From positions 294,709 to 358,708 of the forward strand of contig CAYQJB010000001.1 in assembly GCA_964417855.1 (NCBI GenBank): a DNA stretch of 64,000 nucleotides, in the 5' to 3' direction. The translations under genes were made by a program, and so were the position numbers. Positions within the stretch are counted from its first letter, which is position 1, and each line of letters opens with the position of its first letter. The notes beneath the pieces were generated by a model. That model was given only the letters and a program-made list of their open reading frames with translations. It had not been told where the DNA came from and ran no database searches. Source of the stretch: an uncultured Candidatus Saccharibacteria bacterium. Lineage in GTDB: Bacteria; Patescibacteriota; Minisyncoccia; Phycocordibacterales; CAIZLB01. Below, piece after piece: positions 1 through 64,000 of this stretch.

Positions 1-100
1 ATTGTTTATATTCTAGGGTACGCTGTTGTTACTTGCATAATGCTTTCAAATATTGATTTTAAAGCCTGAATGAAGATGGCAAAAATGCTAATGATTCTAG

Positions 101-130
101 TTGACATCAAATATGAATTTTGATTAGAAT
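101..130 (+). promoter_or_regulatory. putative sigma70-type promoter (TTGACA-18-TAGAAT) upstream of giant surface protein gene
   Basis: TTGACA at 101-106 and TAGAAT at 125-130 read directly; 18-nt spacer is suboptimal. Confidence 0.3.
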
Positions 131-313
131 ATTGCTAGCCAAAACCAGCAGTATTTTTATGCTATAATTTAAATAATGTTTGATAAAACTTCTTTTCAAT
201 TAATAGTCGGATTTCTTTCAATACTTTTAGTTGGTTTTATTGTGTTTATTTCTTCGGCAAATCTTTAGAATTTCTTTATAGAAAACTCATGTCTCTTGTT
301 CATACTAGGGGGT

Positions 314-3300
314 ATGAATAAAAAATATAGTGTTATGGTTAAATTAGTTTTTCTAATTTTATTGTGTTTAGTAATTATCAGAATTGTCATGGGCGGAAAT
401 AGGGTAGAGGCCTCGGCTGAGGTGGAAGTATTAGCTTTAAAGCCTGTTAAAATAATTGATGGAGCAGTGCCAATAACTGGTAATGAGTTTTGGTCAGCGG
501 ATTATGATTATAAAATTTCATCTCAACTTACAATCACATCAAGTTCATCACTTAGTATAGAAAATGGGGCTAGAATATTAATAATTGATAATGGAGGTTT
601 TGTTATAAACAATGGTGCGGTTTTGAATATTGGTTCATCTGTCAGTGACTTTATCCTTCCTCAACCGCAGTCATCATCTCAAGCAAGACCTATAGATTTT
701 CTTGCAGGGGTAAATAATTCTTCAGGAGGAACAATACTTCTTGCTCTTGCTGACGGAGTTTTTGCCTCATCTGTATATAAATCCTCAAATATATTAAATA
801 CTAAAATAGAAATATCTGGTTCAGGCTATAATCATGTTTTTGCATTAAATGGTGGAGCTATCTTGAATGCTAGAAAAGTAGATATTAGTGGTGTGCAAAA
901 CACTGGTGCTCAAAATGGTGTTTATAATGACATTAAAAGAACTATTTTTGGCTCATATACGGGTTCTAAGCTTAATTTATTTGAGGTAAATGTTAATAAT
1001 ATTAGAGCCTTTAATTATGGTGTTTTTTATGCAGGTGGGGGAAGTAGAACAGTAATATATAAATCAAACATTAATGGCTTTGTAGGGCAGACTTTTGCTG
1101 GCTTATACAACGGAGTAACAATGAATGTTTTTGATACAAAGATAAACAATTCAGTGGTAGACAAAGTATTTAATGTTTCATCGTTGAGTACATTAAATTT
1201 TCAAAAGTCTGCGGTCTCAGCAACTCAAATAAATATATTATCATCGAGCTCTGGAACATGTATTACAGGCTTTGGAGGTACTACTGTAAATGTGTCAGAC
1301 TCAGATATCGGACCATGCTTTATGGGTTTTAGTTTCTATGGAACGGGTAACTTTAAAGTAAATAAAAATAATCTTACCGGTAATGGAGATGCAGTAATAA
1401 ATTTTAGTACAGGCGTTGATGTTAGTAATAATTGGTGGGGAAGTGCTACAGGTCCAAAGCCCGCTGATTTATCAAGCTTGGATCCTAATGGATACTCCAC
1501 AGCAGATTACATAAGGGTAATCGCAAATCAAAATGCAATACATGATTTCAAAGGTACTGTAACGTCAACACCTTTTGCTTCCGCGCCATTCAGAGATTCT
1601 TTATGTTGTTCAAGCGTTCTCTTTATCCCCGGAATTCAAGCCAGTAGATTATATAAAAAAGGATTACTGGGAATGGAAAATCAATTATGGGAACCAAATA
1701 GAAATAAGGACGTTGAATCTCTGTTTTTAAACTCCGTTGGAAAGTCTGTTAATTCCAATATTTATACAATGGATATAATTACAAAGACAAACTTTCTTGG
1801 ACCTTTGGGGTCTTTAGATATATATCAAAGTGTGATTGATGTGCTATCTAAAGAAAAAACTGATGGAAATATATCTGATTTTCAAACACTTGCATATGAT
1901 TGGAGGTTCCTACCTTCAAATATTCTCTCTGGTGGAATTAAAACGGATTCATATACTCTAATGTTGAAAGATAAGATTAAGGAAATGGCAAAAAAGTCTA
2001 CATCAGGGAAGATAATAATTGTTGCCCATAGCTATGGCGGGCTTTTGGCAAAGGCTTTAGTTGAGGAATTAGAAAAGGAAGGATTAGACGATAAAATTGA
2101 GTCTGTGGTATTGGTTGCTGTGCCTGAATATGGTACCCCTCAATCAATACCTGCAATATTTTATGGCGACAATGAAGACCTCTTGGGTGGGCTTATACTA
2201 AGTAAATCAACTGCGGTGTCACTTGCTAAGAACATGCCCTCAGCACACCTTCTATTGCCATCCCCGGCCTATTTTACTCATGCAGACGGTATATATGATC
2301 AACAAAATATAATTAATTTAGATACCTGGACAGCCAATCATTTTAAACTTGGATTAACAAAATACGACTCATTTCCTAGGGTGGCAGATTTTCTTAAAAA
2401 TATGAAAATTGCATCTACTGATGGCATGAATGCTGCTATTTTTGATACGGCAGGGTCGGAACATGATTTAATTGATAATTATTCCTCAGGCTTGTCTTCA
2501 AAGACTTATTCTATTGTTGGTGTTGGAATTCCAACTCTCTCCGGAATGACCTATGTTAAACCAAAGTGTAGAGGTTTTTTCTTTTGTGCACCAATCGGAA
2601 ATAACCTTCCTGATTTTACAAGAAAATATTCTCTAATGGGTGATGGTGTTGTGATTGCACATAATTTTGCATCAAGAACGGGATCTGTTTTTGCGGTGGA
2701 TATTGGCAAAGAAAATGAAGTCAAAAAAACTGCTCCACTATTTTTTAGGGAGGATGCGATATCTCATAAGGATATTTTTAGGTCATCAGGTGTTAAGGAT
2801 ATTCTGCATGCTATTTTAAGTAGATCAAAAAAGGAATCTGAGATGGTGAATTCTTTTGGGCAATTGCAAAATCCGTACGTATCGTATGTTTCTGGGTTAT
2901 TATCTAAGCCAGGTCCGATACTTGGAAGTTATGGTAATTCATCTATACTTTCTGGAATTTCAAAAATCGCAGAAGATGCAACTGACGCTGATTTCACTCA
3001 AAGATTTAAGAACAGCAAGATTTTGATTGTAGAAGCATATGGTCCGCTGGTTCTGAAAACTAATTTTAAAAATATTAGCGATTTGCAAAGTTTACCATTT
3101 GAACAACTAGGTCTACAGAATAGAATTATAAATTCAACAAAATATTCTGATAACAATAAGACTGGGCTTGTATCGGTTGTTTCCTGTGTCTATTCTAATT
3201 GTGAAGGTACTGCGGATAGTTTCTTTAAAGCAAATGTTTATGGACAGGGAGGGGGAGTGGGAACTGCACAAATCGTTCTTAAGATTGATAATAAGGAAAT

Positions 3301-3904
3301 TATATATCCAAATATTTCTGTGACGCCATCAACGGGCGTTAAAATTGATTATTCTACAACAACAATTTCTATAGATAATAACGCTGATGGAACAGCCGAT
3401 AAAACAATTGTTCCAATTCAAATAAACATAGGTACATCTACGGATTCAGATACTGCCACAAGCTCAAAGACTGTGGAGGACCTTTTTGCGGAGGCTAGAG
3501 CAAAACTGCTTTCGTTCGGATTAGACACAGGTCCAGGTGCGAGCTCAAGTTCAAGTACAGTCTCAATTAGTATAGGAACCACTTCTACGTATCTAATCTC
3601 CAAATACATAGATAAATTAGATGTTGCTGAAAGAAAATACCAGAAGGCGGGAATTTTGCAGTCTCTAAACATCCTTAAACCTTTCTATAATAACTTGGAA
3701 TTAAATATGGGTGTGATTTCAAATTATATTAATACATACAATAAAGAACAGGGTTTTTATTCTCTTAATAATTTCTCTACTGGTAACAAAAGGATTGTGT
3801 TTTTGACTCAAAGGCAAAAGCAAATGAGAGAAGAGATTCTTGCATACACAGAAATATATTCAGTGTTCACAGAGTTAATTCAAGGGTTGGGGGAGGGGTT
3901 ATAG
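314..3904 (+). CDS. giant secreted surface protein: N-terminal signal peptide, parallel beta-helix-like Gly/Asn repeats, central LCAT/PGAP1-like alpha/beta-hydrolase (lipase/acyltransferase) domain
   Basis: 1196-aa ORF (ORF track begins at TTG 296; first ATG 314 gives MNKKYSVMVKLVFLILLCLVII signal-like N-terminus); YDWRFLP and VAHSYGG (GxSxG) motifs typical of LCAT-family lipases; repetitive NGG/VxN beta-helix-like N-terminal region. Confidence 0.8.
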   Translation: MNKKYSVMVKLVFLILLCLVIIRIVMGGNRVEASAEVEVLALKPVKIIDGAVPITGNEFWSADYDYKISSQLTITSSSSLSIENGARILIIDNGGFVINNGAVLNIGSSVSDFILPQPQSSSQARPIDFLAGVNNSSGGTILLALADGVFASSVYKSSNILNTKIEISGSGYNHVFALNGGAILNARKVDISGVQNTGAQNGVYNDIKRTIFGSYTGSKLNLFEVNVNNIRAFNYGVFYAGGGSRTVIYKSNINGFVGQTFAGLYNGVTMNVFDTKINNSVVDKVFNVSSLSTLNFQKSAVSATQINILSSSSGTCITGFGGTTVNVSDSDIGPCFMGFSFYGTGNFKVNKNNLTGNGDAVINFSTGVDVSNNWWGSATGPKPADLSSLDPNGYSTADYIRVIANQNAIHDFKGTVTSTPFASAPFRDSLCCSSVLFIPGIQASRLYKKGLLGMENQLWEPNRNKDVESLFLNSVGKSVNSNIYTMDIITKTNFLGPLGSLDIYQSVIDVLSKEKTDGNISDFQTLAYDWRFLPSNILSGGIKTDSYTLMLKDKIKEMAKKSTSGKIIIVAHSYGGLLAKALVEELEKEGLDDKIESVVLVAVPEYGTPQSIPAIFYGDNEDLLGGLILSKSTAVSLAKNMPSAHLLLPSPAYFTHADGIYDQQNIINLDTWTANHFKLGLTKYDSFPRVADFLKNMKIASTDGMNAAIFDTAGSEHDLIDNYSSGLSSKTYSIVGVGIPTLSGMTYVKPKCRGFFFCAPIGNNLPDFTRKYSLMGDGVVIAHNFASRTGSVFAVDIGKENEVKKTAPLFFREDAISHKDIFRSSGVKDILHAILSRSKKESEMVNSFGQLQNPYVSYVSGLLSKPGPILGSYGNSSILSGISKIAEDATDADFTQRFKNSKILIVEAYGPLVLKTNFKNISDLQSLPFEQLGLQNRIINSTKYSDNNKTGLVSVVSCVYSNCEGTADSFFKANVYGQGGGVGTAQIVLKIDNKEIIYPNISVTPSTGVKIDYSTTTISIDNNADGTADKTIVPIQINIGTSTDSDTATSSKTVEDLFAEARAKLLSFGLDTGPGASSSSSTVSISIGTTSTYLISKYIDKLDVAERKYQKAGILQSLNILKPFYNNLELNMGVISNYINTYNKEQGFYSLNNFSTGNKRIVFLTQRQKQMREEILAYTEIYSVFTELIQGLGEGL

Positions 3905-3976
3905 AAATGAAGTGCTGGTCAACCTAAATAAATAAACTTAATCCCGAACAAACTAACTATAACAAATAAAATAAGT

Positions 3977-4615
3977 ATGATAACCTACGCTTATATAGAT
4001 GCTTCAAACCTATTTTACGGTGGTAAAAAAACTTTAGGATGGAGTATTGATTATGAAAAATTAATAAAATATTTAAAATTTAGATTTGACGCATCTAATG
4101 TGTATTATTTTGGTGGAATAGAAATTAGTGGTTATAAATTTGATTACATGATTAATGATACAGTAGATTTGAATGCTCTGAAATTACATCTATTGGAACG
4201 TATTGATAGTTACAAGAAAGACACACTAGACAAAGTCGTTGTAGGCCTTAATCATCATCTAAAACAAGTCCGTTTTTATCAAAAATTAGAGAAATTTGGA
4301 TATCAGCTTTTTCTAAAGCCTGTAAAGATATATACGGATGATGCCGGCAATAAAAAACGGAAAGCAAATTGCGACGTTGAAATGACATTTTATCTAATGC
4401 ATCACAAAAGCGAATTTGAAAGAATTGTTATTTTGTCGGGTGATGGAGACTTTTTGTCTGTATTAAAGTATTTGAGAAATATTGAAAATAAAGAAATTTT
4501 CATACTCGCTAGCGGGTCAAGAACATCAATGGAAATCAGGAGGTTTGTTGGAAATAAGTTCACAGACATACTTAATTTAAAAGATTGTATAGAAATATCA
4601 GAAGAACATATCTAA
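3977..4615 (+). CDS. NYN/LabA-like (PIN-related) nuclease domain protein
   Basis: N-terminal YIDASNL and ILSGDGDF motifs characteristic of NYN/LabA domain. Confidence 0.75.
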   Translation: MITYAYIDASNLFYGGKKTLGWSIDYEKLIKYLKFRFDASNVYYFGGIEISGYKFDYMINDTVDLNALKLHLLERIDSYKKDTLDKVVVGLNHHLKQVRFYQKLEKFGYQLFLKPVKIYTDDAGNKKRKANCDVEMTFYLMHHKSEFERIVILSGDGDFLSVLKYLRNIENKEIFILASGSRTSMEIRRFVGNKFTDILNLKDCIEISEEHI

Positions 4616-4849
4616 TAATTTAAGAGAGGCACCCCTTTTTAGGATACCTCTCGCGTGTGTTGTGATAAATTATACCAGAATCGACACCTGCGTCAACTTG
4701 ATTTTTGGAGCTTTGGTGTTGGAATAGAGATGTCTTTGCTTGATTTTTCACACACAGTAATGTACTATCCACCTAAGACTTCAGATACCGTAGGTGATTT
4801 ATAAGCTTATCAATATAAACTTATAAATCATAAACCCTGCGCAGAGGTT

Positions 4850-5057
4850 GAGAAATAAGGGTAGATTTGCTTAATCGCAAAATTAAACCTCATTTTTCAA
4901 ACACTCCTAACCCTGAAGTCCAGCGCAAAAAGCCTGTTGAAAGTACTAAATGTACAAACAATAAGCCAAAAGCACTGGATTTTTGTGTTTAGTCAAAGTC
5001 ATTCGGTCGAACGGTTAAGTTTCAAATTACAAAATAAAACGCATTGCGTTCATTGAT
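4850..5057 (+). promoter_or_regulatory. long 5' leader of rplJ; candidate L10(L12)4 autoregulatory leader RNA
   Basis: 442-nt non-coding gap with no ORF >=60 aa directly upstream of rplJ; L10 leaders are a known autoregulatory element in bacteria; structure not verified. Confidence 0.25.
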
Positions 5058-5552
5058 ATGCCTATACAAAGAGCAAAAAAAGAAGAAATAGTTTCAAAGG
5101 TTAAGGATATTATCGATTCATCAAACAGTATGGTTTTTGTGAACTTTCACAAACTTCCAGTTACTCAAACAGGTGAGGTAAGACGTGAACTTCGTTCACA
5201 TGAACTTGGATACTATGTAGCAAAGAAAACGCTTGTTAAAAAAGCTCTTTCAGACGCTGGTATCAAAGGGGAACTTCCTCCACTTGAAGGTGAATTAGCA
5301 TTGGTATATGGTACAGATCTTTTAGCACCAGCTAGAGAAATCTTTGCTTTCCAAAAGAAAATGGATAAGAAAATCTCAATTATGGGAGGTGTATTTGAAG
5401 GAGTATATAAGTCAAAGGAAGAAATGGAGTCAATCGCTTCAATTCCTTCAAGAGACGGACTATTGTCTATGTTCCTTAATGTCATCAACTCTCCAATTCA
5501 AGGTTTTGTTGTCGCATTAAATGCTATAGCAGATAAGATAGATTCAAAATAA
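5058..5552 (+). CDS. rplJ: 50S ribosomal protein L10
   Basis: 164 aa; conserved L10 N-terminus (KKEEIVSKVKD...VFVNFHKLPV...). Confidence 0.95.
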   Translation: MPIQRAKKEEIVSKVKDIIDSSNSMVFVNFHKLPVTQTGEVRRELRSHELGYYVAKKTLVKKALSDAGIKGELPPLEGELALVYGTDLLAPAREIFAFQKKMDKKISIMGGVFEGVYKSKEEMESIASIPSRDGLLSMFLNVINSPIQGFVVALNAIADKIDSK

Positions 5553-5591
5553 GTTAGAAAAGTTAAAATTAAAAATAATTAATATAAATAT

Positions 5592-6089
5592 ATGGATGAA
5601 TTAAACACAACAACTCCTGCTGACGTTACAACTGACGTTGTAGCTGACACAGCAGTAGAGACAGTAGCTGAAGTTAAGGCCGAGGCTAAGTCAGACAAAG
5701 CAGAAGTAGTAGCTGAGGTTGCTGTACCTGCACATTACAAGGCCCTTGTTGAATCAATAGAGAAAATGACAGTTCTAGAACTGCATGACCTTGTTAAATT
5801 CCTAGAGAAGAGATTTGGAGTATCTGCAGCAGCGGTTTCTGTAGCAGGTCCTGCAGCAGGCCCAGCAGCTGAAGAGAAAACATCTTTCGATGTTAATCTT
5901 AAGGATGCCGGAGCAAACAAGATTTCTATCATTAAGGTAGTTAAGGAAGTTCTAGGTCTTGGTCTTAAAGAGGCAAAGGATCTAGTTGACGCTGCTCCTT
6001 CAACAATCAAGGCTGGAATGAAGAAGGAAGATGCTGATGCTCTTAAGAAGCAAATCGAGGATGCTGGTGGAACTGTAGAGCTTAAATAA
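5592..6089 (+). CDS. rplL: 50S ribosomal protein L7/L12 with ~45-aa acidic/Val-rich N-terminal extension
   Basis: C-terminal domain [27 protein letters not shown]...[10 protein letters not shown] and Ala/Pro hinge; 165 aa versus ~120 aa typical. Confidence 0.95.
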
Positions 6090-6118
6090 GCCTGGAGTAC
6101 ACAGTACGATTTACAAAG

Positions 6119-6150
6119 ACACCCAAAGGTAACCCCCGAGGGTGTTTTTG
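6119..6150 (+). terminator. putative intrinsic terminator after rplL
   Basis: ACACCC...GGGTGT 6-bp stem followed by TTTTGTTTG; loop is large (15 nt) so weak. Confidence 0.45.
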
Positions 6151-6249
6151 TTTGCCTTAAAATTGCACCGTTAAATAATGTTGTTTTGAAATCAGAAGGT
6201 GCCAGCTAGCACTGTTGTCTTATATACTGTACTTTGCTACAGTATATAC

Positions 6250-6828
6250 ATGGATTATCTAGAAAAAATCTTCGGTGGCGCTCCAAGAGTTAAGCTTATG
6301 CGATTATTTTTGTTTAATGAGACTACTGCATTTCTTCCAACAGAAATTTTTGCAAGAACAAAAGTTGAGGCAACTCGCGCTAGAAAGGAATTAACATTTT
6401 TACTTAAGGTTGGTTTAGTTAAAAAAATAAATAGAAGTAATGGAAAGGTGGTTTGGTCTATAAATGAAAAGTTTCCTTATCTTGTCGAGTTCCAACGACT
6501 ACTCCTTCAAACAAGTTTGATTACTCCACAATCGATCCTTAAAAAATTATCTAAAATTGGTAAATTAAAACTGGTGGTTCTCTCGGGTCTTTTTAAGGAA
6601 CAAACAGATAGCAGATTAGATATTTTAATTGTCGCAGACAATGCAAAGAAAGGATCTACGGAATCTATTATGTCCAATATTGAAGCTGAGGTTGGAAAAG
6701 AAATCCGCTTTGCAGTACTTAATAGCGTTGATTTGAAATATAGATTAGGAGTAGGGGACAGATTGGTGAGAGATGTTTTGGACTACCCTCATGAAGTTGT
6801 TTTGGATAAGCTGAATCTATTTAGATAG
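6250..6828 (+). CDS. winged-helix DNA-binding domain fused to minimal nucleotidyltransferase (MNT-like) domain protein
   Basis: ORF 6199-6828; likely start MDYLEKIF at 6250; wHTH-like N-terminus; GLF...SDLDILIV NTase-like motif. Confidence 0.55.
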   Translation: MDYLEKIFGGAPRVKLMRLFLFNETTAFLPTEIFARTKVEATRARKELTFLLKVGLVKKINRSNGKVVWSINEKFPYLVEFQRLLLQTSLITPQSILKKLSKIGKLKLVVLSGLFKEQTDSRLDILIVADNAKKGSTESIMSNIEAEVGKEIRFAVLNSVDLKYRLGVGDRLVRDVLDYPHEVVLDKLNLFR

Positions 6829-6875
6829 TTTCGTAAAAAAACCAAAGATAGAGGTGCTCAAGAATGATATTTAAA

Positions 6876-6903
6876 AACAGACATCCCAGTGTCTGTTTTT
6901 TGT
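6876..6903 (+). terminator. intrinsic terminator
   Basis: perfect 8-bp stem AACAGACA/TGTCTGTT with 6-nt loop then TTTTT. Confidence 0.6.
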
Positions 6904-7052
6904 ATATATTTGCAATTTAAATTATTGTTCGTGGTATAATATTACGTAAGGGTTGTCGCCCTTTTATTAAAATAAATATTTTTCATTATGTAATTATTTA
7001 TCACATTTGATTAATAATTCGAAAGAATTTATATTTTTTACAATTTATATAT

Positions 7053-7745
7053 ATGATTCAATTACAAACTTGGGGAAGCGCAGTAAGAGATGTTTGGGTA
7101 AATACTGCATCTAACGTTATTTATGTTCTATTGAACATCCTTGTTGCAATACTAATTTTTTCAGCTGGATGGATTGCTGCAGATTTTGTTGGAAAGATTG
7201 TAGGCAAGATTATTGGAAAGCTGAAATTGGACAGATTTTTTAAGGAAATTGGACTAGAGAAAATTCTTGAAAAAGGCAATATCAGATTAAATACAGCTGG
7301 ATTTGTAGAGGGAGCAATCAAGTGGTTTGTTATAGCTCTGTTCTTTATGGCCGCATTACAAGTCCTGGGATTAGATGCTGTTGCTGGCTTTATACAAACA
7401 GTTTTGGTCGGATATCTTCCAAAGGTGTTGATAGCCGTTCTGATTATGTTGGTTTCCCTTATTTTCGGGGAGGTTATTGAGAAGCTCGTGGTAGCTGTTT
7501 CATCAGCTGGACACCTTAATTCATCAAAGGCTTTGGGTGCATTGTCTAAATGGGCAATAGTAATTTTTGCAGTCCTTGCTTCATTGGTAGAGTTGGATAT
7601 TGCTCCAAGTCTAATTCAAATTCTATTTATTGGTATCGTATCAGCACTATCTCTAGCATTTGGGCTGGCCTTTGGTCTTGGGGGAAGAGATCATGCTTCA
7701 AAGACTATAGAAAGTGTATGGGAAATGGTTTCAAGGAAAAAGTAG
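7053..7745 (+). CDS. multi-pass membrane protein with repeated TM-helix units (MscS-associated 'conserved TM helix' type)
   Basis: 230 aa, several hydrophobic helices, internally repeated VxKIxGKI / FxEVIEKLVV-like segments. Confidence 0.65.
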   Translation: MIQLQTWGSAVRDVWVNTASNVIYVLLNILVAILIFSAGWIAADFVGKIVGKIIGKLKLDRFFKEIGLEKILEKGNIRLNTAGFVEGAIKWFVIALFFMAALQVLGLDAVAGFIQTVLVGYLPKVLIAVLIMLVSLIFGEVIEKLVVAVSSAGHLNSSKALGALSKWAIVIFAVLASLVELDIAPSLIQILFIGIVSALSLAFGLAFGLGGRDHASKTIESVWEMVSRKK

Positions 7746-7904
7746 TCCTCAAGCTTCAGTCTGAACAAAATGCACCCTTTAAAATGGGTGTATTTTTATG
7801 CCTATTCCACGAAAGAAGGGTATCCCCAGAAAATAAAAAAAACGACCCCCAAAATAGCTTTTTATATAGCCGTATAATTAATGTATCCCCCAAAAGGCTT
7901 GTAG

Positions 7905-7932
7905 TTGACAATGAAACCTCTTTGAGTATAAT
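7905..7932 (+). promoter_or_regulatory. near-consensus sigma70 promoter (TTGACA-16-TATAAT) of the 23S-5S transcription unit
   Basis: TTGACA 7905-7910, TATAAT 7927-7932; -10/initial region TATAATTACGAC shared with the 16S promoter at 18174. Confidence 0.5.
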
Positions 7933-8004
7933 TACGACACCTGAATATGTTAATCGTCTTAAGAGCGCAAATCGTAATGATGCCTACAAAATAGGCTTAT
8001 TATG

Positions 8005-8044
8005 AAAGACCGCTCTCTTGAAACGAGAGCGGTCTTTCATTTTG
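8005..8044 (+). terminator. perfect 13-bp hairpin + T-tract (terminator or boxB-like leader hairpin) between promoter and 23S
   Basis: AAAGACCGCTCTC-ttgaaac-GAGAGCGGTCTTT followed by CATTTTG. Confidence 0.5.
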
Positions 8045-8893
8045 AAAAATCGCTCAACTTCAAGAAACGACGAACTCAGCATTCCTGAAATTTGAAAATT
8101 AAATTCTGTACCAGTTTTAGTGGATAACATTCATGTAGTTTAGGCCATGTGGCCGATGCTACCTGATACGTATTCTGTTTGGTCTTTTCAATACTGGAGA
8201 CAGAGCTCCATGAAGTACTACTTTAAGGGTAATGCTGCATGGGGTCGTTATCGTACTTACTCTCAAGGAGTATGATAACAAAACAGGTAACAAACAAAAG
8301 TGATTGTGGTCTTTTTATTTCCTAATAGGAAATATAAGGGCGTATGGTGGATGCCTTGACACAACATAGCGATGAAGGACGCAGCATGGCGGCGATACGC
8401 TTCGGGGAGGTGCCTAGCAACCTTTGATCCGGAGATTTCCGAATGGGGAAACCCAAGAGACTTGATCTCTTATCTTACTTTTAAGTAAGGTGCGCACCCA
8501 GTGAAGTAAAACATTCTAGTAACTGGAGGAAAAGAAAACAAGTACGTAAGTACACAATTTCGTAAATAGCGGCGAGCGAAAACGAAATAGCCCAAACCAG
8601 ACTTCCACATTGGGGATGACATTTTATCGGTTCTTTAATTTATTAGGGAACTATCATTATGCTGTCTCCTATGTGGCAGTCTGGGGTTGTAAGATAATAA
8701 TAGGATATTTATATCCAAAGAGTTACAAAATTTTTTGTTAACAGAACGCGTTGGGAAGCGCGACCAAAGAGGGTGACAGTCCCGTATGTGAAAATAAAAA
8801 ATCTCTTCTTTATTACTCTTGAGTACCCCGAGACACGAGTGGCTCGGGGGAATCCAGCAGAACTAACTGCTAAGGCTAAATATATGTTGTGAT

Positions 8894-8930
<37 letters not shown>

Positions 8931-10356
8931 CAGTCCGATGAGGACAGTGAAATAGACCTGAAACCATATGCCTACAAGGAGTCAGAGCGGACGTATTTAT
9001 ACGATCCGTCATGGCGTGCCTATTGAAGAATGAGCCAACGAGTTAATATGTATTGCTCGGCTAAATCCGCGAGGATGGAGCCATAGGGAAACCGAGTATT
9101 AATAGTGCGTCCGTATTACATATTAGACCCGAAGCCAATGCGAGCTATCCCTGGTCAGGCTGAACTTTGTCGAAAGACAAAGGGAGGGCCGAACCCGTAT
9201 GTCGTTCAACTCATTGGGATGAACTGGGGATAGAAGTGAAAAGCTAATCGAGCTTGGTAATAGCTGGTTCTCTCCGAAATAGCTTTTGGGTTAGCGTCGT
9301 GTGTTCCTCTTGGGGGTAGAGCACTGGAAGGACTCGACAGGGAGAAATCTCGCGAGTCCTATCAAACTCCGAATACCAAGAACTAAAGCACGGCAGTTAG
9401 TCCGTGGGGGCTAAGCTCCACAGGACAAAAGGGAAACAGCCCTAGATCCATATTTAAGGTCCCTAAATCTATACTAAGTGCACTTAAGGTGGTGGAATTT
9501 CTGAGACAATGAGGAGGTTTGCTTAGAAGCAGCAATCCTTGAAAGATAGCGTAATAGCTCACTCATCGAGAGATTCTGCGCCGCAGATTCGCGGGGCTAA
9601 AGTATAGTACCGAAACTTGGGGTGTCCTACTGCTTCGGCGGTAGGGCGCGGTAGGAGAGTGTTCTTGTCTGCGATGAAGGGGAAGAGGTGACTCACCCTG
9701 GAGCGTCAAGAAGTAAGAATGTTGGCACAAGTAACCACAATCGGAGTGAAAAACTCCGACGCCGAAAGAACAAGGTTTCCTTCGCAATGATTGTCATCGA
9801 AGGGTTAGTCGGGCCTAAGGGGATGGTGAGAACCGAACCCGACGGACACATGGTTAATATTCCATGACTTCTGTATACAGTGATGAAATGACGGAGTGTA
9901 GTATGAACAGCGCATAATCGGATTTGTGTCCATGCTTTAAGGAAGTTCTCTAGGTAAGTCCGGAGAGCTGATTTTAATATCAATTCCAAATAGAGTGGAG
10001 ACGTTAGGGGTTCGCCTCTAAATAATTGTTCAAAGCACGCTTCCAAGAAAATTTTCTAAACTTATGTATGCGGAAACCGTACCGAAAACCGACACAGGTG
10101 TTCAGGTCGAGTAGACCAAGGCGAACGGGTGAGAGGTCTTCAAGGAACTCGGCAAAAAAGCAGCCGTAACTTCGGAATAAGGCTCGCCCTCCCTAAAAAG
10201 AGGGTTGCAACAAAAGTATCCCTGGCAACTGTTTATCAAAAACACAGCTCCCTGCGAACTCGTAAGAGTATGTATAGGGGGTGACACCTGACCGATGCCA
10301 GAAGGTTAAACGTTGAGGGTACTATCGCAAGGTAGTGCTGATTGATGTAAGCCCTG

Positions 10357-10391
<35 letters not shown>

Positions 10392-10752
10392 TCAGCATTT
10401 GTTTTTATTAATGAATGCTGAAGAACTAGGACTGTTCATAGATGTGTTGATAAATAATGAAGAACCAAAGAATGCAAAGGAAAATTAGAGCTGCCTGTTT
10501 CAGTAAAATGAAGCGTTCAGACTGACTATATGCTGGTAAATCTGTGTGTGAAAAACACTGTAGTATCTAACACTACTAAGTTATAAAATTCGAAAGAAAA
10601 TTATTTCAAGTAAAAATGTGATTAGTGCAGACGATCAGCAGGAAAGACTAAAAAGTAATTTTTAGAATCCTCAGAAACCAAACGTCAGACTAAATAGTAA
10701 TATTTAGAAGATAGAGTTCGATCTTTATAGCGATATAAAGTTAACATAAATT
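10392..10752 (+). other. group I-like intron (ORF-less) inserted in 23S between GGTCCTAAGGT and AGCGAAATTCC (E. coli ~1917 region)
   Basis: flanking exon sequence is contiguous in E. coli 23S; insert carries group I core-like elements (CAGCAGGAAAG, GTCAGACTAAATAG, AAGATAGAGTTCG); boundaries +/-1 nt. Confidence 0.6.
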
Positions 10753-11081
10753 AGCGAAATTCCTTGTCAGGTAAGTTCTGACGCGCACGAATGGTGTAAT
10801 GACTGGGGAACTGTCTCGAAGACCCGCCCGGTGAAAATGCAATGGAGGTGAAGATGCCTCCTACCTGCAGCTAGACGAAAAGACCCCAGAAGCTTCACTG
10901 CAACTTGATATTGATTGTATGTTTTTACTGCGTAGAATAGATGGGAGAGGTTGAGATCCTGATTTCGGTTAGGGTGGACTCGTCAGTGAAATACCATTCT
11001 TTAAAAATATACATTCTAACCTCGACGGAAAAAACGTCGAGAGACAGTATCTGGTGGGCAGTTTTAGTGGGGCGCTATCCT

Positions 11082-11445
11082 CGAGGGTTTAAATTAATTT
11101 TTGAATCCTCGAACTATGGCGCCTCCAGAGATTTGTCATCTCGAAACAAATAAAAAAGGGGGACTGTAATAAGTAATTATTATTAGAAAAGTTAGTTATA
11201 TGCTGGAAAATCTGTGTCTTCAATGACTTAGAATGCAAGCTACCTATTAATTTAGGTAACAATGTTTGCATGCAGACTATCAGCAGGAAAGATTTCTATC
11301 ACAAAAAGTAAAATTGATGTAATAGAGAAATCCTCAGAGACTATACGCTAACCGTCCAGTAAAATGGATGATGATATAGTCCGATCTTTATAGCGATATA
11401 AAGCTTACTGAAAAGTAAGGCTTAGTAAAATAAGTAACATAAATG
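11082..11445 (+). other. second group I-like intron (ORF-less) in 23S just 3' of the P-loop (GGGGCGCTATCCT|...|CCTAAAAAGTAACGGAGG)
   Basis: 5' exon ends in U and insert ends in G (omega-G-like); R-like TCAGAGACTATACG and S-like GATATAGTCCG elements; 3' half homologous to first intron (shared GATCTTTATAGCGATATAAAG and ...AACATAAAT end). Confidence 0.6.
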
Positions 11446-11831
11446 CCTAAAAAGTAACGGAGGAGTCTATTAAGGTCAGCTAGGCGCGAATGGAAACCGT
11501 GCCGATAGTGCAATGGCATAAGCTGGCTTGACTGTGAGGCGTAAGTGCCAAACAGACGCGAAAGCGGAGCATAGTGAACCGAGGGTCCGCATTAGATGCG
11601 GCCAAAGATTATCTGACAAAAGCTACTCTGGGGATAACAGGCTGGTTGTGCCTAAGCGTCCATAGCGACGGCACAGTTCGGCACCTCGATGTCGGCTCGA
11701 CTTATCCTGGGGGTGAAGAAGCTCCCAAGGGTATGGCTGTTCGCCATTTAAAAAGTCACGCGAGCTGGGTTCAGACCGTCGTAAGACAGGTTGGTCTCCT
11801 ATCTGCTGCAGGCGTTGATACTTGAGAGGAA

Positions 11832-11862
<31 letters not shown>

Positions 11863-12178
11863 TGATCTCTGGTGTACCAGTTGTCTTGCCAAAGGCATCG
11901 CTGGGTAGCTATATCGGGAATGGATAAGCTCTGAAAGCATCTAAGAGCGAAGCCAACCTCAAGATAAGGTATCGTTTGAGATCCGTGAGAGATTATCACG
12001 TTGATAGGCACTAAGTATAAGCATAGTAATATGTTCAGCTGAGGTGTACTAATAAATCGATTCTTATTAGGAAATATGAAGATTCACGATCACTTTTGTT
12101 TGTGACCTAAATTACAAAATAATAATTCTGCAAGTTTTATTATAGAACCATGAAAAGACCTTTAAATTGACCGTTTCG

Positions 12179-12290
12179 TTCTGGTGACTCGTCGGAGGGG
12201 CCACACCTGATCTCATTCCGAACTCAGAAGTTAAGACCTCCAGAGGCGATGATACTCACTTGTTGGGGAAAGTAGCTCGTCGCCAGAACA
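12179..12290 (+). rRNA. rrf: 5S ribosomal RNA
   Basis: TTCTGGTGAC...CCACACCTGATCTCATTCCGAACTCAGAAGTTAAG...GTCGCCAGAACA with pairing termini. Confidence 0.85.
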
Positions 12291-12400
12291 TAGCGGTTAA
12301 TTTAAATATTAAAAGAACTAGCCCATGAAATGAAAATTTTGTGGGTGTTTTTTTGTATTAATTTTGTATTTCTTCTGTATTGCTTTGTTGCTCATCTCAA

Positions 12401-12500
12401 AAAGATAAACACAAGCTATTTAGAGACTAGTGAGTTGCAACGAACTGAGAGGATTTTCAGCAGAAAATCATCGTACTCTAAATAGCTTGTGTTTATCTTT
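12401..12500. repeat. perfect 25-bp inverted repeat (arms 12401-12425 / 12476-12500) with nested 7-bp hairpin in the 50-nt spacer
   Basis: AAAGATAAACACAAGCTATTTAGAG ... CTCTAAATAGCTTGTGTTTATCTTT; inner GATTTTCagcaGAAAATC. Confidence 0.8.
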
Positions 12501-12526
12501 GTTACTAACTCTGCTAGAATGTATTT

Positions 12527-13282
12527 ATGAACTGGTCTATTCAAAAACAACTTATTTACGGTATTACATTTGTAATGATTTTATCAGCACTAATTGGCTT
12601 ACCATTGTATTTTAACTTCTTTAATAAGTCACCAACTTGTTTTGATAATAAGCGGAATCAGGATGAGACTGGAGTTGACTGTGGAGGTATTTGTACAAAG
12701 GCCTGCACAGCAGATGTAATTGGAACACCGTTGCTTTTGTGGTCTAGAGCTTTTACAATTGCTAATGGAAAAAATAATTTAGTTGCGTATCTTCAAAATC
12801 CAAATCTAAATTACATTTCAGAGCCTTTTTCTTATGTATTTAATGTTTTTGATGATAACAATATTTTACTTGGAACAAGGGAGGGTGTTGTAAGTGCTAC
12901 GAATGAGAAAAATTTTGTTGTCTTTGAACAAGCTTTTGATGCTGGGCAAAGAAAAATTGGTAAGGTTATTTTTGAGATAACATCTCCTGTTACATGGATC
13001 AGAAAACCATCAGAAAAGGCAAAGGTCACAGTATCATCGGATCAAATAATTTCTGTAGCTGGTATACCAACATTGACTTCAACGATTACTAATACAACAG
13101 TAAAAACGTACACTAATTTTTATGTTGTCGCAATTGTATATGATGTAGATGGAAATGCTAAGGTGGTATCAAGAACATTAGTCGATGAATTGAGAGGAAA
13201 CGGAAAGGCTGATGTTGTGTTTACGTGGCCATATCTAACAGATTTAAAGTATTCTAAAATAGAACTGTTGCCAAAGATCTAG
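12527..13282 (+). CDS. hypothetical membrane-anchored protein (N-terminal TM, Cys-rich extracellular region)
   Basis: 251-aa ORF, N-terminal hydrophobic helix, CGGICTKAC motif; first gene of the RodA-SecDF cluster. Confidence 0.55.
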   Translation: MNWSIQKQLIYGITFVMILSALIGLPLYFNFFNKSPTCFDNKRNQDETGVDCGGICTKACTADVIGTPLLLWSRAFTIANGKNNLVAYLQNPNLNYISEPFSYVFNVFDDNNILLGTREGVVSATNEKNFVVFEQAFDAGQRKIGKVIFEITSPVTWIRKPSEKAKVTVSSDQIISVAGIPTLTSTITNTTVKTYTNFYVVAIVYDVDGNAKVVSRTLVDELRGNGKADVVFTWPYLTDLKYSKIELLPKI

Positions 13283-13330
13283 TTTTCAAACTTATAGAAA
13301 TTAAATATTCTACAAATAACCTTTATTAAA

Positions 13331-14473
13331 ATGATTGTGATAGATGAAATATTATCCTCAAAGAAAAAATGGCGCCCAGATCTCTATATTTTAGGCGCTG
13401 TATTGCCAATATTAGGAGCGGGGCTTATAACAATGAAATCTTTTGTTGGCAGCAGTGATTATTTTGGTAGACAATTAGTTTGGATAATTGTTGCGTTAAT
13501 GGCTTTTTTTGTATCAAGTAAAATAGATTTTAGAGTATTAAAGCGAACTTCAGTAATTGTTGTTTTATACGGCTTGTCTACATTAATGCTTGTTGCGCTG
13601 TTTGTTTTTGGATCTATTTCAAACGGAGCAAAAAGTTGGATAAATGTTGGGCTTTTTTCTATTCAACCATCTGATCCCGCAAAATTAATTCTAATATTGC
13701 TACTAGCTAAGTATTTTTCTAGACGTCATATGGAAATTGCAAATATACGCCATATAATTGTTTCTGGGGCCTATACTTTTATTGTTTTCATTTTGGTGGC
13801 ACTGCATCCAGACTTAGGTTCTGCTATTACAATTTTTGCAATTTGGTTTGGAATGGTTCTATTTTCTGGTATTTCAAAGAAACACCTCGCTATAGTTTTT
13901 TTAAGTGGTTCATTGGTATTTTTTGGGGCTTGGAATCTGGTTTTCAAGGAGTATCAAAAAAATAGAATCATTAACTTCATCACTCCCTCGGCTGATGTTA
14001 GGGGTAGTGGATATAATGCAAGACAAGCGATGATAACCGTTGGTTCTGGTGAATTATTTGGGCGTGGAATTGGCTATGGTACTCAATCAAGACTACAGTT
14101 CCTTCCTGAATATCAAACAGACTTTGTTTTTGCAGCTTTTGCAGAAGAATGGGGTTTTGTAGGTGTAATAATTCTAATGAGTTTATTTGCATTAATTATT
14201 GCCAGAATTTTATATATAGCTTCAAAAGGGGAGACAAACTTTGAGATATTATTTGGGGTTGGGCTCGCTATATTCTTTATGTCGCACTTAATAATTAATA
14301 TAGGAATGAACATTGGCCTCATGCCGGTAACTGGTATTCCAGTTCCATTTATGAGTTATGGTGGGTCTCACTTGGTTACAGAATTTGTTGGTTTAGGTCT
14401 TTTGATGTCCATGAGGAAGTATTCTAGGCCTATACATAAGGACAGAACCAATAATGAGTTTCTGGGATACTAG
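13331..14473 (+). CDS. SEDS-family peptidoglycan glycosyltransferase (FtsW/RodA)
   Basis: 380 aa polytopic; GSGYNARQAMITVGSGELFGRGIGYGTQ...LPEYQTDFVFAAFAEEWGF typical of FtsW/RodA. Confidence 0.9.
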   Translation: MIVIDEILSSKKKWRPDLYILGAVLPILGAGLITMKSFVGSSDYFGRQLVWIIVALMAFFVSSKIDFRVLKRTSVIVVLYGLSTLMLVALFVFGSISNGAKSWINVGLFSIQPSDPAKLILILLLAKYFSRRHMEIANIRHIIVSGAYTFIVFILVALHPDLGSAITIFAIWFGMVLFSGISKKHLAIVFLSGSLVFFGAWNLVFKEYQKNRIINFITPSADVRGSGYNARQAMITVGSGELFGRGIGYGTQSRLQFLPEYQTDFVFAAFAEEWGFVGVIILMSLFALIIARILYIASKGETNFEILFGVGLAIFFMSHLIINIGMNIGLMPVTGIPVPFMSYGGSHLVTEFVGLGLLMSMRKYSRPIHKDRTNNEFLGY

Positions 14474-14572
14474 GCTTTCTGCTTTTTTTGTGTTCCATAT
14501 CAATCTGTTCTTTACAGAGCTTTTGTTTTTATAATATATTTTATAACACTTCTATTGGCATAATGTACACCC

Positions 14573-14600
14573 TTGTCACAATTCTTTAAGTGAGTATAAT
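14573..14600 (+). promoter_or_regulatory. sigma70-type promoter TTGTCA-16-TATAAT for secDF, 12 nt upstream of ATG (short leader)
   Basis: hexamers read directly; no SD before ATG at 14613. Confidence 0.45.
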
Positions 14601-14612
14601 TGGCGTTATCAT

Positions 14613-16112
14613 ATGAAAAAAGTCAGAATTAGCGCAATCTTACTGCTTATCTTCGGATTCGCAGTACTAGGATTTGATTATTATTCACAAGTTCCGGGCC
14701 AAGGATTTATTTCTAATTTTCCTTTTAAACTTGGCTTAGATCTTAGCGGTGGATCACACTTGGTTTATCAAGCAGACCTTCAAAAATCTGGCTCCGTTGG
14801 GGGTGTTAAGGATGTTGATGGAGCAATGGAAAGTCTAAGGGGGGTTATTGAATCAAGAATTAACGCCTTTGGAGTTTCAGAGCCTATCATTCAAACAGAA
14901 AAATCTACAATTAACGGGCAAGAAGTTCGTAAATTAGTTGTAGAGCTTCCTGGTGTAACAGACCTGAAGAGTGCTATTGATACAATAGGAAAGACTCCAG
15001 TTCTTGAATTTAAGATTCAAAAAGAGGGGGTGGGAGAAGCTGATCTTACAAAAGCTACAGAGCTACAAAAAGCCCTTAACGAGCTATCTACATCATCTAG
15101 CGCTTCAGCTGTAGCTTCAGCAAATGCTGTTGATGCAACAAGCTCATTAATTTCACTATTAACATCAACAAGTACAAATAACCAAACAGCTAAAGCAACA
15201 TCAACTGTTGCTGCTACAGTAGACTATTCAAAGCTATATGATGACGTTGGACTAACAGGTCAATACCTTAAATCAGCGCAAGTACAATTTGATACAAACA
15301 CAAGACAACCTCTTGTTGCAATTTCTTTTGATGAAACAGGAAAGGCAAAGTTTGCAGAGGTTACTGGAAAAAACATCGGAAAGATTTTAGCTATTTTCCT
15401 AGACGGAAAGCCAATTTCTACTCCAGTAATTAGAGATCAAATCAAGGATGGAAGCGCTGTGATTTCAGGAAACTTTACTCCAGAGGAGGCAAAGTCACTT
15501 GCTAGAGACCTAAGATATGGTGCTCTACCTGTTCCTATAACACTTATTGGAACTCAATCAATTGGTGCTTCTCTTGGTGAAAACGCACTTAAGGCTAGTG
15601 TTGATGCAGGACTTTGGGGATTCCTTATTATCGCAATATTCCTATTGCTATGGTATAGACTTCCTGGTCTTGTAGCTATTGTTTCATTATCAATGTATAC
15701 AATATTCATGCTAGCAATATTTAAGATGATTCCGGTTGTTCTAACTTCAGCTGGACTTGCTGCCTTTATTCTATCTATTGGTATGGCGGTTGATGGAAAT
15801 ATTCTAATCTTTGAAAGAATGAGAGAAGAACTTGCAAAAGGCCACTCTCTTGAAGATGGTATAAGAGAAGGTTTTGCGCGCGCATGGCTTTCAATTAGAG
15901 ATTCAAACTTATCAAGTATTATTACTGCTGTTATTCTTTATTTCTTTGCAACATCTGCATTAATTAAAGGTTTTGCATTAGTATTCTTAATTGGTGTGTT
16001 GGTTTCAATGTTTACAGCTATTACAATTTCAAGAACTTTCCTTCTTGCACTTGGTGTTAAGAAACACAAGGGAATTGTAAAGTTTTTATTCAGTAATGGC
16101 CTAAGACGCTAA
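14613..16112 (+). CDS. secD: protein translocase subunit SecD (with Ser/Thr/Ala-rich low-complexity insertion)
   Basis: LDLSGGSHLVYQAD, C-terminal RND-like TM bundle; insertion SSSASAVASANAVDATSS... Confidence 0.95.
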   Translation: MKKVRISAILLLIFGFAVLGFDYYSQVPGQGFISNFPFKLGLDLSGGSHLVYQADLQKSGSVGGVKDVDGAMESLRGVIESRINAFGVSEPIIQTEKSTINGQEVRKLVVELPGVTDLKSAIDTIGKTPVLEFKIQKEGVGEADLTKATELQKALNELSTSSSASAVASANAVDATSSLISLLTSTSTNNQTAKATSTVAATVDYSKLYDDVGLTGQYLKSAQVQFDTNTRQPLVAISFDETGKAKFAEVTGKNIGKILAIFLDGKPISTPVIRDQIKDGSAVISGNFTPEEAKSLARDLRYGALPVPITLIGTQSIGASLGENALKASVDAGLWGFLIIAIFLLLWYRLPGLVAIVSLSMYTIFMLAIFKMIPVVLTSAGLAAFILSIGMAVDGNILIFERMREELAKGHSLEDGIREGFARAWLSIRDSNLSSIITAVILYFFATSALIKGFALVFLIGVLVSMFTAITISRTFLLALGVKKHKGIVKFLFSNGLRR

Positions 16113-16135
16113 TTTAAAAGACTAAAAATAATATT

Positions 16136-17116
16136 ATGTTTGTAGTTAAATACAGAAAAATTTTTTACACGTTATCAATACTCCTAGTATTATTCTCTAT
16201 ATTTTCAATTTCAAAATATGGACTAAATTACGGAATTGATTTCAAAGGTGGTTCAATTATTGAAGTTGAATACAAGGGCGCAAAACCATCTCATGATGAG
16301 ATTACATCAATTGTTAAAAATGCTGGTGTCACAAGTGAAATAGTTGTAAGACCAACGGGGGATATGGGTTATATTATTAGAACTGCCGATTTAGCATCTA
16401 GTACAATTGATTCAGTTACAGCGAGTCTAAAGACTGGAGTTGCTGGAACATCAACAGCCACAACTTCTGCTGTTGCCGCTTTTTCAGATTCAAATAACTC
16501 TGGTGTAGCAACATCAACAGCCATTAAAGGAGAAATAAAAAGAATGGATACAGTAGGACCGATTCTTGGTCAAGAGCTTCAATCAAAGGCTTGGACTTCA
16601 ATTCTTTTTGTTATACTTGCGATTGTTTTGTTCATCACATTTGCATTTAGACATGTTTCAAAGCCTGTCTCATCATGGAAATATGGGCTGTCAGCCGTTA
16701 TTGCACTTGCTCATGACGTATTGGTTCCAACTGGAATCTACGTGTTCCTAGGAAGGAATGGAGGCTTTGAAATCGACGCACTCTTTGTCACTGCTATTCT
16801 TGTTATACTTGGATTCTCAGTTCACGATACAATTGTTGTGTTTGATAGAACAAGAGAGAACCTAAAGCTAGATGATCATCATAAGGATGCATTTGATAAA
16901 ACTGTTGGAAAGAGTATTAGTCAAACATTCACTAGATCTATAAACACTTCATTGGTTACAGTGCTAGCGTTGGTTGCTCTATATATCTTTGGGGCTGAGG
17001 CAACTAGAAACTTCTCATTGATATTGATTATTGGTATTGTTTTGGGAACATACTCATCAGTATTTCTAGGATCTCCACTTTTGGTTACTTTTTGGAAGGG
17101 ACAAAAGAATAACTAG
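16136..17116 (+). CDS. secF: protein translocase subunit SecF
   Basis: GIDFKGGSIIEVEY and C-terminal TM region typical of SecF. Confidence 0.95.
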   Translation: MFVVKYRKIFYTLSILLVLFSIFSISKYGLNYGIDFKGGSIIEVEYKGAKPSHDEITSIVKNAGVTSEIVVRPTGDMGYIIRTADLASSTIDSVTASLKTGVAGTSTATTSAVAAFSDSNNSGVATSTAIKGEIKRMDTVGPILGQELQSKAWTSILFVILAIVLFITFAFRHVSKPVSSWKYGLSAVIALAHDVLVPTGIYVFLGRNGGFEIDALFVTAILVILGFSVHDTIVVFDRTRENLKLDDHHKDAFDKTVGKSISQTFTRSINTSLVTVLALVALYIFGAEATRNFSLILIIGIVLGTYSSVFLGSPLLVTFWKGQKNN

Positions 17117-17257
17117 TCTATTGAGCATGGGGCATTAGATTGCGGTCAGGTAATAGATTAGAAGACAAACTGAGGTCAGACAATAGAAGATATGGTATAA
17201 TCGTAAACATCAAACAATTAGTTTGGTGTTTATTGTTTTAATTTAACTAAAGTACCG

Positions 17258-17980
17258 ATGAATAAAATATCAGTTAAGATCTCATGGAAATCCGGTTTAG
17301 AGACATTCAAGAAAAATTGGCAAATTCTAATATATGCAGTAGCTGTACCGTTCCTTGTTGGTGTGGTTATGGACGAAGCTTTTAAAATTAATGATATGAA
17401 GAAGTTGGTAACTGAGTCTTTATATCCCTTGTTTGGGACTAAGGCTTTATACCCCTTAATGCTGCTTATTTTATACTATGTAGTCAAGTTTTTGATGCAG
17501 GTATTATTTAATGCAGGTCAAACAAAGATAAAACTAGATTCTATTGAAGGCAGTGAGACAAAATTTTCTGACCTATTCAATTCCCAGGGTGTATATTTGA
17601 GACTTATAGCTGTCACCGTGATTTATTCGCTTGCAGTCCTAGGGGGTATGATATTATTGATTATTCCGGGAATATACATAGCTATAAGATATTGTTTTGC
17701 TTCCACATTGATTGTAGACAAGAAGATGGGGATAGGGGAGGCTTTTGCTAAATCAAGAGCGATGACTGAGGGGAAAATGGTGGAATTATTTCTGTTTTTC
17801 ATATTGTCTGGCCTCCTAGTTCTATCTGGTCTAATTGCCTTGGGAGTCGGAATTGTTGTAACCTTTATAATCTTTGAGCTAGCATTCCTTCATTTATATA
17901 AATCTCTACTTAATCAATCTGAAGAGCAAGTGAGTGGTGGTCAAATGGAAATCGAGGAAATTTCAACTTTAGAGCAGTAA
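17258..17980 (+). CDS. hypothetical polytopic membrane protein
   Basis: 240 aa, 5-6 predicted TM helices, no recognisable catalytic motif. Confidence 0.55.
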   Translation: MNKISVKISWKSGLETFKKNWQILIYAVAVPFLVGVVMDEAFKINDMKKLVTESLYPLFGTKALYPLMLLILYYVVKFLMQVLFNAGQTKIKLDSIEGSETKFSDLFNSQGVYLRLIAVTVIYSLAVLGGMILLIIPGIYIAIRYCFASTLIVDKKMGIGEAFAKSRAMTEGKMVELFLFFILSGLLVLSGLIALGVGIVVTFIIFELAFLHLYKSLLNQSEEQVSGGQMEIEEISTLEQ

Positions 17981-18151
17981 TTATCTCGTAAAATTAGGTA
18001 AAATTATAAGAATTAGAAAATTGGTAGATTTTAAATTGAAAAAAGTGGAAAAAATTAGGTCATTCCATCTTTAAAATATCGTTATTTGTAGGGCTATAAG
18101 TGATATTTTAGGCTTAAAAAAAGGTTCTACATAAAGTCCATCCAAAAAGAC

Positions 18152-18179
18152 TTGACGGCAAGCGTTTTATGGCTATAAT
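18152..18179 (+). promoter_or_regulatory. sigma70-type promoter TTGACG-16-TATAAT for 16S rRNA
   Basis: TTGACG 18152-18157, TATAAT 18174-18179, followed by TACGACC as at the 23S promoter; AT-rich upstream (UP-like). Confidence 0.5.
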
Positions 18180-18367
18180 TACGACCACGCCACTGATGAT
18201 TTTCACAAATCATTTGATTAAATCGCAGGGGGCCGTCCTAGGAATCTCCCAGGAATATTGAGTTAGGTAAAACTAATAAAATATTTCAGGCATTTCTAAA
18301 GACATCTTTGACAACTAAATGACAACCAACAAACGTCCTTTTTTTTGTTCTGTTTGAGTTTAATTTT

Positions 18368-19840
<1,473 letters not shown>

Positions 19841-20056
19841 TGAAAAATGCGTACATGAATTTCATGTATTAGCTGAATACGGTTGATCGAACTTAATTTA
19901 TTAAGCTCAATGAGATTATGCCTCGAGAATGCATAAGGAAGGTATAACCTAAATATACTGCCTCCTGGGAACAAGGCCAGGCCAAACAGAACAATAATAA
20001 GGACGGTTGAGGTTGTCATTTAGTCGCCAAAGTACATATTTTATATGATAAAAGTA

Positions 20057-20078
20057 CTCCGCAAGCGGGGTTTTTTTA
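20057..20078 (+). terminator. small GC hairpin + T7 tract in the 16S-tRNA-Ile spacer (terminator-like or processing element)
   Basis: CTCCGCAAGCGGGG followed by TTTTTTT. Confidence 0.3.
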
Positions 20079-20189
20079 TTGCTTTGTTTTTCTTAAAATA
20101 GTCTTTAAAATAGACTTGTTTTTAATGGGATAATTTGATACATTATAAACCACAAACAGCAAAGGTTTGACAAGTCTGTTTGTAAGAAT

Positions 20190-20263
20190 GCGTGTGTAGC
20201 TCAGCTGGTTAGAGCACTTCACTGATAATGAAGAGGCCGCAGGTTCGAGTCCTGCCACACGCA
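20190..20263 (+). tRNA. tRNA-Ile (anticodon GAT), CCA not encoded
   Basis: acceptor GCGTGTG/CACACGC, D-arm AGCTCAGCTGGTTAGAGC, anticodon loop CTGATAA, T-arm GGTTCGAGTCC. Confidence 0.9.
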
Positions 20264-20302
20264 CAAAGTAAGTCTCAAGTTTGAATCTATAAGTTATAAA
20301 AT

Positions 20303-20327
20303 CTGCAGGGTAACCTGTGGATTTTTT
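20303..20327 (+). terminator. putative intrinsic terminator after tRNA-Ile
   Basis: CTGCAGG-gtaa-CCTGTGG (7 bp incl. 2 G-U) + TTTTTT. Confidence 0.4.
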
Positions 20328-20359
20328 AATTGATTTTTGCAATATACCATATATGATAT

Positions 20360-21925
20360 ATGTATATGAAAAGCAAAACAGAGTTAAAAGTCAAAGTATC
20401 TACTAATCCTAAGGTAACAGAAAGTAATAAAAATTTGGGATTCTTTATTAAACAACTTCGAGAGGATAGAAATCTAACTCAAACAGATTTTGCTAAGCTT
20501 TTGAAAACATCACAAAGTGCGGTAGCTAGGATTGAGAATGGGGGACAGAACATGACAACAGAAGAATTGAATAGAATAAGTATTGCTCTTGGAAGAAAAA
20601 TTATGACTATTTCAGATTCTATTGATGTAGAAATTAATGGGGGAAGAAAACTTTCTGGAACTATCGCAACGAATACATCTAAAAATGGGGCGCTTGGTCT
20701 TATTTGTGCATCACTTTTAAATAAAGGAAAAACTCGTCTGCATGGAATACCTCGTATTGAAGAGGTTCAAAGAATTATAGAATTAATGGAAAGTATTGGT
20801 ATTTCAATAAAATGGATTGAAAAAAATACTTTGGAAATTATTGTTCCAAAAAAGTTAAAAACGGAGAATATGGATAAGGTCGCAGCAGGAAGAATTAGAT
20901 CCGGCTTGATGATGATTGGCCCAATGATCCATCTAGAAAGTATATTTAAAATACCTCACTCAGGAGGTTGTAAAATGGGTCAAAGGACAATCTCTGCTCA
21001 TAGATATGGTCTAGAAGATTTGGGTGTAAAAATTGATACAAAAGAGGATCATTATCTAATTCAATCAAAAAAACTAGCGCCCGCTCATATTATAATGTCA
21101 GAGTCTTCCGATACTGCGGCCGAGAATTTATTAATGGCGGCAGCCCTAATAAAAGGGAAGACTACAATTCAGTTTGCACCACCAAACTATCAGGTTCAGG
21201 AAGTATGTTTCTTTCTGGAAACCTTGGGTGTGAAAATTGAGGGCGTTGGTTCAACCACGTTAATCGTTCATGGAATTGATGAAATTAATATGGATGTTGA
21301 TTATTATAATAGTGAAGATCCAACAGAATCTATGATGTTCATTACAGCAGGTATTGTAACTGGATCTACTCTGACTATAACGAGATGTCCAATTGATTTT
21401 CTAGCCCTGGAAATGTTTAAGTTAAAAAAGATGGGATTGAAGTATAAGCAGACATCTGTTTATTATGCTGTGAATGGTAGAACAAAATTAGTTGATATTA
21501 CTATTTACCCATCAAAACTAGTTGCTCCACTTGATAAAATTTCAGCCCAACCATATCCTGGAATTAATACTGATAACCTGCCATTCTTTGTGCCAATTGC
21601 TGTGTTGGCTAAGGGGACAACTTTGATTCATGATTGGATGTGGGAGAATAGAGCAATTTATTTTACAGAGTTAAATAGGCTTGGGGCCAATATCAACCTG
21701 GCGGATCCTCACAGAGTTTTTATTCAAGGGCCCACAGAATTGAAGGCTGCACAAATTGTTTGCCCTTTAGCACTACGCCCTGCAATGATTATTATGGTTG
21801 CCATGCTTGGAGCAAAAGGAAAATCTATTCTTAGAAACATTTACCCAATAAGCAGGGGGTATGAGGATATTGCTGAACGATTGAATGGAATAGGGGCGGA
21901 CATTAAGGTGATAAAGGAGATATAG
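20360..21925 (+). CDS. murA: XRE-family helix-turn-helix domain fused to UDP-N-acetylglucosamine 1-carboxyvinyltransferase (MurA)
   Basis: residues ~25-80 are a Cro/C1-type HTH (LTQTDFAKLLKTSQSAVARIENG); remainder matches MurA incl. TSKNGALGLI N-terminus and active-site loop HSGGCKMGQRTISAH (catalytic Cys). Confidence 0.85.
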   Translation: MYMKSKTELKVKVSTNPKVTESNKNLGFFIKQLREDRNLTQTDFAKLLKTSQSAVARIENGGQNMTTEELNRISIALGRKIMTISDSIDVEINGGRKLSGTIATNTSKNGALGLICASLLNKGKTRLHGIPRIEEVQRIIELMESIGISIKWIEKNTLEIIVPKKLKTENMDKVAAGRIRSGLMMIGPMIHLESIFKIPHSGGCKMGQRTISAHRYGLEDLGVKIDTKEDHYLIQSKKLAPAHIIMSESSDTAAENLLMAAALIKGKTTIQFAPPNYQVQEVCFFLETLGVKIEGVGSTTLIVHGIDEINMDVDYYNSEDPTESMMFITAGIVTGSTLTITRCPIDFLALEMFKLKKMGLKYKQTSVYYAVNGRTKLVDITIYPSKLVAPLDKISAQPYPGINTDNLPFFVPIAVLAKGTTLIHDWMWENRAIYFTELNRLGANINLADPHRVFIQGPTELKAAQIVCPLALRPAMIIMVAMLGAKGKSILRNIYPISRGYEDIAERLNGIGADIKVIKEI

Positions 21926-21991
21926 TTTTTTAGATATATACAACTTAAGTAAGTGGTTTAGCGAGAGGTTTGATACAATTATTTTACATAC

Positions 21992-22020
21992 TTGCAAAAT
22001 ACATGCATTTTGCATATAAT
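21992..22020 (+). promoter_or_regulatory. consensus promoter TTGCAA-17-TATAAT with embedded palindromic operator TGCAAAAT-n6-ATTTTGCA upstream of dinJ-yafQ
   Basis: hexamers and 8-bp inverted repeat read directly. Confidence 0.55.
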
Positions 22021-22026
22021 ATATGT

Positions 22027-22302
22027 ATGACTACAAACGTACAAATAAGAGTAGACACAAAGTTAAAGAATGAGGCAGAAAAGACTTTGAATAAACTGGG
22101 TCTGGATTTACCTACGGCTTTTAGAATTTTCCTAAATAAAATAAACATTACTGGGGGAATACCTTTTCCTGTAAATAATGATAGTTATTTCAATTATACA
22201 AAAGAACAGGAGGATGAGATACTGGATGCCTATAAAAATGGTAAAAGATCAAAGGAGTTTAAAAATGCCAAGGAATTAATTAAGCATCTAAGGTCTCAAT
22301 AA
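22027..22302 (+). CDS. dinJ: type II antitoxin, DinJ/RelB family
   Basis: VQIRVDTKLKNEAEKTLNKLGLDLPTAFRIFLNKI resembles DinJ N-terminal ribbon-helix-helix; ORF track starts earlier (21970), internal M at 22027 preferred. Confidence 0.75.
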   Translation: MTTNVQIRVDTKLKNEAEKTLNKLGLDLPTAFRIFLNKINITGGIPFPVNNDSYFNYTKEQEDEILDAYKNGKRSKEFKNAKELIKHLRSQ

Positions 22303-22305
22303 AAA

Positions 22306-22566
22306 ATGAAGATAGTTACTACAGATAAGTATGATAAAAAATATAAAAAACTAAGTAATAATCTAAAAGATAAGATAGATAGAGCACTGGAGAAATTTGC
22401 AAAAGATCCTTTTGACCCATCTCTACTAAACCATGGTCTACAAGGAGGACTTAATGGTTTTAACTCTATTAAGGCAGGTTTTGATTTAAGAATTATTCTT
22501 AAGGAAGAGAATGGTTATATATTGGTTTTACTGATTGATTTAGGAAAACATGATCATGTTTATTAG
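22306..22566 (+). CDS. yafQ: type II toxin, YafQ/RelE family mRNA interferase
   Basis: 86 aa; HGLQGGLNGFNSIKAGFDLRIIL...DLGKHDHVY resembles YafQ (HPLQGSWKGYRDAHVEPDWILIY...); 3-nt gap after antitoxin. Confidence 0.75.
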   Translation: MKIVTTDKYDKKYKKLSNNLKDKIDRALEKFAKDPFDPSLLNHGLQGGLNGFNSIKAGFDLRIILKEENGYILVLLIDLGKHDHVY

Positions 22567-22669
22567 ACCGTGTTATTATAAAACCTCTGTTAAATCCCTA
22601 AGGCCTTTATTTTTAGGCGTTTTTATGCTAGGATGTGAATCTAATTAAAAATAAATTAAATTAAACATT

Positions 22670-24088
22670 ATGCACCTTGGTAAAAAGACTAAAATAGTGG
22701 CTACAATCGGCCCTGTTACGGAATCGACAGAACAATTAAAAAAGATGTTAAAGGCAGGAATGAACGTTATGAGAATGAACTTCTCTCACGGAGATTTTGC
22801 TGAACATCAAGCAAAGTTCAATAACCTTAAAAAGGCTATTGAGGAAACAGGTATGCCTTGCGCAATCATGCAAGACCTTTCTGGTCCAAAGTTTAGAATC
22901 GGAGATTTCTACCAAGATCGTGTAACTCTAAAAAAAGGAGATTTTATTACTCTAACTCCTGAGAAAATTGTTGGAGATGAAAAACGTGTTTCAATTAACT
23001 ACCCAACACTTCACCTAGAACTTAAGGTGGGAAATATAATAATGGTTGATGATGGTAAGAAACAATTCCAAGTTGTTGAAATAAAGGGAAGTGAGATTAA
23101 GTGTAAAATTCTAATCGGAGGTGAGACAAAAGGCAGACGTGGAGTAAATCTTCCAGGTGCATACCTTAAGGTTAGTTCTCTTACAGAAAAAGATAAGAAG
23201 GATATTGCTTTTGGAATCAAAAATAAAGTTGATATTGTTGCCTTTTCTTTTGTTAGAACAGGGGATGACGTTAAAGAGCTAAGAGGAATTCTTGATAAAG
23301 CAAAGTCTAAAGCTATGATTATGGCAAAGATTGAAACACAAGAGGCAGTGGACAATATCGATGAGATTATCGCACTTTCTGATGCTGTGATGGTTGCTCG
23401 TGGGGACTTGGCTGTGGAGATTGGATATGAAAATACACCACTTGTACAGAAGATGATTATCAAGAAGGCTAATGAAGCTGGAAAGCCAGTTGTTACTGCA
23501 ACTCAAATGTTGGAATCTATGATTAAGTCTCCAGTTCCTACTCGTGCTGAGGTATCTGATATTGCCAATGCAATCCTTGATGGAACAGATGCTGTTATGC
23601 TTTCTGAGGAATCAACTCTTGGGGATTACCCAATTGAAGCTGTTGAAATGATGTCAACTATCGCACTTAAGGTTGAGAATTCAGAACACCATGCAGAGAT
23701 GTTGTGGGGAATGCAAGCGCATCACATAGGTGTTGGACATTCAACAACTCTTGCTGCTATGGAGGCTGCTGAGAAGGTTGATGCAAAGTATATTGTTACT
23801 CTAACTGAGTACGGATATGCTGCAAGAATGGTTTCAAGAAATAGAGGTCATCAACCAATTCTTGTTTTAACTCCAAATCCTGTTTTGTTTAATCAAGCAT
23901 GTCTGATTTACGGTTGTTATCCAATAATGGATGCAAAGCATAAGACTTTTGAAGAAGCTTTTGCAAACGTTAGACCATTGCTTACAAAGAACAAGCTTGT
24001 AAAGAAGGGGGATAGAGTAGTAGTTGTATCTGGAATGCCATTTGCAAAGACTGAAGAGTCAAATGTTATGTTGATAGAGACAATCTAG
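22670..24088 (+). CDS. pyk: pyruvate kinase
   Basis: KTKIVATIGP...MNVMRMNFSHG, MVARGDLAVEI motifs. Confidence 0.95.
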   Translation: MHLGKKTKIVATIGPVTESTEQLKKMLKAGMNVMRMNFSHGDFAEHQAKFNNLKKAIEETGMPCAIMQDLSGPKFRIGDFYQDRVTLKKGDFITLTPEKIVGDEKRVSINYPTLHLELKVGNIIMVDDGKKQFQVVEIKGSEIKCKILIGGETKGRRGVNLPGAYLKVSSLTEKDKKDIAFGIKNKVDIVAFSFVRTGDDVKELRGILDKAKSKAMIMAKIETQEAVDNIDEIIALSDAVMVARGDLAVEIGYENTPLVQKMIIKKANEAGKPVVTATQMLESMIKSPVPTRAEVSDIANAILDGTDAVMLSEESTLGDYPIEAVEMMSTIALKVENSEHHAEMLWGMQAHHIGVGHSTTLAAMEAAEKVDAKYIVTLTEYGYAARMVSRNRGHQPILVLTPNPVLFNQACLIYGCYPIMDAKHKTFEEAFANVRPLLTKNKLVKKGDRVVVVSGMPFAKTEESNVMLIETI

Positions 24089-24131
24089 TTTAAGGATTAA
24101 ACTTAAAACATATAAAAAGTCATGTTTACAA

Positions 24132-24160
24132 AAGACCTCAGAGATGAGGTCTTTTGTATT
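24132..24160 (+). terminator. intrinsic terminator after pyk
   Basis: perfect 9-bp stem AAGACCTCA-gaga-TGAGGTCTT + TTTTG. Confidence 0.65.
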
Positions 24161-24293
24161 AGTATTTGGTTAATTTTTGAATAGATATAAAAATACATTC
24201 CTGGTGCATCTTGTGTCACTACATAAAATCTCCAGTTTTTCTTTAGAATTTCTTTATAGAAACTTTAGAACTATTTGCTATAGTATTCTGGTT

Positions 24294-25067
24294 ATGAAAA
24301 ATTCATCAAATAAATTAGTTCCTTATGTTATTAAAGATACAGACCTGATTATGTCATCAGTCCCAGAGCCTGGGGAAGGTAGCGTTCGTGTCTATGACTT
24401 ACGCTTTAGAGATTTACCTCAAGAGGAAAAACCGCGAGAAAAATTAATTGCATACGGCCCAGCCCCACTTTCTCTAGCAGAGCTTGTTGCAATTGTTCTA
24501 AATGTTGGAACAAAAGCAGAAGACGTACTATCTATGTCCAAACGTCTTGTAAAGGAATATGGAGTAAGTGCATTGTCTTCACAAATTAATCCAGAACAAC
24601 TTTCACAGGACTTGAATATTCCCTTAGGAAAAGCGTGTCAAATAGTTGCGTGCAGTGAAATTGGCAGGCGTCTTTATAAAAAGAATGATATCGGTCTTGC
24701 TGTTATAAGGACAGCAAAAGATGCCTATGATTATTTGGTAGATATGCATTCTTTACCCAAAGAGCAATTAAGAGGCATATATTTAGATACTCACAATAGA
24801 GTTATTCATGATGAGGTCATTTCTATTGGAACTATTAATACAAACATTGTTCACCCAAGAGAAGTTTTTAGACCAGCCCTTGAGTATGGTGCTGTTGCGG
24901 TTGTTTTGGCACATAACCATCCGTCAGGTGTAGTTACTCCAAGTACAGCGGACATTGAAATTACAAAGCAGTTGGTGCAAGCTGGAAGAATTATTGGTAT
25001 TCATGTTTTAGACCATGTTGTAATTATTAAAGAAGGTTTTCAAAGCATAGGGGTTGATTATCAGTAA
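24294..25067 (+). CDS. radC: RadC-like JAB/MPN domain protein (UPF0758)
   Basis: N-terminal HhH-like LSLAELVAIVLNVGT, HNHPSG JAMM motif; ORF track start 24177 likely over-extended, MKNSSNK at 24294. Confidence 0.8.
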   Translation: MKNSSNKLVPYVIKDTDLIMSSVPEPGEGSVRVYDLRFRDLPQEEKPREKLIAYGPAPLSLAELVAIVLNVGTKAEDVLSMSKRLVKEYGVSALSSQINPEQLSQDLNIPLGKACQIVACSEIGRRLYKKNDIGLAVIRTAKDAYDYLVDMHSLPKEQLRGIYLDTHNRVIHDEVISIGTINTNIVHPREVFRPALEYGAVAVVLAHNHPSGVVTPSTADIEITKQLVQAGRIIGIHVLDHVVIIKEGFQSIGVDYQ

Positions 25068-25087
25068 AAATGTAATACAATCAGACT

Positions 25088-25795
25088 ATGTCAACACTTT
25101 ATGTAGTCGGAACTCCAATAGGAAACCTAGAAGATATCACTATGCGCGCTATACGTGTATTAGGAGAGGTTGATTTGATTTTATGTGAAGACACTAGAAC
25201 AAGTAGAACTCTACTAAATAAATATGAAATCAAAACAGCTACAATGTCTTTTCATACTCATAGTGGATTAGCTAAGATTGATAAGATAATAGAAATGTTA
25301 AAAGAAGGGAAGGACCTGGCGCTTATTACAGACGCCGGGACTCCCGCAATCTCTGACCCTGGATCTCTGCTTGTTTCAAAGGTAAGAGAGGTATTGGGTG
25401 ATGATGTTGAAATCAAAGCTGTACCTGGACCATCTGCTTTAACTGCTGCACTTTCAATTGTTGGACTTCCAGACCACCAATTTACATTTATTGGTTTTTT
25501 ACCTCATAAAAAAGGTAGAGAAACTCTATTTAATAAAATTGCAGAAGCAAAGAAGGAATCTTTTGTGTTTTATGAGTCAACACACAGAATAGAAAAAACC
25601 CTGGAGTCATTAAAGGAATATTTTGAAAAGTCAGAAACTCCTAATAGAAAAATATACCTAGCCCGCGAGCTTACAAAAATGTTTGAGGAATGTGCTGTTG
25701 GAACCGCAGAAGAATTGATTGATAGAATAAAATTAGATAGCAATAAATTAAGAGGGGAGTTTGTTGTTATTGTTGGACCAAATTTTACACAATAA
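25088..25795 (+). CDS. rsmI: 16S rRNA (cytidine1402-2'-O)-methyltransferase RsmI
   Basis: LYVVGTPIGNLEDIT...ILCEDTRTS signature of RsmI/tetrapyrrole-methylase fold. Confidence 0.9.
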   Translation: MSTLYVVGTPIGNLEDITMRAIRVLGEVDLILCEDTRTSRTLLNKYEIKTATMSFHTHSGLAKIDKIIEMLKEGKDLALITDAGTPAISDPGSLLVSKVREVLGDDVEIKAVPGPSALTAALSIVGLPDHQFTFIGFLPHKKGRETLFNKIAEAKKESFVFYESTHRIEKTLESLKEYFEKSETPNRKIYLARELTKMFEECAVGTAEELIDRIKLDSNKLRGEFVVIVGPNFTQ

Positions 25796-25890
25796 ACGAA
25801 ACGTATTAGAGTTGCCTAGGTTATTTTATAATCGCCCATGCGAGATAGTCTAAAATTGGAACTATTATCAATTTTTGCTATACTGACTAC

Positions 25891-26058
25891 ATGAAAAAAA
25901 TAAGGACTGTTCTCATTGTATTGGGTCTGGTTATTGCTTTGGTTCCGGTATTTCTATCAGTTGCAGGAGGCTTTAAGAATTTAGTAATTGAGGCACTCGG
26001 TTTATTAGTTGCTGTTTTATCTTATCTATACGTTCATGAACAGCAAAAAAAGAACTAA
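25891..26058 (+). CDS. possible 55-aa small membrane protein (not in ORF track)
   Basis: ATG 25891 ... TAA 26056; MKKIRTVLIVLGLVIALVPVFLSVAGG... two hydrophobic helices; overlaps start region of next gene. Confidence 0.3.
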   Translation: MKKIRTVLIVLGLVIALVPVFLSVAGGFKNLVIEALGLLVAVLSYLYVHEQQKKN

Positions 26059-27559
26059 CAGTTCAAAGAATCTAAAATATATTAAACATCTTCTTGGAGG
26101 CAAGAACGTGCCTTTTATTTTAGGTGGGTTATTTTTATTAACCATAGTTTTGTTTGTTTTACCTAATATCCTTTCTGTAACTTTTGATGCGAGTCACATG
26201 AAGGCAAAGGTTAGTGATTCTGTTTCAGCATCAGCGTTAGGTCAATCAGCCTCAACGTCGAGCGATACAAATCAGGTTCTATCGGCAAGCGCCATTGCAT
26301 CTTCATCGTCAATTATTGCCTTTGATCCAAATAGTTCAATCATACAAACTCAAGCCGGCGCAACTCATTTAAAGACACCTGTAGCACTTAAGGCTGTCTA
26401 TATGTCTAGTTGGGTTGCTGGATCAAATGATTTTAAAAATAGAATAAAAAAAATGATTGCGGATTCTGAATTAAATGCCGTTGTCATAGACTTTAAGGAT
26501 TCAACAGGAATGCTTTCTGCAAAAACAGGTGTACCTGAAATTGATAATGAGGGATGTACCGAGAATAGAATTAGTGACATCAAAGGTCTTATAAAGGAAT
26601 TTCATGATTTAAATATTTATGTAATCGCAAGAGTCGCTGTTTTTCAGGATTCTTGTCTAGCTAAAAAACATCCAGAATATTCTGTAAAAAGAAAAAGCGA
26701 TGGTCTTATTTGGAAGGATAGAAAAGGGATGTCTTGGATGTACGCTGGATCAAAAGAAGTTTGGGATTACAATATAAAAATTGCCAGGGTTGCATATTCA
26801 ATAGGTTTTGATGAAGTTAATCTGGACTATATAAGATTCCCGTCAGATGGAAACATGAAGGATCTAAGCTATCCGGTAGCTATTGTTAATGACCCAATTG
26901 CACAAAAACCAAAACCAGCTGTAGTTAAGGCGCCAAAGGTAAGCACTAAAGCTGGTACTAAAATTTCCAACAAAGCTTCTGTTATTGTAGCTGTTGCAGC
27001 TACTACCACTGAACTGATACCAATAACTGAAGCTACCGTTATCTCCACAACTACCATCGCATATGATGATTTAAGTTTAAATACTAGGGCTAATATATTA
27101 TCGAGATTCTTTACCTACATGGATGGCGAGCTTAGAAAAAGTGGAGACAATAGACCTAAAATTTCTGCTGATGTTTTTGGAATGGTTGCAACAAATACAG
27201 ATGACTTGGGTATCGGTCAATTACTAGAAAAGATTTTACCTCATGTTGATTATGTTTCTCCTATGGTTTATCCATCGCACTTTGGACCAGGTTGGAACGG
27301 TTACACAAAGCCTGCAACCAGACCTTATGATGTTATATTTGTTTCAATGAGTAAGGCAGTTGCACGAGCAAAGGCAATAGGTCAGGATCCTTTAAAATTA
27401 AGACCATGGCTTCAAGATTTTAATATGGGTGCAACATATACTCCCGCAATGGTTAAGGCTCAGATTACAGCAGCATACGACGCTGGGCTTACTAGTTGGA
27501 TGATGTGGGACCCCGGAAATAAATATAGTAGTACAAAACCTATTCTATTACAGAAATAA
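26036..27559 (+). CDS. secreted/membrane-anchored putative glycoside-hydrolase-like TIM-barrel protein (DUF4015-like), with low-complexity insert
   Basis: N-terminal TM after MNSKKRT; GFDEVNLDYIRFP motif recalled as typical of DUF4015/GHL family; start 26036 chosen over 26009. Confidence 0.65.
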   Translation: MNSKKRTNSSKNLKYIKHLLGGKNVPFILGGLFLLTIVLFVLPNILSVTFDASHMKAKVSDSVSASALGQSASTSSDTNQVLSASAIASSSSIIAFDPNSSIIQTQAGATHLKTPVALKAVYMSSWVAGSNDFKNRIKKMIADSELNAVVIDFKDSTGMLSAKTGVPEIDNEGCTENRISDIKGLIKEFHDLNIYVIARVAVFQDSCLAKKHPEYSVKRKSDGLIWKDRKGMSWMYAGSKEVWDYNIKIARVAYSIGFDEVNLDYIRFPSDGNMKDLSYPVAIVNDPIAQKPKPAVVKAPKVSTKAGTKISNKASVIVAVAATTTELIPITEATVISTTTIAYDDLSLNTRANILSRFFTYMDGELRKSGDNRPKISADVFGMVATNTDDLGIGQLLEKILPHVDYVSPMVYPSHFGPGWNGYTKPATRPYDVIFVSMSKAVARAKAIGQDPLKLRPWLQDFNMGATYTPAMVKAQITAAYDAGLTSWMMWDPGNKYSSTKPILLQK

Positions 27560-27664
27560 TTTCAATTTTAAAAGTAATGAATCTTGCAGAGGTGTGATAT
27601 TCACATAGCGTTAAAACTTTTTTGGCATTATACTGTATACAGTAATCTATACATTAATTAATAT

Positions 27665-29755
27665 ATGCAAGACGATGAAAAAGTAACATACTTCGCAGAG
27701 ACTGATGCTAGAAATAAGCATATTCGTTTTGGTATTAAGGCAAAGGATAGAGCTCGCCATGTTTATACTATTGGAAAGACAGGTATGGGTAAATCAACTC
27801 TACTTGAAAATCTAGCTATACAAGACATTCAGAACGGTGAAGGAATTGCCTTTGTTGATCCACATGGAAAGTCTGCGGATTTACTTTTAGAGTACATTCC
27901 AGAACATCGTAAAAAAGACGTTGTATACTTTGCTCCCTTTGACCTTGATTTTCCTATTGCTTTTAATGTTCTTGAGGATGTTGGTATCACAAAGAGACAC
28001 CTTGTTGCAAATGGTTTGATGAGTGCGTTTAAGACAATCTGGGCTGATGCTTTTTCTGCCAGAATGGAATATATTTTAAATAATATAATGCTTGCTCTTT
28101 TGGAGTACCCTGGTTCAACACTGATGTCAGTTAACAGAATGCTTACAGACAAGGAATTTAGAGCCACTATTGTTGCTAATGTTACAGACCCTACTGTTAA
28201 GGCTTTTTGGATTGATGAATATGGAAAGTATACAGAAAAATTTGCAGCAGAAGCGGCTCCTGCAATTCAAAACAAAGTTGGACAATTTGTTGGTAACCCA
28301 CTTGTTAGAAACATTATTGGTCAACCTGTATCTGGTTTTGATATTAGAGAGATAATGGATAATAAGAAAATTTTGATAATCAACTTATCAAAAGGACGAG
28401 TAGGCGAGGCAAATGCAAATCTTTTGGGAGCAATGTTAATTACAAAAATTTATCTTGCAGCTATGTCTCGTGCTGATTTGAAAGAGGAAGATATAAAAAA
28501 AGCACCTCAGTTTTATTTATATGTGGACGAGTTTCAAAACTTTGCAAATGACTCTTTTGCTGACATTTTATCTGAAGCTAGAAAATATAAATTAAGTTTA
28601 ACTATTGCAAATCAATACGTAGAACAAATGCCAGAAGAAGTTAGGGCTGCTGTTTTTGGAAACGTAGGAACAATGATTACTTTTAGAATTGGGGCTTATG
28701 ATGCTGCCGTTTTTGAAAAGGAATACGCACCAGAGTTTACAGCAGAGGATTTGGTGAACCTGCAGCAATATCAAATGTATTTGAAGTTAATGATCGATGG
28801 AGTTACATCTCGTCCATTTTCTGCAATCGGCATGGCTCCAATTAAGAAGCCGGAGGTTTCCTATGTTGAAGAAATTCTTAATCTCTCGCGAGCTCAATTT
28901 GCTAACCCAAGAGAAAAAATTGAAGAAGACATCAGAAATTGGCACGTTGAAAAGATTGGCGTAAAGACACCTTCTAAAACATCAATAACTACTGGGTCTA
29001 CAGATAGAGGTGATGACAGACCAAGTGCAAGAGCGAGTGATAGGGTTGCCGAGAGGGATGGCGATAGATCCAGCTCAAGAACATCAAGTAGAGCTCGTGA
29101 TGATGGTAGGTCCAGCATGGGGTCTGGTGATAGGTCAAGTCTTAGGTCTGGTGAAAGATCTGTAAGCAGACAGTCTGATAGACCTACACAAAGCTCAATT
29201 TCCGAAAGATTAGATGATAATAGACCTGATTTAAGATTGGTACAAAAACCTGTGGTTTCCAATGTTGAGAGGACAGCTGAAAAACCTAGAGAAAAAATAG
29301 TAAAATCTGAAAGTATACCTGCCAATGAAGTTATTTCATTGCCGCCGCAACAAAAAACACAGTCAATCGCACAACATCCTGTGTATATACCTAAACCTGT
29401 ATTAGTGCCACAGCCTGCATTGGTCAAACCACAACCCGTCCGCCCCGTTTCTTTGAATTCACTAGCTGGCGCAACTGAAAATAAATTTAAAAATAATCAA
29501 AAGGAAATCAAACCAGAAAATGTTGCCGCACTGAGGAATGCTTTGCTTTCGGTAATGGGGGAGAGTTCTTCATCTATTCAAAATGTAGAAAAACAAACAG
29601 AGCAGGGTTCAAAAAACGAATCAGTAAAAAGCGAACCTGAAAAAAATGAATCTGTAAATAATAATAGAAGGGAAGCAGAACAAAATATTTCTAATAGAAG
29701 AAATGGTGAATTGACACCGGATGCATTAAAGAGAATATTGGATATTGAACAGTAG
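27665..29755 (+). CDS. FtsK/HerA/VirD4(TraG/TraD)-like P-loop ATPase with ~280-aa disordered Ser/Arg/Asp-rich C-terminal tail
   Basis: Walker A GKTGMGKST, Walker B YLYVDEFQNF; tail DRSSSRTSSRARDDGRSS... then Pro/Gln/Val-rich. Confidence 0.75.
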   Translation: MQDDEKVTYFAETDARNKHIRFGIKAKDRARHVYTIGKTGMGKSTLLENLAIQDIQNGEGIAFVDPHGKSADLLLEYIPEHRKKDVVYFAPFDLDFPIAFNVLEDVGITKRHLVANGLMSAFKTIWADAFSARMEYILNNIMLALLEYPGSTLMSVNRMLTDKEFRATIVANVTDPTVKAFWIDEYGKYTEKFAAEAAPAIQNKVGQFVGNPLVRNIIGQPVSGFDIREIMDNKKILIINLSKGRVGEANANLLGAMLITKIYLAAMSRADLKEEDIKKAPQFYLYVDEFQNFANDSFADILSEARKYKLSLTIANQYVEQMPEEVRAAVFGNVGTMITFRIGAYDAAVFEKEYAPEFTAEDLVNLQQYQMYLKLMIDGVTSRPFSAIGMAPIKKPEVSYVEEILNLSRAQFANPREKIEEDIRNWHVEKIGVKTPSKTSITTGSTDRGDDRPSARASDRVAERDGDRSSSRTSSRARDDGRSSMGSGDRSSLRSGERSVSRQSDRPTQSSISERLDDNRPDLRLVQKPVVSNVERTAEKPREKIVKSESIPANEVISLPPQQKTQSIAQHPVYIPKPVLVPQPALVKPQPVRPVSLNSLAGATENKFKNNQKEIKPENVAALRNALLSVMGESSSSIQNVEKQTEQGSKNESVKSEPEKNESVNNNRREAEQNISNRRNGELTPDALKRILDIEQ

Positions 29756-29803
29756 AAAAACTAATTGAAAGAAACTGGATTGAAGAAAACACACTAATAA
29801 CAG

Positions 29804-29821
29804 AAAAAAAAAGGGGGGGGG
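29804..29821. repeat. A9G9 homopolymer tract at convergent gene junction
   Basis: aaaaaaaaaggggggggg immediately 3' of the TAG stop of the minus-strand fucosyltransferase gene. Confidence 0.9.
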
Positions 29822-30703
29822 CTAGATCTTTATCCAACCAAGCGGAGTAACATCATTTGTATTTGCACGAGAGTCCTTAACCCATCTTTTTGGAGCTATT
29901 ACAATCTTGTCTTTTTTTGGATTAAGCCATGCACCCCACCAACTAAAGGATGAGTTTGCTATAATATTGTGATTACAATATCCCATAAGAATAAGTTCCT
30001 CATGGTCTAAAATTTCTGGTCTTGAAACACAAACAAATGGTACATCTGTCTTTAGGTTCTCCTTAACCCAGGATATATCATCTGAGAAGACAAATAAAAC
30101 CAATTGCTTTCCACACAGCTTTGCTTGTAGGGTGGATATTGCTCTTTGATAATATGTCATATCAAGTGCACCATGATATGCCGCTGCATATTTATTTGTA
30201 GTATAATCACATCTTCTTATATGAACTGACGCGCTGACCCCACCGTTATCAGCAACTTGTTTTATTCTATCTCTAAAAAGTTTTGCTTTCTCACCAAGTT
30301 TTTCTTTTAGAGTAAGGTCAGATCTTAATATGGTTTCAATATTAGAAAAATATTTTTCACTTTGCCAAAAACCCTCCACGTGTGAACCATCCTTAATGTC
30401 TAGATTTTCAGGTGTAAAGATATATCCATTATAAGGATTAGCTGTATTTTTTATCGCATTCTTTGCTTTTTCATACAATCTCTTGAAAAGACTAATATTG
30501 GAGTCATTAACATCATTTGATATTGACGCCTGCAGATTGAAGCAGTTTATTTGAAGCTCTCGTTCAGTGTCTATTTCTGACTGATTGTCATATCCAGATA
30601 CGTCAAGAATAAGAGGGGTCTCCAGTTTTAGAGAAACAGCTCTACCGTATGCATATTGAAATAGCTGGTTTCCCAAACCGCCCTTTAATTTAACCGTTAT
30701 CAT
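29822..30703 (-). CDS. alpha-1,2-fucosyltransferase, glycosyltransferase family 11
   Basis: GGLGNQLFQYA motif I and HIRRCDY (HxRRGD) motif II of GT11. Confidence 0.9.
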   Translation of the reverse strand: MITVKLKGGLGNQLFQYAYGRAVSLKLETPLILDVSGYDNQSEIDTERELQINCFNLQASISNDVNDSNISLFKRLYEKAKNAIKNTANPYNGYIFTPENLDIKDGSHVEGFWQSEKYFSNIETILRSDLTLKEKLGEKAKLFRDRIKQVADNGGVSASVHIRRCDYTTNKYAAAYHGALDMTYYQRAISTLQAKLCGKQLVLFVFSDDISWVKENLKTDVPFVCVSRPEILDHEELILMGYCNHNIIANSSFSWWGAWLNPKKDKIVIAPKRWVKDSRANTNDVTPLGWIKI

Positions 30704-30818
30704 ATAATCTTAGTGTACGATTTTTAGCACTATTTTACAAATAGACAGATTGGCTAGTCTGTGTCTTTAAGCTTTTAATCCTGAAAATGGTAAACGACTA
30801 TGATATACTTTTGCCATT

Positions 30819-33203
30819 ATGAATAAAACAAACAGTTCAATTTGCGAATTTTTGAAATACGCAATAATCGGCCTAGTTTTTCTAGTGCCCTTCGCAGATT
30901 TAGTAATATCAGAGTCTCTATATTTCCCGTTTATAACAGGTAAGGGTTTTGTAGCCAGGGCAATAGTCCTAGTTATTGCTCTTCTTTATACATCTTTGGT
31001 TATCAGAGACAGAAGCTATTTACCTAAGAAAACGCCTGTTGTTTGGGCTGCAACAACTTTTATTTTGGTATTGCTAGCTTCAACAATAAACTCTATTGAT
31101 CCATGGAAGAGTTTTTGGAGTAATCAAGAAAGAATGGAAGGTTTTGTCACACTAGCTGAAATGTTTGTTTTATTTATTGTATCAACTGGTGTTTTTTCAA
31201 ATGTGTTTGCAAGAACCTCAAAAGAGAAAGGAATATCAACAGCTTCGCCTTCAGATTTTGGTGTTTGGAAATGGTTTTTAAATACAATGCTTGCACTCAG
31301 CGTTATTATGGGTATTTATGCATTCTCAAAAATGCAGAACGCTGATGATCGTATCTTTGGAACATTGGGTAACTCTTCTTATTTGGGAGGTTACGCAATG
31401 GCGCATTTCTTCCTTGCAATGTATTTGGCGATAGACGTTATTAAAAGAATGTCATTATCTCTTAGAAAAATACCTGTTAAGGCTCGCGAGAATTTTATTT
31501 TCATTGATGTATTTCTTTCATTAATTTATGTTGCTGTAGGAATATTTAACCTTGCTGTGATGTATCAAACAGGAACAAGAGGTTCTTTTGTTGGACTAGT
31601 AGCGGGGCTATTTATTACCGCCGTAATTTGGGCTATAGCTGAGAGAAAATTGCCAATATTTAGATGGATTGGAATTGTGTCACTAGTTATAGTTGTGGCC
31701 ATTGTTGCTTTCCTTGGAGTTAATAAAAATTCTAATTTTGTTAAAACTAACAATCAACTGAATAGATTTGCTCAACTTATTACATGGGATGTAAGCAAGG
31801 TTCTGTCTGATCAAGGTCATTCAAGAACAATGCTTTGGAAAATGTCATACGAGGGTGTAAAAGAAAGACCGTTGTTAGGATGGGGACAAGATAATTTTCC
31901 TTATGTATTTGCAAAGTACTATGATCCAGCTATGTATGCACAAGAGTCATGGTTTGATAGAACTCATGATGTATTCTTTGACTGGCTAATCGCAGCTGGA
32001 TTTTTAGGCCTACTGTCATATTTGGCATTATTCTTGTCTGCGATATATACATTGTGGAAAAAAATTAACGATGATTGGAGTGTGACAGAAAGGGCGGTGA
32101 TTACCGGAATGCTTATTGCATACTTTGTTCACAATATATTTGTGTTCGACAACCTTGCAAGTTACATCTTCTTCTTCACAATTCTGGCGTTTATAAACAC
32201 TCGTGGACAAGGGAATATTGAGTCAAAGAGTATTCCTTTGGTTAAAGGTAATTCTGTTTGGATTCTTGACGTTGTTGCTGTTATTTTAACTGGTTATGTA
32301 ATATGGATTGCTGTTCTATCGCCATATAATTCAAGTGGACAGTTAATTCAATCTATGCAAGATAAGCAACAAACTCTTGTTGGTGGTAAGGCTCAGATAG
32401 TAGCAGCAGACCCTAAGGTTAGATTTGGACTAATTAAAGATGTTTTGAGTGCAAATAATCTAACTAGATCAGAAGCTCGCGAGAGATTGGTAGATATTTC
32501 TGTCGCAGCGATTACGCAGTCCGCAAAGACTGATCCAGCTTTTGCTAAAGAAGTTTATGATTATACAGTGGATCAATACGGTAAAGAATTTGCTGCTTCA
32601 AAAATGGATCCAAGACCATACTTTTTCTATTCTATATTCCAACAAAAGCTTGGTATGAATGCAGGAGCGTTAGAGACAATTAAAAAAGCAGTGGATCTTT
32701 CTCCAACTAAGCAGTCATTCTTGTATACGGAAGGTCAATTGTTAATGACGTTAAACAGAAGAGATGAAAGTACAGAAGTATTTAGAAAAGCTTACGAACT
32801 TGATAAAACAAACGTAGATGCTCTAAAGTATTATGCATATAGTCTAATAGAGAATAATAAAGCAGGGGACATAGATGCATTATTAAATGAACAAGTTAAG
32901 ATTGACCCAACATTCAAAAATGATTCTGTTTGGGCTGATCCCATGGTCCTACAGGCGCTACTTGATACAAAATCATTTGAAAAAGCAATTTCAATTGCAA
33001 AACAAAGAATCGTAAATAATCCGCAAGACATACAGGCTGTAATTTCACTATCTGCTATATATCTTAAGGCGGGTGATAGATATGCTTCTATAGAGGAACT
33101 AAAGAAAATAAAAGCACTTAAGCCTGAATATACAGCTGACGTTGATAAGTATATTAAGGATATACAAGATGGAAAGGATCCTTCCTCACAACAGACTCAA
33201 TAG
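30819..33203 (+). CDS. O-antigen ligase/polymerase (Wzy_C)-family polytopic membrane protein with C-terminal TPR repeats
   Basis: ~12 TM helices in first 500 aa; C-terminal TPR-like helical repeats. Confidence 0.75.
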   Translation: MNKTNSSICEFLKYAIIGLVFLVPFADLVISESLYFPFITGKGFVARAIVLVIALLYTSLVIRDRSYLPKKTPVVWAATTFILVLLASTINSIDPWKSFWSNQERMEGFVTLAEMFVLFIVSTGVFSNVFARTSKEKGISTASPSDFGVWKWFLNTMLALSVIMGIYAFSKMQNADDRIFGTLGNSSYLGGYAMAHFFLAMYLAIDVIKRMSLSLRKIPVKARENFIFIDVFLSLIYVAVGIFNLAVMYQTGTRGSFVGLVAGLFITAVIWAIAERKLPIFRWIGIVSLVIVVAIVAFLGVNKNSNFVKTNNQLNRFAQLITWDVSKVLSDQGHSRTMLWKMSYEGVKERPLLGWGQDNFPYVFAKYYDPAMYAQESWFDRTHDVFFDWLIAAGFLGLLSYLALFLSAIYTLWKKINDDWSVTERAVITGMLIAYFVHNIFVFDNLASYIFFFTILAFINTRGQGNIESKSIPLVKGNSVWILDVVAVILTGYVIWIAVLSPYNSSGQLIQSMQDKQQTLVGGKAQIVAADPKVRFGLIKDVLSANNLTRSEARERLVDISVAAITQSAKTDPAFAKEVYDYTVDQYGKEFAASKMDPRPYFFYSIFQQKLGMNAGALETIKKAVDLSPTKQSFLYTEGQLLMTLNRRDESTEVFRKAYELDKTNVDALKYYAYSLIENNKAGDIDALLNEQVKIDPTFKNDSVWADPMVLQALLDTKSFEKAISIAKQRIVNNPQDIQAVISLSAIYLKAGDRYASIEELKKIKALKPEYTADVDKYIKDIQDGKDPSSQQTQ

Positions 33204-33279
33204 TAGGATGGATCTAGGTGAGGTAAAGTGAGATTGTACCAGCACGTCATTTCTCAATCGCACAAATACCTAAATAAAC

Positions 33280-34317
33280 ATGACAATATTTTTTGGTCCG
33301 CACAGCTTAAGAAACAAAATTCACACACTAATGTCCAAAACCTGGCTTGGTGTGGTTTTTGAATTTACAATAATTATTTTTGCAATTATCGGACTTCTTT
33401 TTGCATCTGTTTTTGTAGGTATGCGATTTGGACTATTAAATGTTAAAGGCACAATAGATGAAAGAAATAAGTTTTTCATAGGTTCAGATACAGGTTCTAC
33501 ATCTACGTCCACGTCAATAGATTCAAATGCTCAAACAGGAGATTCAAGAGGTCTTAGTCCCGTGAGTATAAGTGATGAAAATACAAGATTAAATCTAGCT
33601 ATAATTGGAAAGATAGAATCAGAGTTTAGAAAAAATATGACTGAGGTTAGAAAATCTATTTTTCCGGATATAAGTTTTGCATGGATAAATACAAGTGAAT
33701 GGCAAACATTAACAGCGGCTCTGACAAAAGATAAAGAGGTGATTAAAAAAGCGGCTAATGACGCATCTATTAGTCCACGTCTTTTAGTTGCTGTTGTTAT
33801 CGCAGAGCAAATAAGATTTTTTACTTCTGACAGAGAAACATTTAAGAAGTTTTTTGAGCCTTTGAAAATACTAGGAACATTATCTCAGTTTTCACTAGGA
33901 GTTAGTGGTGTTAAACCAGATACTGCAAAGGCAATAGAAGATAATTTAAAAAACCCAAATTCTGAATTTTATATTTCTAAAGAATATGAAAATCTTTTGG
34001 ATTATGAGACTGTTCAGAATGATGCAGATAGGTATGCGCGCCTAACAGACAGTCACAATCATTATTATTCTTATTTATATACAGCTTTGTTTATAAAAGA
34101 GATTGAATCACAATGGTCCAGAGCAGGCTATGATATCTCTAATAGACCAGAAATCATTTCAACAATTTTTAATTTAGGTTTTTCAAAATCTATTCCTAAA
34201 AATAATCCTGAAGTTGCTGGTTCTGTAATAAACATTGGAGGAGAAAAAATTTCTTTTGGTAGATTGTCTTACGAGTTTTACTATTCAGGAGAGTTACTAG
34301 ATATTTTTGGATTCTAA
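33280..34317 (+). CDS. hypothetical membrane-anchored protein
   Basis: 345-aa ORF, single N-terminal TM, no recognised motif. Confidence 0.55.
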   Translation: MTIFFGPHSLRNKIHTLMSKTWLGVVFEFTIIIFAIIGLLFASVFVGMRFGLLNVKGTIDERNKFFIGSDTGSTSTSTSIDSNAQTGDSRGLSPVSISDENTRLNLAIIGKIESEFRKNMTEVRKSIFPDISFAWINTSEWQTLTAALTKDKEVIKKAANDASISPRLLVAVVIAEQIRFFTSDRETFKKFFEPLKILGTLSQFSLGVSGVKPDTAKAIEDNLKNPNSEFYISKEYENLLDYETVQNDADRYARLTDSHNHYYSYLYTALFIKEIESQWSRAGYDISNRPEIISTIFNLGFSKSIPKNNPEVAGSVINIGGEKISFGRLSYEFYYSGELLDIFGF

Positions 34318-34440
34318 TAATATTCTAACGCTTTGTAAATTAAAAAATAAATAAATAAAAAATATTTTATAAAAATAAAAATAAAAATAAAAAAGTTATC
34401 CACAATTATTTTGTAAATAAAATTGTTATTAATTAAAAAA
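34318..34440. repeat. AT-only simple-sequence tract (AAATA/AAAAT repeats)
   Basis: aaataaataaataaaaaatattttataaaaataaaaataaaaataaaaaa. Confidence 0.6.
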
Positions 34441-34513
34441 TGTTAGATAATTAACTTAACTACATGTGCATCGTCGGCGCGTGTAACATTAAAAAAATAA
34501 TTTCAATAATAAT

Positions 34514-34657
34514 ATGGCAGCAAAAAAGAAAGTAGCAGCAAAGAAAGTAGTTAAGAAAGCTGTGAAGAAAGTAGTTAAGAAAGTTGCAAAGAAAGCTGTG
34601 AAGAAGGCAGTGAAGAAAGCAGCTCCAAAGAAGAAAGTTGCAGCAAAGAAGAAATAA
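34514..34657 (+). CDS. 47-aa lysine/alanine-rich histone H1-like basic protein (KKAVKK repeats; not in ORF track)
   Basis: ATG 34514 ... TAA 34655; MAAKKKVAAKKVVKKAVKKVVKKVAKKAVKKAVKKAAPKKKVAAKKK; followed by terminator. Confidence 0.5.
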   Translation: MAAKKKVAAKKVVKKAVKKVVKKVAKKAVKKAVKKAAPKKKVAAKKK

Positions 34658-34687
34658 TCCAAAAGATTTTTTCCACTTTAATAAGAA

Positions 34688-34712
34688 CCTCGCTTAGGCG
34701 GGGTTTTTATTT
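34688..34712 (+). terminator. intrinsic terminator
   Basis: CCTCGC-ttag-GCGGGG + TTTTTATTTTG. Confidence 0.5.
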
Positions 34713-34797
34713 TGTTTAAATATATTTATGTAAGAAGAAAGTAATTTACGCTCGGTATTCTCTTTCTTTTCTGTGGCCTTTATGAGGCGTCTATTTT

Positions 34798-37398
34798 GTG
34801 CTAAAATGGCCCTATATGAGTATTATATCTGATCTGTTTTCCATCTCTAAAAAGCAGGTGGCTAAGTATAGAAAAATCGTTGATATTATCAATGGATTTG
34901 AGCCTTCTATACAAGCCTTATCTGATGAGGAGTTAAAAGCAAAAACTGAGGAGTTTAGAAACCGTTTAAATGGCGGGGCTGTTTTGAATGACATTCTACC
35001 AGAGGCTTTTGCTGTTGTTAGAGAGGCTTCACACAGAACCCTTGGTCAACGCCATTATGATGTTCAGTTAATAGGAGGTCTAGTTCTTCACAATGGAAAT
35101 ATTGCAGAAATGAAAACTGGAGAAGGAAAGACTTTGATGGCAACACTAGCTGCGTACCTGAATGCAGTTTCAGGAAAAGGAGTTCATGTTGTAACTGTTA
35201 ATGATTATCTTGCAAGAAGAGATGCTGCTTGGATGGGAGAAATTTATTATGCACTTGGATTATCTACCGGTGTTGTTAATGAAGGGGAGTCTTACCTTTA
35301 TGATCCAGCTGCTGTTGTAGAAAGATTAGGCGAAGAGGCAGAAGAAAAACTAGAGAAAAAAGAAGATGAAGTCGGGGCATTTAAAATTGTCTATGAACTA
35401 CTTAGACCAACAGACAAGAAGTCTGCGTACCTAGCTGATATAACTTATGGAACAAATAATCAATTTGGGTTTGACTATCTACGTGACAACCTAGAACAAA
35501 GACCAGATGATCTAAGACAAAGAGAATTTAATTATGCGATTGTTGACGAGGTTGACTCAATTTTGATTGATGAATCAAGAACTCCCTTGATCATTGCATC
35601 TCCTTATGCTGATTCAGGAAACTTATATGTAACTTTTGCAGAACTATCAAAACATTTAGAAAAAGATGTTCACTACGTTGTTGATGAAAAATTCAAAACA
35701 ATATCTGTAACGGACGCTGGAATTGATGCTGCAGAGAAAAGCCTTGGAGTAACTAATATATATAGTGAGGGTGGTGTTAAGTATGTTCACCATATGGAAA
35801 CCGCCATTAGAGCAAAGGCATTGTTCCATAGAGATGTTGATTACATAGTAAAGGATAATGAAGTTATGATTGTTGATCCTTCAACAGGAAGACTTCAACC
35901 AGGTAGAAGATGGTCAGAGGGTTTACATCAAGCTATTGAAGCTAAGGAAGGAGTAGAAATTAAAAAAGAATCAAGAACTTATGCATCTATCACATTCCAA
36001 AACTATTTTAGAATGTATCCAAAGCTAGCTGGAATGACAGGAACTGGTCTTACAAGTCAGGAAGAGTTTTTGAAAGTCTATGGACTTGATGTTATTGAGG
36101 TTCCAACACATCGCGCAATTTCTCGTGTAGACAAAACCGATCTTATTTTTAGAACAGAAGCTGCAAAGTTTAGAGCTATTGCAAAAAAGATTAAAGAATT
36201 GAATCAAGTAGGACAGCCTGTTTTGGTTGGTACTGTTTCAATTGAAAAAAACCAATTGCTATCAGAGTTTCTAAAGAAAGAGGGAGTTCCTCATACATTA
36301 CTAAATGCAAAACCAGAATTTGCAGAGAAAGAAGGAGAAACAGTGGCTCAGGCCGGAAAGAAGGGTGCTGTTACTATTGCAACAAACATGGCTGGACGTG
36401 GGGTTGATATTAAACTAGGAGGAGCACCGGGATCAAAGGATTTATATGAAGAAATAAAATCAGTTGGGGGGTTGTATATAATCGGAACAGAAAGACATGA
36501 AGCCAGAAGAATTGATAATCAATTAAGAGGAAGAGCTGGAAGACAAGGGGATCCAGGCGAAACTCAATTCTACGTTTCTTTTGAAGATGACTTGATGAGA
36601 ATTTTTGCAAACGATTTTCTTAACAGTGCATTGGATAAATTGGGAATAGAAGAAGACCAACCGATTGAAACAAGAATTGTGTCAAAACAACTTGAAAGTG
36701 CTCAAAGAAAGATTGAGGGTATTCACTTTGATTCCAGAAAACATACTCTTCAATATGACGATGTTTTAAATCAACAAAGAAGTAAGGTATATTCAAGAAG
36801 AAAGAGAATTGTTCTATCAACTCCCGAGGAAGTAGAAACAGAGCTTGCAATTTTCTTGACAACATCAACAGACGAGGAAAAAATGGCAATAGAAAATAGA
36901 CGTGCTCAATTTAAAGGACAAGCTATTGCAAATGGGTTTGCAGAAGCAGATGCTGAGAAACCTTTCTTGTATACTGCTAGAAATATAATTCTACAAACAA
37001 TAGACCTGTTCTGGGTAGATCACCTAGAGATGATGGAGTACTTGCGTTCAAGTGTGTCGCTTAGAGCGTATGGACAAAGAGATCCTCTTGTTGAGTACAA
37101 AACTGAGGGACTAAGAATGTATAAGGATATGGAGCTTGGTGTTTCTGGAGAGATCACGAGACTGCTTCAATTGGTGAGTGGAGAAATAACAGTAAATAAT
37201 ACACCTGTAAAGACTGTTGGATTAAGAGCTGATAATACATTAGAGGATCAATCTCAATCTCAAGGAGTTTACTCTGGTGATGTATCAAATGCCGCAAACT
37301 TTGTTGCGTCTTCTGCTCATGGAGCTGATAAGGTTGGAAGAAATGATCCATGTCCATGCGGCTCTGGAAAGAAATACAAAAAATGTCACGGTCAATAG
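34798..37398 (+). CDS. secA: preprotein translocase ATPase SecA
   Basis: DEAD-motor motifs, C-terminal zinc finger CPCGSGKKYKKCHG. Confidence 0.95.
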   Translation: MLKWPYMSIISDLFSISKKQVAKYRKIVDIINGFEPSIQALSDEELKAKTEEFRNRLNGGAVLNDILPEAFAVVREASHRTLGQRHYDVQLIGGLVLHNGNIAEMKTGEGKTLMATLAAYLNAVSGKGVHVVTVNDYLARRDAAWMGEIYYALGLSTGVVNEGESYLYDPAAVVERLGEEAEEKLEKKEDEVGAFKIVYELLRPTDKKSAYLADITYGTNNQFGFDYLRDNLEQRPDDLRQREFNYAIVDEVDSILIDESRTPLIIASPYADSGNLYVTFAELSKHLEKDVHYVVDEKFKTISVTDAGIDAAEKSLGVTNIYSEGGVKYVHHMETAIRAKALFHRDVDYIVKDNEVMIVDPSTGRLQPGRRWSEGLHQAIEAKEGVEIKKESRTYASITFQNYFRMYPKLAGMTGTGLTSQEEFLKVYGLDVIEVPTHRAISRVDKTDLIFRTEAAKFRAIAKKIKELNQVGQPVLVGTVSIEKNQLLSEFLKKEGVPHTLLNAKPEFAEKEGETVAQAGKKGAVTIATNMAGRGVDIKLGGAPGSKDLYEEIKSVGGLYIIGTERHEARRIDNQLRGRAGRQGDPGETQFYVSFEDDLMRIFANDFLNSALDKLGIEEDQPIETRIVSKQLESAQRKIEGIHFDSRKHTLQYDDVLNQQRSKVYSRRKRIVLSTPEEVETELAIFLTTSTDEEKMAIENRRAQFKGQAIANGFAEADAEKPFLYTARNIILQTIDLFWVDHLEMMEYLRSSVSLRAYGQRDPLVEYKTEGLRMYKDMELGVSGEITRLLQLVSGEITVNNTPVKTVGLRADNTLEDQSQSQGVYSGDVSNAANFVASSAHGADKVGRNDPCPCGSGKKYKKCHGQ

Positions 37399-37408
37399 AG
37401 TTTCAAAC

Positions 37409-38359
37409 ATGTCTAAACGAGTAATAATTACAGGTGGTGCAGGCTTCATAGGTTCACATACTGTAGAAGAGTTTCTTTTACATGACTATGAGGTTGTTGT
37501 AATAGATAATTTGAGCTCAGGACTGAAAAAAAACCTAGAAAATGTTTCCGAAAAAATTAAATTTGTCGAAGGGGATATTCGCGACAAATCGTTGTTAACT
37601 GAAAATATAAGAAAAGGGGATATTGTGGTACATTTGGCTGGTTTTATATCTGTACCAGATAGCATTCTAAGACCAGAGGAGTCACATGATATAAATGTAA
37701 ATGGTACAAATACATTGTATGTTGTAGCAAAAGATATGGGTGCAAAGAGAGTTGTTACAGCTTCATCTGCAGCAATATATGGCGAGCCGGAAATGATACC
37801 TCAAAATGAAAATAATAGTTTGAAATCTTTCTCTCCGTATGCGTTACATAAAACTATTATAGAAAAATATGCGGAATTATACTCTAGAATTTTTTGCGTA
37901 GAGCACGTAGCAATGAGATTTTTTAATGTATATGGTCCAAGGCAGGCATCATCAGGCGGTTACGCTGCTGTAATTCCAATATTCATGGAAAAAATTAAAA
38001 ATGACATACCTGCTGAAATAAATGGCGATGGAAGTGCTGTGCGTGATTTTATATATGTTAAGGATGTAGCGAGGGTTTTACGTCTTGCTGCTGAATTTGA
38101 AATGACTAAGGATGTTAGTAATTCTGCTGTTCCAGCTGTGCTTTTTAATTATTTCAATATAGCAACAGGTAAACCATCAACTATAAATGAGCTTTGGTCT
38201 AATCTTTGTAAGATTATGGACAAGGATATACAGCCAATTTATAAACCATTTAGGATAGGGGATGTACATACTAGTTTAGCGGATGTTTCAAAAGCAAAAG
38301 AGATGCTTAAGTTTGAGGCAGAGACATCTTTTTTTGATGGTTTGAAAAGTATGTTATAG
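37409..38359 (+). CDS. NAD-dependent sugar epimerase/dehydratase (UDP-hexose 4-epimerase-like, SDR family)
   Basis: MSKRVIITGGAGFIGSH Rossmann motif; ORF track start 37277 overlaps secA, ATG 37409 preferred. Confidence 0.85.
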   Translation: MSKRVIITGGAGFIGSHTVEEFLLHDYEVVVIDNLSSGLKKNLENVSEKIKFVEGDIRDKSLLTENIRKGDIVVHLAGFISVPDSILRPEESHDINVNGTNTLYVVAKDMGAKRVVTASSAAIYGEPEMIPQNENNSLKSFSPYALHKTIIEKYAELYSRIFCVEHVAMRFFNVYGPRQASSGGYAAVIPIFMEKIKNDIPAEINGDGSAVRDFIYVKDVARVLRLAAEFEMTKDVSNSAVPAVLFNYFNIATGKPSTINELWSNLCKIMDKDIQPIYKPFRIGDVHTSLADVSKAKEMLKFEAETSFFDGLKSML

Positions 38360-38446
38360 AAACCCTTATTTAAATAACTCTAGGTTTGTTGGGTAGTTAA
38401 TTGTGACGCAAGACCTAAAACTTTTTTTATTGTATAATATCAACAT

Positions 38447-39469
38447 ATGAACAATAAAAAACCACAAATATTTTTTGGAGTAGCCTTAGCTATTGTCTTT
38501 GTGCTGTCAGCTTTGGTCCTCCTTCCTTTTTTAACAACATTGGTACTCGCTGTTATCTTATCAGTACTGCTTAATCCTATATTTAAAAGAGTTACAAAAC
38601 TATTTTTCAAGAATAAAACTATAGGAGCGTTAATGACTATTATTTTGTCATGTATTTTAATCTTCATACCAATCGGCCTACTTTCATATCAGCTGTTTCT
38701 AGAGGCTCAAAGTGCATATAGTTCATTTGGAGCATCGGGGGCGTCAAATATCGTGACTCTGAATCAATCAATTAATGAGAACCTCAGATCAATGATACCA
38801 AGTATTGATGTTCATTTAGAAAAATATATTGGAGATTTGTATACATGGTTAATATCTAATCTAGGAAACCTGTTCTCTGGTACATTTGATATTTTCCTAA
38901 AGACTTTGATTATATTAGTATCAATGTTCTTCCTGTTGAAGGACGGGGAGTTTATTCAAAAGAATATAAAGGACATGATTCCAATTTCATCCGATGTTTA
39001 TGATTACCTGGTCAAAAGCATGAAGGTAACAATAAATTCCGTGGTGTTTGGCTCTATTGCAATTGCCATTATTCAAGGAGTTTCATCGGGAATTGGATTC
39101 GCAATTTTTGGTATTCCTAATTCAACAATGTGGGGAACAGTAGCAGCAGCTGCTTCATTCATACCAGGCTTTGGTACTGGTATTCTCTTTGTGCCAATGA
39201 TGTTGTATGCCTTTTTGTATGGTTCTCTTTTTCAAGTTTTCGGGTTATTATTATGGGCCATGATTTTTGTTAATGCTATTGAAACATTTTTGAGACCTAT
39301 GATTATTCATAAGTCAGTCAATATTCATCCTCTGTTCATTATATTTTCAATACTTGGAGGAATTAGTTTCTTTGGACCAGTTGGTTCAATACTTGGTCCG
39401 CTAATTCTAGGTCTACTGTTTGCTATGATAAGGGTTTATAAAATGAAGGATATCTCAATCGCTAAATAA
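38447..39469 (+). CDS. AI-2E family transporter (UPF0118/PerM)
   Basis: 8-TM topology and conserved central soluble segment typical of AI-2E. Confidence 0.8.
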   Translation: MNNKKPQIFFGVALAIVFVLSALVLLPFLTTLVLAVILSVLLNPIFKRVTKLFFKNKTIGALMTIILSCILIFIPIGLLSYQLFLEAQSAYSSFGASGASNIVTLNQSINENLRSMIPSIDVHLEKYIGDLYTWLISNLGNLFSGTFDIFLKTLIILVSMFFLLKDGEFIQKNIKDMIPISSDVYDYLVKSMKVTINSVVFGSIAIAIIQGVSSGIGFAIFGIPNSTMWGTVAAAASFIPGFGTGILFVPMMLYAFLYGSLFQVFGLLLWAMIFVNAIETFLRPMIIHKSVNIHPLFIIFSILGGISFFGPVGSILGPLILGLLFAMIRVYKMKDISIAK

Positions 39470-39471
39470 AA

Positions 39472-40578
39472 ATGATAAAAATACTAAAAAAAATAAAAAA
39501 AACATTAATACATAAAACAAAAAATATAGTTAATCTGGAAACAGGTAAGGCTGGAGGTCGCGATGCTAATCATATTTTAATTGCCACACACGGCTCTAAT
39601 TTTCATCCAGATGATGTTTGTGCAACAGCGGCCGCGTTGCTATATTACGGAGTAGACAAGACAGGGTTGGGGAAATTTTTGCATGGCTTTAATGAGCTAC
39701 AAGAAAAGCATAATGGAGAGTTTGTTAGGGTTGTTAGAACATTAGATAAAAAAGTAATGGACAAGGCTACTGTCCTAATGGATATAGGACGCGAGTATGA
39801 TGAAAAAAGAAAGAGATTTGACCATCATCAAGAGGGTGGAGCAGGAAAGAGAGAAGACGGAACACCCTACGCTTCATTTGGGCTGGTTTGGAAGAAGTTT
39901 GGTAAAAAAATAGTAGGTAATGCTGATGTTGCTGAATATGTAGACAAAATGTTCGTTAAACAAATCGATGCAATGGATAATGGAATAAGTATTGCAAAAA
40001 GCATGTTCGCAGACGGTACCTCACCACTTCTTTTTGAGGACATAATTAGACTAGATTGTGACCTTGTCTTTGGATTAAACCTAGAACCTCAGGAGATGAA
40101 TAAGGTTTTTGACAAGACTTTCTTTAAATTAGTACCTTTGGCCCAAAAGATGATTATAATGACAGCTCTCAAGGGTTATGCTATTGTGGAGGCTGACAAA
40201 AAGCTGGAGCAATTATACAATAAAGCCGTAGATAAAAGGGTGATAATTATGGACAAAAAGACACCTGTCAAGTTATCAAACTTCAAAGAGCCTTTGTTTA
40301 TGGTATATCCTTCACTTAGGGGTGGTTGGAATGCCCAAGCTGTCAGAATAGGATCTGGGTCATATGAGTCTAGAACTCACTTCCCAAAGAGCTGGGAAGC
40401 AAAGGATCCAGCTGATTTGCAAAAGATAACAGGCGTTCCGGATGCTACATTTTGTGCCTCAGGTAGATGGTTAGTTGCTGCTGGAAGCAAGGCTGGAGTC
40501 TTAAAACTCGTAGATCTAGCATTGAAAGAGATTGAGGCTGGTAGAGAAAAGGTTAAGATTGAGTTTGATCAAGAGTAG
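39472..40578 (+). CDS. MYG1/UPF0160 family metal-dependent hydrolase
   Basis: THGSNFHPDDVCATAALL and FDHHQ motifs. Confidence 0.7.
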   Translation: MIKILKKIKKTLIHKTKNIVNLETGKAGGRDANHILIATHGSNFHPDDVCATAAALLYYGVDKTGLGKFLHGFNELQEKHNGEFVRVVRTLDKKVMDKATVLMDIGREYDEKRKRFDHHQEGGAGKREDGTPYASFGLVWKKFGKKIVGNADVAEYVDKMFVKQIDAMDNGISIAKSMFADGTSPLLFEDIIRLDCDLVFGLNLEPQEMNKVFDKTFFKLVPLAQKMIIMTALKGYAIVEADKKLEQLYNKAVDKRVIIMDKKTPVKLSNFKEPLFMVYPSLRGGWNAQAVRIGSGSYESRTHFPKSWEAKDPADLQKITGVPDATFCASGRWLVAAGSKAGVLKLVDLALKEIEAGREKVKIEFDQE

Positions 40579-40640
40579 GTATATAGGGCTAGGTGCTATA
40601 GTAGGCCATCCCACTAAATTTAAATAATAACAAAAAATAT

Positions 40641-41666
40641 ATGGCGTTTATAGACGAAATGACAATTAGGATGAAGGCTGGAAATGGAGGAGATGGAGTG
40701 GTTAGATGGTTGCATGAAAAGTTTAAGGAGTTTGGTGGTCCTTCTGGTGGAAACGGAGGAACTGGAGGTCATATATATGCAAAGGCTGTGAGAGATTCAT
40801 GGCTGCTGTCTAGATATCGTCACACAAAAGAATTCGTTGCACAAAATGGTCAAGCTGGAGGAAACAAAAGTATGCACGGATCAAATGGTGAGAACCTATA
40901 TGTAGAAGTTCCTGTTGGAACAATTTTGAAGAACCTTACAACTGGGGAGGTTTTTAGACTTGATAAGGAAGGTCAAGAAACTATGATTTTAAAGGGAGGA
41001 AATGGAGGTCTTGGAAATGAAAACTTTAAATCATCAACAAACCAAACTCCAGAAGAACATACTCCTGGAAAGATTGGAGAAGAAGCAGATTTTCACATTG
41101 AAGTTGAAATTATTGCTAGTGCTGGACTAATTGGTTTACCAAACGCAGGTAAGTCATCACTTTTAAATTCACTAACACGCGCTGAAGCAAAGGTTGGTGC
41201 ATATCAGTTTACAACACTAGAGCCAAACTTAGGTGATTTGTATGGTCACATTCTTGCTGATATCCCAGGTATTATTGAAGGAGCAGGGGAAGGAAAGGGT
41301 CTTGGTCATAAATTCCTAAAACACGTAAGAAGAACAAAAATGCTTCTGCACTGTATTTCTATTGAAAATGAAATAGAAAATCTGGGTGGACACATTGGAG
41401 GGATGGAAGAAATTTACGATGTTATAAGAGAAGAACTTGCTTCATTTGACGAGGAATTAGTTAAGAAGGAAGAAATAATTATCTTCACAAAATCAGACTT
41501 GCTACCACCTGGGGACGCACAAGAAATTGCAGAAAAATTTATGAAGAAAAAGTTTGCTGGAGAACTAGCGGAGGGAAAGAAGTACTTTGTTATTTCTGTT
41601 TACGATGTGGACGCTATCAAGCATTTTTCTGATGAATTGATGAAGATTTTGGAGGTGTTGGACTAG
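40641..41666 (+). CDS. obg: GTPase Obg
   Basis: FIDEMTIRMKAGNGGDGVV Obg-fold N-terminus; G-domain GLPNAGKSS, DIPG. Confidence 0.95.
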   Translation: MAFIDEMTIRMKAGNGGDGVVRWLHEKFKEFGGPSGGNGGTGGHIYAKAVRDSWLLSRYRHTKEFVAQNGQAGGNKSMHGSNGENLYVEVPVGTILKNLTTGEVFRLDKEGQETMILKGGNGGLGNENFKSSTNQTPEEHTPGKIGEEADFHIEVEIIASAGLIGLPNAGKSSLLNSLTRAEAKVGAYQFTTLEPNLGDLYGHILADIPGIIEGAGEGKGLGHKFLKHVRRTKMLLHCISIENEIENLGGHIGGMEEIYDVIREELASFDEELVKKEEIIIFTKSDLLPPGDAQEIAEKFMKKKFAGELAEGKKYFVISVYDVDAIKHFSDELMKILEVLD

Positions 41667-41807
41667 GGGATGTTATAAAAGAGATAATAAAATAGTGGGT
41701 GCGGAGTATGGTGCTTAGCCCCCTTTATTTTTGCAGTGAAAATCTTTTGCTTTTCTTTATCAAAACTTTCGTGGAATCACATGTCTAATGTGATAGGTTG
41801 TTGAGTA

Positions 41808-42305
41808 ATGCGCAATAACCTTAAAAATGTTGCTTACATCGACAATACCAATTTACACAAAGGATGTGAATCCGAAGGTTTTAATATTGATTATATAAAA
41901 TTACGTACATATTTAAGAGAAAGACTTGATGTCGGAGTGGCCTATGTATTTATAGGATATGTACCCGGAAATGAAGAAAGATATAGAAAATTTCAAGAGC
42001 GAGGTTATACTTTGATATTTAAACCAACTATTCAGGATGGAATCGGAAAAATCAAAGGTAATTGTGATGCTGAATTGGTATTACAAGCCACCAGGGATTG
42101 TTGCGAAAATAATTTTAAAAAGATGGTTATTGTATCTAGCGATGGTGATTTTGGATGTCTCATTCAGTTTTTACAAGAAAGGGGTAAGTTAGAAATAGTA
42201 TTGAGTCCTAGAGGAAAAGAAAAATGCTCGACTCTTATCAAAAGACTTGCCTCCAAAATAACTTTTTTGCCAGAAGTGAAGCATTTAATTAGTAGAGATG
42301 GATAA
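41808..42305 (+). CDS. NYN/LabA-like nuclease domain protein (paralog of 3977-4615)
   Basis: VAYIDNTNL and VIVSSDGDF motifs. Confidence 0.75.
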   Translation: MRNNLKNVAYIDNTNLHKGCESEGFNIDYIKLRTYLRERLDVGVAYVFIGYVPGNEERYRKFQERGYTLIFKPTIQDGIGKIKGNCDAELVLQATRDCCENNFKKMVIVSSDGDFGCLIQFLQERGKLEIVLSPRGKEKCSTLIKRLASKITFLPEVKHLISRDG

Positions 42306-42317
42306 ATTAATATAAAT

Positions 42318-42359
42318 GAATAGCCCCCATTGCGGACGAAACCGCAACAGGAGCTATTC
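42318..42359 (+). other. compound hairpin (GAATAGC...GCTATTC enclosing TTGCGG...CCGCAA) upstream of gatB
   Basis: two nested perfect stems read directly; no T-tract. Confidence 0.3.
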
Positions 42360-42433
42360 GAGGTGATACTTGGTATTATATACAAATCAAACGGGTTGTC
42401 AAATACCTATATTTATATTATCTTTAACTACAT

Positions 42434-44008
42434 ATGACACAAACAGACCCTGTAATAAAGACTCAAAACAGCTCAATTTTGCCTGAAAATACATATGTCT
42501 CACCAAATACTGGTAAAACATACTATCCGGTAGTCGGTCTTGAAATTCACGCAGAACTTAGAACAAATTCTAAGATGTTTTGTTCATGTAAAAATGATCC
42601 TGATGAAGAAAAGCCAAATACTAATATCTGTGCAATATGTATGGGTCATCCTGGGACTCTTCCTGTTATAAACAAGGAGGCTGTAAAACATGTGATAAAA
42701 GTTGGAACAGCAATTGGGGCAAGTATTGCAGATTATACAGAATGGGATCGTAAAAACTATTTTTATCCTGATATTCCAAAAGGTTATCAGATTACACAAT
42801 TTGCTTTTCCTTTGATTACAAATGGAGTTATTAACATTGACCTTGGTGGTGGATTACCTTTGCAACCTGTCAAAATTACAAGAATTCACCTTGAAGAAGA
42901 TACTGCAAGCTCAAGTCACACAAAAGGGGACTTTAGTCTCGTTGATTTTAATAGAGCTGGTGTTCCTTTGATGGAACTTGTAACTGAACCTGTAATTCAC
43001 AGTGCAAAAGTAGCCGGTGCATTTGCAAGAGAATTGCAATTATTACTTAGATATTTAAACGCTGGTAATGCAAACATGGAAAAAGGGGAGATGCGTGTTG
43101 AGGTAAACATCTCTGTTTCAACCGAGCAAGGAGTTTTTGGAACAAAAGCGGAAATTAAAAATCTAAACTCATTTAGATCAGTTGAGCGTTCAATTGAATT
43201 TGAGATAAGACGCCATGTGGACGTAATTGAAGAAGGAGGAAAGATTGTTCAAGAGACAAGAGGTTTCGATGAGACTACAGGGAAGACATTTTCTCAGCGT
43301 GCAAAAGAAAATTCAAATGACTATAGATATTTTCCAGACCCTGACCTTCCAAAGATTTTTATTTCAGAAATTCCAGAGCTAGCACCAGATAGAATAAAAA
43401 CAGAAATTGGAGAACTTCCATGGGAGAAACGTGCAAGATATAAGAAGGATTTTGGCATGAAGGACGAGGATGCTGAAATGTTTGTCCAGAATGATACTTT
43501 TAGAAAGTTCTTTGATTCTTTTGTTGGTGCAGAAAATGCTAATCATTCTCCTGAAAAAATAAAGGTAGGTATTAACTACATAACATCAGATATCGCGGGG
43601 TTAGTTAAGAAGTCTTCAAAAACTGATATATTAATTTCGGTACCATTCTTTATAGAGATGATCGATATGATTGATAAGGGGGAGCTTTCTTCTCGTGCTG
43701 CAAAAGATATTCTATTTAAGTATTGGGGTACACAGGCGGAGGGCGGAGCATTTGTAGAAAATATTAATGATGAAACTCGTTCTCCTAAGCAGATTGCTGA
43801 ACAAGAAGGTTTGATACAAAAAAATGATCCAGAAGCTCTTAAGAAAATGATTCAGGAGATAATTGATGTAAATCAAGGTGTAGTTGCTGAGTATAAGGCT
43901 GGAAAGGAAGCTTCTCTACAATTCTTACTGGGGCAGATTATGAAAGTAAGCAAGGGATCTGTGAATCCTGCTGTTGCAAAGTCAACTTTAATTGAAATCA
44001 TTAAGTAA
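42434..44008 (+). CDS. gatB: aspartyl/glutamyl-tRNA(Asn/Gln) amidotransferase subunit B
   Basis: VVGLEIHAEL...CSCK N-terminus and C-terminal YqeY/GatB domain. Confidence 0.95.
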   Translation: MTQTDPVIKTQNSSILPENTYVSPNTGKTYYPVVGLEIHAELRTNSKMFCSCKNDPDEEKPNTNICAICMGHPGTLPVINKEAVKHVIKVGTAIGASIADYTEWDRKNYFYPDIPKGYQITQFAFPLITNGVINIDLGGGLPLQPVKITRIHLEEDTASSSHTKGDFSLVDFNRAGVPLMELVTEPVIHSAKVAGAFARELQLLLRYLNAGNANMEKGEMRVEVNISVSTEQGVFGTKAEIKNLNSFRSVERSIEFEIRRHVDVIEEGGKIVQETRGFDETTGKTFSQRAKENSNDYRYFPDPDLPKIFISEIPELAPDRIKTEIGELPWEKRARYKKDFGMKDEDAEMFVQNDTFRKFFDSFVGAENANHSPEKIKVGINYITSDIAGLVKKSSKTDILISVPFFIEMIDMIDKGELSSRAAKDILFKYWGTQAEGGAFVENINDETRSPKQIAEQEGLIQKNDPEALKKMIQEIIDVNQGVVAEYKAGKEASLQFLLGQIMKVSKGSVNPAVAKSTLIEIIK

Positions 44009-44089
44009 ATAGGTTTTTAGGCTAGGTGTTTTTCTATTGGTTTCTTTGCTATAATGATGTTAAGTTACTATTAATTAAGATAATACATC

Positions 44090-45118
44090 ATGCCACAAAC
44101 AAGAATTGCCATTAATGGCGCCGGTAGAATAGGAAGAGCTTTTCTAAAGCTTGCAATTACTAATCCAGATTTCCAAATTGTTGCTATTAATGATTTAGCA
44201 GATATTGAGAATATTGCGTATCTTTTAAAATACGATTCTGCTTATGGAAGAAGTGGACTAGATATAAAGGCGGACAAGGTCGCTGGAGTTTTGAATATTA
44301 ATGGTCAAGAAGTTAAGTATTTATCAGAAAAAGACCCCGCAATGCTTCCTTGGAAGGAATTAGCAGTTGATATTGTTCTTGAGTCAACCGGTCTTTTTGT
44401 TTCTCGAGTAAAAGCAGAAGCTCATATTTTAGCTGGCGCAAAAAGAGTTGTTGTTTCAGCTCCAACAAAAGATGAGGTTGGGGCACTACAAGCAGCAACA
44501 GTTCTTATGGGAATAAATGAAGCTGACATTGCAACTTGCCCTGTGACTTCAAACGCATCTTGTACAACAAATGCGGCGAGTCCACTTATCTCAATTTTAA
44601 ATGAAACTATTGGAATTGAATCTGCAATTCTAAATACTGTTCATGGTTACACAGCAAGTCAGTCATTAGTTGACGGGCCAAATAAAAAAGACTGGAGAGA
44701 AGGAAGAGCGGCTGCGATGAACATCGTTCCATCTTCAACTGGTGCTGCAATTGCTGTCACAAAAGTTATAACAGATCTTGCCGGAAAGTTCGACGGAGTA
44801 TCAATGAGAGTACCGGTTATTACAGGATCAATTGTAGATATTACCTTTATTGCAAAGCGAGCAACAACAAAAGAGGAAGTGAATGAAATTTTAAAGAAGG
44901 CAGCGATTGATGCTAGATGGGATGGAATATTTGAGGCATCAGAAGAAGAACTTGTATCGAGGGATATAATTGGTAACCCCCATGCTTCTATTGCTGACCT
45001 GAAGCTTACAAGGGTTGTTAATGGTAATCTAGTCAAAGTTCTAGCATGGTATGATAATGAAATGGGTTACACTCATGCGTTGCTGAAACACGTTGTTAAA
45101 GCTGCTGCAAACCTATAA
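44090..45118 (+). CDS. gap: glyceraldehyde-3-phosphate dehydrogenase
   Basis: INGAGRIGR NAD motif, ASCTTNA catalytic Cys. Confidence 0.95.
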   Translation: MPQTRIAINGAGRIGRAFLKLAITNPDFQIVAINDLADIENIAYLLKYDSAYGRSGLDIKADKVAGVLNINGQEVKYLSEKDPAMLPWKELAVDIVLESTGLFVSRVKAEAHILAGAKRVVVSAPTKDEVGALQAATVLMGINEADIATCPVTSNASCTTNAASPLISILNETIGIESAILNTVHGYTASQSLVDGPNKKDWREGRAAAMNIVPSSTGAAIAVTKVITDLAGKFDGVSMRVPVITGSIVDITFIAKRATTKEEVNEILKKAAIDARWDGIFEASEEELVSRDIIGNPHASIADLKLTRVVNGNLVKVLAWYDNEMGYTHALLKHVVKAAANL

Positions 45119-45146
45119 AGATTTAATCAGGTAGAAAAACAAAAAT

Positions 45147-45455
45147 ATGAAAAAAATTACAATTTTAGAGATCGGGCTTGCAGGAGGATTGTACAATGTC
45201 TTTGCATTGCTTTTTACAAATTTGATTATGCAAATACATAATCCTTATCTTGGAAGATTTGTTATGACTGTTATGCAAAGATCAAGTTCTTTTAGTTACG
45301 GTCTTACAACAGGTAGTGTTTTAAATGGAGGTCTTTGGGTGTTCTTAGCAGGCTTTATTCAATTTGGGGGAATAGCATTTATTTTCTATATTCTTTCAAC
45401 AAGGAACGTTTTAACAAGAACGTTTTCTCGATGGGTTAAGTCGAGTGAGAAATAG
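45147..45455 (+). CDS. hypothetical small membrane protein
   Basis: 102 aa, 3 hydrophobic segments. Confidence 0.45.
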   Translation: MKKITILEIGLAGGLYNVFALLFTNLIMQIHNPYLGRFVMTVMQRSSSFSYGLTTGSVLNGGLWVFLAGFIQFGGIAFIFYILSTRNVLTRTFSRWVKSSEK

Positions 45456-45508
45456 GATTAATTAAGTTTAGTAAAACAAACTAAAATCTAAAATATAATA
45501 ATAAAATC

Positions 45509-46018
45509 ATGAAAATATTTATAGCAGCTGATCATGCAGGATATGAGTTAAAAAAAGCATTAATAGAAGATATAACTTTTTCAGGAGCTACCGTTATCGA
45601 TTGTGGGGCAACAGACTACAATGAAAATGATGATTATCCGTTAATAATTCAAATTGCAGCACAAGCTGTTTCAGAAGCTGAGAGCGCAAGACTTGCAGGA
45701 GGTGCAGAGTATACGGATGGGGAAGTTAGAGGAATTGTTATTGGGGGATCAGGTCAAGGAGAAGCGATTGTTGCGAACAAATTTCCACATATTAGAACTA
45801 CGGTTTATTATGGAGGAGTTCAGGAAATAATCACACTTTCTCGTGAGCATAATGATTCAAATGTTTTGTCACTTGGGGCTAGATTTATTTCAGAGAATGA
45901 GGCTATAATGGCAGTAAGGCTTTGGTTGGGAACACAGTTTAGTCAAGAAGATAGGCATGTAAGAAGAATAGATCAAATAGAAGAGATTGAAGGTAGAGTT
46001 AAGGATACGCTATATTAA
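45509..46018 (+). CDS. rpiB: ribose-5-phosphate isomerase B (RpiB/LacAB family)
   Basis: MKIFIAADHAGYELK N-terminus. Confidence 0.85.
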   Translation: MKIFIAADHAGYELKKALIEDITFSGATVIDCGATDYNENDDYPLIIQIAAQAVSEAESARLAGGAEYTDGEVRGIVIGGSGQGEAIVANKFPHIRTTVYYGGVQEIITLSREHNDSNVLSLGARFISENEAIMAVRLWLGTQFSQEDRHVRRIDQIEEIEGRVKDTLY

Positions 46019-46023
46019 TTAAT

Positions 46024-46085
46024 GGGGTCAGGTGATTCTGGTCAAAGACCTGAATTGCGAGTACCTACTACTGGTACCTGACCCC
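46024..46085 (+). other. multi-branched GC-rich stem-loop (outer 10-bp stem GGGGTCAGGT/ACCTGACCCC with two inner hairpins)
   Basis: stems read directly; between rpiB stop and the rpe-like gene start. Confidence 0.3.
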
Positions 46086-46108
46086 AAAATAACAAACAAC
46101 TAGAAATA

Positions 46109-46861
46109 ATGTCAAAGTCAAAAACAGAAATCATACCCGCAATAATGGCAACTTCATATGAGGATTTAACGTTCAAAGTTTCATATATGAATGGCATTGC
46201 TAAATTCGTGCAAATTGATGCAATGGACGGCAAATTCACTGAAGGTAAGTCATGGCCTTATATAAAATCTGAAGATAGAGATTTTGTTAAAATTATAAAA
46301 CAGGAAGAAGGTCTACCAGGATGGCAAGACGTTGATTTTGAAATTGACCTAATGATACGTGATGTTGAAAACGAAGCTTCAAAGTGGATTGCTGCTGGCG
46401 CAACAAGACTTGTAATACATTATAAGAGTGAGCCTGAAGAGATTATAAAGAGGGTTGTGAGAGATTGTAAAGACAAGGGGGTGGAGGTTATTCTGGATTT
46501 TGAACTAGATATGAGTGCTGAAGAGATTATAAAGATCTTACATAATTTTATGGATGATGTTGATGCAGGTGGAACAACTCCAGCTGAGGACGGTATTAAA
46601 CTTGATGGTGTGCAAATAATGGGAATCGATAAGATTGGAGTTCAGGGAGAAAAATTTGATCATAAAGTAATGGATTACATTAGAGAAATTCACAAAGAAT
46701 TTCCAGATTTAATTATTTCTGTCGATGGAGGTGTAAAACCAGAATACGCAAAACCTTTGGCTGACATTGGTGTTTCAAGATTGGTTGTTGGCTCTGCTAT
46801 TTTTAGCGATGATTCACCAAGAGATGCCTACGAGCACTTTAGATCCGTTTTGGATTTCTAG
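46109..46861 (+). CDS. ribulose-phosphate 3-epimerase-like TIM-barrel protein (divergent)
   Basis: IDAMDGKF and C-terminal VDGGV...VVGSAIF resemble Rpe; an insertion in the middle. Confidence 0.7.
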   Translation: MSKSKTEIIPAIMATSYEDLTFKVSYMNGIAKFVQIDAMDGKFTEGKSWPYIKSEDRDFVKIIKQEEGLPGWQDVDFEIDLMIRDVENEASKWIAAGATRLVIHYKSEPEEIIKRVVRDCKDKGVEVILDFELDMSAEEIIKILHNFMDDVDAGGTTPAEDGIKLDGVQIMGIDKIGVQGEKFDHKVMDYIREIHKEFPDLIISVDGGVKPEYAKPLADIGVSRLVVGSAIFSDDSPRDAYEHFRSVLDF

Positions 46862-46883
46862 TTAATAACTTTTAAAATTTTTT

Positions 46884-49800
46884 TTGTACTGTGTTATAAT
46901 TCACAGCATGAAAAAGTTTTTTTTATTGTTTCTTACATTAATTATATTAAGTATATCGGCCCACATTTCTGTTTTTGCTCAAACAAAGCTTGACCCAAAA
47001 ATATATGATAAATACGGATTCAGACTTGATCAAAAACTACATAAACCAGCAACCTCTACACCGTCAATTTTATCAATAGCATCTTCGACTTTACTAAAAG
47101 CAACTTCTACCTTAGTAAAGCCTGACGTGCCACCAGTTGATTTGTCGGCTTTTAAACAAGGAGAAGCTGCTTCATGTTTTGATTACTATACCTTTGGAAG
47201 TATAGCTGTAAACCTTTCAACAGATGCATCTACATATAGTCCTGGAGATGTGGTTATCTTACGTGGTGAAATTAAGAATAATAATAAATATCCAATTACT
47301 AATTTGACTGTAAGAGCTAGATTAGTAAAAGATATTCCAAATCCAGATTATCTAAGATCGGAAATTATCACGTTACAAGATTTTAATATCGTAGAAAATA
47401 TAACACTAGATGCTGGTAAAAGTTTTGCTGTTAATTACTCACATTTATTGCCGTTGAACTCACCAAAAGGCGAGTATAAGTTGCTATTTTATGCATATAA
47501 TAATGACCGATTTGAGCAATCAGGTTTATCGTTTTCAAATATTTCTACAGCACAAAGCTTGAGATTTAAGGTTGTCGGCAATAATCCTCAGCAGGTATAT
47601 TTGGACCAAACAAAGATTACTGTCAACGACATGGATTATAATGTGATAGGACCAATACCAGAAATAGCCAAAAGTAATTCGGCAAACATTTCAATACCAC
47701 TAGTGAATCCAACAGGTAAGGATGAAAAAATGACAATTACATACTCTTTGTATAAATGGGATGACTTGCTTGATAAAAACAAAGTAGACTCAAAAGTGGA
47801 AAATATTACCGTCTCAGCAAACAGCAAGGTTAATTTGTTGTACAAGGTGGTCAAGACGGATATGCCTATTTATTACTTAAATATCAAATCAGATAAAGCA
47901 AATGCAAATAATGATTTAAACAAAAAAAGTAAAACCGTTTTTGATATTCAAACAGAGTCGAACGTACGATTTGCGGTTGCAGGCTATGACTATCCGAGAA
48001 TAAATTCATTTGGCGTTAACACATATCCAATAGTTGCTGGACAGGATATATCATTGTTTACCTGTTATAATAATGCAGCAAAAAAAGATACACAAAGTAA
48101 TGTGAATATCAGCACAATTTTATATGATGACAAGAATAATATTATCTCTAAAACTCAGTACGATGGAAAGATTAATGGAAGTATCAGTGCAATCTTTAAT
48201 AGGTTTAAAAGTAAGAGAGATATTGTAAATTTCAAGGCTGAAGTAGTGATTACTGATAGTGCTGGAAATATTATTGATAAAATAGAAAATAATTACAATT
48301 GTAAGGACATTAATCCCAAGATATGTCCAGCTGAAATTAATAACAATTCAGCTTGGATTATTTTGTTTTTTCTAATTTTGATTGTATTCATGATTATAAT
48401 TTTTTATGTAAAAATTAAAAGTAATAAAAGAAAGTCGGTAAATTTAATATCGATGATTTTTACTATAATCTTCACAATTATTCCAAGCTTGATGTTTGCG
48501 CATACATCAGAGGCTGCGACCCGAAGGGCATCGTTGGATTTTTACATGGATAGTTCAGCAAATGGTGCCCCAGATTCTATTGGATTGGTAGAAAAAGAAT
48601 TTAATTTTAATAAATCTGGAATCAATCTAAGTGATGTAGACTTGAATGTTCTAAATGTTGGTGAATCTATCGATGCATCCTCGCCATCAGCTGTTGGATC
48701 GTGGTATTTTAAAGGTTACCCATTGGACCATACTAATATGGATGGCAGTAAATATATGTCGAGTGATACCTATGATTTTTCAACAACTTATGTCGATTTT
48801 TCAATGGGGACGCCTATTGAAGTAGGTGATACAAATATTAGTTCAGATAATCCTAGTGTAGTATCTTGTATATCAAACAAATGTACGGCGGTAGGACCTG
48901 GTACAGCAAATATTAATGTATCCTTTGCTGATAAAGAGAATGAAACTTCAAATGATATTAAAACATGTGATGTGTTCGATTTTACTTACAAGCGCTGGAA
49001 GGGTGATTATTTGACTCCAGGACGATCCTATGGATATGGCTTAGCACCTAACTGTGTACCTGGTAGGCTTGCCAATGCAGGAATGGATACAAGTTTTGTC
49101 CGTAGTCATTTTATACCGTATTACGATAGTATGGACGAAGCGCTATTTCCTACTTATGCATATTCTTATTTTGATAATATTCGTTTTTTCCCAGGTCCTA
49201 GTAAGGGCTTTGGTATTGTTAATACACTGCTTCATATATATGTAGATCATACGGATTTTGCAGACCCAGATTCGGGTTCATCAGATTGGAGTATTGGTGC
49301 TGCTCAGGCATTTTCTTTTGATCCAATTAAATATGCAATAACTGTTCCATCAACTATAAACGCAACACAGACATCTGCCTGTACTGGCGTAACAAATATC
49401 TCTCAGTCTTCTGCAACTGTGAATTGGTCCTACGTAGATCCTGAGGGCGACCCTCAAACAAATTTTCAGGTACAAATATCAGTAGATTCCACCTTTGCTG
49501 ATTCAAGTATTGTTAATTCAGTTGCAGCATCAGCAAACACAGACGCGTCATCTGTCAGGTCAGTATCAATACAAGGTCTTACTTCTAATACTACATACTT
49601 TTGCAGAGTAAGGACACTTAATACTGCAAATGGATGGAGTGAGTATAATAATTGTTCCAATAGTTTTATTACAACTGGAAATAACATTTCAGCTCCAACC
49701 ATCTCAGGCCCACACGATGTCTCCCTTGGGGTGCCAGCAACATACACAGCTTCATCCAGCTTGGCTGCTGTTACAAAAAAAGAAAATGATTCATTCTTTG

Positions 49801-50678
49801 CATCAGTATTTTTTGCTCTTAAAAAAGTTTTTGCACAAACATCCACAGAAACTAAGTTAGTATATCAATTTGATTGGAATAATGATGGTATAATAGACTA
49901 TTCTAGTGATCCTGTGTTACCTGGTGTTGAGGTACAAGCCTCAAATACTTGGAATACAAAAGGAGACTTCATCTTCAAAGCAAGAGCTACCGAACCAGTA
50001 AGTGGAGTTTCTTCAGATTGGGTGAGCTTTAATATAAATGTCAGCGATAAACCTAAAGTACAAGCATTATTCTATTGTGTTTCCCCAAACCTATCTTGGG
50101 GTGCTGTTCCAAATGCTATAAGTTATGATTTTGAAGTGAAAAATAAAACAGATTTAACCTCTGTACACAAAACTATAACAGGTCTAACTGTAGATATTTC
50201 TCAGTATCTAAATAATACAAATATCTCGTTTGGTGTTAGAGCAATATATTCTGGAAATCTTAAGGGAGATCAAACCTGGGTAAATAATATTACGCCAACT
50301 TGTCCTAAGTTGGGTGATAGTTTGAACATAAAGAGCGGTATGATATTTGGATCAAATCCGCCATGGGCAAATGAAACAACTAAAAAATGTGCATATTTTG
50401 GACAAATAGATCCTACTATTGTTATGTCAGATGAAAAAACCTACACAGGAATTGTTGTAAAAGCATGCTCAATTGATGGAATAAGTGTGTCTTTGTCTAA
50501 TACAGTAAATGGGGGAAAGGGGTTTGAGAATATACCAAAAAATGTTGGGAATCATATATTGTCCTGTAATTTAGATTATGATAATGGAATAGATGCTAAT
50601 GGTGCTGTTATAAGATCTAATGCAACGACTGTATTAAGTGCTAAGTGTTCAAACTTGGCAAACACTGTGGAGAAATAA
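46884..50678 (+). CDS. giant surface protein: signal peptide, ~460-aa extracellular region, TM hairpin (possible internal signal peptide), Fn3-like domain
   Basis: 1264-aa ORF; two hydrophobic segments at ~490-545 with AHTSEA signal-peptidase-like site; Fn3-like segment SATVNWSYVDPEGDPQTNFQVQIS...TYFCRVR. Confidence 0.75.
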   Translation: MYCVIIHSMKKFFLLFLTLIILSISAHISVFAQTKLDPKIYDKYGFRLDQKLHKPATSTPSILSIASSTLLKATSTLVKPDVPPVDLSAFKQGEAASCFDYYTFGSIAVNLSTDASTYSPGDVVILRGEIKNNNKYPITNLTVRARLVKDIPNPDYLRSEIITLQDFNIVENITLDAGKSFAVNYSHLLPLNSPKGEYKLLFYAYNNDRFEQSGLSFSNISTAQSLRFKVVGNNPQQVYLDQTKITVNDMDYNVIGPIPEIAKSNSANISIPLVNPTGKDEKMTITYSLYKWDDLLDKNKVDSKVENITVSANSKVNLLYKVVKTDMPIYYLNIKSDKANANNDLNKKSKTVFDIQTESNVRFAVAGYDYPRINSFGVNTYPIVAGQDISLFTCYNNAAKKDTQSNVNISTILYDDKNNIISKTQYDGKINGSISAIFNRFKSKRDIVNFKAEVVITDSAGNIIDKIENNYNCKDINPKICPAEINNNSAWIILFFLILIVFMIIIFYVKIKSNKRKSVNLISMIFTIIFTIIPSLMFAHTSEAATRRASLDFYMDSSANGAPDSIGLVEKEFNFNKSGINLSDVDLNVLNVGESIDASSPSAVGSWYFKGYPLDHTNMDGSKYMSSDTYDFSTTYVDFSMGTPIEVGDTNISSDNPSVVSCISNKCTAVGPGTANINVSFADKENETSNDIKTCDVFDFTYKRWKGDYLTPGRSYGYGLAPNCVPGRLANAGMDTSFVRSHFIPYYDSMDEALFPTYAYSYFDNIRFFPGPSKGFGIVNTLLHIYVDHTDFADPDSGSSDWSIGAAQAFSFDPIKYAITVPSTINATQTSACTGVTNISQSSATVNWSYVDPEGDPQTNFQVQISVDSTFADSSIVNSVAASANTDASSVRSVSIQGLTSNTTYFCRVRTLNTANGWSEYNNCSNSFITTGNNISAPTISGPHDVSLGVPATYTASSSLAAVTKKENDSFFASVFFALKKVFAQTSTETKLVYQFDWNNDGIIDYSSDPVLPGVEVQASNTWNTKGDFIFKARATEPVSGVSSDWVSFNINVSDKPKVQALFYCVSPNLSWGAVPNAISYDFEVKNKTDLTSVHKTITGLTVDISQYLNNTNISFGVRAIYSGNLKGDQTWVNNITPTCPKLGDSLNIKSGMIFGSNPPWANETTKKCAYFGQIDPTIVMSDEKTYTGIVVKACSIDGISVSLSNTVNGGKGFENIPKNVGNHILSCNLDYDNGIDANGAVIRSNATTVLSAKCSNLANTVEK

Positions 50679-50713
50679 AACTGGTCTGCTATATTTTGAT
50701 GTATAATGTATGT

Positions 50714-51574
50714 ATGTCATTATCTAATGATCAAATCTCTTTAATAAAAACAAAAGCCAAAGAAATTAGAATCGGAGTTATAGAGATGTTGGCTGAAGCA
50801 AAATCCGGTCATTCTGCTGGCGCCCTTGGTATGGCTGATATATTTTCTACACTATATTTTAGCTTGCTTAAAAAAGAAGACCGTCTTGTTTTATCAAATG
50901 GCCATATTTGCCCCGTCCTATATTCGTCAATGGCCTCAGCTGGAATAATTGATAAAGCAGAATTGAAAACCTTAAGAAAATTTGGAAGTATTTTACAAGG
51001 TCATCCTCATAGGGAATTTCTACCATCACTGCAAACAAGCTCAGGGCCACTTGGCTCAGGACTTTCACAGGCTGTTGGGATGGCGATCGCTGATAAAATT
51101 GATGATAGTAATTATGAAAAACTACCTAAGAGATTTGTCTATTGCATGATGTCCGATGGGGAACTAGACGAAGGACAAAGCTGGGAGGCGGTAATGCTTG
51201 GGGCAAAGGAAAAACTCGTAAATCTAATTGCAATTGTCGATAGGAATAATATTCAAATCGGAGGAAGTACAGAAGAAGTAATGCCATTATCGCCCACAGG
51301 CGCATCTCTATTTGATAAATGGAAATCTTTTAACTGGTATGTTCAAGAGATTGACGGGCATGACATACAAGCAATAAATGACGCTGTAATAAAGGCACAA
51401 ACAAACCTTGTTAGACCGTCTGTGATAATTGCACACACTATTCCTGGAAAGGGAGTGAGTTTTATGGAGAATAGATTTGAGTGGCATGGAATTCCGCCCG
51501 GAATTCAAAATGTAGATGGAGCTCCTAAAAAAGAAAAACAAATTGAAGTTGCATTGCAAGAACTTTCTATATAG
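50714..51574 (+). CDS. transketolase, N-terminal (ThDP-binding) subunit
   Basis: GHSAGALGMADIF and GPLGSGLSQAVGMA ThDP motifs; ORF track start 50645, ATG 50714 preferred. Confidence 0.9.
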   Translation: MSLSNDQISLIKTKAKEIRIGVIEMLAEAKSGHSAGALGMADIFSTLYFSLLKKEDRLVLSNGHICPVLYSSMASAGIIDKAELKTLRKFGSILQGHPHREFLPSLQTSSGPLGSGLSQAVGMAIADKIDDSNYEKLPKRFVYCMMSDGELDEGQSWEAVMLGAKEKLVNLIAIVDRNNIQIGGSTEEVMPLSPTGASLFDKWKSFNWYVQEIDGHDIQAINDAVIKAQTNLVRPSVIIAHTIPGKGVSFMENRFEWHGIPPGIQNVDGAPKKEKQIEVALQELSI

Positions 51575-51592
51575 TGTTATAATTTAAATATT

Positions 51593-51847
51593 ATGTCAAT
51601 TGAATTTGATGAACAAGGTGGGGAATCTAGCAAAAACAGCAGACTGTTGTATGCAAAGTTTCAAAAAACTATTCAACCCCCTGCAATAATATTATTTTTG
51701 ATTAGAAAGCATATTGTAAAAGATGAGAAAAGGGCAAGGATATTGCTGTTAGTGCTAGTTTTATTAATATTTTTTATAAGTGCATATTTGTTTATTAAAG
51801 GGTTAGGCGGTCCTGTTTTTATTGATAGGGTTAATAAGTATAAATAA
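51593..51847 (+). CDS. small single-pass membrane protein, paralog A
   Basis: 84 aa; shares LYAKFQK..PPxI..FL..IVK...AR...PVFIDR with the next ORF. Confidence 0.5.
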   Translation: MSIEFDEQGGESSKNSRLLYAKFQKTIQPPAIILFLIRKHIVKDEKRARILLLVLVLLIFFISAYLFIKGLGGPVFIDRVNKYK

Positions 51848-51875
51848 ACATCATAAAACATTGCAATAACTTTCT

Positions 51876-52139
51876 GTGAGGTGGTATAATTATATTATTA
51901 TGAAATTAGAAAAAAGTAAGCACAAAAAAGAGTCTGGTGGAAAATTTTTATATGCAAAACTGCAGAAAAGTTCTACACCCCCATCAATCGTAGTTTTTCT
52001 GGTTAAAAATCAAATTGTTAAAACAGAAGCGTCCGCAAGAAGATTGTGGCTTTTTTTGATAATAGTCATTTTTTTAATAAGCTTTGCCTTGATTATCAAG
52101 TGTGTTAATAATCCAGTTTTTATTGATAGAATAAAATAA
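51876..52139 (+). CDS. small single-pass membrane protein, paralog B
   Basis: 87 aa; tandem duplicate of 51593-51847. Confidence 0.5.
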   Translation: MRWYNYIIMKLEKSKHKKESGGKFLYAKLQKSSTPPSIVVFLVKNQIVKTEASARRLWLFLIIVIFLISFALIIKCVNNPVFIDRIK

Positions 52140-52143
52140 TATT

Positions 52144-53631
52144 ATGTTTAAATTTTACACTAAAAATAGTACTCAAAAAATTAGTAAAAACAGAGCATTT
52201 ACGCTTATCGAGCTTCTTGTTGTGATGGCAATAATTTCATTGCTCTCTTCTCTTGTTCTGAATAGCTTAGCAAGCGCTAGGATGAAAGCTAATGATACAA
52301 AAATTACTGAGGACTTAAGACAATTTAAGATTGCTGCAGAGCTTTACTATAATGATAATCATACATACCCAAGTGGGTATACTCCTGGAGCATCCAAAGG
52401 ACAGGATCTAGCTTATGTCGATAAAAATGAGAGTTGGTCAAAAAAATTATCATTCTTCGTAAAGACAGCTGAGGCATCTGGTCCAGTTCATACTTCACAG
52501 TTATGTTTGAATTTTGATGCTATGGCACAGTCCATGGTCGCTGGAAAATATCTTTCAGCAGTTCCAGTTCATCCATATGACGACGATTCTACGGGAAAAG
52601 GGGTTTGTTATAAGGCTATAAAGAATGATAAGACTTTTGTTTCTTACGCACCTTTGACTACAAGAATTGCTGTCACAAACGGTAGTATAAATAAAAATAC
52701 GGGTTTTATTTTGGGTGATACGAGTATTAGTGCAGTTAACGATGTTAATGTAGCTATAAAATCTACTAAAAAAGGTAATAAAATAGACACGGAAAGACCT
52801 GCTTTTGTTGCTGCTGATGGAGTAAATCCTGTAGCTGATCTTACTATGTCCCAAGATGCAGTAGACGGTTTTACAACAGGGGCACCAGCTGTAACCGGGG
52901 GTGTAGTGGGCAGTATATTTGATATTTTTACCCCCTCCTCACCAACACCAACACCAACTTGTGCTGACGGAGAAGCCATTAATACATTGGGTGTTTGTCA
53001 GGCCTTGTATACTGGTTTTCTTAGAATGAATTGTGTTGCCCCTGCGAATCAAGATCCATTTAGCTCTGGGTGTATTGGGGAAAATCCTACTGCAATAACT
53101 GCAACAAACACAATAACAGGTGGAACTCTTATAATGAATCTGTTTACAGGTATTCGTATAAATTCGGCAACATGTCCAATTGGTACGCGTCAGGACCTAT
53201 ATAGTGATTCATGCGTAGCTAGCATCACTATAGGAGCTATAGGAGGAGGTATAGGAGGTATAGGAGGTATTTGTGGTGGTGGTATGCAGCTATCTAATGG
53301 TGTTTGTAAAATAGGACATTCAGGTTGTGACGCTCAAGGAAATGGACCTTGTGGACCAACGACATTTTCCTATTCCTGTCCAGCGGGTATGACTTTTGAT
53401 ATAAATGGACTAGAGAATACAGCTAATGGGACTTGCTCTACCATTCCAGTTGGGGATTGTGGTATGGGCTCTACATTGCAGTCAAATGGTGTGTGTGTGT
53501 CCAACGGAAGTGCATGTCTTCCTCCTGGTGTCGCTGGTTCATGTCCAGGCGTTGGATCTGTCACTTGTCCCTCAGGTAAGACGTTTCTAATTAATGGTCT
53601 AGAATATACAGTTAATGGTACCTGTCAGTAG
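52144..53631 (+). CDS. large type IV pilin-like protein (prepilin N-terminal methylation motif) with Cys-rich C-terminal repeats
   Basis: FTLIELLVVMAIISLL class III signal (Ala at -1, Glu+5); repeated CP[AS]G[MK]TF.INGLE.T.NGTC modules. Confidence 0.8.
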   Translation: MFKFYTKNSTQKISKNRAFTLIELLVVMAIISLLSSLVLNSLASARMKANDTKITEDLRQFKIAAELYYNDNHTYPSGYTPGASKGQDLAYVDKNESWSKKLSFFVKTAEASGPVHTSQLCLNFDAMAQSMVAGKYLSAVPVHPYDDDSTGKGVCYKAIKNDKTFVSYAPLTTRIAVTNGSINKNTGFILGDTSISAVNDVNVAIKSTKKGNKIDTERPAFVAADGVNPVADLTMSQDAVDGFTTGAPAVTGGVVGSIFDIFTPSSPTPTPTCADGEAINTLGVCQALYTGFLRMNCVAPANQDPFSSGCIGENPTAITATNTITGGTLIMNLFTGIRINSATCPIGTRQDLYSDSCVASITIGAIGGGIGGIGGICGGGMQLSNGVCKIGHSGCDAQGNGPCGPTTFSYSCPAGMTFDINGLENTANGTCSTIPVGDCGMGSTLQSNGVCVSNGSACLPPGVAGSCPGVGSVTCPSGKTFLINGLEYTVNGTCQ

Positions 53632-53697
53632 CCATTTTATAAATAGTTGGACTTCCTTGCTATATAGACAAAAAATGGAGGGTTTTATGAAATAATA

Positions 53698-54768
53698 ATG
53701 CTAAACTCCAACATAAAACTAAATCAAAAACTCTTTGCTGCGGATGTAGAAAAAACTGCTACCCGCAAAGGTTTTGGTGAAGGCCTTTTGCTTGCTGGAA
53801 AGTATGATGAAAAAATCGTAGCACTTTCTGCAGATCTAACAGAGTCAACTCAAGTTCATTTATTCAAAAACGCCTTTCCTAACAGATTTATCGAAGTAGG
53901 TGTTGCTGAACAAAATTTAGCGAGTGTCGCATCAGGACTGGCCGCCTCCGGAAAAATCCCTGTTATTGCATCCTATGCAATATTCAATCCTGGAAGAAAC
54001 TGGGAACAGATTAGAACCACAATTTGTTACAACAACAGAAAGGTTGTTGTTGCAGGTTCACACGCTGGATTATCAGCTGGGAAGGATGGTGGTTCGCATC
54101 AAGCGCTTGAGGACATTGCGCTTGCACGAGTTATACCAAACATGACTGTAATATCTCCATGTGACGCCGTAGAGGCTAGAAAGGCAATAATAGCAGCCAT
54201 TTCACCATCGCAAATAACTCCAGTATATTTAAGATTAGCTAGAGAAAATACACCAATAATAACAACTGATGAAACTCCTTTTGTAATAGGGAAAGCACAA
54301 ATAGTTTGGGGTGATCATGTTGATTGCGATGCACCTGCAGGTATTGCACCTTCAGCTTCTGGTTCAGGGACTTCCACGGTTCCACCAACGGGATCCGCAC
54401 TGTGCGATATCGGAATAATAGCAACAGGCCCTATTTTATACAATGCAATTTTGGCTGCTAAACAGTTAAGTAATTTAAAAATACGTGTCAAAGTTTTGAA
54501 TCTGGCAACAATTAAACCAATTGATGAGGAGGCAATAGTGTCGCTTGCTAGGCAGTCTAATGGGAAAATTCTAACAGTTGAAGAGCATCAAATTAGTGGG
54601 GGAATGGGAAGCGCTGTAGCTGAGGTTCTTGCAAGAAAATATCCATCTAAGATGGCTTTTATTGGAGTGAACGATAGATTTGGCCAGTCCGGCACAACTG
54701 AAGAATTATACAAAGAATACGGTTTGACCGTTGATGATATTGTAGAGAAGGCAAAGGGGTTGGTCTAA
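53698..54768 (+). CDS. transketolase, C-terminal (pyrimidine-binding + C-terminal domain) subunit, with Ser/Gly/Pro-rich insert
   Basis: FGEGLLLAGKYDEKIVALSADLTEST and GSHAGLSAGKDGGSHQ motifs. Confidence 0.9.
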   Translation: MLNSNIKLNQKLFAADVEKTATRKGFGEGLLLAGKYDEKIVALSADLTESTQVHLFKNAFPNRFIEVGVAEQNLASVASGLAASGKIPVIASYAIFNPGRNWEQIRTTICYNNRKVVVAGSHAGLSAGKDGGSHQALEDIALARVIPNMTVISPCDAVEARKAIIAAISPSQITPVYLRLARENTPIITTDETPFVIGKAQIVWGDHVDCDAPAGIAPSASGSGTSTVPPTGSALCDIGIIATGPILYNAILAAKQLSNLKIRVKVLNLATIKPIDEEAIVSLARQSNGKILTVEEHQISGGMGSAVAEVLARKYPSKMAFIGVNDRFGQSGTTEELYKEYGLTVDDIVEKAKGLV

Positions 54769-54810
54769 TTATGTTTTTTTAAATTGCAGCTTATCGTTTT
54801 GAATTATTCT

Positions 54811-54845
54811 ATAAAAACAACCCTCCAGCTTAGTAAGGTGGAGGG
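54811..54845 (-). terminator. intrinsic terminator for the minus-strand gene ending at 54850
   Basis: CCCTCCA...TGGAGGG 7-bp stem; on minus strand followed by TTGTTTTTAT. Confidence 0.5.
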
Positions 54846-54849
54846 TGTA

Positions 54850-55416
54850 TTAGTGTAGTTTTGTGAATCGAGAACCATATTTCTCAAGTAAAAGATCTAG
54901 TGTTTTTGATGAAAATTCGTATGAAATATCTAGGCTCGAGGTATTTATATTTTCTTGCCCTGTCACAAGTCTTGTCGCCCCAGATTTATTTGCAATTTTG
55001 TGCATGAGCATGTTCTCTCTGTATACCAAAAAGTTAATTCCATTAACCTTAAGTACGTTCCTTGTAAAATCAAGCATGGTAACCAGTGACTCAATTGTTA
55101 AAATTTTGTTTCTCACCTCTGGAGTGAAGAAACAAGAACATTTTACTGTATTTGGAACTTTATTAATGTTATAAAAGAACATTGTTCCAACCACTCTTTG
55201 ACCACTTTTATCGTAAACCAGAAATTGGTAATTTCTCCCATGTGAAAACCATTCATCAATTTTTTTTCTAAATTCCAAATATGTGCATGGTATGGGTTCC
55301 CTGAATATAAGTTTCTCGTATTCGTCTCTATTCTCATACATCAAAGTGTATAATCTGTCATCATTGAGAGTTGTTAACTCCTCAATTAAGCAAAATTTTC
55401 CTTTGTATTTGTACAT
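54850..55416 (-). CDS. GNAT-family acetyltransferase-like protein
   Basis: 188 aa; QFLVYDKSGQRVVGTMFFYNI beta-strand/motif A-like region; weak. Confidence 0.5.
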   Translation of the reverse strand: MYKYKGKFCLIEELTTLNDDRLYTLMYENRDEYEKLIFREPIPCTYLEFRKKIDEWFSHGRNYQFLVYDKSGQRVVGTMFFYNINKVPNTVKCSCFFTPEVRNKILTIESLVTMLDFTRNVLKVNGINFLVYRENMLMHKIANKSGATRLVTGQENINTSSLDISYEFSSKTLDLLLEKYGSRFTKLH

Positions 55417-55497
55417 TTTATACCTTTCATTTAGTTGAAAAATTTAAGTGCGTTAGGTCGGGATGACCAAACGCACTTAGGGATATTGTAGAGCAAA

Positions 55498-55776
55498 TCA
55501 TTTTCCACCAGAATTTCCGGAGTCTGAGGATTCACTTGGTGGCCAGCTTTCACCGCCGGTTTTACTGCTGGGATCTTTGGCGTCGTCACAGACAGCACAT
55601 TCGTTACGGTGTACAACCCCGCTTTTTCCAGTTTCATGGTTGTCGTACATGTGGCAATGCTTACCAGTAGCCTCATCACCTACAAGGTAATTGAGCTGAC
55701 CACCGGAGTCGCTAGCTTTTTCAAATTTACCATCATCGCGATCATCAGCACCTTCAAGATGAATACCTTTGGACAT
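55498..55776 (-). CDS. small acidic Gly/Ser-rich protein with Cys/His cluster (possible metal-binding)
   Basis: 92 aa; HCHMYDNHETG...HRNECAVCDD; own promoter TTGACA-16-TATGAT just upstream (on minus strand); GC-richer than surroundings. Confidence 0.4.
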   Translation of the reverse strand: MSKGIHLEGADDRDDGKFEKASDSGGQLNYLVGDEATGKHCHMYDNHETGKSGVVHRNECAVCDDAKDPSSKTGGESWPPSESSDSGNSGGK

Positions 55777-55889
55777 ATTAGCTATCTTTCTATTGGTCAG
55801 TTGTTGCTAGTCAAAAACAGGGTGTTCTTGTCTGTTGAGAATCATATGCTACTCATGTGTATTGTCAAGTTATTTGAATGCGATATATT

Positions 55890-56246
55890 TCAATAAAGTT
55901 TTTTACTCAAATCATCTAGTACCCCGTAGCACTCATTTAATTTTAATGCATCCCCCCCAACCTGATCGCAAAAACAAATTTGATAATTCACGATAGTCAT
56001 AATCATATCGTGGATTTCTGTTCCAAGAACACCTAATGCCTTGGATCTATTCTCAAGATCATTGTTTGCCATGTAGTCTCTGGCTAATAAATTGGACATA
56101 TTAAGTAGAATGGTTTTCTGCAATTCAATGTCTAACTTCATTTTTTCGACCGAAGTCAAAAAATCAGTTATAAATCTCAGGTGTGCAACATGTGGAGCAA
56201 AGATGGAGGTTTCTATGTTTTGATTTTCTTTTGGTATATATCTCAT
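55890..56246 (-). CDS. hypothetical protein
   Basis: 118-aa ORF, AT-rich like the core genome. Confidence 0.5.
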   Translation of the reverse strand: MRYIPKENQNIETSIFAPHVAHLRFITDFLTSVEKMKLDIELQKTILLNMSNLLARDYMANNDLENRSKALGVLGTEIHDMIMTIVNYQICFCDQVGGDALKLNECYGVLDDLSKKLY

Positions 56247-56390
56247 TCCTTAATTATACAACAGTGCTAATAATATGTTAATCATAATGTGCTCGCGAGA
56301 GATATCCAAATTCTGGTGCCTACTGGTATCTCTAAGACAAGAAAAACCTCCGGAACGCTTGCGCGCCCGGAGGTCGTTGAGACTTGGATT

Positions 56391-56951
56391 TTACCGATTC
56401 CTGCGTCTCAGCAGAAAAAGGCTTGATGTGATGACCGCGAGTCCAAGCACTGAAGGCTCGGGGATGTAGGTCACGGTCCCAATGGACGTGATCAAACCTT
56501 GCCCTTGGACATCGTAGGTCATTTTGGCTTGCCAAACGTCGCCGGGGGAGAGAAAAGAGTCTATCGCAACACGGGTCCCTAGATCAACCAAGGTCCCACC
56601 TTGATTCATTTGGCCTGTTGCATAAGCATTACCTGTGGTAGTGCCTATACGAGACCAAGACGAACCCAATACGAATGTCGTATACTCTTCGCTTGTAACT
56701 GAAAGTCCGTTGATTGTTATATCCATCGTTACTGAATTCAATGTAATTGACAATCCGGTATTTGAGATTGTATAAGACAGAAAAATTTGTCCCGGACTCG
56801 TTGTGACGTCAATATGACTTGGTGTTACGGCGCTGTACGCGTCGTCAATGCTGATAGCTGTTAAGCTAACACCAGTGGATGCAGTCAGGGCTGCAGTGGA
56901 AACGTTCACAACTACGCTGAACGCTACAATGAGTATGCTAAGCAGTTTCAT
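56391..56951 (-). CDS. PEP-CTERM sorting-signal protein (secreted, Thr/Ser-rich)
   Basis: signal peptide MKLLSILIVAFSVVVNVSTAA; C-terminal IPEPSVLGLAVITSSLFLLRRRNR = PEP motif + TM + Arg cluster; ~50% GC versus ~35% background. Confidence 0.7.
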   Translation of the reverse strand: MKLLSILIVAFSVVVNVSTAALTASTGVSLTAISIDDAYSAVTPSHIDVTTSPGQIFLSYTISNTGLSITLNSVTMDITINGLSVTSEEYTTFVLGSSWSRIGTTTGNAYATGQMNQGGTLVDLGTRVAIDSFLSPGDVWQAKMTYDVQGQGLITSIGTVTYIPEPSVLGLAVITSSLFLLRRRNR

Positions 56952-57085
56952 GGTTCTTTTTTTTGGAGTTGGAGTTTTTCTCTGTCCCACATCTGTGAAA
57001 AAGAGATGAAAAGGACTTGTCCGTCGAAGACGTCAAAGTTCTATTACCTAAATATCGTACTATGCTTTAAAGAAACTGTCAATAT

Positions 57086-57679
57086 CTAGTTTAAATCAAC
57101 TGAGCACCATGTATATTCGTCTGTGGCACTTAGGAATTCACTTGCGGAAATGTCTGACATAATTTGTGGGCAGGAGTTTTTGTTTTTTAGAGCCGGAAAT
57201 CTTAGGCTGCCTTTGCTACATTTAGTGTCGCTTATGGGTGTAGTGCACGCTAGTACAAAACCTTTATAGTCATTCACTAAAGTAACGTATTTTGATGACA
57301 TACTCACAGTAACTTGTTTGTCTAAAAAATTATAAGAACTAAGATATTTTTTAAGTGAGTCATTCATTATGGGATTGTTTACGATTGTTGAACTAGTTAA
57401 CGTACAACCATTATCTGAATAATTACCGATACATGTATACCCTTTGTTGTCGCTATTTGAAGGATAATACCCATTATCCTGTTTAAACTGCAACAGCGCA
57501 TTCAACACCACCCTATAATCTGCAATTTGTTTTGTATTGTTTGCTTGCGCCTTTGCTTGGGTGAGGGAAGAAAGGACAATACTACTTAGTAGTGCGATTA
57601 TCCCAATGACTACTAATAACTCTATCAATGTAAATCCCTTATTTCTTGCCTGTTTGGTTTTAATTTTCAGAGTTTTCAT
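57086..57679 (-). CDS. type IV pilin-like protein (prepilin, Gly at -1)
   Basis: MKTLKIKTKQARNKG|FTLIELLVVIGIIALLSS. Confidence 0.8.
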   Translation of the reverse strand: MKTLKIKTKQARNKGFTLIELLVVIGIIALLSSIVLSSLTQAKAQANNTKQIADYRVVLNALLQFKQDNGYYPSNSDNKGYTCIGNYSDNGCTLTSSTIVNNPIMNDSLKKYLSSYNFLDKQVTVSMSSKYVTLVNDYKGFVLACTTPISDTKCSKGSLRFPALKNKNSCPQIMSDISASEFLSATDEYTWCSVDLN

Positions 57680-57692
57680 AATCGATTAATTA

Positions 57693-58076
57693 TTATTGAT
57701 TTTGTTGGTCTGTTGATGTATCAGCTGTATTTGATCGATCAAATATTTTGTGATTAATATAATCCTGCGCTTCCTGATCAGTCAAGATATGTTTTCCTTC
57801 AAGAGTAAATAGAACCCTGTATTTAAGGGCAGGGTTGAGTATAGAAATCGCAAAAATAATACCTGCAGTAAAGGATATTGCAGCAACCGTTAATAGAAAT
57901 TTTTCTGCCGTTCTCTCAGTTTTGCAAATTCCATTTTTTACGAGTTTTTGTGTGAAGCTCAGTTTTGCTCTATTACTAGATTTTTTAGAGGTCTTTGAAT
58001 AACCGGCCCTAGTAGTATTTTTGGGTCTGTAGTTAAATTCATCATCGAACTGAATTTTACCTGACATTGCGTACAT
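57693..58076 (-). CDS. hypothetical single-pass membrane protein
   Basis: 127 aa, one TM (LLTVAAISFTAGIIFAISIL). Confidence 0.45.
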   Translation of the reverse strand: MYAMSGKIQFDDEFNYRPKNTTRAGYSKTSKKSSNRAKLSFTQKLVKNGICKTERTAEKFLLTVAAISFTAGIIFAISILNPALKYRVLFTLEGKHILTDQEAQDYINHKIFDRSNTADTSTDQQNQ

Positions 58077-58186
58077 TATATCATGTAGTGGTCTGCCTCG
58101 TCTGCCTTATCCACATATTAGTATGCTGCGGTGGCGAATTAAGCCTAAAACTTTGGGTTTTCTTTGGTGTCAGTGCTATAAATTTG

Positions 58187-58585
58187 ATGTTATGTATGAA
58201 AAAAGATTTTGATAAATGGAATGGAATTAAGAACTATATTGAAAATAATCAAGGAGCTACAGGATTTCCGAAGGAGAAAGAAGTTTGGATGACTAGTCTT
58301 GGGGAAAATATTGGCTATGAACAAAACGGTACAGGAGCTAATTTTTCAAGGCCGATTTTAATAATCAAAAAATTCAACAATCAAATGTTTTGGGTTATTC
58401 CGCTTTCCACAAAACAGAAGAATCTTGACTTTTATTTTAATTACATTGACCCAAATAGTAAAAAGGTATCAGCTATACTAGCCCAGTTAAGACTAGTGAG
58501 CATCAAAAGACTAAATAGAAAGATGTATGAAATTTCCGACGTACTTTTTATGCAAATACGAGCCAGAATCAAATCTTTTCTCTGA
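58187..58585 (+). CDS. PemK/MazF-like endoribonuclease toxin domain protein (no adjacent antitoxin seen)
   Basis: EVWMTSLGENIGYEQNG...RPILII matches the MazF/PemK core (GD..wV.f.p..G.EQ.G.RP.lVl); ORF track start 58067 over-extended. Confidence 0.6.
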   Translation: MLCMKKDFDKWNGIKNYIENNQGATGFPKEKEVWMTSLGENIGYEQNGTGANFSRPILIIKKFNNQMFWVIPLSTKQKNLDFYFNYIDPNSKKVSAILAQLRLVSIKRLNRKMYEISDVLFMQIRARIKSFL

Positions 58586-58916
58586 AATTCGAAACCCCAT
58601 CAAATAAATGACGGGGTTCCTCGGAGCCTTTCGGCACTTTGTATTTACATAATATCAAGTACCGAAAACAAGTCAAGCGAAACTAATATTAATTATCGTC
58701 CTGACAATCAAATGTGCAACCCTCGTCAAAAGCCTTTTTAATATCTTCCATTTTTAAATCAACTTGTTTTGATACAGTTTCTATATGGTAAAAATACAAA
58801 TAAATAATCAAGAAATTTCATTTAATTTATCCAGTAAATGAGATGATTATATATCCCTGACAGATATAGCTCGCTATAAAAACCCACATGAACCCAAGGA
58901 TGTTGTTAAAAATTGG

Positions 58917-59138
58917 ATGAGAAGTAAGACTACAATTGAATTCCTAGGTATTTGGGAGAGAATAAATAACCCTCTTTTTAAACAGGTCGAATTCGACCTG
59001 TTTAAAAATGAAGCTGTATCAAACAGCCTTACACTATCACATGAAAGATGGATTAAGGGTACTGATGCGATTGGTACTCAAACCTCTAAAGCACGATATA
59101 ATAGTGGAACATTCGCTCACAAGGATATTGCATTTTAA
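58917..59138 (+). pseudogene. 73-aa fragment resembling the N-terminal region of phage antirepressor/KilA-N/ORF6N-type proteins (...GTFAHKDIAF)
   Basis: short ORF ending abruptly; similarity is from memory of ...TFAHKDIAFEFA... family N-termini. Confidence 0.25.
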
Positions 59139-59260
59139 TTTGCAAGTTGAATATCATCGGAATTTAAGTTGTATCTAATACGCAAATGAAGGCTTTGTTA
59201 ATTGATTCAGGTGTTAATAGACTGGAGGGAGAAACTACATTATTGTAAACAAAATGTAAA

Positions 59261-59283
59261 ACACCTCCGCAAGGAGGTGTTTT
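59261..59283. terminator. bidirectional intrinsic terminator
   Basis: ACACCTCC-gcaa-GGAGGTGT with T-runs on both strands (TTT on +, TTTACATTTT on -). Confidence 0.55.
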
Positions 59284-59326
59284 AAAATCGAACAATATTA
59301 GCTGTGCCTTTATCTCATTGATACGC

Positions 59327-59536
59327 CTACGCTGCTGTACACATCTTGCAATCTTTCTTGTGTGTGAAAATCAGAACAAGGGCTGAGAGACCAACTAGGA
59401 TATAAACAATCTTTGAAGCAATTGTCATATCACCAAGAAGTATTGTCACTAGATTGAAGTTAAAAGCTCCAACCAAGAGCCAGTTCAAACCTCCTACGAC
59501 AAGAAGAATGAATGAAACCATATGTAATCCTTTCAT
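59327..59536 (-). CDS. DUF378-family small membrane protein
   Basis: 69 aa, GGLNWLLVG motif. Confidence 0.65.
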   Translation of the reverse strand: MKGLHMVSFILLVVGGLNWLLVGAFNFNLVTILLGDMTIASKIVYILVGLSALVLIFTHKKDCKMCTAA

Positions 59537-59575
59537 GTTTTTATATTAATTAGTAATATGTTAATTATATCACTT

Positions 59576-60814
59576 TTAAGATTTGTCGATGGGGAATTGT
59601 ACACATGTATCTTTCACCATATTTTTTATAGAGAAAACGTCTGAAACTTTTTTGTGTAGGGCATGAGCAAACTTTTTTTCTTCCTCGGGATGTTCAAGAA
59701 AATATTCTATCGCATTAGTTATTTTGGCAACACTGTTTGGTTTGATAATTTGTCCAGATTCCATATTTGTAACTATCTCAGGTATTCCTCCAACCTTCGT
59801 CACAATTACTGGTAACTCAGCAAGTCCGGCTTCTAAGACTGCGTAAGGTAGACCTTCTGATCTTGAAATCAACATAAATATATCAAAAGCTTTTAGATAT
59901 TTAGATGCGTTTGGAATTGGACCGGTTAAGAAAACAGTATCATTTAGGTTAAGTTCTGTAATAAGTGAGTCTAGTTCATCCTTCTTCTCACCACCTCCAA
60001 TAACAAAATATTTTACGTCCTTTCTTTTTTTCTTGATCTCTGTCATCGCTCTGATTGCTAGATCGATGTTTTTTATTGGGTGTAGTTCAGCAATTGTGCC
60101 GATCCATGTGTTTTTATTCAGGTCGCTGGTCCGGAATGTATTATTTGATAGGAATCTTGAATCCTTCATTAAAACTTCTTCTATAGTATTTCTAGCCTCC
60201 ATTTTGGGTAGGTATTCTTCCTTATTAATTCCATTATAGATTGTAATGATTTTATTTTGAATAAACGGCCAACCCTTAATATATGATTTCATTCCATTTG
60301 AAACGGTAATGGTTTTATTTGAAAGAAAAATCGTCACCCAATATAGTATCTTGATTAATATTTTAGATAGGGAGCTTCTGTTTTCATTAAAAGCCCAACC
60401 ATGCGCGACAAAGATAATGTTTTTAACACCAGCTATACGGCCAGCAACGGCACCTAGTCCTCCAATTTTTGTGCTGTTTAATTGAATAACATTTGGTTTT
60501 TTTTCTTTAAAAATGGATATTAATTTGAATAGAACCTGAATGTCTTTTGCGGGACTGACATCTCTTCCAAGCTCGGGAATTGAAATAGTTTTGATTCCAT
60601 GCTCTTTTAGCTTTTCCACTAACAATCCTTCTCCCCCAGTAATTACCTCAATATCATATGACTCTTTAGGTAGGCCAGTAGCCAAATCAAATACATACTT
60701 TTGAGCACCACCCCAATTAGATTTGGTGATTATTATGAGGACCTTGATTTTTGGCTTATCGATAGAGCTATTAATGTCTCCAAGCATGCCTGAGTTGTTA
60801 CTAAATGTCATCAT
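59576..60814 (-). CDS. glycosyltransferase family 4 (GT-B, retaining)
   Basis: N-terminal GGAQKYV and C-terminal E(x7)E-type region. Confidence 0.85.
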   Translation of the reverse strand: MMTFSNNSGMLGDINSSIDKPKIKVLIIITKSNWGGAQKYVFDLATGLPKESYDIEVITGGEGLLVEKLKEHGIKTISIPELGRDVSPAKDIQVLFKLISIFKEKKPNVIQLNSTKIGGLGAVAGRIAGVKNIIFVAHGWAFNENRSSLSKILIKILYWVTIFLSNKTITVSNGMKSYIKGWPFIQNKIITIYNGINKEEYLPKMEARNTIEEVLMKDSRFLSNNTFRTSDLNKNTWIGTIAELHPIKNIDLAIRAMTEIKKKRKDVKYFVIGGGEKKDELDSLITELNLNDTVFLTGPIPNASKYLKAFDIFMLISRSEGLPYAVLEAGLAELPVIVTKVGGIPEIVTNMESGQIIKPNSVAKITNAIEYFLEHPEEEKKFAHALHKKVSDVFSIKNMVKDTCVQFPIDKS

Positions 60815-60902
60815 TGTGATACTAATTTTGATATATTCTAATAATGTGAGTATACACCATGTGAACTAAACAAAGAAGAATATCATATGATACAATGTTG
60901 AT

Positions 60903-61598
60903 ATGTTAAAACTAAGTATAATTATGCCTGTATATAATGGTGAAAAGTACCTCAAAGAAGCTATTCAAAGTGTTTTAGACCAAACGTTCAAAGATTTTGA
61001 ATTTATCATCATAGATGATGGATCCACTGATGAGTCTGTAAAAATAGCTGAAAGCTTTCATGATCAAAGAATAAGTTTGATTAGGTTAAGTCATGGAGGA
61101 ATCGTAAAAGCTTTGAATGCTGGGATGAAGGCTGCACAAGGTGTTTACATTATCCGTGCAGATGCAGACGACATCTCGCTTCCAGAAAGATTCAAAATAC
61201 TTCTTGATTATATGGAAAATAATAAGGATGTATCTATTTGTGGGTCATGGGCAGATTCAATAAATAAGAAGGGGGAAGTGGTGGGTGGTATGGAATACCC
61301 ACCTGTTGAGAATAAAGGTATTAAAAAATACCTGCTACTTCATAATCCATTTATTCACCCATCAGTTATATTTAGAAAAAAAACTATAAGTGAGCTTGGG
61401 GGATACAAAAACTTTAAACATAATGAAGATTATGAGTTGTGGACACGAGTTCTACAGAAAAATATTGGGCATAATATTCCCCAAAAATTAATTAGATATA
61501 GGGTACATCCATGGCAGGTTACAAAAAACAACCTTTGGAAATTAAGGTCTGTGGGTGTACTCGTAAGATTGCTAGCGTTGAAGCGTTACTTTTTTTGA
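60903..61598 (+). CDS. glycosyltransferase family 2
   Basis: LSIIMPVYNGEKYL...DDGSTDES, DAD motif. Confidence 0.85.
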   Translation: MLKLSIIMPVYNGEKYLKEAIQSVLDQTFKDFEFIIIDDGSTDESVKIAESFHDQRISLIRLSHGGIVKALNAGMKAAQGVYIIRADADDISLPERFKILLDYMENNKDVSICGSWADSINKKGEVVGGMEYPPVENKGIKKYLLLHNPFIHPSVIFRKKTISELGGYKNFKHNEDYELWTRVLQKNIGHNIPQKLIRYRVHPWQVTKNNLWKLRSVGVLVRLLALKRYFF

Positions 61599-61601
61599 TT
61601 T

Positions 61602-62396
61602 CTATGTCCTATTCGATTTAATTACTTTTTTAATAAATGTCTTCAGAGAGTTTAATATAAGTTTTAATTCAGTTTTATTTCTAAATTTAGAATGTCCCCC
61701 TAGTGTTTTTTTATCTATTAACAATATTTTTGCTTCGAATGGTAAATTATTCTCACTGTAATATAGATAGGCCGGAGTTAGGATCTTCACAATATCTAAG
61801 TGATTATTAAGGTACCAGTTCCAGTGTGATTCATCGTGCCATTTTGCAATTATTTTGTTTTCTTTGTCCCTTTTTATATTAATATCTAGAATTTGTATTG
61901 TTTCAAGAAAAGGTTTTGCTAAGCCTCCATTTATTCCACCAGCAAAATAATATACACCCTGACTTTTATCTATATAAGCAGTAGATTTTGGGTTGCCTTC
62001 GTAAGTAAATTTACCTCTAGGTTTGTCGTAATAGCCTGGATGTAAGCATCCTACAAGTTTTTGGCCTTCAGCTGGAAGAATTTCTTCGGCGGATATTTTT
62101 TTGACAAAAATTAGGTTAGCGTTGAAAAAAAAGATGTAATCCATTTTCTCGAGCTCCTGATTGACCCTTAGGAATATACTATATCTCATGAGAGTATTAT
62201 CGGGCCACCCAAGATTGTTCTGGTATATTCTATGAATATTCTTGTTTGTTTTTTCAAAATCTATCTCAGGCGAATCTGTAAAAACAAAATAGTGTTTTTC
62301 TGCCTCTGTTACAAAATTTTCCTCGCAACTCAAATAAAAGTCTTTCCAAAAGATTGTATATTTACCTGTACAGACGTGGAGAATTGCAATTTTCAT
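61602..62396 (-). CDS. glycosyltransferase family 6 (bacterial NxN-type, ABO blood-group transferase homolog)
   Basis: HYFVFTD, LHPGYY...FTYE...AYI, YYFAGG, KWHDESHWNWYL, ILTPAYLY align with mammalian GTA/GTB catalytic core; FFFNANL (NxN instead of DxD) as in Bacteroides BoGT6a. Confidence 0.85.
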   Translation of the reverse strand: MKIAILHVCTGKYTIFWKDFYLSCEENFVTEAEKHYFVFTDSPEIDFEKTNKNIHRIYQNNLGWPDNTLMRYSIFLRVNQELEKMDYIFFFNANLIFVKKISAEEILPAEGQKLVGCLHPGYYDKPRGKFTYEGNPKSTAYIDKSQGVYYFAGGINGGLAKPFLETIQILDINIKRDKENKIIAKWHDESHWNWYLNNHLDIVKILTPAYLYYSENNLPFEAKILLIDKKTLGGHSKFRNKTELKLILNSLKTFIKKVIKSNRT

Positions 62397-63175
62397 TTCG
62401 ATATAGTTAATTTTAGTCTATACATCGTAAGTCTAAAATATTTATATAGTCCAAGGGCGCGATAATTAAAAGACTTCGTACCTTCTAGTCCGTATAAAAA
62501 TATATTCCAATAGAGCTTGATTAAATTTTTTAATGCAGTATGTGAAATTTGTTTAGAATGTATTCTATATAATGTTAGTGGTTCATTTATAAAAGTGAAT
62601 TTGTAGTTCAGTGATTTAAGTTTTAACCATAGCTTATAGTCTTCAACGGCAAAACTTTCAGTATACTCATCGAATAAGTATTTTGATACAACTTCTTTTC
62701 CTAATAAAACGGAGGAATTTATTATATAATTATTATCAATTAATCCACATAGAGATTCCTGAAAGTGGAAATCATCAAATGTTCTTTGTGTATTATTACT
62801 ATTGATTAGATATCTGCTTGTATAGACTAGGTCAGATTGAGTCTCTTTAATAATTTGAAGCTGACGTTCTATCTTATTTTTCTCCCACATATCATCAGCA
62901 TCTATAAAAGCAATGTATTCACCAGTTGATTTTTTAATTCCAAGATTTCGAGCCGAGGCAGGCCCTCCGTTTTGTTTTTTGAAGTACTTAATCTGATTGT
63001 TTTTTATATAATCCTTAAGTATGAGTTCTGTATTATCAGTTGAACCATCGTCTATTATCAGTATCTCGATTTTGGTATAGCTTTGGTTTAAGACAGATTC
63101 AATAGATTCACAAATATAACTCTCGGTGTTGTAACTTGGTATTATCACAGATACTAGATTCTGAATGATTTTCAT
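62393..63175 (-). CDS. glycosyltransferase family 2
   Basis: VSVIIPSYNTESYI...DDGSTDNT, DAD. Confidence 0.85.
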   Translation of the reverse strand: MKIIQNLVSVIIPSYNTESYICESIESVLNQSYTKIEILIIDDGSTDNTELILKDYIKNNQIKYFKKQNGGPASARNLGIKKSTGEYIAFIDADDMWEKNKIERQLQIIKETQSDLVYTSRYLINSNNTQRTFDDFHFQESLCGLIDNNYIINSSVLLGKEVVSKYLFDEYTESFAVEDYKLWLKLKSLNYKFTFINEPLTLYRIHSKQISHTALKNLIKLYWNIFLYGLEGTKSFNYRALGLYKYFRLTMYRLKLTISK

Positions 63176-63888
63176 TTTTTGGATATGAAAACAAGGTTTG
63201 TGTAATCGTGTTCAAAATGTGCGTTCTCTTTGAAAAAATTTGTAATACCTTTACCATCAATCCTAAATACAGAATAGTTTATTTTTTCAAAAAAACTAAG
63301 TATTTCATCATTTCTGTTGCTCCATAAGGAATTCACCCAAAATTCTACACTTATAATAGGCGTACAGGCAATAAGAGTAGCTCTCATTCCTATAAGAGCA
63401 TCTAGCTCCGCCCCCTCAACGTCTAGTTTAATGAAGTCAGGTCTAATTTTAGAGAACTTTAAATAATTATCTAAGACTATTCCATCAACTTGTATATTGA
63501 TTTTCGACTTTGGTTTTTCCGTATCTTTCCAATCTACATTTGGCAAAAACGAATTGTAGGCACTAAAACCCTGTCCGTAATCTGTGAAATCTAATTTTTC
63601 ATTTTTAGACCAAATAGCTTTTTGTTCGACAATGACGTTTTCCTTTTTTTCAGTATTTTCTTTAAGTATTTTGGTTGTACTTGGTGTAGGTTCAAAACAG
63701 TAAACTTTTCCGTTTCTACCGACTAGTTTTGATAATAATAATGAGTAATACCCATGATTTGCGCCAATATCTATAACAACCCATCCTTCTTGTACTGTCT
63801 GTATCATGTATCTTGTTAGATTCTCTTCTTCCCCCGGCACCATCCCCCAATGGAAAAGAGAGGCGTCTTCTGGAAGAACCATCTTCAT
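63172..63888 (-). CDS. FkbM-family methyltransferase
   Basis: VIDIGANHGYYSL SAM-binding motif, typical glycan-modifying methyltransferase. Confidence 0.8.
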   Translation of the reverse strand: MKMVLPEDASLFHWGMVPGEEENLTRYMIQTVQEGWVVIDIGANHGYYSLLLSKLVGRNGKVYCFEPTPSTTKILKENTEKKENVIVEQKAIWSKNEKLDFTDYGQGFSAYNSFLPNVDWKDTEKPKSKINIQVDGIVLDNYLKFSKIRPDFIKLDVEGAELDALIGMRATLIACTPIISVEFWVNSLWSNRNDEILSFFEKINYSVFRIDGKGITNFFKENAHFEHDYTNLVFISKK

Positions 63889-64000
63889 CTTGTCACCCCA
63901 AAAAGTTTTCTCAGAAACAAAAAAAGGTTTATTTGCGAAAAGTAAATTGTAAAATTTAGAGATGAGGACTTTGTATATAACATAAAAAGGCCGAGATATA

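Follow-up and report, generated by a model that had tools for sequence, protein, structure and literature searches.

A clade of group I introns at L1931 of 23S rRNA carries A:U in place of the guanosine-binding G:C pair and ends in U

Within the window (the whole 64-kb stretch of DNA that was analysed), a single 23S rRNA gene was seen, and two group I introns interrupt it. The first of these belongs to a clade in which A:U replaces the guanosine-binding G:C pair of P7 and the intron ends in UU. Of all features of group I introns, the G-binding G:C pair and a terminal G are considered the least variable. The terminal U is the most informative feature of intron 1, and its conjunction with an A:U pocket points to a natural change of nucleoside specificity. 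The best explanation, to which we give about even odds (roughly 0.5), would be that intron 1 is a functional ribozyme whose terminal U docks on the A:U pair. The basic finding is ordinary, as rRNA introns are well documented in CPR, and intron 2 adds nothing new.

The 23S rRNA gene and its insertions

The host is a CPR (Patescibacteria) bacterium, the taxon-named homologues of its RodA being labelled Paceibacterota, Pacebacteria, Parcubacteria or Patescibacteria group; this agrees with an earlier sequence-only reading, which had called multiple self-splicing rRNA introns a hallmark of CPR lineages. In CPR, rRNA introns are documented as common (PMC11270868). The rRNA genes and the two introns are as follows.

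8321-12073, + strand: 23S rRNA gene, 3753 nt, interrupted by both introns (RF02541, 2228.8 bits, full model; E. coli 23S alignment)
12180-12288: 5S rRNA (Rfam)
18361-19840: 16S rRNA (Rfam)
10392-10752, + strand: intron 1, ORF-less group I intron at L1931, 361 nt, of the A:U-pocket and terminal-U clade
11082-11445, + strand: intron 2, canonical ORF-less group I intron at L2262, 364 nt (RF00028 match)

MAFFT alignment to E. coli 23S rRNA (L001) yields two large insertions. The first, of 361 nt, follows E. coli 1930/1931, its position being ambiguous by 1 nt (a T), and the second, of 364 nt, follows U2262; in the window they are flanked by GGTCCTAAGGT and AGCGAAATTCC and by GGGGCGCTATCCT and CCTAAAAAGTAACGGAGG, respectively. 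The lengths and flanks are those of the sequence-only reading, but its first site, E. coli ~1917, has to be moved, as the alignment places that insertion after U1931. The same reading had found no homing endonuclease, and neither insert of the window encodes one or has any ORF >70 aa.

A close relative (L128) lacks both introns, and its 23S exons are 97-100% identical to those of the window. Its uninterrupted sites read exactly CCTAAGGT followed by AGCG and CTATCCT followed by CCTAAAAAG, which are the window exons joined (as RNA, CCUAAGGU-AGCGAAAUUCC and CUAUCCU-CCUAAAAAG), so that insertion of intron 1 was precise and exact excision is required of the introns; both inserts would have to be removed precisely from the pre-23S rRNA. 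At each of these two rRNA sites, many further genomes have homologues.

The inserts had been described as group I-like, and by covariance model and homology both are group I introns. Intron 2 scores 70.2 bits against RF00028 (gathering threshold 50; E = 8.7e-16 in the whole-window search) with a match that is full-length in the model (11132-11403), whereas intron 1 scores 31.8 bits, below the threshold, with a local-search match at E = 1.9e-6 that covers model positions 1-253; chance is no plausible source of these matches. Intron 1 is nonetheless homologous helix for helix with group I introns and with the 7 other members of its clade. Neither insert is an RNase III-type intervening sequence, which would be a simple extended hairpin without a ribozyme core at the tip of helix 9, 25 or 45, because each has a group I core and the sites are 1931 and 2262.

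Three core motifs had been quoted for both inserts: CAGCAGGAAAG does occur in each, whereas TCAGAGACTATACG and GATATAGTCCG occur in intron 2 only, their counterparts in intron 1 being TCAGAAACCAAACG and GATAGAGTTCG. The similar 3' portion stands as described, with GATCTTTATAGCGATATAAAG identical in both inserts and followed by AACATAAAT. The label 'paralogous' is apt at the level of the intron family alone. Core identity between the two introns is 0.81, compared with 0.86-0.99 between intron 1 and five of six compared clade members (0.80 for the most divergent, L136) and 0.90 between intron 2 and the L2262 intron of L095; a recent intragenomic duplication was rejected, since each intron is closer to same-site introns elsewhere than to its neighbour. 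The P9 hairpin is identical in introns 1 and 2.

Intron 2

11071-11163, + strand: 5' architecture of intron 2 (read directly from sequence)
11334-11445, + strand: catalytic core and 3' end of intron 2 (Rfam alignment, sequence reading)

Upstream exon GGCGCUAU (11071-11078) pairs with UAUGGCGCC (11115-11123) in an extra helix, P1x, and hairpin hp1 spans 11082-11111. The guide AGGGGGA (11157-11163) joins a P10 strand, AGG (11157-11159), which pairs with CCU of the 3' exon (11446-11448), to a P1 strand, GGGA, which pairs with exon UCCU (11078-11081) and leaves a U11081.G11160 wobble at the 5' splice site, so that a U.G wobble in P1 and a P10, both looked for in a group I intron, are present. This 5' layout recurs in the L2262 introns of L134 and L135; the L2262 intron of L095 has the P1x strand and the same AGGGGGA guide, with no clear hp1. 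In the core, the P7 5' strand UCAGAGACUA supplies G11339 (equivalent to G264 of Tetrahymena) next to bulged A11338, and the P7 3' strand AUAGUCC supplies C11381 (equivalent to C311), followed or accompanied by P3' (11347-11352), P8 (11354-11369), P9 (11386-11403), P9.1 (11404-11419), P9.2 (11421-11434) and the terminal G11445. Intron 2 thus has the G:C pocket beside a bulged nucleotide and the terminal G, and its ends conform to the rule, noted earlier, of a U before the intron and a G at its end. It is absent from relatives L128 and L154, and L2262 introns with a terminal G were found in 8 other genomes.

From these features intron 2 should be a standard self-splicing group I ribozyme, with the U.G wobble marking the 5' splice site. 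An exogenous G would bind the G11339:C11381 pair of P7 in the first step; in the second, G11445 would occupy the same pocket while P10 aligns the 3' exon, and the exons would be joined.

Parts and pairings of intron 1

10378-10391, + strand: 5' exon segment recognised by intron 1 (comparison across the clade)
10392-10421, + strand: hp1, hairpin beginning at intron nucleotide +1 (UCAGCAUU...AAUGCUGA)
10427-10436, + strand: P1x intron strand UAGGACUGUU, complementary to exon 10378-10387
10490-10496, + strand: internal guide, P10 strand GCU then P1 strand GCCU
10497-10670, + strand: P2 (10497-10514), P3 5' strand (10520-10526), P4 (10531-10536 with 10635-10640), P5 and extension (10541-10631), P6 and P6a (10641-10670; P6a loop GUAA)
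10671-10679, + strand: J6/7 and P7 5' strand UCAGAAACC (Rfam alignment, comparison with intron 2 and other introns)
10684-10706, + strand: P3 3' strand (10684-10690) and P8 hairpin (10691-10706)
10713-10719, + strand: P7 3' strand AGAGUUC (Rfam alignment; invariant in the clade)
10723-10752, + strand: P9 hairpin with GCGA loop (10723-10740), then tail UUAACAUAAAUU, terminal nucleotide U10752

Exon AACGGUCCUA (10378-10387) pairs with intron 10427-10436 as P1x, and the adjoining exon AGGU (10388-10391) pairs as P1 with guide GCCU (10493-10496), leaving a U10391.G10493 wobble at the splice site. The P10 strand GCU of the guide pairs with AGC of the 3' exon (10753-10755), a pairing conserved in the clade, so that intron 1 also has the wobble in P1 and the P10 expected of group I; the layout is that of the GCUGCCUUAG guide of canonical L1931 introns. 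The 5' exon would therefore be held, by this reading of the pairings, through a short 4-bp P1 and a long extra helix between upstream exon and intron, P1x measuring 10-12 bp in the clade.

Alternative boundaries were tried and rejected. The only free shift is of 1 nt (T/T) and gives a terminal U either way, in keeping with the earlier remark that insert 1 ends in U. Were G10754 the terminal G, A1932-G1933 would be lost from the rRNA; were A10753 a terminal A and the 5' splice site placed after U10392, the rRNA would carry A1932U. Neither choice agrees with L128 or with where the U.G wobble and P10 lie. Treating hp1 plus the exon-complementary stretch as the entire P1 leaves the splice site unpaired, and comparison puts the real guide (GCU then GCCU) ~100 nt into the intron.

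Conservation and covariation in the L1931 clade

The clade comprises 8 distinct L1931 introns, all from metagenomic assemblies and with CPR-like hosts where these can be placed. P1, P1x, P10, P2, P3, P4, P5, P6, P6a, P7, P8 and P9 are kept in all 8 sequences, in which 98.2% of cells are paired and 36/71 pairs are compensatory, a level reached by 0/500 shuffles and compared with 33-41% for slid controls, although the hairpin stems in this count were chosen with RNAfold and lean towards pairing. Covariation extends over P1, P1x, P2, P3, P5, P6a, P8 and P9, and supports a core of P3-P9 with the P3/P7 pseudoknot (3/6 pairs compensatory in P3 and 6/6 in P8). P1x (96.9% of cells paired, 6/12 pairs compensatory) tracks changes of the host exon in L134, L136, L137 and L140, while P1 goes from AGGU/GCCU to the compensated AAGU/GCUU in L136 and L140, and the U.G wobble at the 5' splice site is present in 8/8 members. 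The hp1 region folds as a hairpin in 8/8 despite unrelated sequences, with compensatory change in 3/4 counted pairs.

Three clade members (L130, L136 and L140) carry intact LAGLIDADG_1 ORFs in P6a, at the position of the GUAA loop of intron 1; that of the L130 orthologue encodes 174 aa and lies inside a P6a stem equivalent to the window's, which makes the window copies ORF-less derivatives. L142 is a further clade intron without an ORF, and no intron-encoded homing endonuclease, the mark of a mobile LAGLIDADG intron, is present in either window intron. At the strain level, L153 differs from the window at 21 positions, all exonic, with 0 substitutions in 725 intron nucleotides. In four of six independent contigs (L122, L124, L126 and L127; NCBI, ENA and JGI) the covered 23S, 621-3753 nt, is identical including both introns, and the remaining two (L123 and L125) differ from the window only in exons.

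An A:U pocket with a terminal U

Aligned to the Rfam model, intron 1 has A10676 and U10718 where the model has its conserved P7 G and C. Intron 1 accordingly has A10676:U10718 at the guanosine-binding site in place of G:C, and it ends in U10752 with no register that restores a G. Relative to Tetrahymena, A10673 is equivalent to A261, G10674 to 262, A10675 to the bulged A263, A10676 to G264 (changed), A10677 to A265 and C10678 to C266 on the 5' strand, and G10716 to G309, U10717 to U310, U10718 to C311 (changed) and C10719 to 312 on the 3' strand. Given the pocket layers defined by cryo-EM of the Tetrahymena ribozyme (PMC10020454), the bulged A and three neighbouring layers (the A263, A261 and A306 equivalents with their pairs) are unchanged, and further P7 changes in the clade are at the U267C and U307G equivalents. 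The A:U pocket and the UU end occur in 8/8 clade members, while the 3-5 nt preceding the terminal UU vary. The terminal U had earlier been called atypical; it is indeed present, and the description can be sharpened, in that it is invariant across the clade and accompanied by A:U in place of the G-binding G:C.

The G:C pair of the guanosine-binding site is described as universally conserved (PMC3511172). With a core pattern that allowed A or G at the pocket position, 124/125 matches in the genome collection had G, and the lone A (L072) was a chance match outside rRNA. A metagenome scan for the A/U variant with the 3' end unconstrained gave 10 real matches, all at L1931 and all ending in UU before AGCG, along with 4 chance matches. 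The 36 canonical L1931 introns of other genomes all have a G:C pocket, yet 12/36 end in A, one in U and one in C, so that the terminal nucleotide and pocket identity are not strictly coupled at this site. A crude regular expression for the P7 3' partner gave 6 false 'G:T' cases, which by inspection are matches inside P8, and automatic site assignment by shortest flank match was noisy, explicit flank searches being relied on instead. The 202-nt L1931 insert of L132 was rejected as a G:C outgroup, as it has no group I match and P4-P6 are missing. The clade is probably the product of a single evolutionary event, and for this reason the co-occurrence of A:U and U is not statistical covariation. 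A full-text literature search, in which some key papers were available by title only, turned up no account of an A:U pocket or of a terminal U, and a search for spliced rRNA with a spurious 83-aa ORF of the 3' exon returned only metagenome contigs.

Discussion

There is reason to think that intron 1 is an ORF-less derivative of a LAGLIDADG-carrying mobile intron, from a clade in which the nucleoside pocket has been re-specified. The ligand layer is altered at every one of its three positions, G264:C311 becoming A10676:U10718 and the terminal G becoming U10752. In the proposed arrangement U10752 would dock on A10676 at its Hoogsteen edge, so that G*G-C is replaced by a major-groove U*A-U triple, and the docked U would define the 3' splice site for exon ligation. 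A single pocket serves both steps in group I introns, so in the first step, too, some nucleoside other than guanosine might be expected to be favoured; judged by hydrogen-bond pattern, uridine fits best. Splicing itself, the docking of U and the identity of the first nucleophile are all inferred from sequence and comparison. The fuller claim, that the L1931 clade is a natural ribozyme switched from guanosine to uridine, with an A:U-recognised terminal U held by a U*A-U triple and a first step carried out by uridine or UTP (or another non-G nucleoside) rather than GTP, is offered tentatively and could easily prove wrong. A pyrimidine is smaller than a purine, so other adjustments would be needed for U to dock. 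In addition, engineered Tetrahymena G264A:C311U ribozymes, from the work of Michel in 1989 and of Been and Perrotta in 1991, reportedly favour 2-aminopurine or adenosine, with rescue coming from a terminal A and not from U, a precedent that predicts A rather than U.

It is also conceivable, if rather doubtful, that intron 1 is an ordinary group I intron whose splicing is initiated by guanosine, the terminal nucleotide being relaxed at L1931, the A:U pair neutral with no shift of specificity, and the 3' site set mainly by P10 and P9.0. The variable ends of the canonical L1931 introns, every one with G:C, favour such a view, as does the conservation of P10 (AGC/GCU) in the clade. Mutating the G-binding pair in Tetrahymena strongly reduces guanosine use, which counts against a neutral A:U, and a double change of the ligand pair that is fixed with an invariant UU in 8 diverged sequences is hard to call incidental. 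A G in 124/124 of the other sampled introns, at a pair described as universally conserved, likewise speaks against neutrality. Precedent for splicing with an unusual end does exist: a Coxiella 23S intron without the canonical terminal G was published as self-splicing (Raghavan 2007, as cited in PMC11270868), and both Coxiella introns are stated to splice (PMC4990558).

Loss of catalysis, with intron 1 either retained in mature 23S rRNA or cut by host RNases to leave a fragmented, IVS-like 23S, would account for the two missing hallmarks (G:C pocket and terminal G), the sub-threshold Rfam score and the loss of a LAGLIDADG ORF that relatives keep, and an unspliced L1931 intron is on record in Simkania (Everett 1999, as cited in PMC11270868). 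Such an outcome is unlikely given that elements that serve splicing only (P1 with its U.G wobble, P10 and P1x) are conserved and change in step with the host exons, that compensatory change keeps every core helix intact, and that members with intact homing-endonuclease genes have the same pocket and end. Compared with the rest of its clade, the window intron shows no additional helix defects, and strains show no polymorphism in it; the clade-wide covariation together with the intact endonuclease genes of relatives ruled out a decayed copy. That a protein compensates for the altered pocket, either a LAGLIDADG maturase acting in trans or a host factor, is less probable again; L130, L136 and L140 do encode LAGLIDADG proteins, and one from a 23S intron of Thermotoga acts in a maturase-like way (PMC3984707), but the window intron and that of L142 have no ORF. 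Protein help is moreover compatible with U docking on A:U and so not a true alternative to it. Maturases stabilise folding and are not known to replace nucleoside recognition. Assembly or sequencing error, a natural worry with a metagenome-assembled genome, is excluded for practical purposes by the identical segment with both introns on four of six independent contigs, by the confinement of differences in L123, L125 and L153 to exons, and by the same A:U and UU state on 10 unrelated metagenome contigs.

The single-pocket, two-step mechanism was established by mutating exactly the G-binding pair. If docking of U on A:U is correct, a natural, conserved and still mobile A:U and terminal-U clade would be nature's version of that pocket-mutation experiment, would make the use of a nucleoside other than guanosine by a group I ribozyme testable, and could offer a second ligand specificity for engineering, such as orthogonal ribozymes for RNA circularisation. 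Because they fall short of the Rfam gathering threshold and do not end in G, introns of this kind can escape automated annotation or be given wrong boundaries.

Comparison with known systems

Insertions are present in 82% of CPR 23S genes, and 45% of the insertions are group I by Rfam, according to a recent survey (Tsurumaki et al. 2024, PMC11270868), where frequent sites include 1917, 1931, 1952, 2593, 2604 and 2657. In that survey, ORF-less and LAGLIDADG versions at one site are near-identical outside the ORF, as are the window intron and that of L130; the passages searched do not discuss the G-binding pair or the terminal nucleotide, and 2262 is not named in the text (PMC11270868).

Group I introns of LAGLIDADG type at L1931 are known from Thermotoga, Synechococcus, Simkania, green-algal organelles and Acanthamoeba (Haugen et al. 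2007, PMC1995217), and share with the window clade the insertion site, a GCUGCCU-type guide and single-motif LAGLIDADG ORFs that reach the core from a peripheral loop. Among the canonical L1931 introns of this sample the pocket is G:C and the last nucleotide is G or A (apart from the two ends given above), whereas the window clade has A:U and UU, and it differs further by a ~100-nt 5' insertion (hp1, P1x) between splice site and guide. The L1931 intron of Simkania negevensis (U68460), unspliced according to the title of Everett et al. 1999, shows that ribosomes can tolerate an insert at this site; in the window clade, by contrast, the splice-site pairings are all under selection.

Coxiella burnetii resembles the window in having two group I introns in one 23S gene (Cbu.L1917 and Cbu.L1951), one without the canonical terminal G (Raghavan et al. 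2007, as cited in PMC11270868), at sites 1917 and 1951 rather than 1931 and 2262. The nearest laboratory parallel to intron 1 may be Tetrahymena G264A:C311U, in which the same pair goes from G:C to A:U. In that mutant, as engineered by Michel and colleagues in 1989 and by Been and Perrotta in 1991, the terminal nucleotide is also said to have had to change for exon ligation, and the Coxiella variant of Raghavan in 2007 reportedly has a terminal A with a normal pocket. The laboratory mutants reportedly need a terminal A, whereas the change in the window clade is natural, conserved and paired with a terminal U.

Two insertions in the 23S rRNA gene

Alignment of the window's 23S gene to that of E. 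coli (L001, the numbering reference) bears out the two insertions of 361 and 364 nt reported by a sequence-only reading, but moves the first from "~1917" to 1931, the numbering being consistent with known landmarks (T at 1911, 1915 and 1917; G at 2251–2253). The group I identity proposed for both inserts also holds: insert 2 scores 70.2 bits against RF00028 (gathering score 50; E = 8.7e-16, whole-window search), and insert 1 matches the full model at 31.8 bits, below the gathering score, with E = 1.9e-6 in a local search. As had been stated, neither encodes a homing endonuclease, an ORF scan of both having found nothing longer than 70 aa and nothing endonuclease-like.

Features of the region (window positions; a four-digit site such as L1931 is an insertion after that E. 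coli 23S position)
8321–12073: bacterial LSU rRNA, 3753 nt (Rfam)
10392–10752: insert 1 (intron 1, L1931), 361 nt, after E. coli U1931; a T/T ambiguity permits 10391–10751 (alignment to L001)
11082–11445: insert 2 (intron 2, L2262), 364 nt, after E. coli U2262 (alignment to L001)
11132–11403: the only group I intron match above threshold in the window (Rfam)
12180–12288: 5S rRNA (Rfam)
13331–14473: rodA
14613–16112: secD
16136–17116: secF
18361–19840: 16S rRNA (Rfam)
20190–20264: tRNA-Ile(GAU)

The rRNA genes are unlinked and unusually ordered (8321–20264: 23S, 5S, ORF251, rodA, secD, secF, ORF240, 16S, tRNA-Ile(GAU)), and Rfam reports a single tRNA in the window. Compared with E. coli, domain I of the 23S is longer by 122 nt (8610–8731, inserted after E. 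coli position 285). The related contig L128 has this insertion too, and in the more distant L132 its length differs; it could represent an expansion or an element resembling an IVS. Positions 20360–21925 encode an HTH (Cro/C1-type) domain fused to an EPSP-synthase-family (MurA/AroA-like) enzyme, followed by a RelB/YafQ-like toxin–antitoxin pair (~21970–22566).

Introns among relatives of the host

The RodA encoded just downstream of the 23S is identical on 21 contigs, including NCBI GCA_037127815.1 (L122), with a 23S that matches the window's at 100% identity; RodA homologues with a taxon name are labelled Paceibacterota, Pacebacteria, Parcubacteria or Patescibacteria group, and the host is therefore a CPR bacterium. 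The 23S genes of relatives were retrieved via conserved gene order, and contigs L128 and L130 order the rRNA/rodA/secD/secF region as in the window. L128 (RodA 80%; 23S exons 97–100% identical) has neither intron and reads CCTAAGGTAGCGAAATTCC and CTATCCTCCTAAAAAG at the uninterrupted sites, so that both inserts would need nucleotide-exact removal to restore the conserved rRNA. L130 carries an L1917 intron and an intron 1 orthologue with a 174-aa LAGLIDADG ORF and lacks an L2262 intron, which is also missing from L154, while in L150 and L151 introns are present at L1917 (with ORF) and L2262 and absent from L1931. The 99.4% identical L153 keeps both introns, its 21 differences all being exonic and none falling within 725 intron nt. 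Such presence and absence is the pattern expected of mobile introns.

The guanosine site and 3' end of intron 1

Intron 1 breaks two rules of group I introns, the terminal G and the G:C pair of the guanosine site, which has been described as universally conserved (PMC3511172). In the match to RF00028, A10676 lies opposite the G that the model conserves in ..AGACUAAA.., and U10718 opposite the C that it conserves in ..UAGUC..; by the cryo-EM description of the Tetrahymena intron these positions are G264 and C311, whose pair forms a base triple with bound guanosine (PMC10020454). The three other layers of the Tetrahymena pocket (A263 with 262–312, A261 with A265–U310 and A306 with C266–G309; PMC10020454) are intact, represented respectively by G10674:C10719 with bulged A10675, A10673 with A10677:U10717, and A10713 with C10678:G10716. 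The ligand layer alone is altered, at all three of its positions, from G:C to A:U and from terminal G to U10752. The atypical terminal U remarked upon earlier is real: the U·G wobble and P10 place the splice sites at 10391/10392 and 10752/10753, making U10752 the last nucleotide, and UU is invariant among the related introns described next.

Among L1931 introns from other genomes with a G:C pocket, 12 of 36 end in A rather than G (loci L003, L011, L020, L028, L031, L045, L047, L060, L089, L110, L111 and L118), one of them in a Coxiella endosymbiont; one more, L040, whose P7 is degenerate, ends in T, and another, L106, in C. At this site the terminal nucleotide is therefore not rigidly tied to the pocket.

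A clade of A:U introns at L1931

A genome-collection scan for the core motif ATCAGCAGGAAAN{18,48}TCCTCAGARAC returned at least 120 loci in many phyla, nearly all within 23S introns. Among the matches listed, the sites were L1917, L1923, L1931, L1951, L2262, L2500 and L2604, and the R position was G in 124 of 125, the lone A (L072) being a chance match outside rRNA. A metagenome scan for the variant, AATCCTCAGAAACN{25,55}AGTTCGANC with the 3' end left unconstrained, gave 14 loci, four by chance and ten real; all ten lie at L1931, each with UU directly before AGCG. Together with the window and L130 these loci supply eight distinct sequences (window, L142, L130, L134/L147, L135/L138/L141/L143, L137, L136 and L140), whose hosts differ in exon sequence (e.g. 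AGCGCAAUUCCUAG and AGCGAAAUACC), and intact LAGLIDADG_1 ORFs occupy the P6a loop in L130, L136 and L140. The sequences form a conserved clade and are not decayed copies; the clade probably goes back to a single evolutionary event.

The LAGLIDADG ORFs (L130 7205–7729; L136, L140) run through the P6–P7 core (...ESSETKRQ...), in a frame where the pocket G to A change (GAG to GAA) and the adjoining U to C change (ACU to ACC) are both synonymous. Instead of this gene, the P6a loop holds a GC-rich tRNA-like segment in L134/L147 (GGGGTGTGGCGCAGAC...GGTTCAAATCCTCCCGCCCCG; ARAGORN negative) and, in L135, an ORF of 57 aa that is rich in Cys and matches nothing in Pfam. L136, a CPR-like contig, also has a complete tRNA-Ile(GAU) gene within a 23S insertion (2526–2604, minus strand, its 23S strand), with complementary arms on either side.

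Architecture and covariation

Order of elements in the clade, 5' to 3'
1: 5' splice site, followed by hairpin hp1, which begins at intron +1
2: linker AG(A/G)(A/G)C
3: P1x strand, pairing with exon positions -16 to -5
4: AU-rich spacer
5: guide, with P10 strand GCU, then P1 strand GCCU
6: P2, P3, P4, P5 and extension, P6/P6a
7: P7, P3', P8, P7'
8: P9 with GCGA loop, then tail UAAC...UU

Pairs were counted on concatenated helix strands of fixed length: long-range strands were placed at fixed offsets from invariant anchors, and for hairpin stems the outer pairs were taken from the hairpin that RNAfold gave between anchors. Across the eight sequences standard pairs fill 98.2% of 568 cells, a figure that the RNAfold-picked stems bias towards pairing, and 36 of 71 pairs change on both sides. 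None of 500 shuffles reached any measure, and control partners slid by 1–3 columns were 33–41% paired. The helices of splice-site choice (P1, P1x and P10) were not selected by folding. P1 covaries with the host, from AGGU/GCCU to AAGU/GCUU in L136 and L140; P1x covaries with exon substitutions in L134, L136, L137 and L140, with compensatory changes in 6 of its 12 pairs; P10 (AGC/GCU) is retained, as is the U·G wobble at the 5' splice site (8/8), and the 3–5 nt before the final UU vary (AUAAA, ACAAA, AAAAA, GUGG). P1 and P1x cross in the secondary structure, implying either a pseudoknot that imitates a single long, stacked P1 or a pair of mutually exclusive states.

An unusual 5' layout, with a +1 hairpin, a strand pairing with 8–12 nt of upstream exon and a guide 75–100 nt into the intron, occurs in CPR introns at two rRNA sites: in both window introns (10392–10496 and 11082–11163) and in the introns that L134 and L135 carry at L2262. 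The L2262 intron of L095 has the P1x strand and guide with no clear hp1. In L132 a 202-nt insert at L1931 (6953–7154) shares the hp1/linker/P1x layout and a GCUACCU guide, ends in G, and has neither P4–P6 nor an Rfam group I match; a further insert of 573 nt lies at the equivalent of window 11779/11780.

Intron 2 and its relationship to intron 1

Intron 2 is canonical. Its guide AGGGGGA (11157–11163) pairs with 5' exon UCCU, including the wobble U11081·G11160, and with 3' exon CCU as P10; its P7 carries G11337, a bulged A11338 and the pair G11339:C11381, as is usual; and it ends in G11445, as L2262 introns do in eight other genomes compared, CPR and non-CPR. It should be an ordinary, guanosine-dependent self-splicing intron.

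The two introns, earlier called paralogous with a near-identical 3' portion, do belong to one family: core motifs are common to both, and 21 nt around P9 are identical. Recent duplication was rejected on identities measured across concatenated core segments. Intron 1 scores 0.81 against intron 2, 0.86–0.99 against five of six compared clade members and 0.80 against the most divergent (L136); intron 2 scores 0.90 against the intron at L2262 in L095. The J7/9–P9 region GATCTTTATAGCGATATAAAG is identical at 10720–10740 and 11383–11403 and reads CTGCATAGCGATATGCAG in other members of intron 1's clade; gene conversion between the window introns, or parallel AT drift, could be involved.

Proposed mechanism and known systems

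Homology, boundaries, invariance within the clade and covariation are all observed in intron 1, which is most likely a working ribozyme whose pocket has been re-specified. We infer that it splices, and with this the docking geometry and the cofactor. U10752 would dock on the Hoogsteen edge of A10676 (U N3-H to A N7; A N6-H to U O4), the donor/acceptor arrangement that 2-aminopurine offers, and would replace the G*G-C triple, thereby defining the 3' splice site. P1x may hold the 5' exon after the first step, making up for the short 4-bp P1. As one pocket serves both steps, the first should favor a nucleoside other than G, uridine fitting best.

Two precedents count against this model: laboratory A:U mutants of the Tetrahymena intron reportedly prefer 2-aminopurine or adenosine and require a terminal A, and an unspliced L1931 intron has reportedly been seen in Simkania. 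A Coxiella 23S intron is said to lack the terminal G. The literature searched, whose coverage was incomplete, yielded no account of A:U at the guanosine site of a natural intron, nor of a terminal U. The overall finding of the sequence-only reading is correct and, as stated, ordinary; the terminal U it flagged marks an unusual variant worth a bench test. Earlier work already describes group I introns in CPR rRNA, insertion at these sites, and LAGLIDADG introns reduced to ORF-less forms (PMC11270868; PMC1995217). In CPR bacteria as surveyed by Tsurumaki et al. 2024 (PMC11270868), 82% of 23S genes have insertions, 45% of insertions are group I, 1931 is among the frequent sites, and the same sites host ORF-less and LAGLIDADG versions, a picture that the intron distribution among the window's relatives matches.

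What the first reader, a model, noticed from the sequence alone, without database searches (positions are those of the whole stretch)
20360..21925. MurA fused in-frame to an N-terminal XRE-type helix-turn-helix domain
The 521-aa ORF begins with a clear Cro/C1-type HTH (FIKQLREDRNLTQTDFAKLLKTSQSAVARIENGGQNMTTEELNRISIALG). It continues without a stop into a complete MurA (enolpyruvyl transferase) including the catalytic-Cys loop HSGGCKMGQRTISAH. Canonical MurA (~420 aa) has no DNA-binding domain. A fusion suggests transcriptional autoregulation, or moonlighting, of the first committed peptidoglycan step. This is striking in a reduced genome where MurA is probably essential. An internal start at M82 producing a separate MurA cannot be excluded.
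Basis: partly seen in the sequence, partly recalled or inferred. Interest (0 to 1): 0.55.

Follow-up and report, generated by a model that had tools for sequence, protein, structure and literature searches.

The report
MurA enzyme fused to its own repressor
In this candidate-phyla-radiation bacterium, the enzyme that starts cell-wall synthesis (MurA) carries a conserved DNA-binding domain. Comparative evidence indicates that this domain binds an 18-bp palindrome on the gene's own promoter, so the enzyme probably represses its own gene and, in relatives, other cell-wall genes.

Summary
ORF 20360-21925 (+) encodes a 521-aa protein with an XRE/HTH_3 domain (aa 30-80), a roughly 10-aa linker and a full-length MurA with all catalytic residues.

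It is not an assembly artefact. All 240 best database homologues listed, and all 80 species genomes retrieved by protein pattern, carry the same fusion. They come from Patescibacteria such as Zambryski-, Taylor-, Lipton- and Doudnabacteria. M82 is not conserved.

New findings:
- A sharply bounded 18-bp palindrome (TATATCAYATRTGATATA; window 20343-20360, one mismatch) lies upstream of the gene in 77 of 81 loci. It overlaps the extended -10 of a mostly leaderless promoter.
- In relatives it sits between the fusion gene and divergent murB or mreB. A variant precedes murC.
- The same palindrome is found in promoters of Parcubacterial Gp49-toxin/XRE-antitoxin operons, whose antitoxin HTH is homologous.
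- Recognition-helix S51T co-varies with operator T5G/A14C (6/7 versus 0/85).
- A subfamily has lost the MurA active site but keeps the HTH and the operator. It sits next to an unfused murA operon.

Best reading: a BirA/NadR-like bifunctional enzyme and autorepressor. No experimental test was possible, and six literature searches found no description.

The parts
20360..21925 (+). HTH-MurA fusion ORF (521 aa from ATG 20360; probably 519 aa from ATG 20366)
20343..20360 (.). 18-bp palindromic candidate operator TATACCATATATGATATA. It has one mismatch to the family consensus TATATCAYATRTGATATA and is the only such site in the window.
   Evidence: It is the only match in 64 kb at up to 3 mismatches, where 0.12 are expected by chance. 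It is conserved in 77 of 81 loci, and information content falls to about 0 outside the 18 bp.
20330..20357 (+). Promoter-like site: -35 TTGATT (20330-20335), 16-nt spacer, -10 TATGAT (20352-20357). The -10 lies inside the palindrome, and the predicted transcription start is about 20364-20367, giving a leaderless or near-leaderless ATG at 20366.
   Evidence: In relatives the right arm plus 2 nt reads TGATATA[ACT]T, an extended -10, in 43 of 67 loci. The modal gap to the start codon is 8 nt (17 loci).
20435..20599 (+). XRE/Cro-C1 type HTH domain (aa 26-80); recognition helix TSQSAVARIENGGQN is aa 50-64 (nt 20507-20551)
   Evidence: Pfam HTH_3. R34, Q41, T50, Q52, R57, E59, G61, Q63 and N64 are invariant and S51, S53, A54 and A56 nearly so in 121 sequences. 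AF2 predicts helices at 21-36, 41-48, 52-59 and 67-77.
20600..20626 (+). Short linker (aa 81-89). It includes M82 (20603-20605), which is not conserved.
   Evidence: pLDDT is below 50 at residues 82-84. The distance from the HTH motif to GGCKM is 160-162 aa in 67 loci. The M82 codon could act as a start in only 9 of 72 loci.
20627..21916 (+). Complete MurA (enolpyruvyl transferase) domain, aa 90-519. The catalytic loop is HSGGCKMGQRTISAH at nt 20957-21001, with Cys204 at 20969-20971.
20316..20322 (.). TGTGGAT (reverse complement ATCCACA, the core of a DnaA-box-like 9-mer), 27 nt upstream of the palindrome. It recurs at this position in relatives; its function is unknown.
   Evidence: ATCCACA or TGTGGAT lies 21-31 nt upstream of the palindrome in 19 of 77 loci, against a background of about 0.012 per 80 nt.

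Best explanation
The gene encodes a bifunctional protein. Its C-terminal 430 residues are a catalytically competent MurA, the first committed step of peptidoglycan synthesis. Its N-terminal XRE-type helix-turn-helix binds, presumably as a dimer, the 18-bp palindrome TATA(C/T)CATATATGATATA. That palindrome overlaps the (extended) -10 element of the gene's own, probably leaderless, promoter at 20343-20360.

Occupying the operator would block RNA polymerase, so the enzyme would repress its own synthesis. In related genomes the same operator sits in the divergent murB/HTH-murA or mreB/HTH-murA intergenic region, and a variant precedes murC. The protein would therefore act there as a pathway-level repressor of cell-wall genes.

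What is shown by comparison:
- the fusion is conserved;
- the operator is conserved and sits on the promoter;
- the HTH and the operator are paired in two gene contexts;
- the recognition helix and the operator co-vary.

What is inferred:
- that binding represses rather than activates (from the overlap with the -10);
- that the ligand state of the MurA domain modulates DNA binding or dimerisation, as in BirA. The candidate states are open or closed with UDP-GlcNAc and PEP, or the UDP-MurNAc 'dormant' complex. This inference rests on the paralogues that lost catalysis but kept the MurA fold, the HTH and the operator.
For: 1. Conserved fusion. All 120 best hits to this protein (63-90% identity) and 120 hits to a distant member (38-48% identity) have HTH_3 plus EPSP_synthase. 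All 80 GTDB species loci were found by MurA peptide patterns alone, and all match from residue 39 or earlier, 79 of them from residue 26 or earlier.

2. Constraint on the HTH. Its recognition helix is as constrained as the active site: T50, Q52, R57, E59, G61, Q63 and N64 are invariant, and S51, S53, A54 and A56 nearly so.

3. Intact active site. The equivalents of K22, C115, R120, D305 and R397 (K108, C204, R209, D405, R499) are invariant. The MurA fold matches solved structures at TM 0.85-0.91.

4. The palindrome.
- It is present at up to 2 mismatches upstream of the gene in 77 of 81 loci that were not selected for it.
- Information content drops to zero at its edges.
- It occurs once in the 64-kb window.
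- Apart from these upstream sites it gave only 7 other matches at up to 2 mismatches in 641 kb of flanking DNA. Six of these, together with one 2-mismatch site in L032, lie just upstream of murC.

5. Promoter geometry. The right arm plus 2 nt reads TGATATA[ACT]T, an extended -10. The modal gap to ATG is 8 nt, which implies leaderless transcripts. In the window the -10 TATGAT lies inside the palindrome.

6. Second context. An exact-match metagenome scan found the palindrome next to 27-28 HTH-MurA genes and in the TTGACA promoters of 12-13 Gp49-toxin/XRE-antitoxin operons. The antitoxin HTH is 37-44% identical and shares the recognition helix T[TK]QSN[IV]ARxExGxQN. An antitoxin locus not selected by the palindrome also has it.

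7. Specificity co-variation. TSQS to TTQS in the recognition helix goes with TATATC...GATATA to TATAGC...GCTATA. This holds for 6 of 7 TTQS loci against 0 of 85 TSQS loci (Fisher p about 1e-8), in at least 3 clades. Three of four prospective look-ups fitted.

8. Dead paralogues. Twelve fused proteins have lost the Cys loop and key Arg residues but keep the HTH. All 4 that were looked up sit divergent to an operon with an unfused, intact MurA plus MurB or Mur ligases, and have the palindrome or a symmetric variant between them.
Against: - There is no experimental evidence of DNA binding, repression or enzyme activity.
- The palindrome is AT-rich and overlaps the core promoter, so part of its conservation could reflect promoter function.
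- About 80 of the 125 exact matches in metagenomes are in unrelated singleton contexts. This is compatible with chance in a very large and partly AT-rich collection, but the collection's size was not known and no expected number was calculated.
- MurA is normally monomeric (established knowledge). The predicted HTH has four helices and lacks the fifth helix that often helps XRE dimers form, so how two HTHs are brought to one palindrome is unexplained.
- The protein scores below the TIGR01072 MurA equivalog cut-off (313 against 392.7).
- One TTQS protein has the consensus operator (L217), and TTQS antitoxins also use the consensus, so the co-variation is not deterministic.
- In this window no other mur gene or second operator is present. 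Here only autoregulation can be claimed.
Confidence: 0.7

Rival explanations
1. The palindrome is the operator of a separate XRE protein, such as the Gp49-associated antitoxin, or is simply a strong (bidirectional) promoter element. On this view the fused HTH does something else or binds elsewhere.
For: The same palindrome occurs in toxin-antitoxin promoters with their own HTH antitoxin. The right arm matches an extended -10, and in about half of the loci a gene is transcribed divergently, so a palindrome could supply two -10 elements.
Against: - The palindrome is equally conserved where no divergent gene exists. Examples are this window, where tRNA-Ile lies on the same strand, and L001-L009.
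- The left arm is as conserved as the right.
- The operator base co-varies with residue 51 of the fused HTH itself.
- No toxin-antitoxin module of that type is present in the window or in any of the 105 murA loci.
Confidence: 0.1
2. The HTH is a protein-protein interaction module, as in RodZ, whose XRE-like HTH binds MreB. It would tether MurA to the cytoskeleton or to another partner, and would not bind DNA.
For: RodZ is a precedent (established knowledge; PMC9804626 discusses the RodZ HTH). mreB is the divergent neighbour of HTH-murA in the Taylor- and Liptonbacteria-like clades.
Against: - There is no hit to the RodZ-type HTH_25 family at E of 0.01 or better.
- The invariant residues are the classical DNA-recognition positions.
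- A cognate palindrome tracks the gene and co-varies with the recognition helix.
- The closest relatives of the HTH are DNA-binding antitoxins.
Confidence: 0.06
3. In this genome the fused protein is only a regulator, or is enzymatically weak. The real MurA activity would come from another gene outside the window, as in the degenerate subfamily.
For: The score is below the TIGR01072 and NF009470 equivalog cut-offs. Genomes exist in which a fused copy coexists with an unfused MurA. Only 64 kb of the genome is visible.
Against: - All catalytic residues are intact here, and in 114 of 126 distant relatives they are intact too. Where a second MurA exists, the fused copy has visibly decayed.
- None of the 80 loci with an intact fusion has a second EPSP_synthase gene within 4 kb either side.
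- murB and the mur ligases flank the intact fusion in many genomes.
Confidence: 0.1
4. The fusion is an artefact, or is functionally split: a frameshift or stop was missed, or translation from M82 yields a separate MurA.
For: An ATG at codon 82 is preceded by GGAAG.
Against: Hundreds of independent assemblies have the same uninterrupted architecture with a fixed linker length. Codon 82 could act as a start in only 9 of 72 loci, and it is GTA, GTT or TTA in several relatives at 85-90% identity.
Confidence: 0.03

Closest known systems
BirA (biotin protein ligase / bio operon repressor, E. coli)
   Same: It is an enzyme with an N-terminal helix-turn-helix in one polypeptide. It binds a palindromic operator that overlaps divergent promoters of its own pathway's genes. 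Its DNA binding is coupled to the ligand state of the enzyme domain. (This is established knowledge. For HTH-MurA, the operator between divergent murB or mreB and murA is.)
   Different: BirA has a winged HTH rather than an XRE type, a different enzyme fold and pathway, and does not regulate its own gene. Ligand-controlled dimerisation is demonstrated for BirA and only inferred here.
NadR and PutA (other enzyme-repressor 'trigger enzymes')
   Same: In both, a DNA-binding domain is fused to a metabolic enzyme and represses genes of the same pathway. PutA also acts on a divergent intergenic region (established knowledge, recalled and not tested here).
   Different: The enzyme families and DNA-binding folds differ (PutA uses a ribbon-helix-helix). 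None concerns cell-wall synthesis. No homology beyond the generic HTH was tested.
Canonical MurA (E. coli, E. cloacae, C. jejuni; PDB 1UAE, 3SU9, 5UJS)
   Same: The enolpyruvyl-transferase fold is full length (TM up to 0.91). The catalytic Lys, Cys, Arg, Asp and Arg residues are present. Relatives have murB and mur ligase neighbours.
   Different: It has an extra 89-residue N-terminal HTH and linker. Fold-search alignments show only 23-28% sequence identity to solved MurAs. Its loop motif is GGCKMGQRT, and it scores below the TIGR01072 equivalog cut-off.
XRE-type antitoxins of Gp49/HigB-like toxin-antitoxin modules in Parcubacteria
   Same: The HTH is homologous (37-44% identity) with the same recognition-helix pattern. 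The same 18-bp palindrome is embedded in the promoter.
   Different: In the antitoxins the HTH is C-terminal to a toxin-binding segment of about 40 aa, and the partner is a toxin. Here the HTH is N-terminal to an enzyme, and no cognate Gp49 toxin gene is adjacent.
Firmicute control of MurA (ReoM/IreB-ClpCP proteolysis; PASTA-kinase inhibition)
   Same: It regulates the same committed step of peptidoglycan synthesis (PMC12077105 abstract).
   Different: That control is post-translational and uses separate proteins. Here the proposed control is transcriptional and built into the enzyme.

Membership tests
MurA (UDP-N-acetylglucosamine 1-carboxyvinyltransferase) | Full-length match to the EPSP_synthase/MurA profile above curated cut-offs | tested here: met
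   Pfam PF00275 scores 161 bits (cut-off 22.8) and covers model positions 2-417. NCBIfam NF006873, the MurA subfamily, scores 326 bits (cut-off 297).
MurA (UDP-N-acetylglucosamine 1-carboxyvinyltransferase) | Score above the equivalog-level models (TIGR01072, NF009470) | tested here: not met
   TIGR01072 scores 313 against 392.7. NF009470 scores 224 against 552. This is a divergent lineage of MurA.
MurA (UDP-N-acetylglucosamine 1-carboxyvinyltransferase) | Catalytic residues (E. coli K22, C115, R120, D305, R397; numbering from memory) | tested here: met
   K108, C204, R209, D405 and R499 align with those motifs in PDB MurAs. They are invariant in the family.
MurA (UDP-N-acetylglucosamine 1-carboxyvinyltransferase) | Two-domain enolpyruvyl-transferase fold | tested here: met
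   The AF2 model has pLDDT 85.8. Foldseek finds 45 MurA or NikO chains with TM(target) 0.82-0.91.
MurA (UDP-N-acetylglucosamine 1-carboxyvinyltransferase) | Enzyme activity, fosfomycin sensitivity, and being the sole murA of the genome | not testable with these tools
   Only 64 kb of the genome is visible, and it contains no second murA.
XRE / Cro-C1 helix-turn-helix (Pfam HTH_3) | Profile match above the gathering score, and helical HTH architecture | tested here: met
   HTH_3 scores 45.2 bits (cut-off 23) and HTH_31 scores 38.5 (cut-off 27). Four helices are predicted, with helix 3 as the recognition helix.
XRE / Cro-C1 helix-turn-helix (Pfam HTH_3) | Sequence-specific binding to a palindromic operator | not testable with these tools
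   The support is indirect: a conserved palindrome, the same pairing in toxin-antitoxin operons, and co-variation between helix and operator.
Bifunctional enzyme-repressors (BirA/NadR/PutA-type trigger enzymes) | An intact enzyme domain and a DNA-binding domain in one polypeptide, with an operator at promoters of the same pathway | tested here: met
Bifunctional enzyme-repressors (BirA/NadR/PutA-type trigger enzymes) | DNA binding switched by the enzyme's substrate, product or intermediate | not testable with these tools
   This is inferred only from the pseudo-MurA regulators that keep the fold.
Type II toxin-antitoxin antitoxin (HigA/XRE type) | Adjacent cognate toxin gene co-transcribed with the HTH protein | tested here: not met
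   tRNA-Ile lies upstream. The downstream pair is a self-contained RelB/YafQ-like module. There is no Gp49 homologue in the window.
RodZ-type HTH (protein-binding) | HTH_25 profile match followed by a transmembrane segment | tested here: not met
   There is no HTH_25 hit at E of 0.01 or better. The HTH is followed directly by the MurA domain.

The most novel reading that the evidence does not exclude
The MurA fold serves here as the metabolite-sensing domain of a transcription factor, reading UDP-GlcNAc, PEP or UDP-MurNAc. Its operator is shared with a very abundant Parcubacterial Gp49-toxin/XRE-antitoxin family. HTH-MurA and the antitoxins could then compete for each other's promoters. This would wire toxin-antitoxin state, or phage and plasmid invasion, directly to cell-wall and MreB expression in these minimal cells.
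Probability: 0.15. Interest if true: 0.85.

Novelty: new variant of a known kind. Interest (0 to 1): 0.66.

Why it matters
Transcriptional control of murA is poorly understood in any bacterium, and the known controls of this step are mostly post-translational. CPR/Patescibacteria have very few transcription factors and almost no experimentally defined regulons.

This finding gives a protein, a precise 18-bp operator, a promoter geometry (leaderless, extended -10) and a small predicted regulon (murA, murB, murC, mreB). All of these can be tested in vitro with a single recombinant protein and do not require cultivating the organism.

It would add the first committed step of peptidoglycan synthesis to the short list of enzymes that are also repressors of their own pathway. 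The catalytically dead paralogues show an enzyme turning into a dedicated regulator. The S51T / T5G-A14C pairing is a ready-made specificity-swap experiment.

Tried and rejected
- Assembly artefact or internal start at M82: rejected.
- RodZ-like HTH: no HTH_25 signal.
- Other operator copies or other mur genes in the window: none. A regulon cannot be shown for this genome.
- A Gp49/XRE toxin-antitoxin module in the window or on any murA locus: none, so co-occurrence in one genome remains untested.
- Junction-only query (aa 20-140) against the 50%-identity representative library: mostly gene fragments were returned. It was useful only for finding divergent full-length members.
- PDB search with the HTH alone: only weak generic XRE hits, the best being PezA at E 1e-4. 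This gives no mechanistic lead.
- Six literature searches for MurA with HTH, XRE, CPR, Parcubacteria or trigger enzyme: no description of this fusion.
- DnaA-box search: the full 9-mer TTATCCACA is not enriched in the window. Only the 7-mer core is positionally enriched upstream of the palindrome across loci.
- The structure model gives no information on how the HTH docks on MurA or on dimerisation.
Full report
OBSERVATION. The ORF at 20360-21925 (+) is real and uninterrupted at 521 aa. Pfam finds HTH_3 at aa 30-80 (E 9.5e-12) and a full-length EPSP_synthase/MurA domain at aa 93-508 (E 4.7e-47). NCBIfam places the enzyme part in the MurA subfamily NF006873 (326 bits, cut-off 297), but it falls below the TIGR01072 equivalog cut-off (313 against 392.7). 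Against solved structures, the enzyme part aligns end to end with MurA chains (best 5UJS, E 1e-58). The motifs that carry the catalytic Lys, Cys, Arg, Asp and Arg are present. An AlphaFold2 model (pLDDT 85.8) has a four-helix HTH (helices 21-36, 41-48, 52-59, 67-77), a low-confidence linker (residues 78-87) and a MurA fold that matches PDB MurAs at TM 0.85-0.91.

THE FUSION IS NOT AN ARTEFACT, AND M82 IS NOT A FAMILY FEATURE.
- All 120 best homologues (63-90% identity, 500-531 aa) carry both domains. Where named, the sources are Patescibacteria, Parcubacteria, Zambryskibacteria or Minisyncoccia.
- A scan of one genome per GTDB species used two peptide patterns from the MurA part only. It found 350 encoding stretches. 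The best 80 all match from residue 39 or earlier, 79 of them from residue 26 or earlier, so they are fused.
- The distance from the HTH motif to the Cys loop is 160-162 residues in 67 loci.
- Position 82 is Val or Ile in most sequences and Met in 15 of 121. The codon there could act as a start in 9 of 72 loci.
- The HTH recognition helix is as constrained as the active site. T50, Q52, R57, E59, G61, Q63 and N64 are invariant, and S51, S53, A54 and A56 are nearly so.

A CONSERVED PALINDROME ON THE PROMOTER. I aligned the DNA upstream of the 80 loci and found an 18-bp perfect palindrome, TATATCAYATRTGATATA.
- At up to 2 mismatches it is present upstream of the gene in 77 of 81 loci. Two of the four exceptions are cut at a contig end. 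Information content falls to about zero immediately outside the 18 bp.
- In the window it is TATACCATATATGATATA at 20343-20360. This is the only match in 64 kb even at 3 mismatches, where 0.12 are expected by chance.
- The right arm plus two bases reads TGATATA[ACT]T in 43 of 67 loci, which is the extended -10 consensus TGnTATAAT. The commonest gap to the start codon is 8 nt (17 loci). That places the A of ATG at the expected transcription start, so the transcripts would be leaderless.
- In the window the consensus scan finds TTGATT, a 16-nt spacer and TATGAT, with the -10 inside the palindrome. ATG 20366 (M3) is therefore a better start than ATG 20360.
- An operator that covers the -10 implies repression. 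This is an inference.

GENE CONTEXT IN RELATIVES.
- In about 41 of 80 loci, murB (MurB_C plus FAD_binding_4) is transcribed divergently from HTH-murA, so the palindrome lies between them. Mur ligases (murC/D/E-like) follow downstream in many loci.
- In the more distant Lipton- and Taylorbacteria-like members, the divergent neighbour is mreB, again with the palindrome in the intergenic region.
- In six Zambryskibacteria-like loci, a second, slightly degenerate palindrome lies immediately upstream of a minus-strand murC-like gene.
- In this window the upstream neighbours are 16S rRNA and tRNA-Ile on the same strand. No murB, murC, mreB or second murA is present. Only autoregulation can be claimed for this locus.

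THE SAME HTH-OPERATOR PAIR IN ANOTHER CONTEXT.
- It placed 27-28 sites next to HTH-MurA genes.
- It placed 12-13 sites in the promoter of a two-gene operon. The promoter has TTGACA, then 0-4 nt, then the palindrome. The operon encodes a Gp49/HigB-like toxin (PF05973) and an XRE antitoxin.
- The remaining sites are singletons, compatible with chance in a very large and partly AT-rich collection, although no expected number was calculated.
- The antitoxin HTH is 37-44% identical to the MurA-fused HTH and shares the recognition helix pattern.
- The antitoxin family has at least 1234 members. Where named, they are from Parcubacteria or Nealsonbacteria.
- A member fetched without reference to the palindrome also has it at its promoter.
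- Antitoxins binding palindromes in their own promoters is established knowledge. The recurrence of this HTH type with this palindrome in two unrelated operons argues that they are a cognate pair.

CO-VARIATION. Three fused proteins whose operator is the symmetric variant TATAGC...GCTATA all had TTQS instead of TSQS at the start of the recognition helix. I then looked up four further TTQS proteins, and three had the G/C variant. Overall this is 6 of 7 TTQS against 0 of 85 TSQS (Fisher p about 1e-8, not corrected for phylogeny). The cases come from at least three clades: Zambryski-like L062, Doudnabacteria L204, and the Taylor-like and P0101 groups. The rule is not absolute. L217 and the TTQS antitoxins use the consensus operator.

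PARALOGUES THAT BECAME PURE REGULATORS.
- Twelve divergent fused proteins keep the recognition helix (TSQSA[VI]ARIE.G.QN) but have lost the Cys loop and the Arg120/Arg397 equivalents. By contrast, 114 of 126 other distant members keep the full K-R-C-R-D-R set.
- All four that I could look up lie divergent to an operon with an unfused MurA of normal length plus MurB and/or Mur ligases. That MurA is 437-450 aa, has an intact PGGCxLGxRS loop, and is only 27-31% identical to the fused type.
- The palindrome, or in one case a symmetric variant, lies in the short intergenic region.
- This is the arrangement expected if the fused protein's regulatory role is under selection independently of catalysis. 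It also suggests that the MurA fold acts as a sensor domain (inference).

MECHANISM PROPOSED. This is a bifunctional MurA and autorepressor of the BirA/NadR/PutA kind. Two HTHs occupy the palindrome over the -10 of a leaderless promoter and shut off murA here, plus murB, mreB and murC in relatives. Solved MurA structures include UDP-MurNAc/PEP-Cys complexes (entries listed). From established knowledge, MurA also closes on UDP-GlcNAc. Either state could control dimerisation or DNA affinity, but this step is untested. How a normally monomeric enzyme with a four-helix HTH dimerises is an open problem.

RIVALS. I considered four alternatives and consider each less likely: another protein binds the palindrome, the HTH is RodZ-like and binds protein, the protein is a regulator only in this genome, or the fusion is an artefact or is split at an internal start. 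The reasons are given in the rival entries.

NOVELTY. Pipelines already annotate these proteins as MurA, and the Pfam architecture is precomputed in databases, so the fusion as such is visible in public data. Six full-text searches found no paper that describes it or its operator. I rate it a new variant of a known kind (enzyme-repressor 'trigger enzymes'), with a concrete and testable operator and regulon in a phylum where regulation is almost unexplored.

Noticed in passing
window 8321-12288 and 18361-20264: The rRNA genes are unlinked and in an unusual order. 23S (3753 nt against a 2925-nt model, with a group I intron at 11132-11403 and further unexplained extra length) is followed by 5S. 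About 6 kb of protein-coding ORFs (12527-17980) follow, and then come 16S and tRNA-Ile(GAT), with no tRNA-Ala or 23S after it.
   Followed up: no
window 21970-22302 and 22306-22566: A RelB-like antitoxin (PF04221) and a YafQ/ParE-like toxin pair lie directly downstream of HTH-murA. They are shared only with the closest relatives (L001, L003, L004, L008) and are unrelated to the Gp49/XRE module that shares the operator.
   Followed up: partly
window 20316-20322; loci L001-L080, 21-31 nt upstream of the palindrome: The 7-mer ATCCACA or TGTGGAT (the core of the DnaA-box consensus TTATCCACA) sits at a fixed distance upstream of the palindrome, in either orientation, in 19 of 77 loci where about 1 is expected. 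Similar sequences (TCCACA, TTCACA; the exact 7-mer in L167) lie upstream of several Gp49/XRE promoters. Its function is unknown.
   Followed up: partly
L106, L107, L133, L167, L169, L170, L189, L192, L208-L215: An abundant Parcubacterial toxin-antitoxin family (Gp49/HigB-like toxin plus an XRE antitoxin of about 100 aa) has TTGACA, then 0-4 nt, then TATATCATATATGATATA in its promoter. The annotated toxin start (MIY...) lies inside the palindrome, so the true start or the transcription start site is unclear.
   Followed up: partly
L201, L202/L203, L220, L221: Catalytically degenerate HTH-pseudoMurA genes lie divergent to operons with an unfused MurA, MurB and Mur ligases. Their downstream neighbours include a Ddl fused to a Peptidase_C39_2 domain (L220 9493-11082).
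   Followed up: partly
L032, L040, L044, L062, L066, L079 (about 1.3-1.9 kb upstream of HTH-murA): A second, degenerate palindrome (for example TATACCATATATGAGATAAT) lies immediately before a minus-strand murC-like gene. It also looks like an extended -10 with a leaderless start.
   Followed up: yes
window 20417-20635 (HTH) against PDB: The closest solved HTH is PezA (2P5T, E 1e-4). PezA is the antitoxin of PezT/zeta, whose toxin phosphorylates UDP-GlcNAc into a MurA inhibitor (PMC4179160 abstract). The similarity is weak and generic and is probably coincidence.
   Followed up: no
window 20076-20342 (-): An 88-aa ORF on the minus strand overlaps tRNA-Ile and the promoter region. It is almost certainly spurious.
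   Followed up: no

Follow-up and report, generated by a model that had tools for sequence, protein, structure and literature searches.

The stretch analysed here, 64,000 nucleotides from an uncultured Candidatus Saccharibacteria bacterium (the window), encodes a family 6 glycosyltransferase (GT6) and a family 11 fucosyltransferase (GT11) that are probably separated parts of one surface-glycan pathway conserved in CPR/Patescibacteria—a reading to which we give a probability of about 0.6 on the basis of sequence comparison. What we observe are the enzyme families, the conservation of substrate contacts known from BoGT6a of Bacteroides ovatus, the linkage of GT6 to GT11 genes, and a single cluster holding the components in relatives. 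The genes are listed in Table 1.

Table 1. Predicted glycan genes in the window and just beyond its end.
Feature	Coordinates	Strand	Basis
GT11 alpha-1,2-fucosyltransferase, 293 aa; predicted maker of Fuc-alpha1,2-Gal (H-type) acceptor	29822..30703	-	PF01531; HxRRxD
Wzy_C membrane protein with C-terminal TPR repeats (Wzy_C-TPR), 794 aa	30819..33203	+	Wzy_C E 8.7e-20 and TPR families (Pfam)
GalE/TviC-like NAD-dependent UDP-sugar 4-epimerase	37409..38359	+	Pfam Epimerase E 1.1e-55
GT4 (GT-B, retaining) glycosyltransferase, 412 aa	59576..60814	-	Glycos_transf_1/Glyco_transf_4 (Pfam)
GT2 glycosyltransferase, 231 aa	60903..61598	+	Glycos_transf_2 E 4e-38 (Pfam)
GT6, NXN-type, predicted metal-independent alpha-1,3-GalNAc(/Gal) transferase, 264 aa	61602..62396	-	Pfam, NCBIfam, BoGT6a match
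GT2 glycosyltransferase, 260 aa	62393..63175	-	Glycos_transf_2 E 1.9e-41 (Pfam)
FkbM-family methyltransferase, cut by window end	63172..64000	-	Methyltransf_21 (Pfam); fkbM_fam (NCBIfam)
Beyond window, upstream: unannotated-family GT-B, two more FkbM, GT4, Wzx flippase	L001 3314-9225

The initial annotation had assigned the GT6 and GT11 families from motifs, and both assignments hold. The GT6 protein matches PF03414 (Glyco_transf_6; E 1.3e-32, 113 bits against a cutoff of 25) and NF041524, 'family 6 glucosyltransferase' (295 bits, cutoff 250, with the alignment spanning all of profile positions 1-226); BoGT6a (4ayj) aligns with the full-length protein over residues 1 to 241 (E 3.6e-73). All quoted motifs were located exactly: HYFVFTD at 35-41, NAN at 92-94, LHPGYY at 118-123, FTYE at 130-133, YYFAGG at 149-154, WHDESHWNWYL at 186-196, and LTPAYLY at 206-212. 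For GT11, the match is to PF01531 (Glyco_transf_11; E 8.8e-30, 104 bits, cutoff 23.9), with GGLGNQLFQYA at 8-18 and HxRRxD as H161-I-R-R-C-D166, a motif whose first Arg is critical for activity (PMC4202792). No NCBIfam model matched GT11, and a sequence search for a solved relative found none. NCBI holds an identical protein named 'alpha-1,2-fucosyltransferase'; GenBank already names both the GT6 and the GT11 proteins correctly.

The claim that the GT6 carries NAN in place of DxD, as metal-independent enzymes do, is borne out by alignment—N92-A93-N94 falls on N95-A96-N97 of BoGT6a and on the DVD of human GTA—and supports placing the protein in the bacterial NXN class of BoGT6a type. In BoGT6a, Glu192 is catalytic and the C-terminal Lys231 stabilises the UDP leaving group (PMC3961637); the window enzyme has E189 and K229, each invariant in 120 of 120 family members. 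BoGT6a (4ayj/4ayl, 4cj8-4cjc) is metal-independent and makes A-antigen-like products from 2'-fucosyllactose. The window GT6 shares its length class, its lack of an N-terminal stem, its Asn-Ala-Asn and its catalytic Glu, and Lys229 and Arg239 match Lys231 and Arg243. It differs in its host, which is CPR-type and not a gut Bacteroides, in having its GT11 partner at a distance, and in its cluster, which includes a CPR-specific GT-B enzyme as well as three FkbM methyltransferases. The catalytic core is also that of human GTA/GTB (E ~4e-26 over residues 9-213); unlike these, the window enzyme lacks DXD (so that no need for Mn2+ is expected), a membrane anchor and a stem. GTA/GTB act with FUT1/FUT2 in the Golgi on glycoproteins and glycolipids, whereas the predicted substrate here is a cytoplasmic lipid-linked bacterial oligosaccharide.

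We compared the arrangement of GT6 and GT11 genes in 80 GT6 loci from other genomes. A GT11 gene lies within 4 kb of GT6 in 68 of the 80 (median gap 50 bp, maximum 3,969 bp), and the 12 loci without a nearby GT11 are all truncated; together with similar adjacency in cyanophages, this supports the proposal that GT6 acts on the GT11 product. In CPR relatives the module is contiguous: Wzy_C-TPR, Wzx, GT4, FkbM, unannotated GT-B, GT2, GT6, GT11, GT2. This likewise supports the earlier suggestion that Wzy_C-TPR, the epimerase and the GT4, GT2 and FkbM genes belong to one system. In the window the module is in two pieces, with GT11 and Wzy_C-TPR at ~30 kb and the remainder running from ~60 kb past the window end. 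Between GT11 and GT6 lie 30,898 bp encoding SecA, Obg, GatB, GAPDH, RpiB, Rpe, a split transketolase, pilins and others. The genes initially listed are all real, but positions 29822-62396 do not form one cluster, being 32.6 kb with housekeeping genes inside.

The 231-aa GT2 is convergent with GT6, stops 3 bp apart, and the stop of the 260-aa GT2 overlaps the GT6 start by 4 bp, in the same operon. A GT2b-like gene, the type to which the 231-aa GT2 belongs, occurs in 17 of 20 CPR loci and 37 of 55 other GT6 loci. The full cluster is seen on contig JBAXXP010000001.1 (L001 in Table 1), where the truncated FkbM methyltransferase is complete at 299 aa; the 306-aa protein beyond the window has a GT-B fold, and Wzx-like NCBIfam matches lie just past the window end. 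At the other locus, Wzy_C-TPR and GT11 are divergent with 115 bp between them. Wzy_C-TPR is a predicted polymerase or ligase/O-oligosaccharyltransferase of the glycan; like WaaL ligases, Wzy polymerases and PglL/PilO O-oligosaccharyltransferases it is a multi-pass membrane protein with a Wzy_C domain, and in CPR relatives its gene is linked to a glycan cluster of the Wzx type, but it differs from WaaL, Wzy and PglL in its C-terminal TPR region of ~250 residues. No solved relative of its membrane part was detected by sequence. A homolog is encoded no more than 10 kb from GT6 in 10 of 20 CPR, 2 of 5 unlabelled and 0 of 55 other loci.

The pathway below, including its order, its sugars, what is methylated and which carrier finally receives the glycan, is our inference. 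Assembly would occur on a lipid carrier on the cytoplasmic side of the membrane, where the GT4 and GT2 enzymes would build a short backbone ending in galactose. GT11, using GDP-fucose, would add alpha-1,2-fucose to that galactose, giving an H-type end, and GT6, needing no metal because NAN stands in for DXD, would then attach a sugar in alpha-1,3 linkage to this galactose as well; with GalNAc, most probably the sugar, the result would be a blood-group-A-like terminal trisaccharide. The FkbM-type methyltransferases probably methylate the glycan, which Wzx would flip over the membrane and Wzy_C-TPR would polymerise or transfer to its final carrier.

A close known parallel is E. coli O86, a blood-group-B mimic built by WbnH (GT4), WbnJ (GT2), WbwK/WbnK (GT11), WbnI (GT6) and Wzx/Wzy, in which GT11 makes the H-type acceptor for GT6, the logic proposed here too (PMC4202792). 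All four of these glycosyltransferase families occur here too, alongside a Wzx flippase and a protein of Wzy_C type, and the best solved relative of the 412-aa GT4 is WbnH itself (4xyw, E 1.1e-19). O86 differs in being a single O-antigen cluster of a diderm whose product ends on lipid A-core, whereas here there are two loci 31 kb apart, a predicted GalNAc rather than Gal donor, extra methyltransferases and a TPR domain on the Wzy_C protein. The initial statement that the window encodes the parts needed was too strong: the flippase and several other genes lie past its end, and the window plus the next 8 kb (~72 kb) contains neither GDP-mannose dehydratase/GDP-fucose synthase (Gmd/Fcl) nor an initiating phosphoglycosyl transferase. 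Gmd adjoins GT6/GT11 in 11 of the 80 other loci. The epimerase is a plausible supplier of UDP-GalNAc/UDP-Gal; its reading frame opens at 37277, with the ATG at 37409 the likely start, and its best NCBIfam matches are TviC and GalE, each below cutoff (Gmd and Fcl reach just 41-46 bits). An epimerase of the same type adjoins GT11/Wzy_C-TPR in four other loci (L009, L011, L013, L020).

The split arrangement itself raises the alternative, unlikely in our judgement, that GT11 (with Wzy_C-TPR) and the GT6 cluster serve different glycans, the GT6 acceptor being non-fucosylated or otherwise different, or supplied by an unseen second GT11. The 30.9-kb gap is unique among the loci examined, and GT11 shares only 33-43% identity with the GT11s linked to GT6 in relatives—GT6, GT4a, GT2b and the 306-aa protein reach 50-66%, Wzx and Wzy_C-TPR also being lower—and forms an isolated clade in the GT11 tree, so it is not necessarily the orthologous partner of GT6. 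Clusters of GT11 orthologs with at least 66% identity (25) are also more numerous than those of GT6 relatives with at least 64% (7), and GT11 may therefore work without GT6 as well. The GT11/Wzy_C-TPR pair, which in this lineage stands in a stable housekeeping neighbourhood, is syntenic in three related genomes (L085, L087, L089; the epimerase is absent from the corresponding position in these), and the closest GT6 relative with context (L091) has no adjacent GT11 on its short contig. Two of seven acceptor contacts of BoGT6a differ, Phe125 being Tyr122 and Trp218, a hydrophobic acceptor contact, being Asn216. Trp occupies the latter position in only 60 of 120 family members. Against this alternative, the five Fuc-alpha1,2-Gal contacts that are identical (H119, T131, Y150, W186, E189) are the full set common to GTA/GTB, in which His, Thr, Tyr, Trp and Glu bind the H antigen. 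A partnerless GT6 would be unprecedented among the untruncated loci examined, Wzy_C-TPR lies inside the GT6 cluster in relatives, and the window plus 8 kb past its end contains exactly one GT6 and one GT11. Gene position is in any case irrelevant for enzymes sharing one lipid-linked intermediate.

If the two enzymes do act in one pathway, the identity of the alpha-1,3-linked sugar is a further question. Using the BoGT6a residues that contact UDP-GalNAc (PMC3961637), we find 17 of 17 identical in the window GT6, including the GalNAc contacts R71, N92, G154 and E189. The donor-specificity trio is Gly/Ala/Gly, as in GalNAc-specific BoGT6a, and the enzyme falls outside the family subgroup (20-27 of 120 members) that has Gln/Met and Ala there. 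The donor is thus most probably GalNAc, predicting an A-like end. Transfer of galactose, and with it a B-like end to an otherwise unchanged pathway, seems decidedly less probable, even though a bacterial GT6, WbnI of O86, does use Gal (PMC4202792), donor choice in GT6 rests on very few residues, the nearby epimerase could supply either nucleotide sugar, and the window enzyme has Ala, not Leu, at GTA position 266. Its Gly at positions 235 and 268 is GTA-like.

The initial annotation had considered a GT6 unexpected in a CPR-type genome and suggestive of host-glycan mimicry or horizontal acquisition; the comparison supported none of these views. At least 20 CPR-labelled species genomes carry GT6 among the best 80 of 475 GT6-bearing species, the closest relatives in that set are nearly all CPR (53-61% identity), and in the GT6 tree the clade around the window protein has 25 tips, among them 17 from CPR, 4 without a label and just 2 labelled otherwise. 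Such a nearly pure clade and so many CPR genomes argue against recent horizontal import. Mimicry of vertebrate glycans is unlikely since the samples named in the relatives' record titles are mostly environmental (bog, lake, stream). That the GT6 is foreign, recently acquired from, for example, Bacteroides, Proteobacteria or phage, and mimics vertebrate blood groups is accordingly very improbable: the family is patchily distributed in bacteria and has been proposed to spread by horizontal transfer (PMC4202792), GC is slightly low (0.318-0.328 against a background of 0.354, the GT6 cluster being 0.328), and some GT6-bearing Saccharibacteria and Neisseria MAGs could be host-associated, but Bacteroides and phage homologs are far more distant, the whole module including its CPR-specific components is common to several CPR lineages, and several independent assemblies yielded this same genome. 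Nor is the protein phage-like: no phage match exceeds 43% identity, and cyanophage enzymes (for example that of Prochlorococcus phage P-SSM2), although of the same family and in some cases adjoining a GT11 gene, are only ~35% identical and belong to the metal-dependent group (PMC3516806).

For this window the result is an incremental annotation—the GT6 and GT11 are real but of a kind already known and annotated. More broadly, the comparison shows that CPR/Patescibacteria commonly carry an NXN-type GT6 together with a GT11 partner, within a conserved module that has CPR-specific components. These bacteria are ultra-small, mostly environmental episymbionts; discussion of bacterial blood-group-like glycans usually centres on gut species and pathogens. 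Among the papers listed in our literature searches, none joined CPR/Patescibacteria with GT6 or blood-group terms, and a recent paper calls Saccharibacteria glycosylation unexplored (PMC11623550). A more speculative picture, which we regard as a long shot, is that the module is lineage-specific, shared by many CPR/Patescibacteria, and makes a methylated oligosaccharide with an A-like cap, put by Wzy_C-TPR as an O-oligosaccharyltransferase on surface proteins such as the nearby-encoded type IV pilins, with a role in host-bacterium recognition or phage evasion rather than vertebrate mimicry; if so, host-associated members such as oral Saccharibacteria could incidentally show an A-like antigen to animals. 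Were the glycan made, CPR surface chemistry would become open to concrete tests, with recombinant enzymes and with lectins or antibodies directed against A, and there would also be a source of small, metal-independent A-type transferases.

The ABO-transferase homolog and the alpha-1,2-fucosyltransferase of the window belong to families GT6 and GT11—both score far over the curated Pfam cutoffs, and for the former the NCBIfam model NF041524, 'family 6 glucosyltransferase', gives 295 bits against a cutoff of 250. GenBank already names the proteins 'MAG: family 6 glucosyltransferase [bacterium]' and 'MAG: alpha-1,2-fucosyltransferase [bacterium]'. All motifs quoted in the initial annotation were found in the two proteins, and the other genes it named are real (the Wzy_C-TPR membrane protein, an epimerase, a GT4, two GT2s and an FkbM methyltransferase); its observation is confirmed, and its interpretation is partly supported overall.

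The 32.6-kb span had been read as one gene set; however, a single contiguous GT6/GT11 cluster within the window is ruled out, as housekeeping genes fill the 31 kb (30,898 bp) between the two enzymes. The intervening genes are SecA, an AI-2E transporter, MYG1, Obg, a NYN protein, GatB, GAPDH, RpiB, Rpe, an fn3 protein, both halves of a split transketolase, pilin-like proteins, GNAT and a MazF toxin. Feature coordinates are collected in the table.

Features of the window (positions in the window; strand and length where available)
Feature	Position	Strand	Details
LCAT-like hydrolase-domain protein	296-3904		1202 aa
23S-5S rRNA genes	8321-12288		23S spans 3,753 nt
Small ORFs in 23S	9693-10046, 11623-11940	-	no Pfam match
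Group I intron in 23S	11132-11403		272 nt
16S rRNA-tRNA genes	18361-19840		
EPSP-synthase/MurA-type enolpyruvyl transferase	20360-21925		N-terminal HTH (Cro/C1-type) fusion
TrwB/TraG/HerA-like ATPase	27665-29755		696 aa
GT11	29822-30703	-	293 aa; Pfam Glyco_transf_11, E 8.8e-30
Wzy_C-TPR membrane protein	30819-33203		794 aa
Protein with no family match	33280-34317		345 aa
SDR epimerase	37277-38359		likely start 37409 (ATG)
fn3 protein	46884-50678		1264 aa
Split transketolase region	50645-51574, 52144-53631, 53698-54768		
GT4	59576-60814		
GT2	60903-61598		
GT6	61602-62396	-	264 aa; Pfam Glyco_transf_6, E 1.3e-32
GT2	62393-63175		
FkbM methyltransferase			truncated by window end

Housekeeping genes make up the left half of the window (L10, L7/L12, FtsW, SecDF, pyruvate kinase, rRNA genes). 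Its rRNA genes are unlinked, the 6-kb gap between 23S-5S and 16S-tRNA holding FtsW, SecD, SecF and other genes; the 23S exceeds its 2,925-nt model by the intron and ~550 nt of additional inserted sequence that the intron does not explain. The enolpyruvyl transferase fusion recurs in L085 and L089, two genomes compared below, and the 1202-aa protein has a lipase/acyltransferase-type alpha/beta-hydrolase domain at residues 529-699, with no family match outside it. The N-terminal and C-terminal transketolase genes flank a gene for a 495-aa protein that carries a type IV pilin N-methylation motif.

The GT6 operon continues past the window end, where it can be followed on the source contig (locus L001; JBAXXP010000001.1, 365 kb, GCA_037127815.1) in the order Wzx flippase, GT4, FkbM, FkbM/RfbT-like, an unannotated 306-aa protein (a GT-B glycosyltransferase), FkbM, GT2 and GT6, with overlapping stops and starts throughout; GT6 is followed by a convergent GT2 and a GT4. 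No GT11 was found in this cluster, and window and extension together hold exactly one GT6 and one GT11. In the same ~72 kb, neither genes for GDP-fucose synthesis nor an initiating phosphoglycosyl transferase were found; the epimerase was rejected as Gmd or Fcl, scoring only 41-46 bits against them, and is GalE/TviC-like.

The functional link between the two genes was examined in the 80 GT6 loci nearest the window's (the best 80 of 475 GT6-bearing species genomes), which were scanned with a profile made from homologs of the window GT11. A GT11 lies within 10 kb of GT6 in 68 (64 strong matches and 4 weaker ones, in Bacteroides), at a median gap of 50 bp and a maximum of 3,969 bp, on the same strand in 55/68; in each of the 12 GT11-less loci, the available sequence on one or both sides of GT6 falls short of 4.4 kb. 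Among these loci a GT6 without a neighbouring GT11 essentially never occurs, the window being the sole exception in arrangement. Such near-constant adjacency is strong comparative evidence that these GT6 enzymes need the GT11 product, in support of the earlier proposal that GT6 uses a GT11-made acceptor. The closest GT6 homologs (64-68% identity) lie on contigs too short to show gene context. In cyanophages (records H9 and H10), GT6 genes are annotated beside GT11 genes.

Comparing window proteins with the ORFs of the 80 loci showed that in CPR relatives all parts of the module lie in a single block. For example, the order in L026 (Nomurabacteria) is Wzy_C-TPR / Wzx-GT4-FkbM-FkbM-FkbM-GT6 / GT2 / 306-aa protein-GT11; in L005 and L006 it is Wzy_C-TPR / Wzx-GT4-...-306-aa protein-GT6-GT11 / GT2; and in L009, L011, L013 and L015 it is GT6 / GT2-GT11-(Gmd)-epimerase-Wzy_C-TPR. 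A Wzy_C-TPR homolog lies no more than 10 kb from GT6 in 10/20 CPR-labelled and 2/5 unlabelled loci but in 0/55 from other phyla; for the 306-aa protein near GT6 the counts are 6/20, 2/5 and 0/55. An epimerase resembling the window's recurs next to GT11 and Wzy_C-TPR in relatives, and L009 and L014 also carry a true Gmd (found in 11/80 GT6 loci overall). Therefore, the GT11 and Wzy_C-TPR genes and the GT6 operon are two halves of this one module.

The split is also old and stable in this lineage, since three genomes with GT11s orthologous to the window's (L085, L087 and L089) share with it the order TrwB-like ATPase, GT11, Wzy_C-TPR, unknown gene, SecA, AI-2E transporter, MYG1, Obg. The ATPase, which has a Ser/Arg/Asp-rich low-complexity C-terminal tail of ~250 residues, likewise sits beside GT11 in L087 and L089. 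The 345-aa protein directly downstream of Wzy_C-TPR may belong with it, as an unannotated 290-301-aa gene occupies this position in L085 and L087. The window epimerase sits between SecA and the AI-2E transporter, its ORF including an upstream GTG start that overlaps the SecA end; it is missing there from the otherwise syntenic L085, L087 and L089, in which the slot is empty or taken by DoxX, cytochrome b5 or MFS genes.

The GT11 has a GGLGNQ(L/M)FQYA-type motif at its N-terminus and HIRRCD at residues 161-166; HxRRxD is a conserved, functionally critical motif in alpha-1,2/1,6-fucosyltransferases (PMC4202792). Its orthologs form a tight group (25 clusters, 66-79% identity), with the next relatives at no more than 46%. 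It is only 33-43% identical to GT6-linked GT11s, whereas GT6, GT4a, GT2b and the 306-aa protein reach 50-66%. A neighbour-joining tree did not establish common ancestry with GT6-linked GT11s—the window GT11 and its relatives form a clade of their own, and the GT6-linked GT11s of L007 and L008 are the closest sequences outside it by a small margin only. GT11 orthologs outnumber close GT6 relatives, so this GT11 may also work in organisms without GT6; in humans, the H antigen occurs without A or B.

Among solved structures, the window GT6 is closest to BoGT6a of Bacteroides ovatus (4ayj; residues 1-241 against 1-245, E 3.6e-73), a characterised metal-independent enzyme that transfers GalNAc onto 2'-fucosyllactose (PMC3516806, PMC3961637). 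Aligned with the reported contact list, all 17 UDP-GalNAc contacts are identical (window GT6 T10, Y13, W64, N67, T68, R71, N92, A93, N94, G154, W186, H187, D188, E189, K229, H235 and R239), as are the 5/5 acceptor residues common to BoGT6a and human GTA/GTB (H119, T131, Y150, W186, E189). The acceptor site differs in Tyr122 for Phe125 and Asn216 for Trp218, a position that is Trp in half of the family. Human A and B transferases carry Gly/Leu/Gly and Ser/Met/Ala, respectively, at positions 235/266/268 (PMC4202792); the window GT6 has Gly121/Ala152/Gly154, the residues of BoGT6a. On these conserved contacts and the Gly/Ala/Gly set, we predict that the enzyme transfers alpha-1,3-GalNAc to Fuc-alpha1,2-Gal without a metal; the donor is less certain than the acceptor. 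In the family alignment of 120 close GT6 homologs, ~20-27 carry Gln or Met together with Ala, in place of Ala plus Gly, at the two donor-specificity positions, a set that may mark a Gal-transferring (B-type) subgroup.

GT6 had been thought unexpected in CPR bacteria and suggestive of horizontal acquisition or host-glycan mimicry. The expectation that it is odd there does not hold: its best ~20 genome matches (53-61% identity) are CPR MAGs, labelled Patescibacteria group, Magasanikbacteria, Nomurabacteria, Paceibacterota, Parcubacteria, Minisyncoccia and Saccharibacteria. A neighbour-joining tree (human GTA root, no bootstrap) places the window in a 25-tip clade including 17 CPR-labelled, 4 unlabelled and 2 Proteobacteria-labelled tips (the latter short MAG contigs), with Bacteroidota, Neisseria, Firmicutes and phage sequences outside. 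The GT6 cluster has a GC of 0.328, compared with 0.354 across the non-rRNA window, a drop ordinary for glycan loci, and relatives' record titles name bog, lake and stream samples. On these results, neither recent horizontal acquisition nor vertebrate mimicry is supported for this organism; GT6 may instead have entered CPR by an ancient transfer. A phage origin is rejected (phage GT6 at most 43% identical).

Enzyme identities and gene associations are observed; the chemistry we infer would run as follows. The GT4, GT2 and GT-B enzymes would assemble an oligosaccharide ending in Gal on a lipid carrier; among solved structures, the window GT4 is most similar to WbnH from the E. coli O86 B-antigen pathway. 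GT11 would then add alpha-1,2-Fuc to the Gal end, and GT6 alpha-1,3-GalNAc without metal; FkbM enzymes would methylate the glycan, Wzx would flip it, and Wzy_C-TPR would polymerise it or ligate it onto a carrier. A sequence search of Wzy_C-TPR against solved structures matched the TPR part and nothing else, leaving ligase, polymerase and O-OTase as its candidate activities. We know of no LPS described in CPR bacteria, and pilin-like genes lie near the glycan genes. Pilin glycosylation in Saccharibacteria is so far predicted only (PMC11623550). The 1264-aa protein, which matches a GtrII-type membrane glucosyltransferase weakly (E 1.6e-4, below cutoff) and no NCBIfam model, is a candidate membrane glycosyltransferase or surface protein with a bearing on where the glycan ends up.

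The window thus encodes a BoGT6a-type GT6 with a GT11 partner, an already known kind of enzyme pair. Such pairs are common but little discussed in this phylum; the sole unusual feature of this one is its split gene arrangement.

Follow-up and report, generated by a model that had tools for sequence, protein, structure and literature searches.

In the genome analysed here, that of an uncultured, ultra-small, Paceibacteria-like member of the Patescibacteria, the two genes of a split transketolase, tktN and tktC, are separated by a pilin cassette. The cassette is quite probably old and vertically inherited, a case of a common kind of gene-order variation and not of functional coupling. The arrangement is real and old, and is native to a small clade; it is not a new system. 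The transketolase genes lie within a gapdh-rpiB-rpe-tkt sugar-phosphate cluster on a stretch of DNA of 64,000 nucleotides, hereafter the window, whose features are listed in Table 1. The same arrangement, with an identical TktC, was found on contigs of six independent assemblies (NCBI, ENA, JGI and Logan), which rules out an assembly artefact. The loci used for comparison are labelled L001, L007, L090 and so on, and the outgroup census comprised 138 other Patescibacteria loci.

Table 1. Features of the tktN-tktC region, in the coordinates of the window.
Feature	Position	Strand	Description	Matches and remarks
rpiB	45509..46018	+	Ribose-5-phosphate isomerase B; opens the pentose-phosphate cluster	PF02502 E = 4e-35
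rpe	46109..46861	+	Ribulose-phosphate 3-epimerase	PF00834 E = 6.9e-19
1256-aa protein gene	46908..50678	+	Membrane/surface protein with fn3 domain	PF00041 E = 3e-7
tktN	50714..51574	+	ThDP-binding (PP-domain) chain of split transketolase, 286 aa	PF00456 Transketolase_N E = 2e-51
sm1 promoter-like element	51554..51583	+	TTGCAA-18-TATAAT with upstream TG	10/12 consensus matches and extended -10; overlaps the last tktN codons
sm1	51593..51847	+	Bitopic membrane protein, 84 aa; large, unnamed family linked to pilins	Family alignments A3, A4, A7
sm2 promoter-like element	51861..51890	+	Duplicated along with the gene	10/12 matches and extended -10
sm2	51900..52139	+	79-aa tandem paralogue of sm1	47% identical to sm1; 79 aa in L001
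495-aa pilin gene	52144..53631	+	Type IV pilin, conserved N-terminal half, variable Cys/Gly-rich C-terminal region	PF07963 1.9e-7, TIGR02532 5.4e-7
Pilin gene/tktC spacer	53632..53697	+	66 nt	GGAGG 16 nt before ATG
tktC	53698..54768	+	Pyr-domain and C-terminal-domain chain of split transketolase, 356 aa	PF02779, PF02780
TktC low-complexity loop	54304..54405	+	Residues 203-236, Pyr/C-domain linker	
197-aa pilin gene	57086..57679	-	Second pilin, canonical G/FTLIELL site	PF07963 E = 2e-8
sm3	57693..58067	-	124-aa sm-family member	31% identical to sm1

An earlier note on this DNA had described tktN and tktC as the halves of a split transketolase, with two small membrane-protein paralogues and a 495-aa pilin-like gene in the same orientation between them, and had pointed out a Ser/Gly/Pro-rich stretch in TktC; all of this was confirmed. 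Its interpretation was supported in part. The halves were identified by Pfam (for TktC, PF02779 Transket_pyr at 7e-39 and PF02780 Transketolase_C at 8.7e-24), by the tiling of the full-length transketolase model NF004559 (13-272 by TktN, 315-623 by TktC) and by their best PDB matches, which were the N-terminal chain of a split transketolase for TktN (6YAK, E = 3e-61, residues 6-269) and the C-terminal chain for TktC (6YAJ, E = 2e-73). As in that enzyme, from Carboxydothermus hydrogenoformans, the N chain is the ThDP-binding PP chain, the C chain carries the Pyr and C-terminal domains, and the cofactor and catalytic motifs are conserved. The metal/ThDP motif of TktN is SDG...NN, and SDGELDEG...DRNNIQI was aligned to GDGEIQEG...DYNGLQI of 6YAK. 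The first Gly of GDG is Ser here, unlike in Carboxydothermus, as in most Patescibacteria relatives; the SDG variant, present in 77 of 84 relatives, appears to be the norm in this enzyme lineage. The catalytic motifs of TktC, AEQN with its Glu and GGSHQ with its His, were invariant (alignment A5). TktN and TktC are thus predicted, on sequence grounds, to form a functional two-chain transketolase of the alpha2-beta2 type.

Two further differences from the Carboxydothermus enzyme were seen: the genes are 2.1 kb apart here, with three unrelated genes between them, and the TktC linker loop is ~29 residues longer and clade-variable. This loop is the Ser/Gly/Pro-rich stretch of the earlier note. The HMMER alignment to 6YAJ is interrupted by it and falls into two parts. 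Its length and sequence are variable across the window, L007, L087 and L012; in L090 it is short, and L016 and L025 lack it.

Separation of the two genes has precedents. The Carboxydothermus chains, expressed separately, reconstitute active enzyme in vitro (PMC7661550), and in archaea such as Methanocaldococcus jannaschii the split transketolase genes are non-adjacent (PMC7661550, citing Soderberg 2005 and Brasen 2014), so that adjacency is not needed for function. The M. jannaschii halves are likewise encoded by two separate, non-neighbouring genes, but in another domain of life and with no pilin cassette, whereas the separation described here is short, co-directional and conserved in the clade.

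The gaps between tktN, sm1, sm2, the pilin gene and tktC are 18, 52, 4 and 66 nt. The second is 28 nt with the listed sm2 start (51876-52139), but the ATG at 51900, giving 79 aa, is the likelier true start. Upstream, rpiB keeps its synteny with rpe and tktN across almost all related loci. Two features of the region had been missed by the earlier note, a minus-strand sm-pilin pair 2.3 kb downstream and the gene for a 1256-aa surface protein. The latter is a second insertion into the cluster, at the rpe/tktN junction, and occurs in this species only: it was called at the same length in L001, was absent from that junction in L008-L011, L090, L095 and L100, and was not found after rpe in L088. A TGTTATAAT box ends 7 nt before its ATG.

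The 495-aa protein carries a class III signal peptide, with a short basic leader, Ala at position -1, F at +1, E at +5 and then a hydrophobic stretch (KNRA/FTLIELLVVMAIISLL; prepilin site KNRA/FTLIELL). Some 45 orthologue clusters were 45-58% identical to it over residues 1-250 and divergent in the C-terminal region. In the structural model, for which the pLDDT was mostly >85 as far as residue ~255, an alpha1 helix (17-72), modelled with confidence, is followed by strands (157-191) and a head domain extending to ~255. Foldseek placed type IV pilins on top, weakly (best E 0.03-0.06, low TM-scores), the top fold matches being Gram-positive type IV pilins (C. difficile PilA1, T. thermophilus PilA4; best E = 0.03). 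The prepilin leader and FTLIELL core are shared with these pilins and with the type IV pilins of Patescibacteria and Saccharibacteria (e.g. PMC11623550), and the long hydrophobic alpha1 and globular head predicted by the model would be shared as well. Unlike known type IV pilins, the protein is much larger, has a variable Cys/Gly-rich C-terminal region, has Ala instead of Gly at -1, as do most members of its family, and has a dedicated small membrane protein encoded ahead of it. Genes for a prepilin peptidase or for an assembly ATPase/platform were not found among the window's genes.

The small membrane proteins, here termed sm, belong to a family of 1965 clusters at 50% identity (profile search), and sm1 had no match in Pfam, NCBIfam or PDB. 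The sm1 model consists of helices at 14-24 and 31-38 and a long helix at 45-72, presumably membrane-spanning; an sm protein would comprise an N-terminal part, conserved and probably cytoplasmic, a single predicted membrane helix and a short tail, likewise conserved. In 14 of the 16 independent cassettes among the loci examined, the pilin start lies -23 to +21 nt from the sm stop codon, and an sm gene was also found immediately upstream of the pilin in all three distant family members checked. The same pairing recurs on the minus strand of the window, where the 197-aa pilin gene starts 13 nt past the stop codon of sm3, which is immediately upstream (sm3 orthologues, P0002-P0020). This 197-aa pilin is conserved in L007 and L087, where it too follows tktC, and the end of L090 gave a partial match. 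The sm gene and the same pilin family also occur together in unrelated contexts (SecA/AI-2E transporter; ECF sigma/DUF5667). The sm and pilin genes form a module, and a role for sm in pilin handling may be suggested.

The gene order of the relatives was compared with that of the window. At least four related species, with TktN identities of 74-86%, have a small-protein gene between the tkt halves, with or without a pilin. The order is tktN-sm-pilin-tktC in L007 (TktN 85% identical), tktN-pilin-sm-tktC in L090 (74%) and tktN-sm-tktC, with no pilin and with tktC starting 5 nt past sm, in L100 (86%). In other relatives the cassette adjoins tktC or rpe, and a tkt half has moved or a phosphoketolase is found instead: L087 has prf-sm-pilin-tktC with tktN elsewhere, and L088 has rpe-sm-pilin-phosphoketolase-ackA. 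L008-L011 and L095 have rpe-tktN-ftsE-ftsX, and tktC was not found there over distances of up to 10 kb. In two of these sibling species, L010 and L095, a pilin gene lies inside the ftsE/ftsX pair. As at the tkt locus, a co-directional pilin splits the genes for subunits of one complex; the host gene pair differs, and no sm gene precedes that pilin.

In outgroup Patescibacteria (TktN ≤66% identical) the halves mostly abut. They were adjacent in 97 of the 138 loci of the census, and in the other 41 (~30%) 0.2-2.5 kb of unrelated genes lay between them, encoding small membrane proteins, a toxin-antitoxin pair, a transposase-like protein or pilins (L085, L150). No sm gene was found between the halves in the outgroup transketolase clusters. 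The statement of the earlier note that the halves are normally adjacent thus holds for ~70% of these loci and fails in the remainder. Since the outgroup halves mostly abut, the cassette is placed as entering at the base of the clade, an ancestral state reconstructed by parsimony on ~10 loci, without a species tree. The earlier suggestion of a pilus-cassette insertion stands relative to these outgroups, but not as a recent or foreign event, the interruption being common to L007, L090 and L100; judged by the condition that the earlier note itself had set against an insertion, this is essentially the ancestral outcome.

A recent horizontal acquisition, in which a 2.1-kb mobile or foreign cassette had newly landed between the halves, is very improbable and is already largely refuted. 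Species with TktN identities as low as 74% have the interruption in common. The adjacent halves of the outgroups, the varying sites of the cassette family in related genomes and a sliding profile in which sm1 and sm2 were more AT-rich than their neighbours would suit such an event. The low GC of the sm genes is, however, confined to codon positions 1 and 2 and reflects amino-acid composition. The compositional signal that the earlier note had proposed to look for in the inserted segment was not seen: GC3 (z-scores of -0.27 for sm1, -0.46 for sm2 and -0.73 for the pilin gene) and codon usage (chi-square per degree of freedom 0.8-1.5) were native, within 1 SD of the window's genes. No direct or inverted repeats flank the cassette, and no integrase or transposase was found in 46-58 kb. 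The duplication of sm must itself be old, because sm1 and sm2 are only 47% identical.

Promoters were called from consensus matches and conservation, and promoter-like boxes were conserved ahead of tktN, sm1 and sm2. The region upstream of sm2 could be aligned with that of sm1. A TGnTATAAT box is located 9 nt before the ATG of both genes and 7-10 nt before that of eight related sm genes, and was conserved 5' of the sm genes in L007, L087, L088, L090, L091 and L100; tktN has a TGTATAAT box 6 nt ahead of its ATG. The promoter scan as a whole returned 55 sites, vs 53 expected from shuffled sequence. The spacer between the pilin gene and tktC had no promoter-like site and no terminator (folding z = -0.14 vs shuffles), and no terminator-like site was found in any gap from tktN to tktC. 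With regard to the co-transcription of central metabolism and a surface appendage considered in the earlier note, the cassette elements may be active promoters. As tktC lacks both a promoter-like site and an upstream terminator, it is probably expressed by read-through from upstream.

Functional coupling would mean that the pilin cassette and the pentose-phosphate genes are co-regulated and that tktC is deliberately wired to the cassette promoter, for example for a pilus for DNA/nucleoside uptake or host attachment co-expressed with enzymes that metabolise salvaged ribose. This is unlikely. In its favour, the sm-pilin pair is kept after rpe in L088 although phosphoketolase and acetate kinase replace transketolase there, and is kept ahead of tktC in L087 without tktN; such persistent linkage to pentose-phosphate genes could reflect selection rather than inertia. 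In addition, tktC lies ≤70 nt downstream of sm or the pilin, on the same strand, in every tktC-bearing member of the clade examined, and has no preceding terminator. The two pilins in tktN/tktC gaps of further lineages (L085, L150), vs 0.38 expected, are a weak hint of non-randomness, but the enrichment is not significant (P ~0.06), and across whole pentose-phosphate clusters two pilins were observed vs 3.0 expected. The sm-pilin family is also found at SecA/AI-2E, ECF sigma and glycosyltransferase/FtsW loci, a pilin without sm lies inside the ftsE/ftsX pair, and L100 has lost the pilin but retains tktN-sm-tktC. The cassette has its own promoter-like element, and the window is without genes for pilus machinery. 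A partnership of sm with transketolase or its cluster, as membrane anchor or regulator, with the pilin as sole intruder, is highly unlikely. It would fit the L100 locus, with its 5-nt sm/tktC spacing, and the fact that, within the clade, no gene occupies the gap more constantly than sm; the pilin lies immediately downstream of sm in most cassettes and in distant members far from tkt, sm3 is paired with the 197-aa pilin on the opposite strand, and outgroup clusters have no sm between the halves, all of which argues against it.

An inherited cassette without functional coupling is therefore preferred. In the clade ancestor, a self-contained cassette, consisting of a gene for an sm bitopic membrane protein followed by one for a large type IV pilin whose C-terminal domain is variable, would have settled between tktN and tktC. 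It would afterwards have been inherited vertically and remodelled, by duplication of sm in this species and by swapped gene order, pilin loss or a broken locus in relatives. Transcription of the cassette would start from an extended -10 promoter of its own; since this lies almost at the ATG, the mRNA may be leaderless or nearly so. Expression of tktC would most likely depend on transcripts running on from the promoters of tktN and the cassette. The enzyme chains would assemble after translation, like the Carboxydothermus chains in vitro, so that adjacency of their genes would not be required. In this type of genome, the tktN/tktC junction and other junctions of co-directional housekeeping genes may often take up small genes of surface or accessory function. 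That pilus genes lie next to pentose-phosphate genes would then be a matter of inherited gene order, best read as no evidence of functional coupling.

The sm protein family is the most useful by-product of the analysis. It is improbable, if worth considering, that sm is a dedicated, so far unrecognised partner of type IV pilins in Patescibacteria and that, in this clade, tktC is placed under the sm/pilin promoter so as to be co-regulated by design. If this were true, sm might act in the membrane as an adaptor for its cognate prepilin, holding or delivering it, and pilus production, for attachment or DNA uptake, would be co-regulated with pentose-phosphate flux.

The source genome is that of an uncultured member of the Patescibacteria (candidate phyla radiation), and its closest named relatives are Paceibacterota/Parcubacteria MAGs. 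The earlier note had described two separate transketolase halves with a pilin and small membrane proteins between them, and this was borne out by domain models and by gene order (see the table). The genes for the N (ThDP-binding) and C (Pyr and C-terminal) chains are referred to as tktN and tktC, the paralogous small membrane proteins as sm1 to sm3, and the sm gene or genes plus the 495-aa pilin gene between the halves as the cassette. The full-length transketolase model NF004559 is tiled by TktN (13-272) and TktC (315-623). Of all solved structures, those that matched them best were, respectively, the N chain (E = 3e-61) and the C chain (E = 2e-73) of the split transketolase of Carboxydothermus hydrogenoformans. 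The cofactor motif of TktN is SDG...NN, not GDG...NN; since SDG is present in 77 of 84 related sequences, this form is not a defect. In TktC, the glutamate of AEQN and the histidine of GGSHQ do not vary across an alignment with relatives. Pseudogenisation of the halves was ruled out, as both are intact, with their motifs kept and orthologue identities of 74-86% (TktN) and 73-80% (TktC). An assembly chimera was also ruled out: the arrangement was found again in six independent assemblies, which encode an identical TktC (e.g. GCA_037127815.1, contig JBAXXP010000001.1) and share the same gene order wherever the contig extends far enough.

Features of the transketolase region in + strand order, followed by other features of the window
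Feature	Position (nt)	Strand	Remarks
gatB		+	first in order, before gapdh
gapdh		+	between gatB and the 102-aa protein gene
102-aa protein		+	between gapdh and rpiB
rpiB	45509-46018	+	
rpe	46109-46861	+	
1256-aa protein	46908-50678	+	fn3-containing membrane/surface protein
tktN	50714-51574	+	PF00456
sm1	51593-51847	+	
sm2	51900-52139	+	
495-aa pilin	52144-53631	+	prepilin leader; PF07963, TIGR02532
tktC	53698-54768	+	PF02779, PF02780
199-aa ORF	56391-56990	-	
197-aa pilin	57086-57679	-	second pilin gene
sm3	57693-58067	-	third sm paralogue
23S rRNA gene	8321-12288		followed by 5S
group I intron	11132-11403		within 23S rRNA gene
16S rRNA gene	18361-19840		unlinked to 23S
521-aa protein	20360-21925		N-terminal HTH_3 (Cro/C1-type) plus EPSP-synthase/MurA-type domain

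Elsewhere in the window, the 23S rRNA gene has 3753 nt against a model of 2925 positions, and the 16S gene lies 6 kb downstream of it, with FtsW, SecD, SecF and other genes between. The fusion of domains in the 521-aa protein is unusual.

The Ser/Gly/Pro-rich stretch that had been noticed in TktC is real and lies within residues 203-236. It varies in length and sequence among the window and the relatives' loci L007, L087 and L012, and in the alignment L090 has a short version and L016 and L025 have none. The stretch is therefore a surface loop that evolves fast. The TktC of L087 (7044-8189) has, in addition to this linker loop, a second low-complexity insert (SGSDVSGAGDKRETGSGIKGGVKMG), which exceeds its counterpart in the window protein by about 23 residues. 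Low-complexity inserts in this essential enzyme are tolerated by the clade formed by the window's species and its close relatives.

Eighty species-representative loci were gathered with TktN, and an independent census of 68 metagenome loci was obtained from a TktC scan, which returned relatives at most 61% identical and no clade members. The expectation that the halves are adjacent elsewhere held for 47 of the 70 species loci with both halves (gap of at most 160 bp) and for 50 of the 68 metagenome loci; it failed for the remaining 23 (0.2-1.5 kb holding other genes) and 18 (0.26-2.5 kb). Interruption of the pair is thus common in the Patescibacteria. The 23 gaps hold mostly small membrane proteins, and also a toxin-antitoxin pair and a transposase-like gene with a dehydrogenase; pilins were found in two of them (L007 and L085), and in one gap of the metagenome census (L150). 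Outside the clade the gap holds two pilins, where the flanking density predicts 0.38 (P ~0.06), and across whole pentose-phosphate clusters pilins were not enriched (2 observed, 3.0 expected). In the sibling-species loci L010 (11687-12283) and L095 (4253-4849), a 198-aa pilin gene also separates ftsE from ftsX, another gene pair encoding one complex.

The cassette had been read as an insertion into the tkt operon, and this stands for an old event at the level of the clade (GAPDH at least 85% and TktN at least 74% identical to the window's): in outgroups, with TktN at most 66% identical, the order is usually rpiB-rpe-tktN-tktC, the halves lying end to end. Otherwise it does not, as the cassette is shared within the clade and its composition is native. 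The order is tktN-sm-pilin-tktC in L007 and tktN-pilin-sm-tktC in L090; L100 has tktN-sm-tktC without the pilin, tktC starting 5 nt past sm. In L087 the order is release factor-sm-pilin-tktC, with tktN not nearby and the same downstream pilin-sm pair as in the window. L008-L011 and L095 have rpe-tktN-ftsE-ftsX, with tktC absent over up to 10 kb, and in some sibling species the two halves seem to occupy separate loci. No transketolase is present at L088 (5744-10956), which reads rpiB-rpe-sm-pilin-XFP phosphoketolase-acetate kinase and looks as if the enzyme for pentose-phosphate breakdown had been replaced and the pilin cassette kept. On the simplest reading, tktN-sm-pilin-tktC would be the single ancestral state of the clade, after which sm would have been duplicated in this species and, in others, the order swapped, the pilin lost, the locus broken or the enzyme replaced.

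The compositional check proposed in the earlier note gave no signal of insertion: sm1, sm2 and the pilin have GC3 z-scores of -0.27, -0.46 and -0.73 and ordinary codon-usage deviation, codon positions 1 and 2 accounting for the low GC that the sm genes have overall. A search around the cassette for flanking repeats, as a mobile-element signature, found none, and no recombinase genes were found near it. The composition is what an old, native segment would show. The same cluster has taken up a second insert, the 1256-aa gene, whose product has internal membrane segments besides fn3. This gene lies between rpe and tktN in this species only, being missing there in L008-L011, L090, L095 and L100 and not following rpe in L088; in relatives tktN or sm comes directly after rpe. 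The sole compositional outlier among 47 genes is the 199-aa ORF (its GC3 is 0.455, the mean being 0.271, z = +4.1; its codon chi-square per degree of freedom is 3.46), which may be a recent acquisition. Its C-terminus (IPEPSVLGLAVITSSLFLLRRRNR) resembles a PEP-CTERM sorting signal, and none of the Pfam and NCBIfam models matched it; it is uncalled in GCA_037127815.1, and other assemblies have it as a 186-aa gene.

Both sm1 and sm2 are preceded by TTGCAA-18-TATAAT with an upstream TG, the TGnTATAAT box lying 9 nt before the ATG. This box is kept 7-10 nt from the ATG of the sm genes in L007, L087, L088, L090, L091 and L100, and tktN and the 1256-aa gene have similar boxes 6-7 nt ahead of their ATG. 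The 66-nt spacer between the pilin gene and tktC contains neither a promoter-like nor a terminator-like site, and its structure is not unusual; an Rfam search of the region returned no regulatory RNA. From the boxes and the bare spacer we infer several nested transcription units, in which tktC would be read through from upstream. A functional coupling of pilus and pentose metabolism is not supported and would be a less likely reading. Many window genes have TGnTATAAT or TATAAT 6-12 nt upstream of the ATG, without a Shine-Dalgarno sequence (e.g. 50700-50713, 51575-51592, 51882-51899, 46892-46907 and, on the - strand, 56247-56260). A box 4-14 nt upstream of the start codon was found for 24 of 60 window ORFs, against 5.7% at random positions. 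The sequence suggests that leaderless or near-leaderless transcripts are widespread in the lineage; if so, this changes how operons should be inferred there.

The prepilin leader of the 495-aa pilin is KNRA|FTLIELL. In about 45 orthologue clusters the first ~250 residues are 45-58% identical and the C-terminal region is completely different. The AlphaFold model is confident over alpha1, a long helix at 17-72, and over a head domain to about residue 255, past which it is poor, the C-terminal 240 residues being without confidence; its best Foldseek matches were type IV pilins, and weak. Position -1 of the cleavage site is mostly Ala in this family, not the canonical Gly (KAFTLIELL; 52144-52260), and is Gly in the neighbouring 197-aa pilin. 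The Cys-bracketed motif CP.G(K/M)TF.ING.E.T.NGTC occurs twice in the C-terminal region (~403-495; 53350-53631), which is not confidently modelled, and is found again at the C-terminus of about ten further members of the pilin family.

Split transketolase, patescibacterial pilins and fluid gene order are all known, and the arrangement is a variant of these. Its weight as a transketolase finding is small, because split enzymes and non-adjacent halves are known and interruption is common in the Patescibacteria. For pathway callers, adjacency of the two halves should not be a requirement.

The new lead is an unnamed family of sm proteins, a candidate near-obligate upstream partner of pilin genes. 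The sm1 and sm2 proteins are 47% identical; sm3 is 31% identical to sm1, and its gene is directly upstream of the 197-aa pilin gene. A profile search gave 1965 cluster representatives (50% identity clusters), with lengths of 62-136 aa in all of the best 150 of these. There was no match to the family in Pfam, NCBIfam or PDB, and none of the solved structures gave a significant hit (best E = 0.29). The consensus has a short acidic N-terminus (IEFDDE), then RFLYSKFQ...PP...FLIK.GIVKDE..A and, after it, a single predicted membrane helix; a GPVFIDR tail is often present. The structural model, of moderate confidence (pLDDT 67), has two short helices and, after them, a third at 45-72. In 14 of 16 independent cassettes from the collected loci the pilin gene starts -23 to +21 nt from the sm stop codon, and a pilin directly follows each of three distant family members looked up independently; sm and pilin therefore form a two-gene module that recurs. 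The sm family is a more valuable lead than the transketolase arrangement: type IV pili have a central part in the episymbiotic life of the Patescibacteria, and an unannotated pilin-specific partner would for this reason be worth testing.
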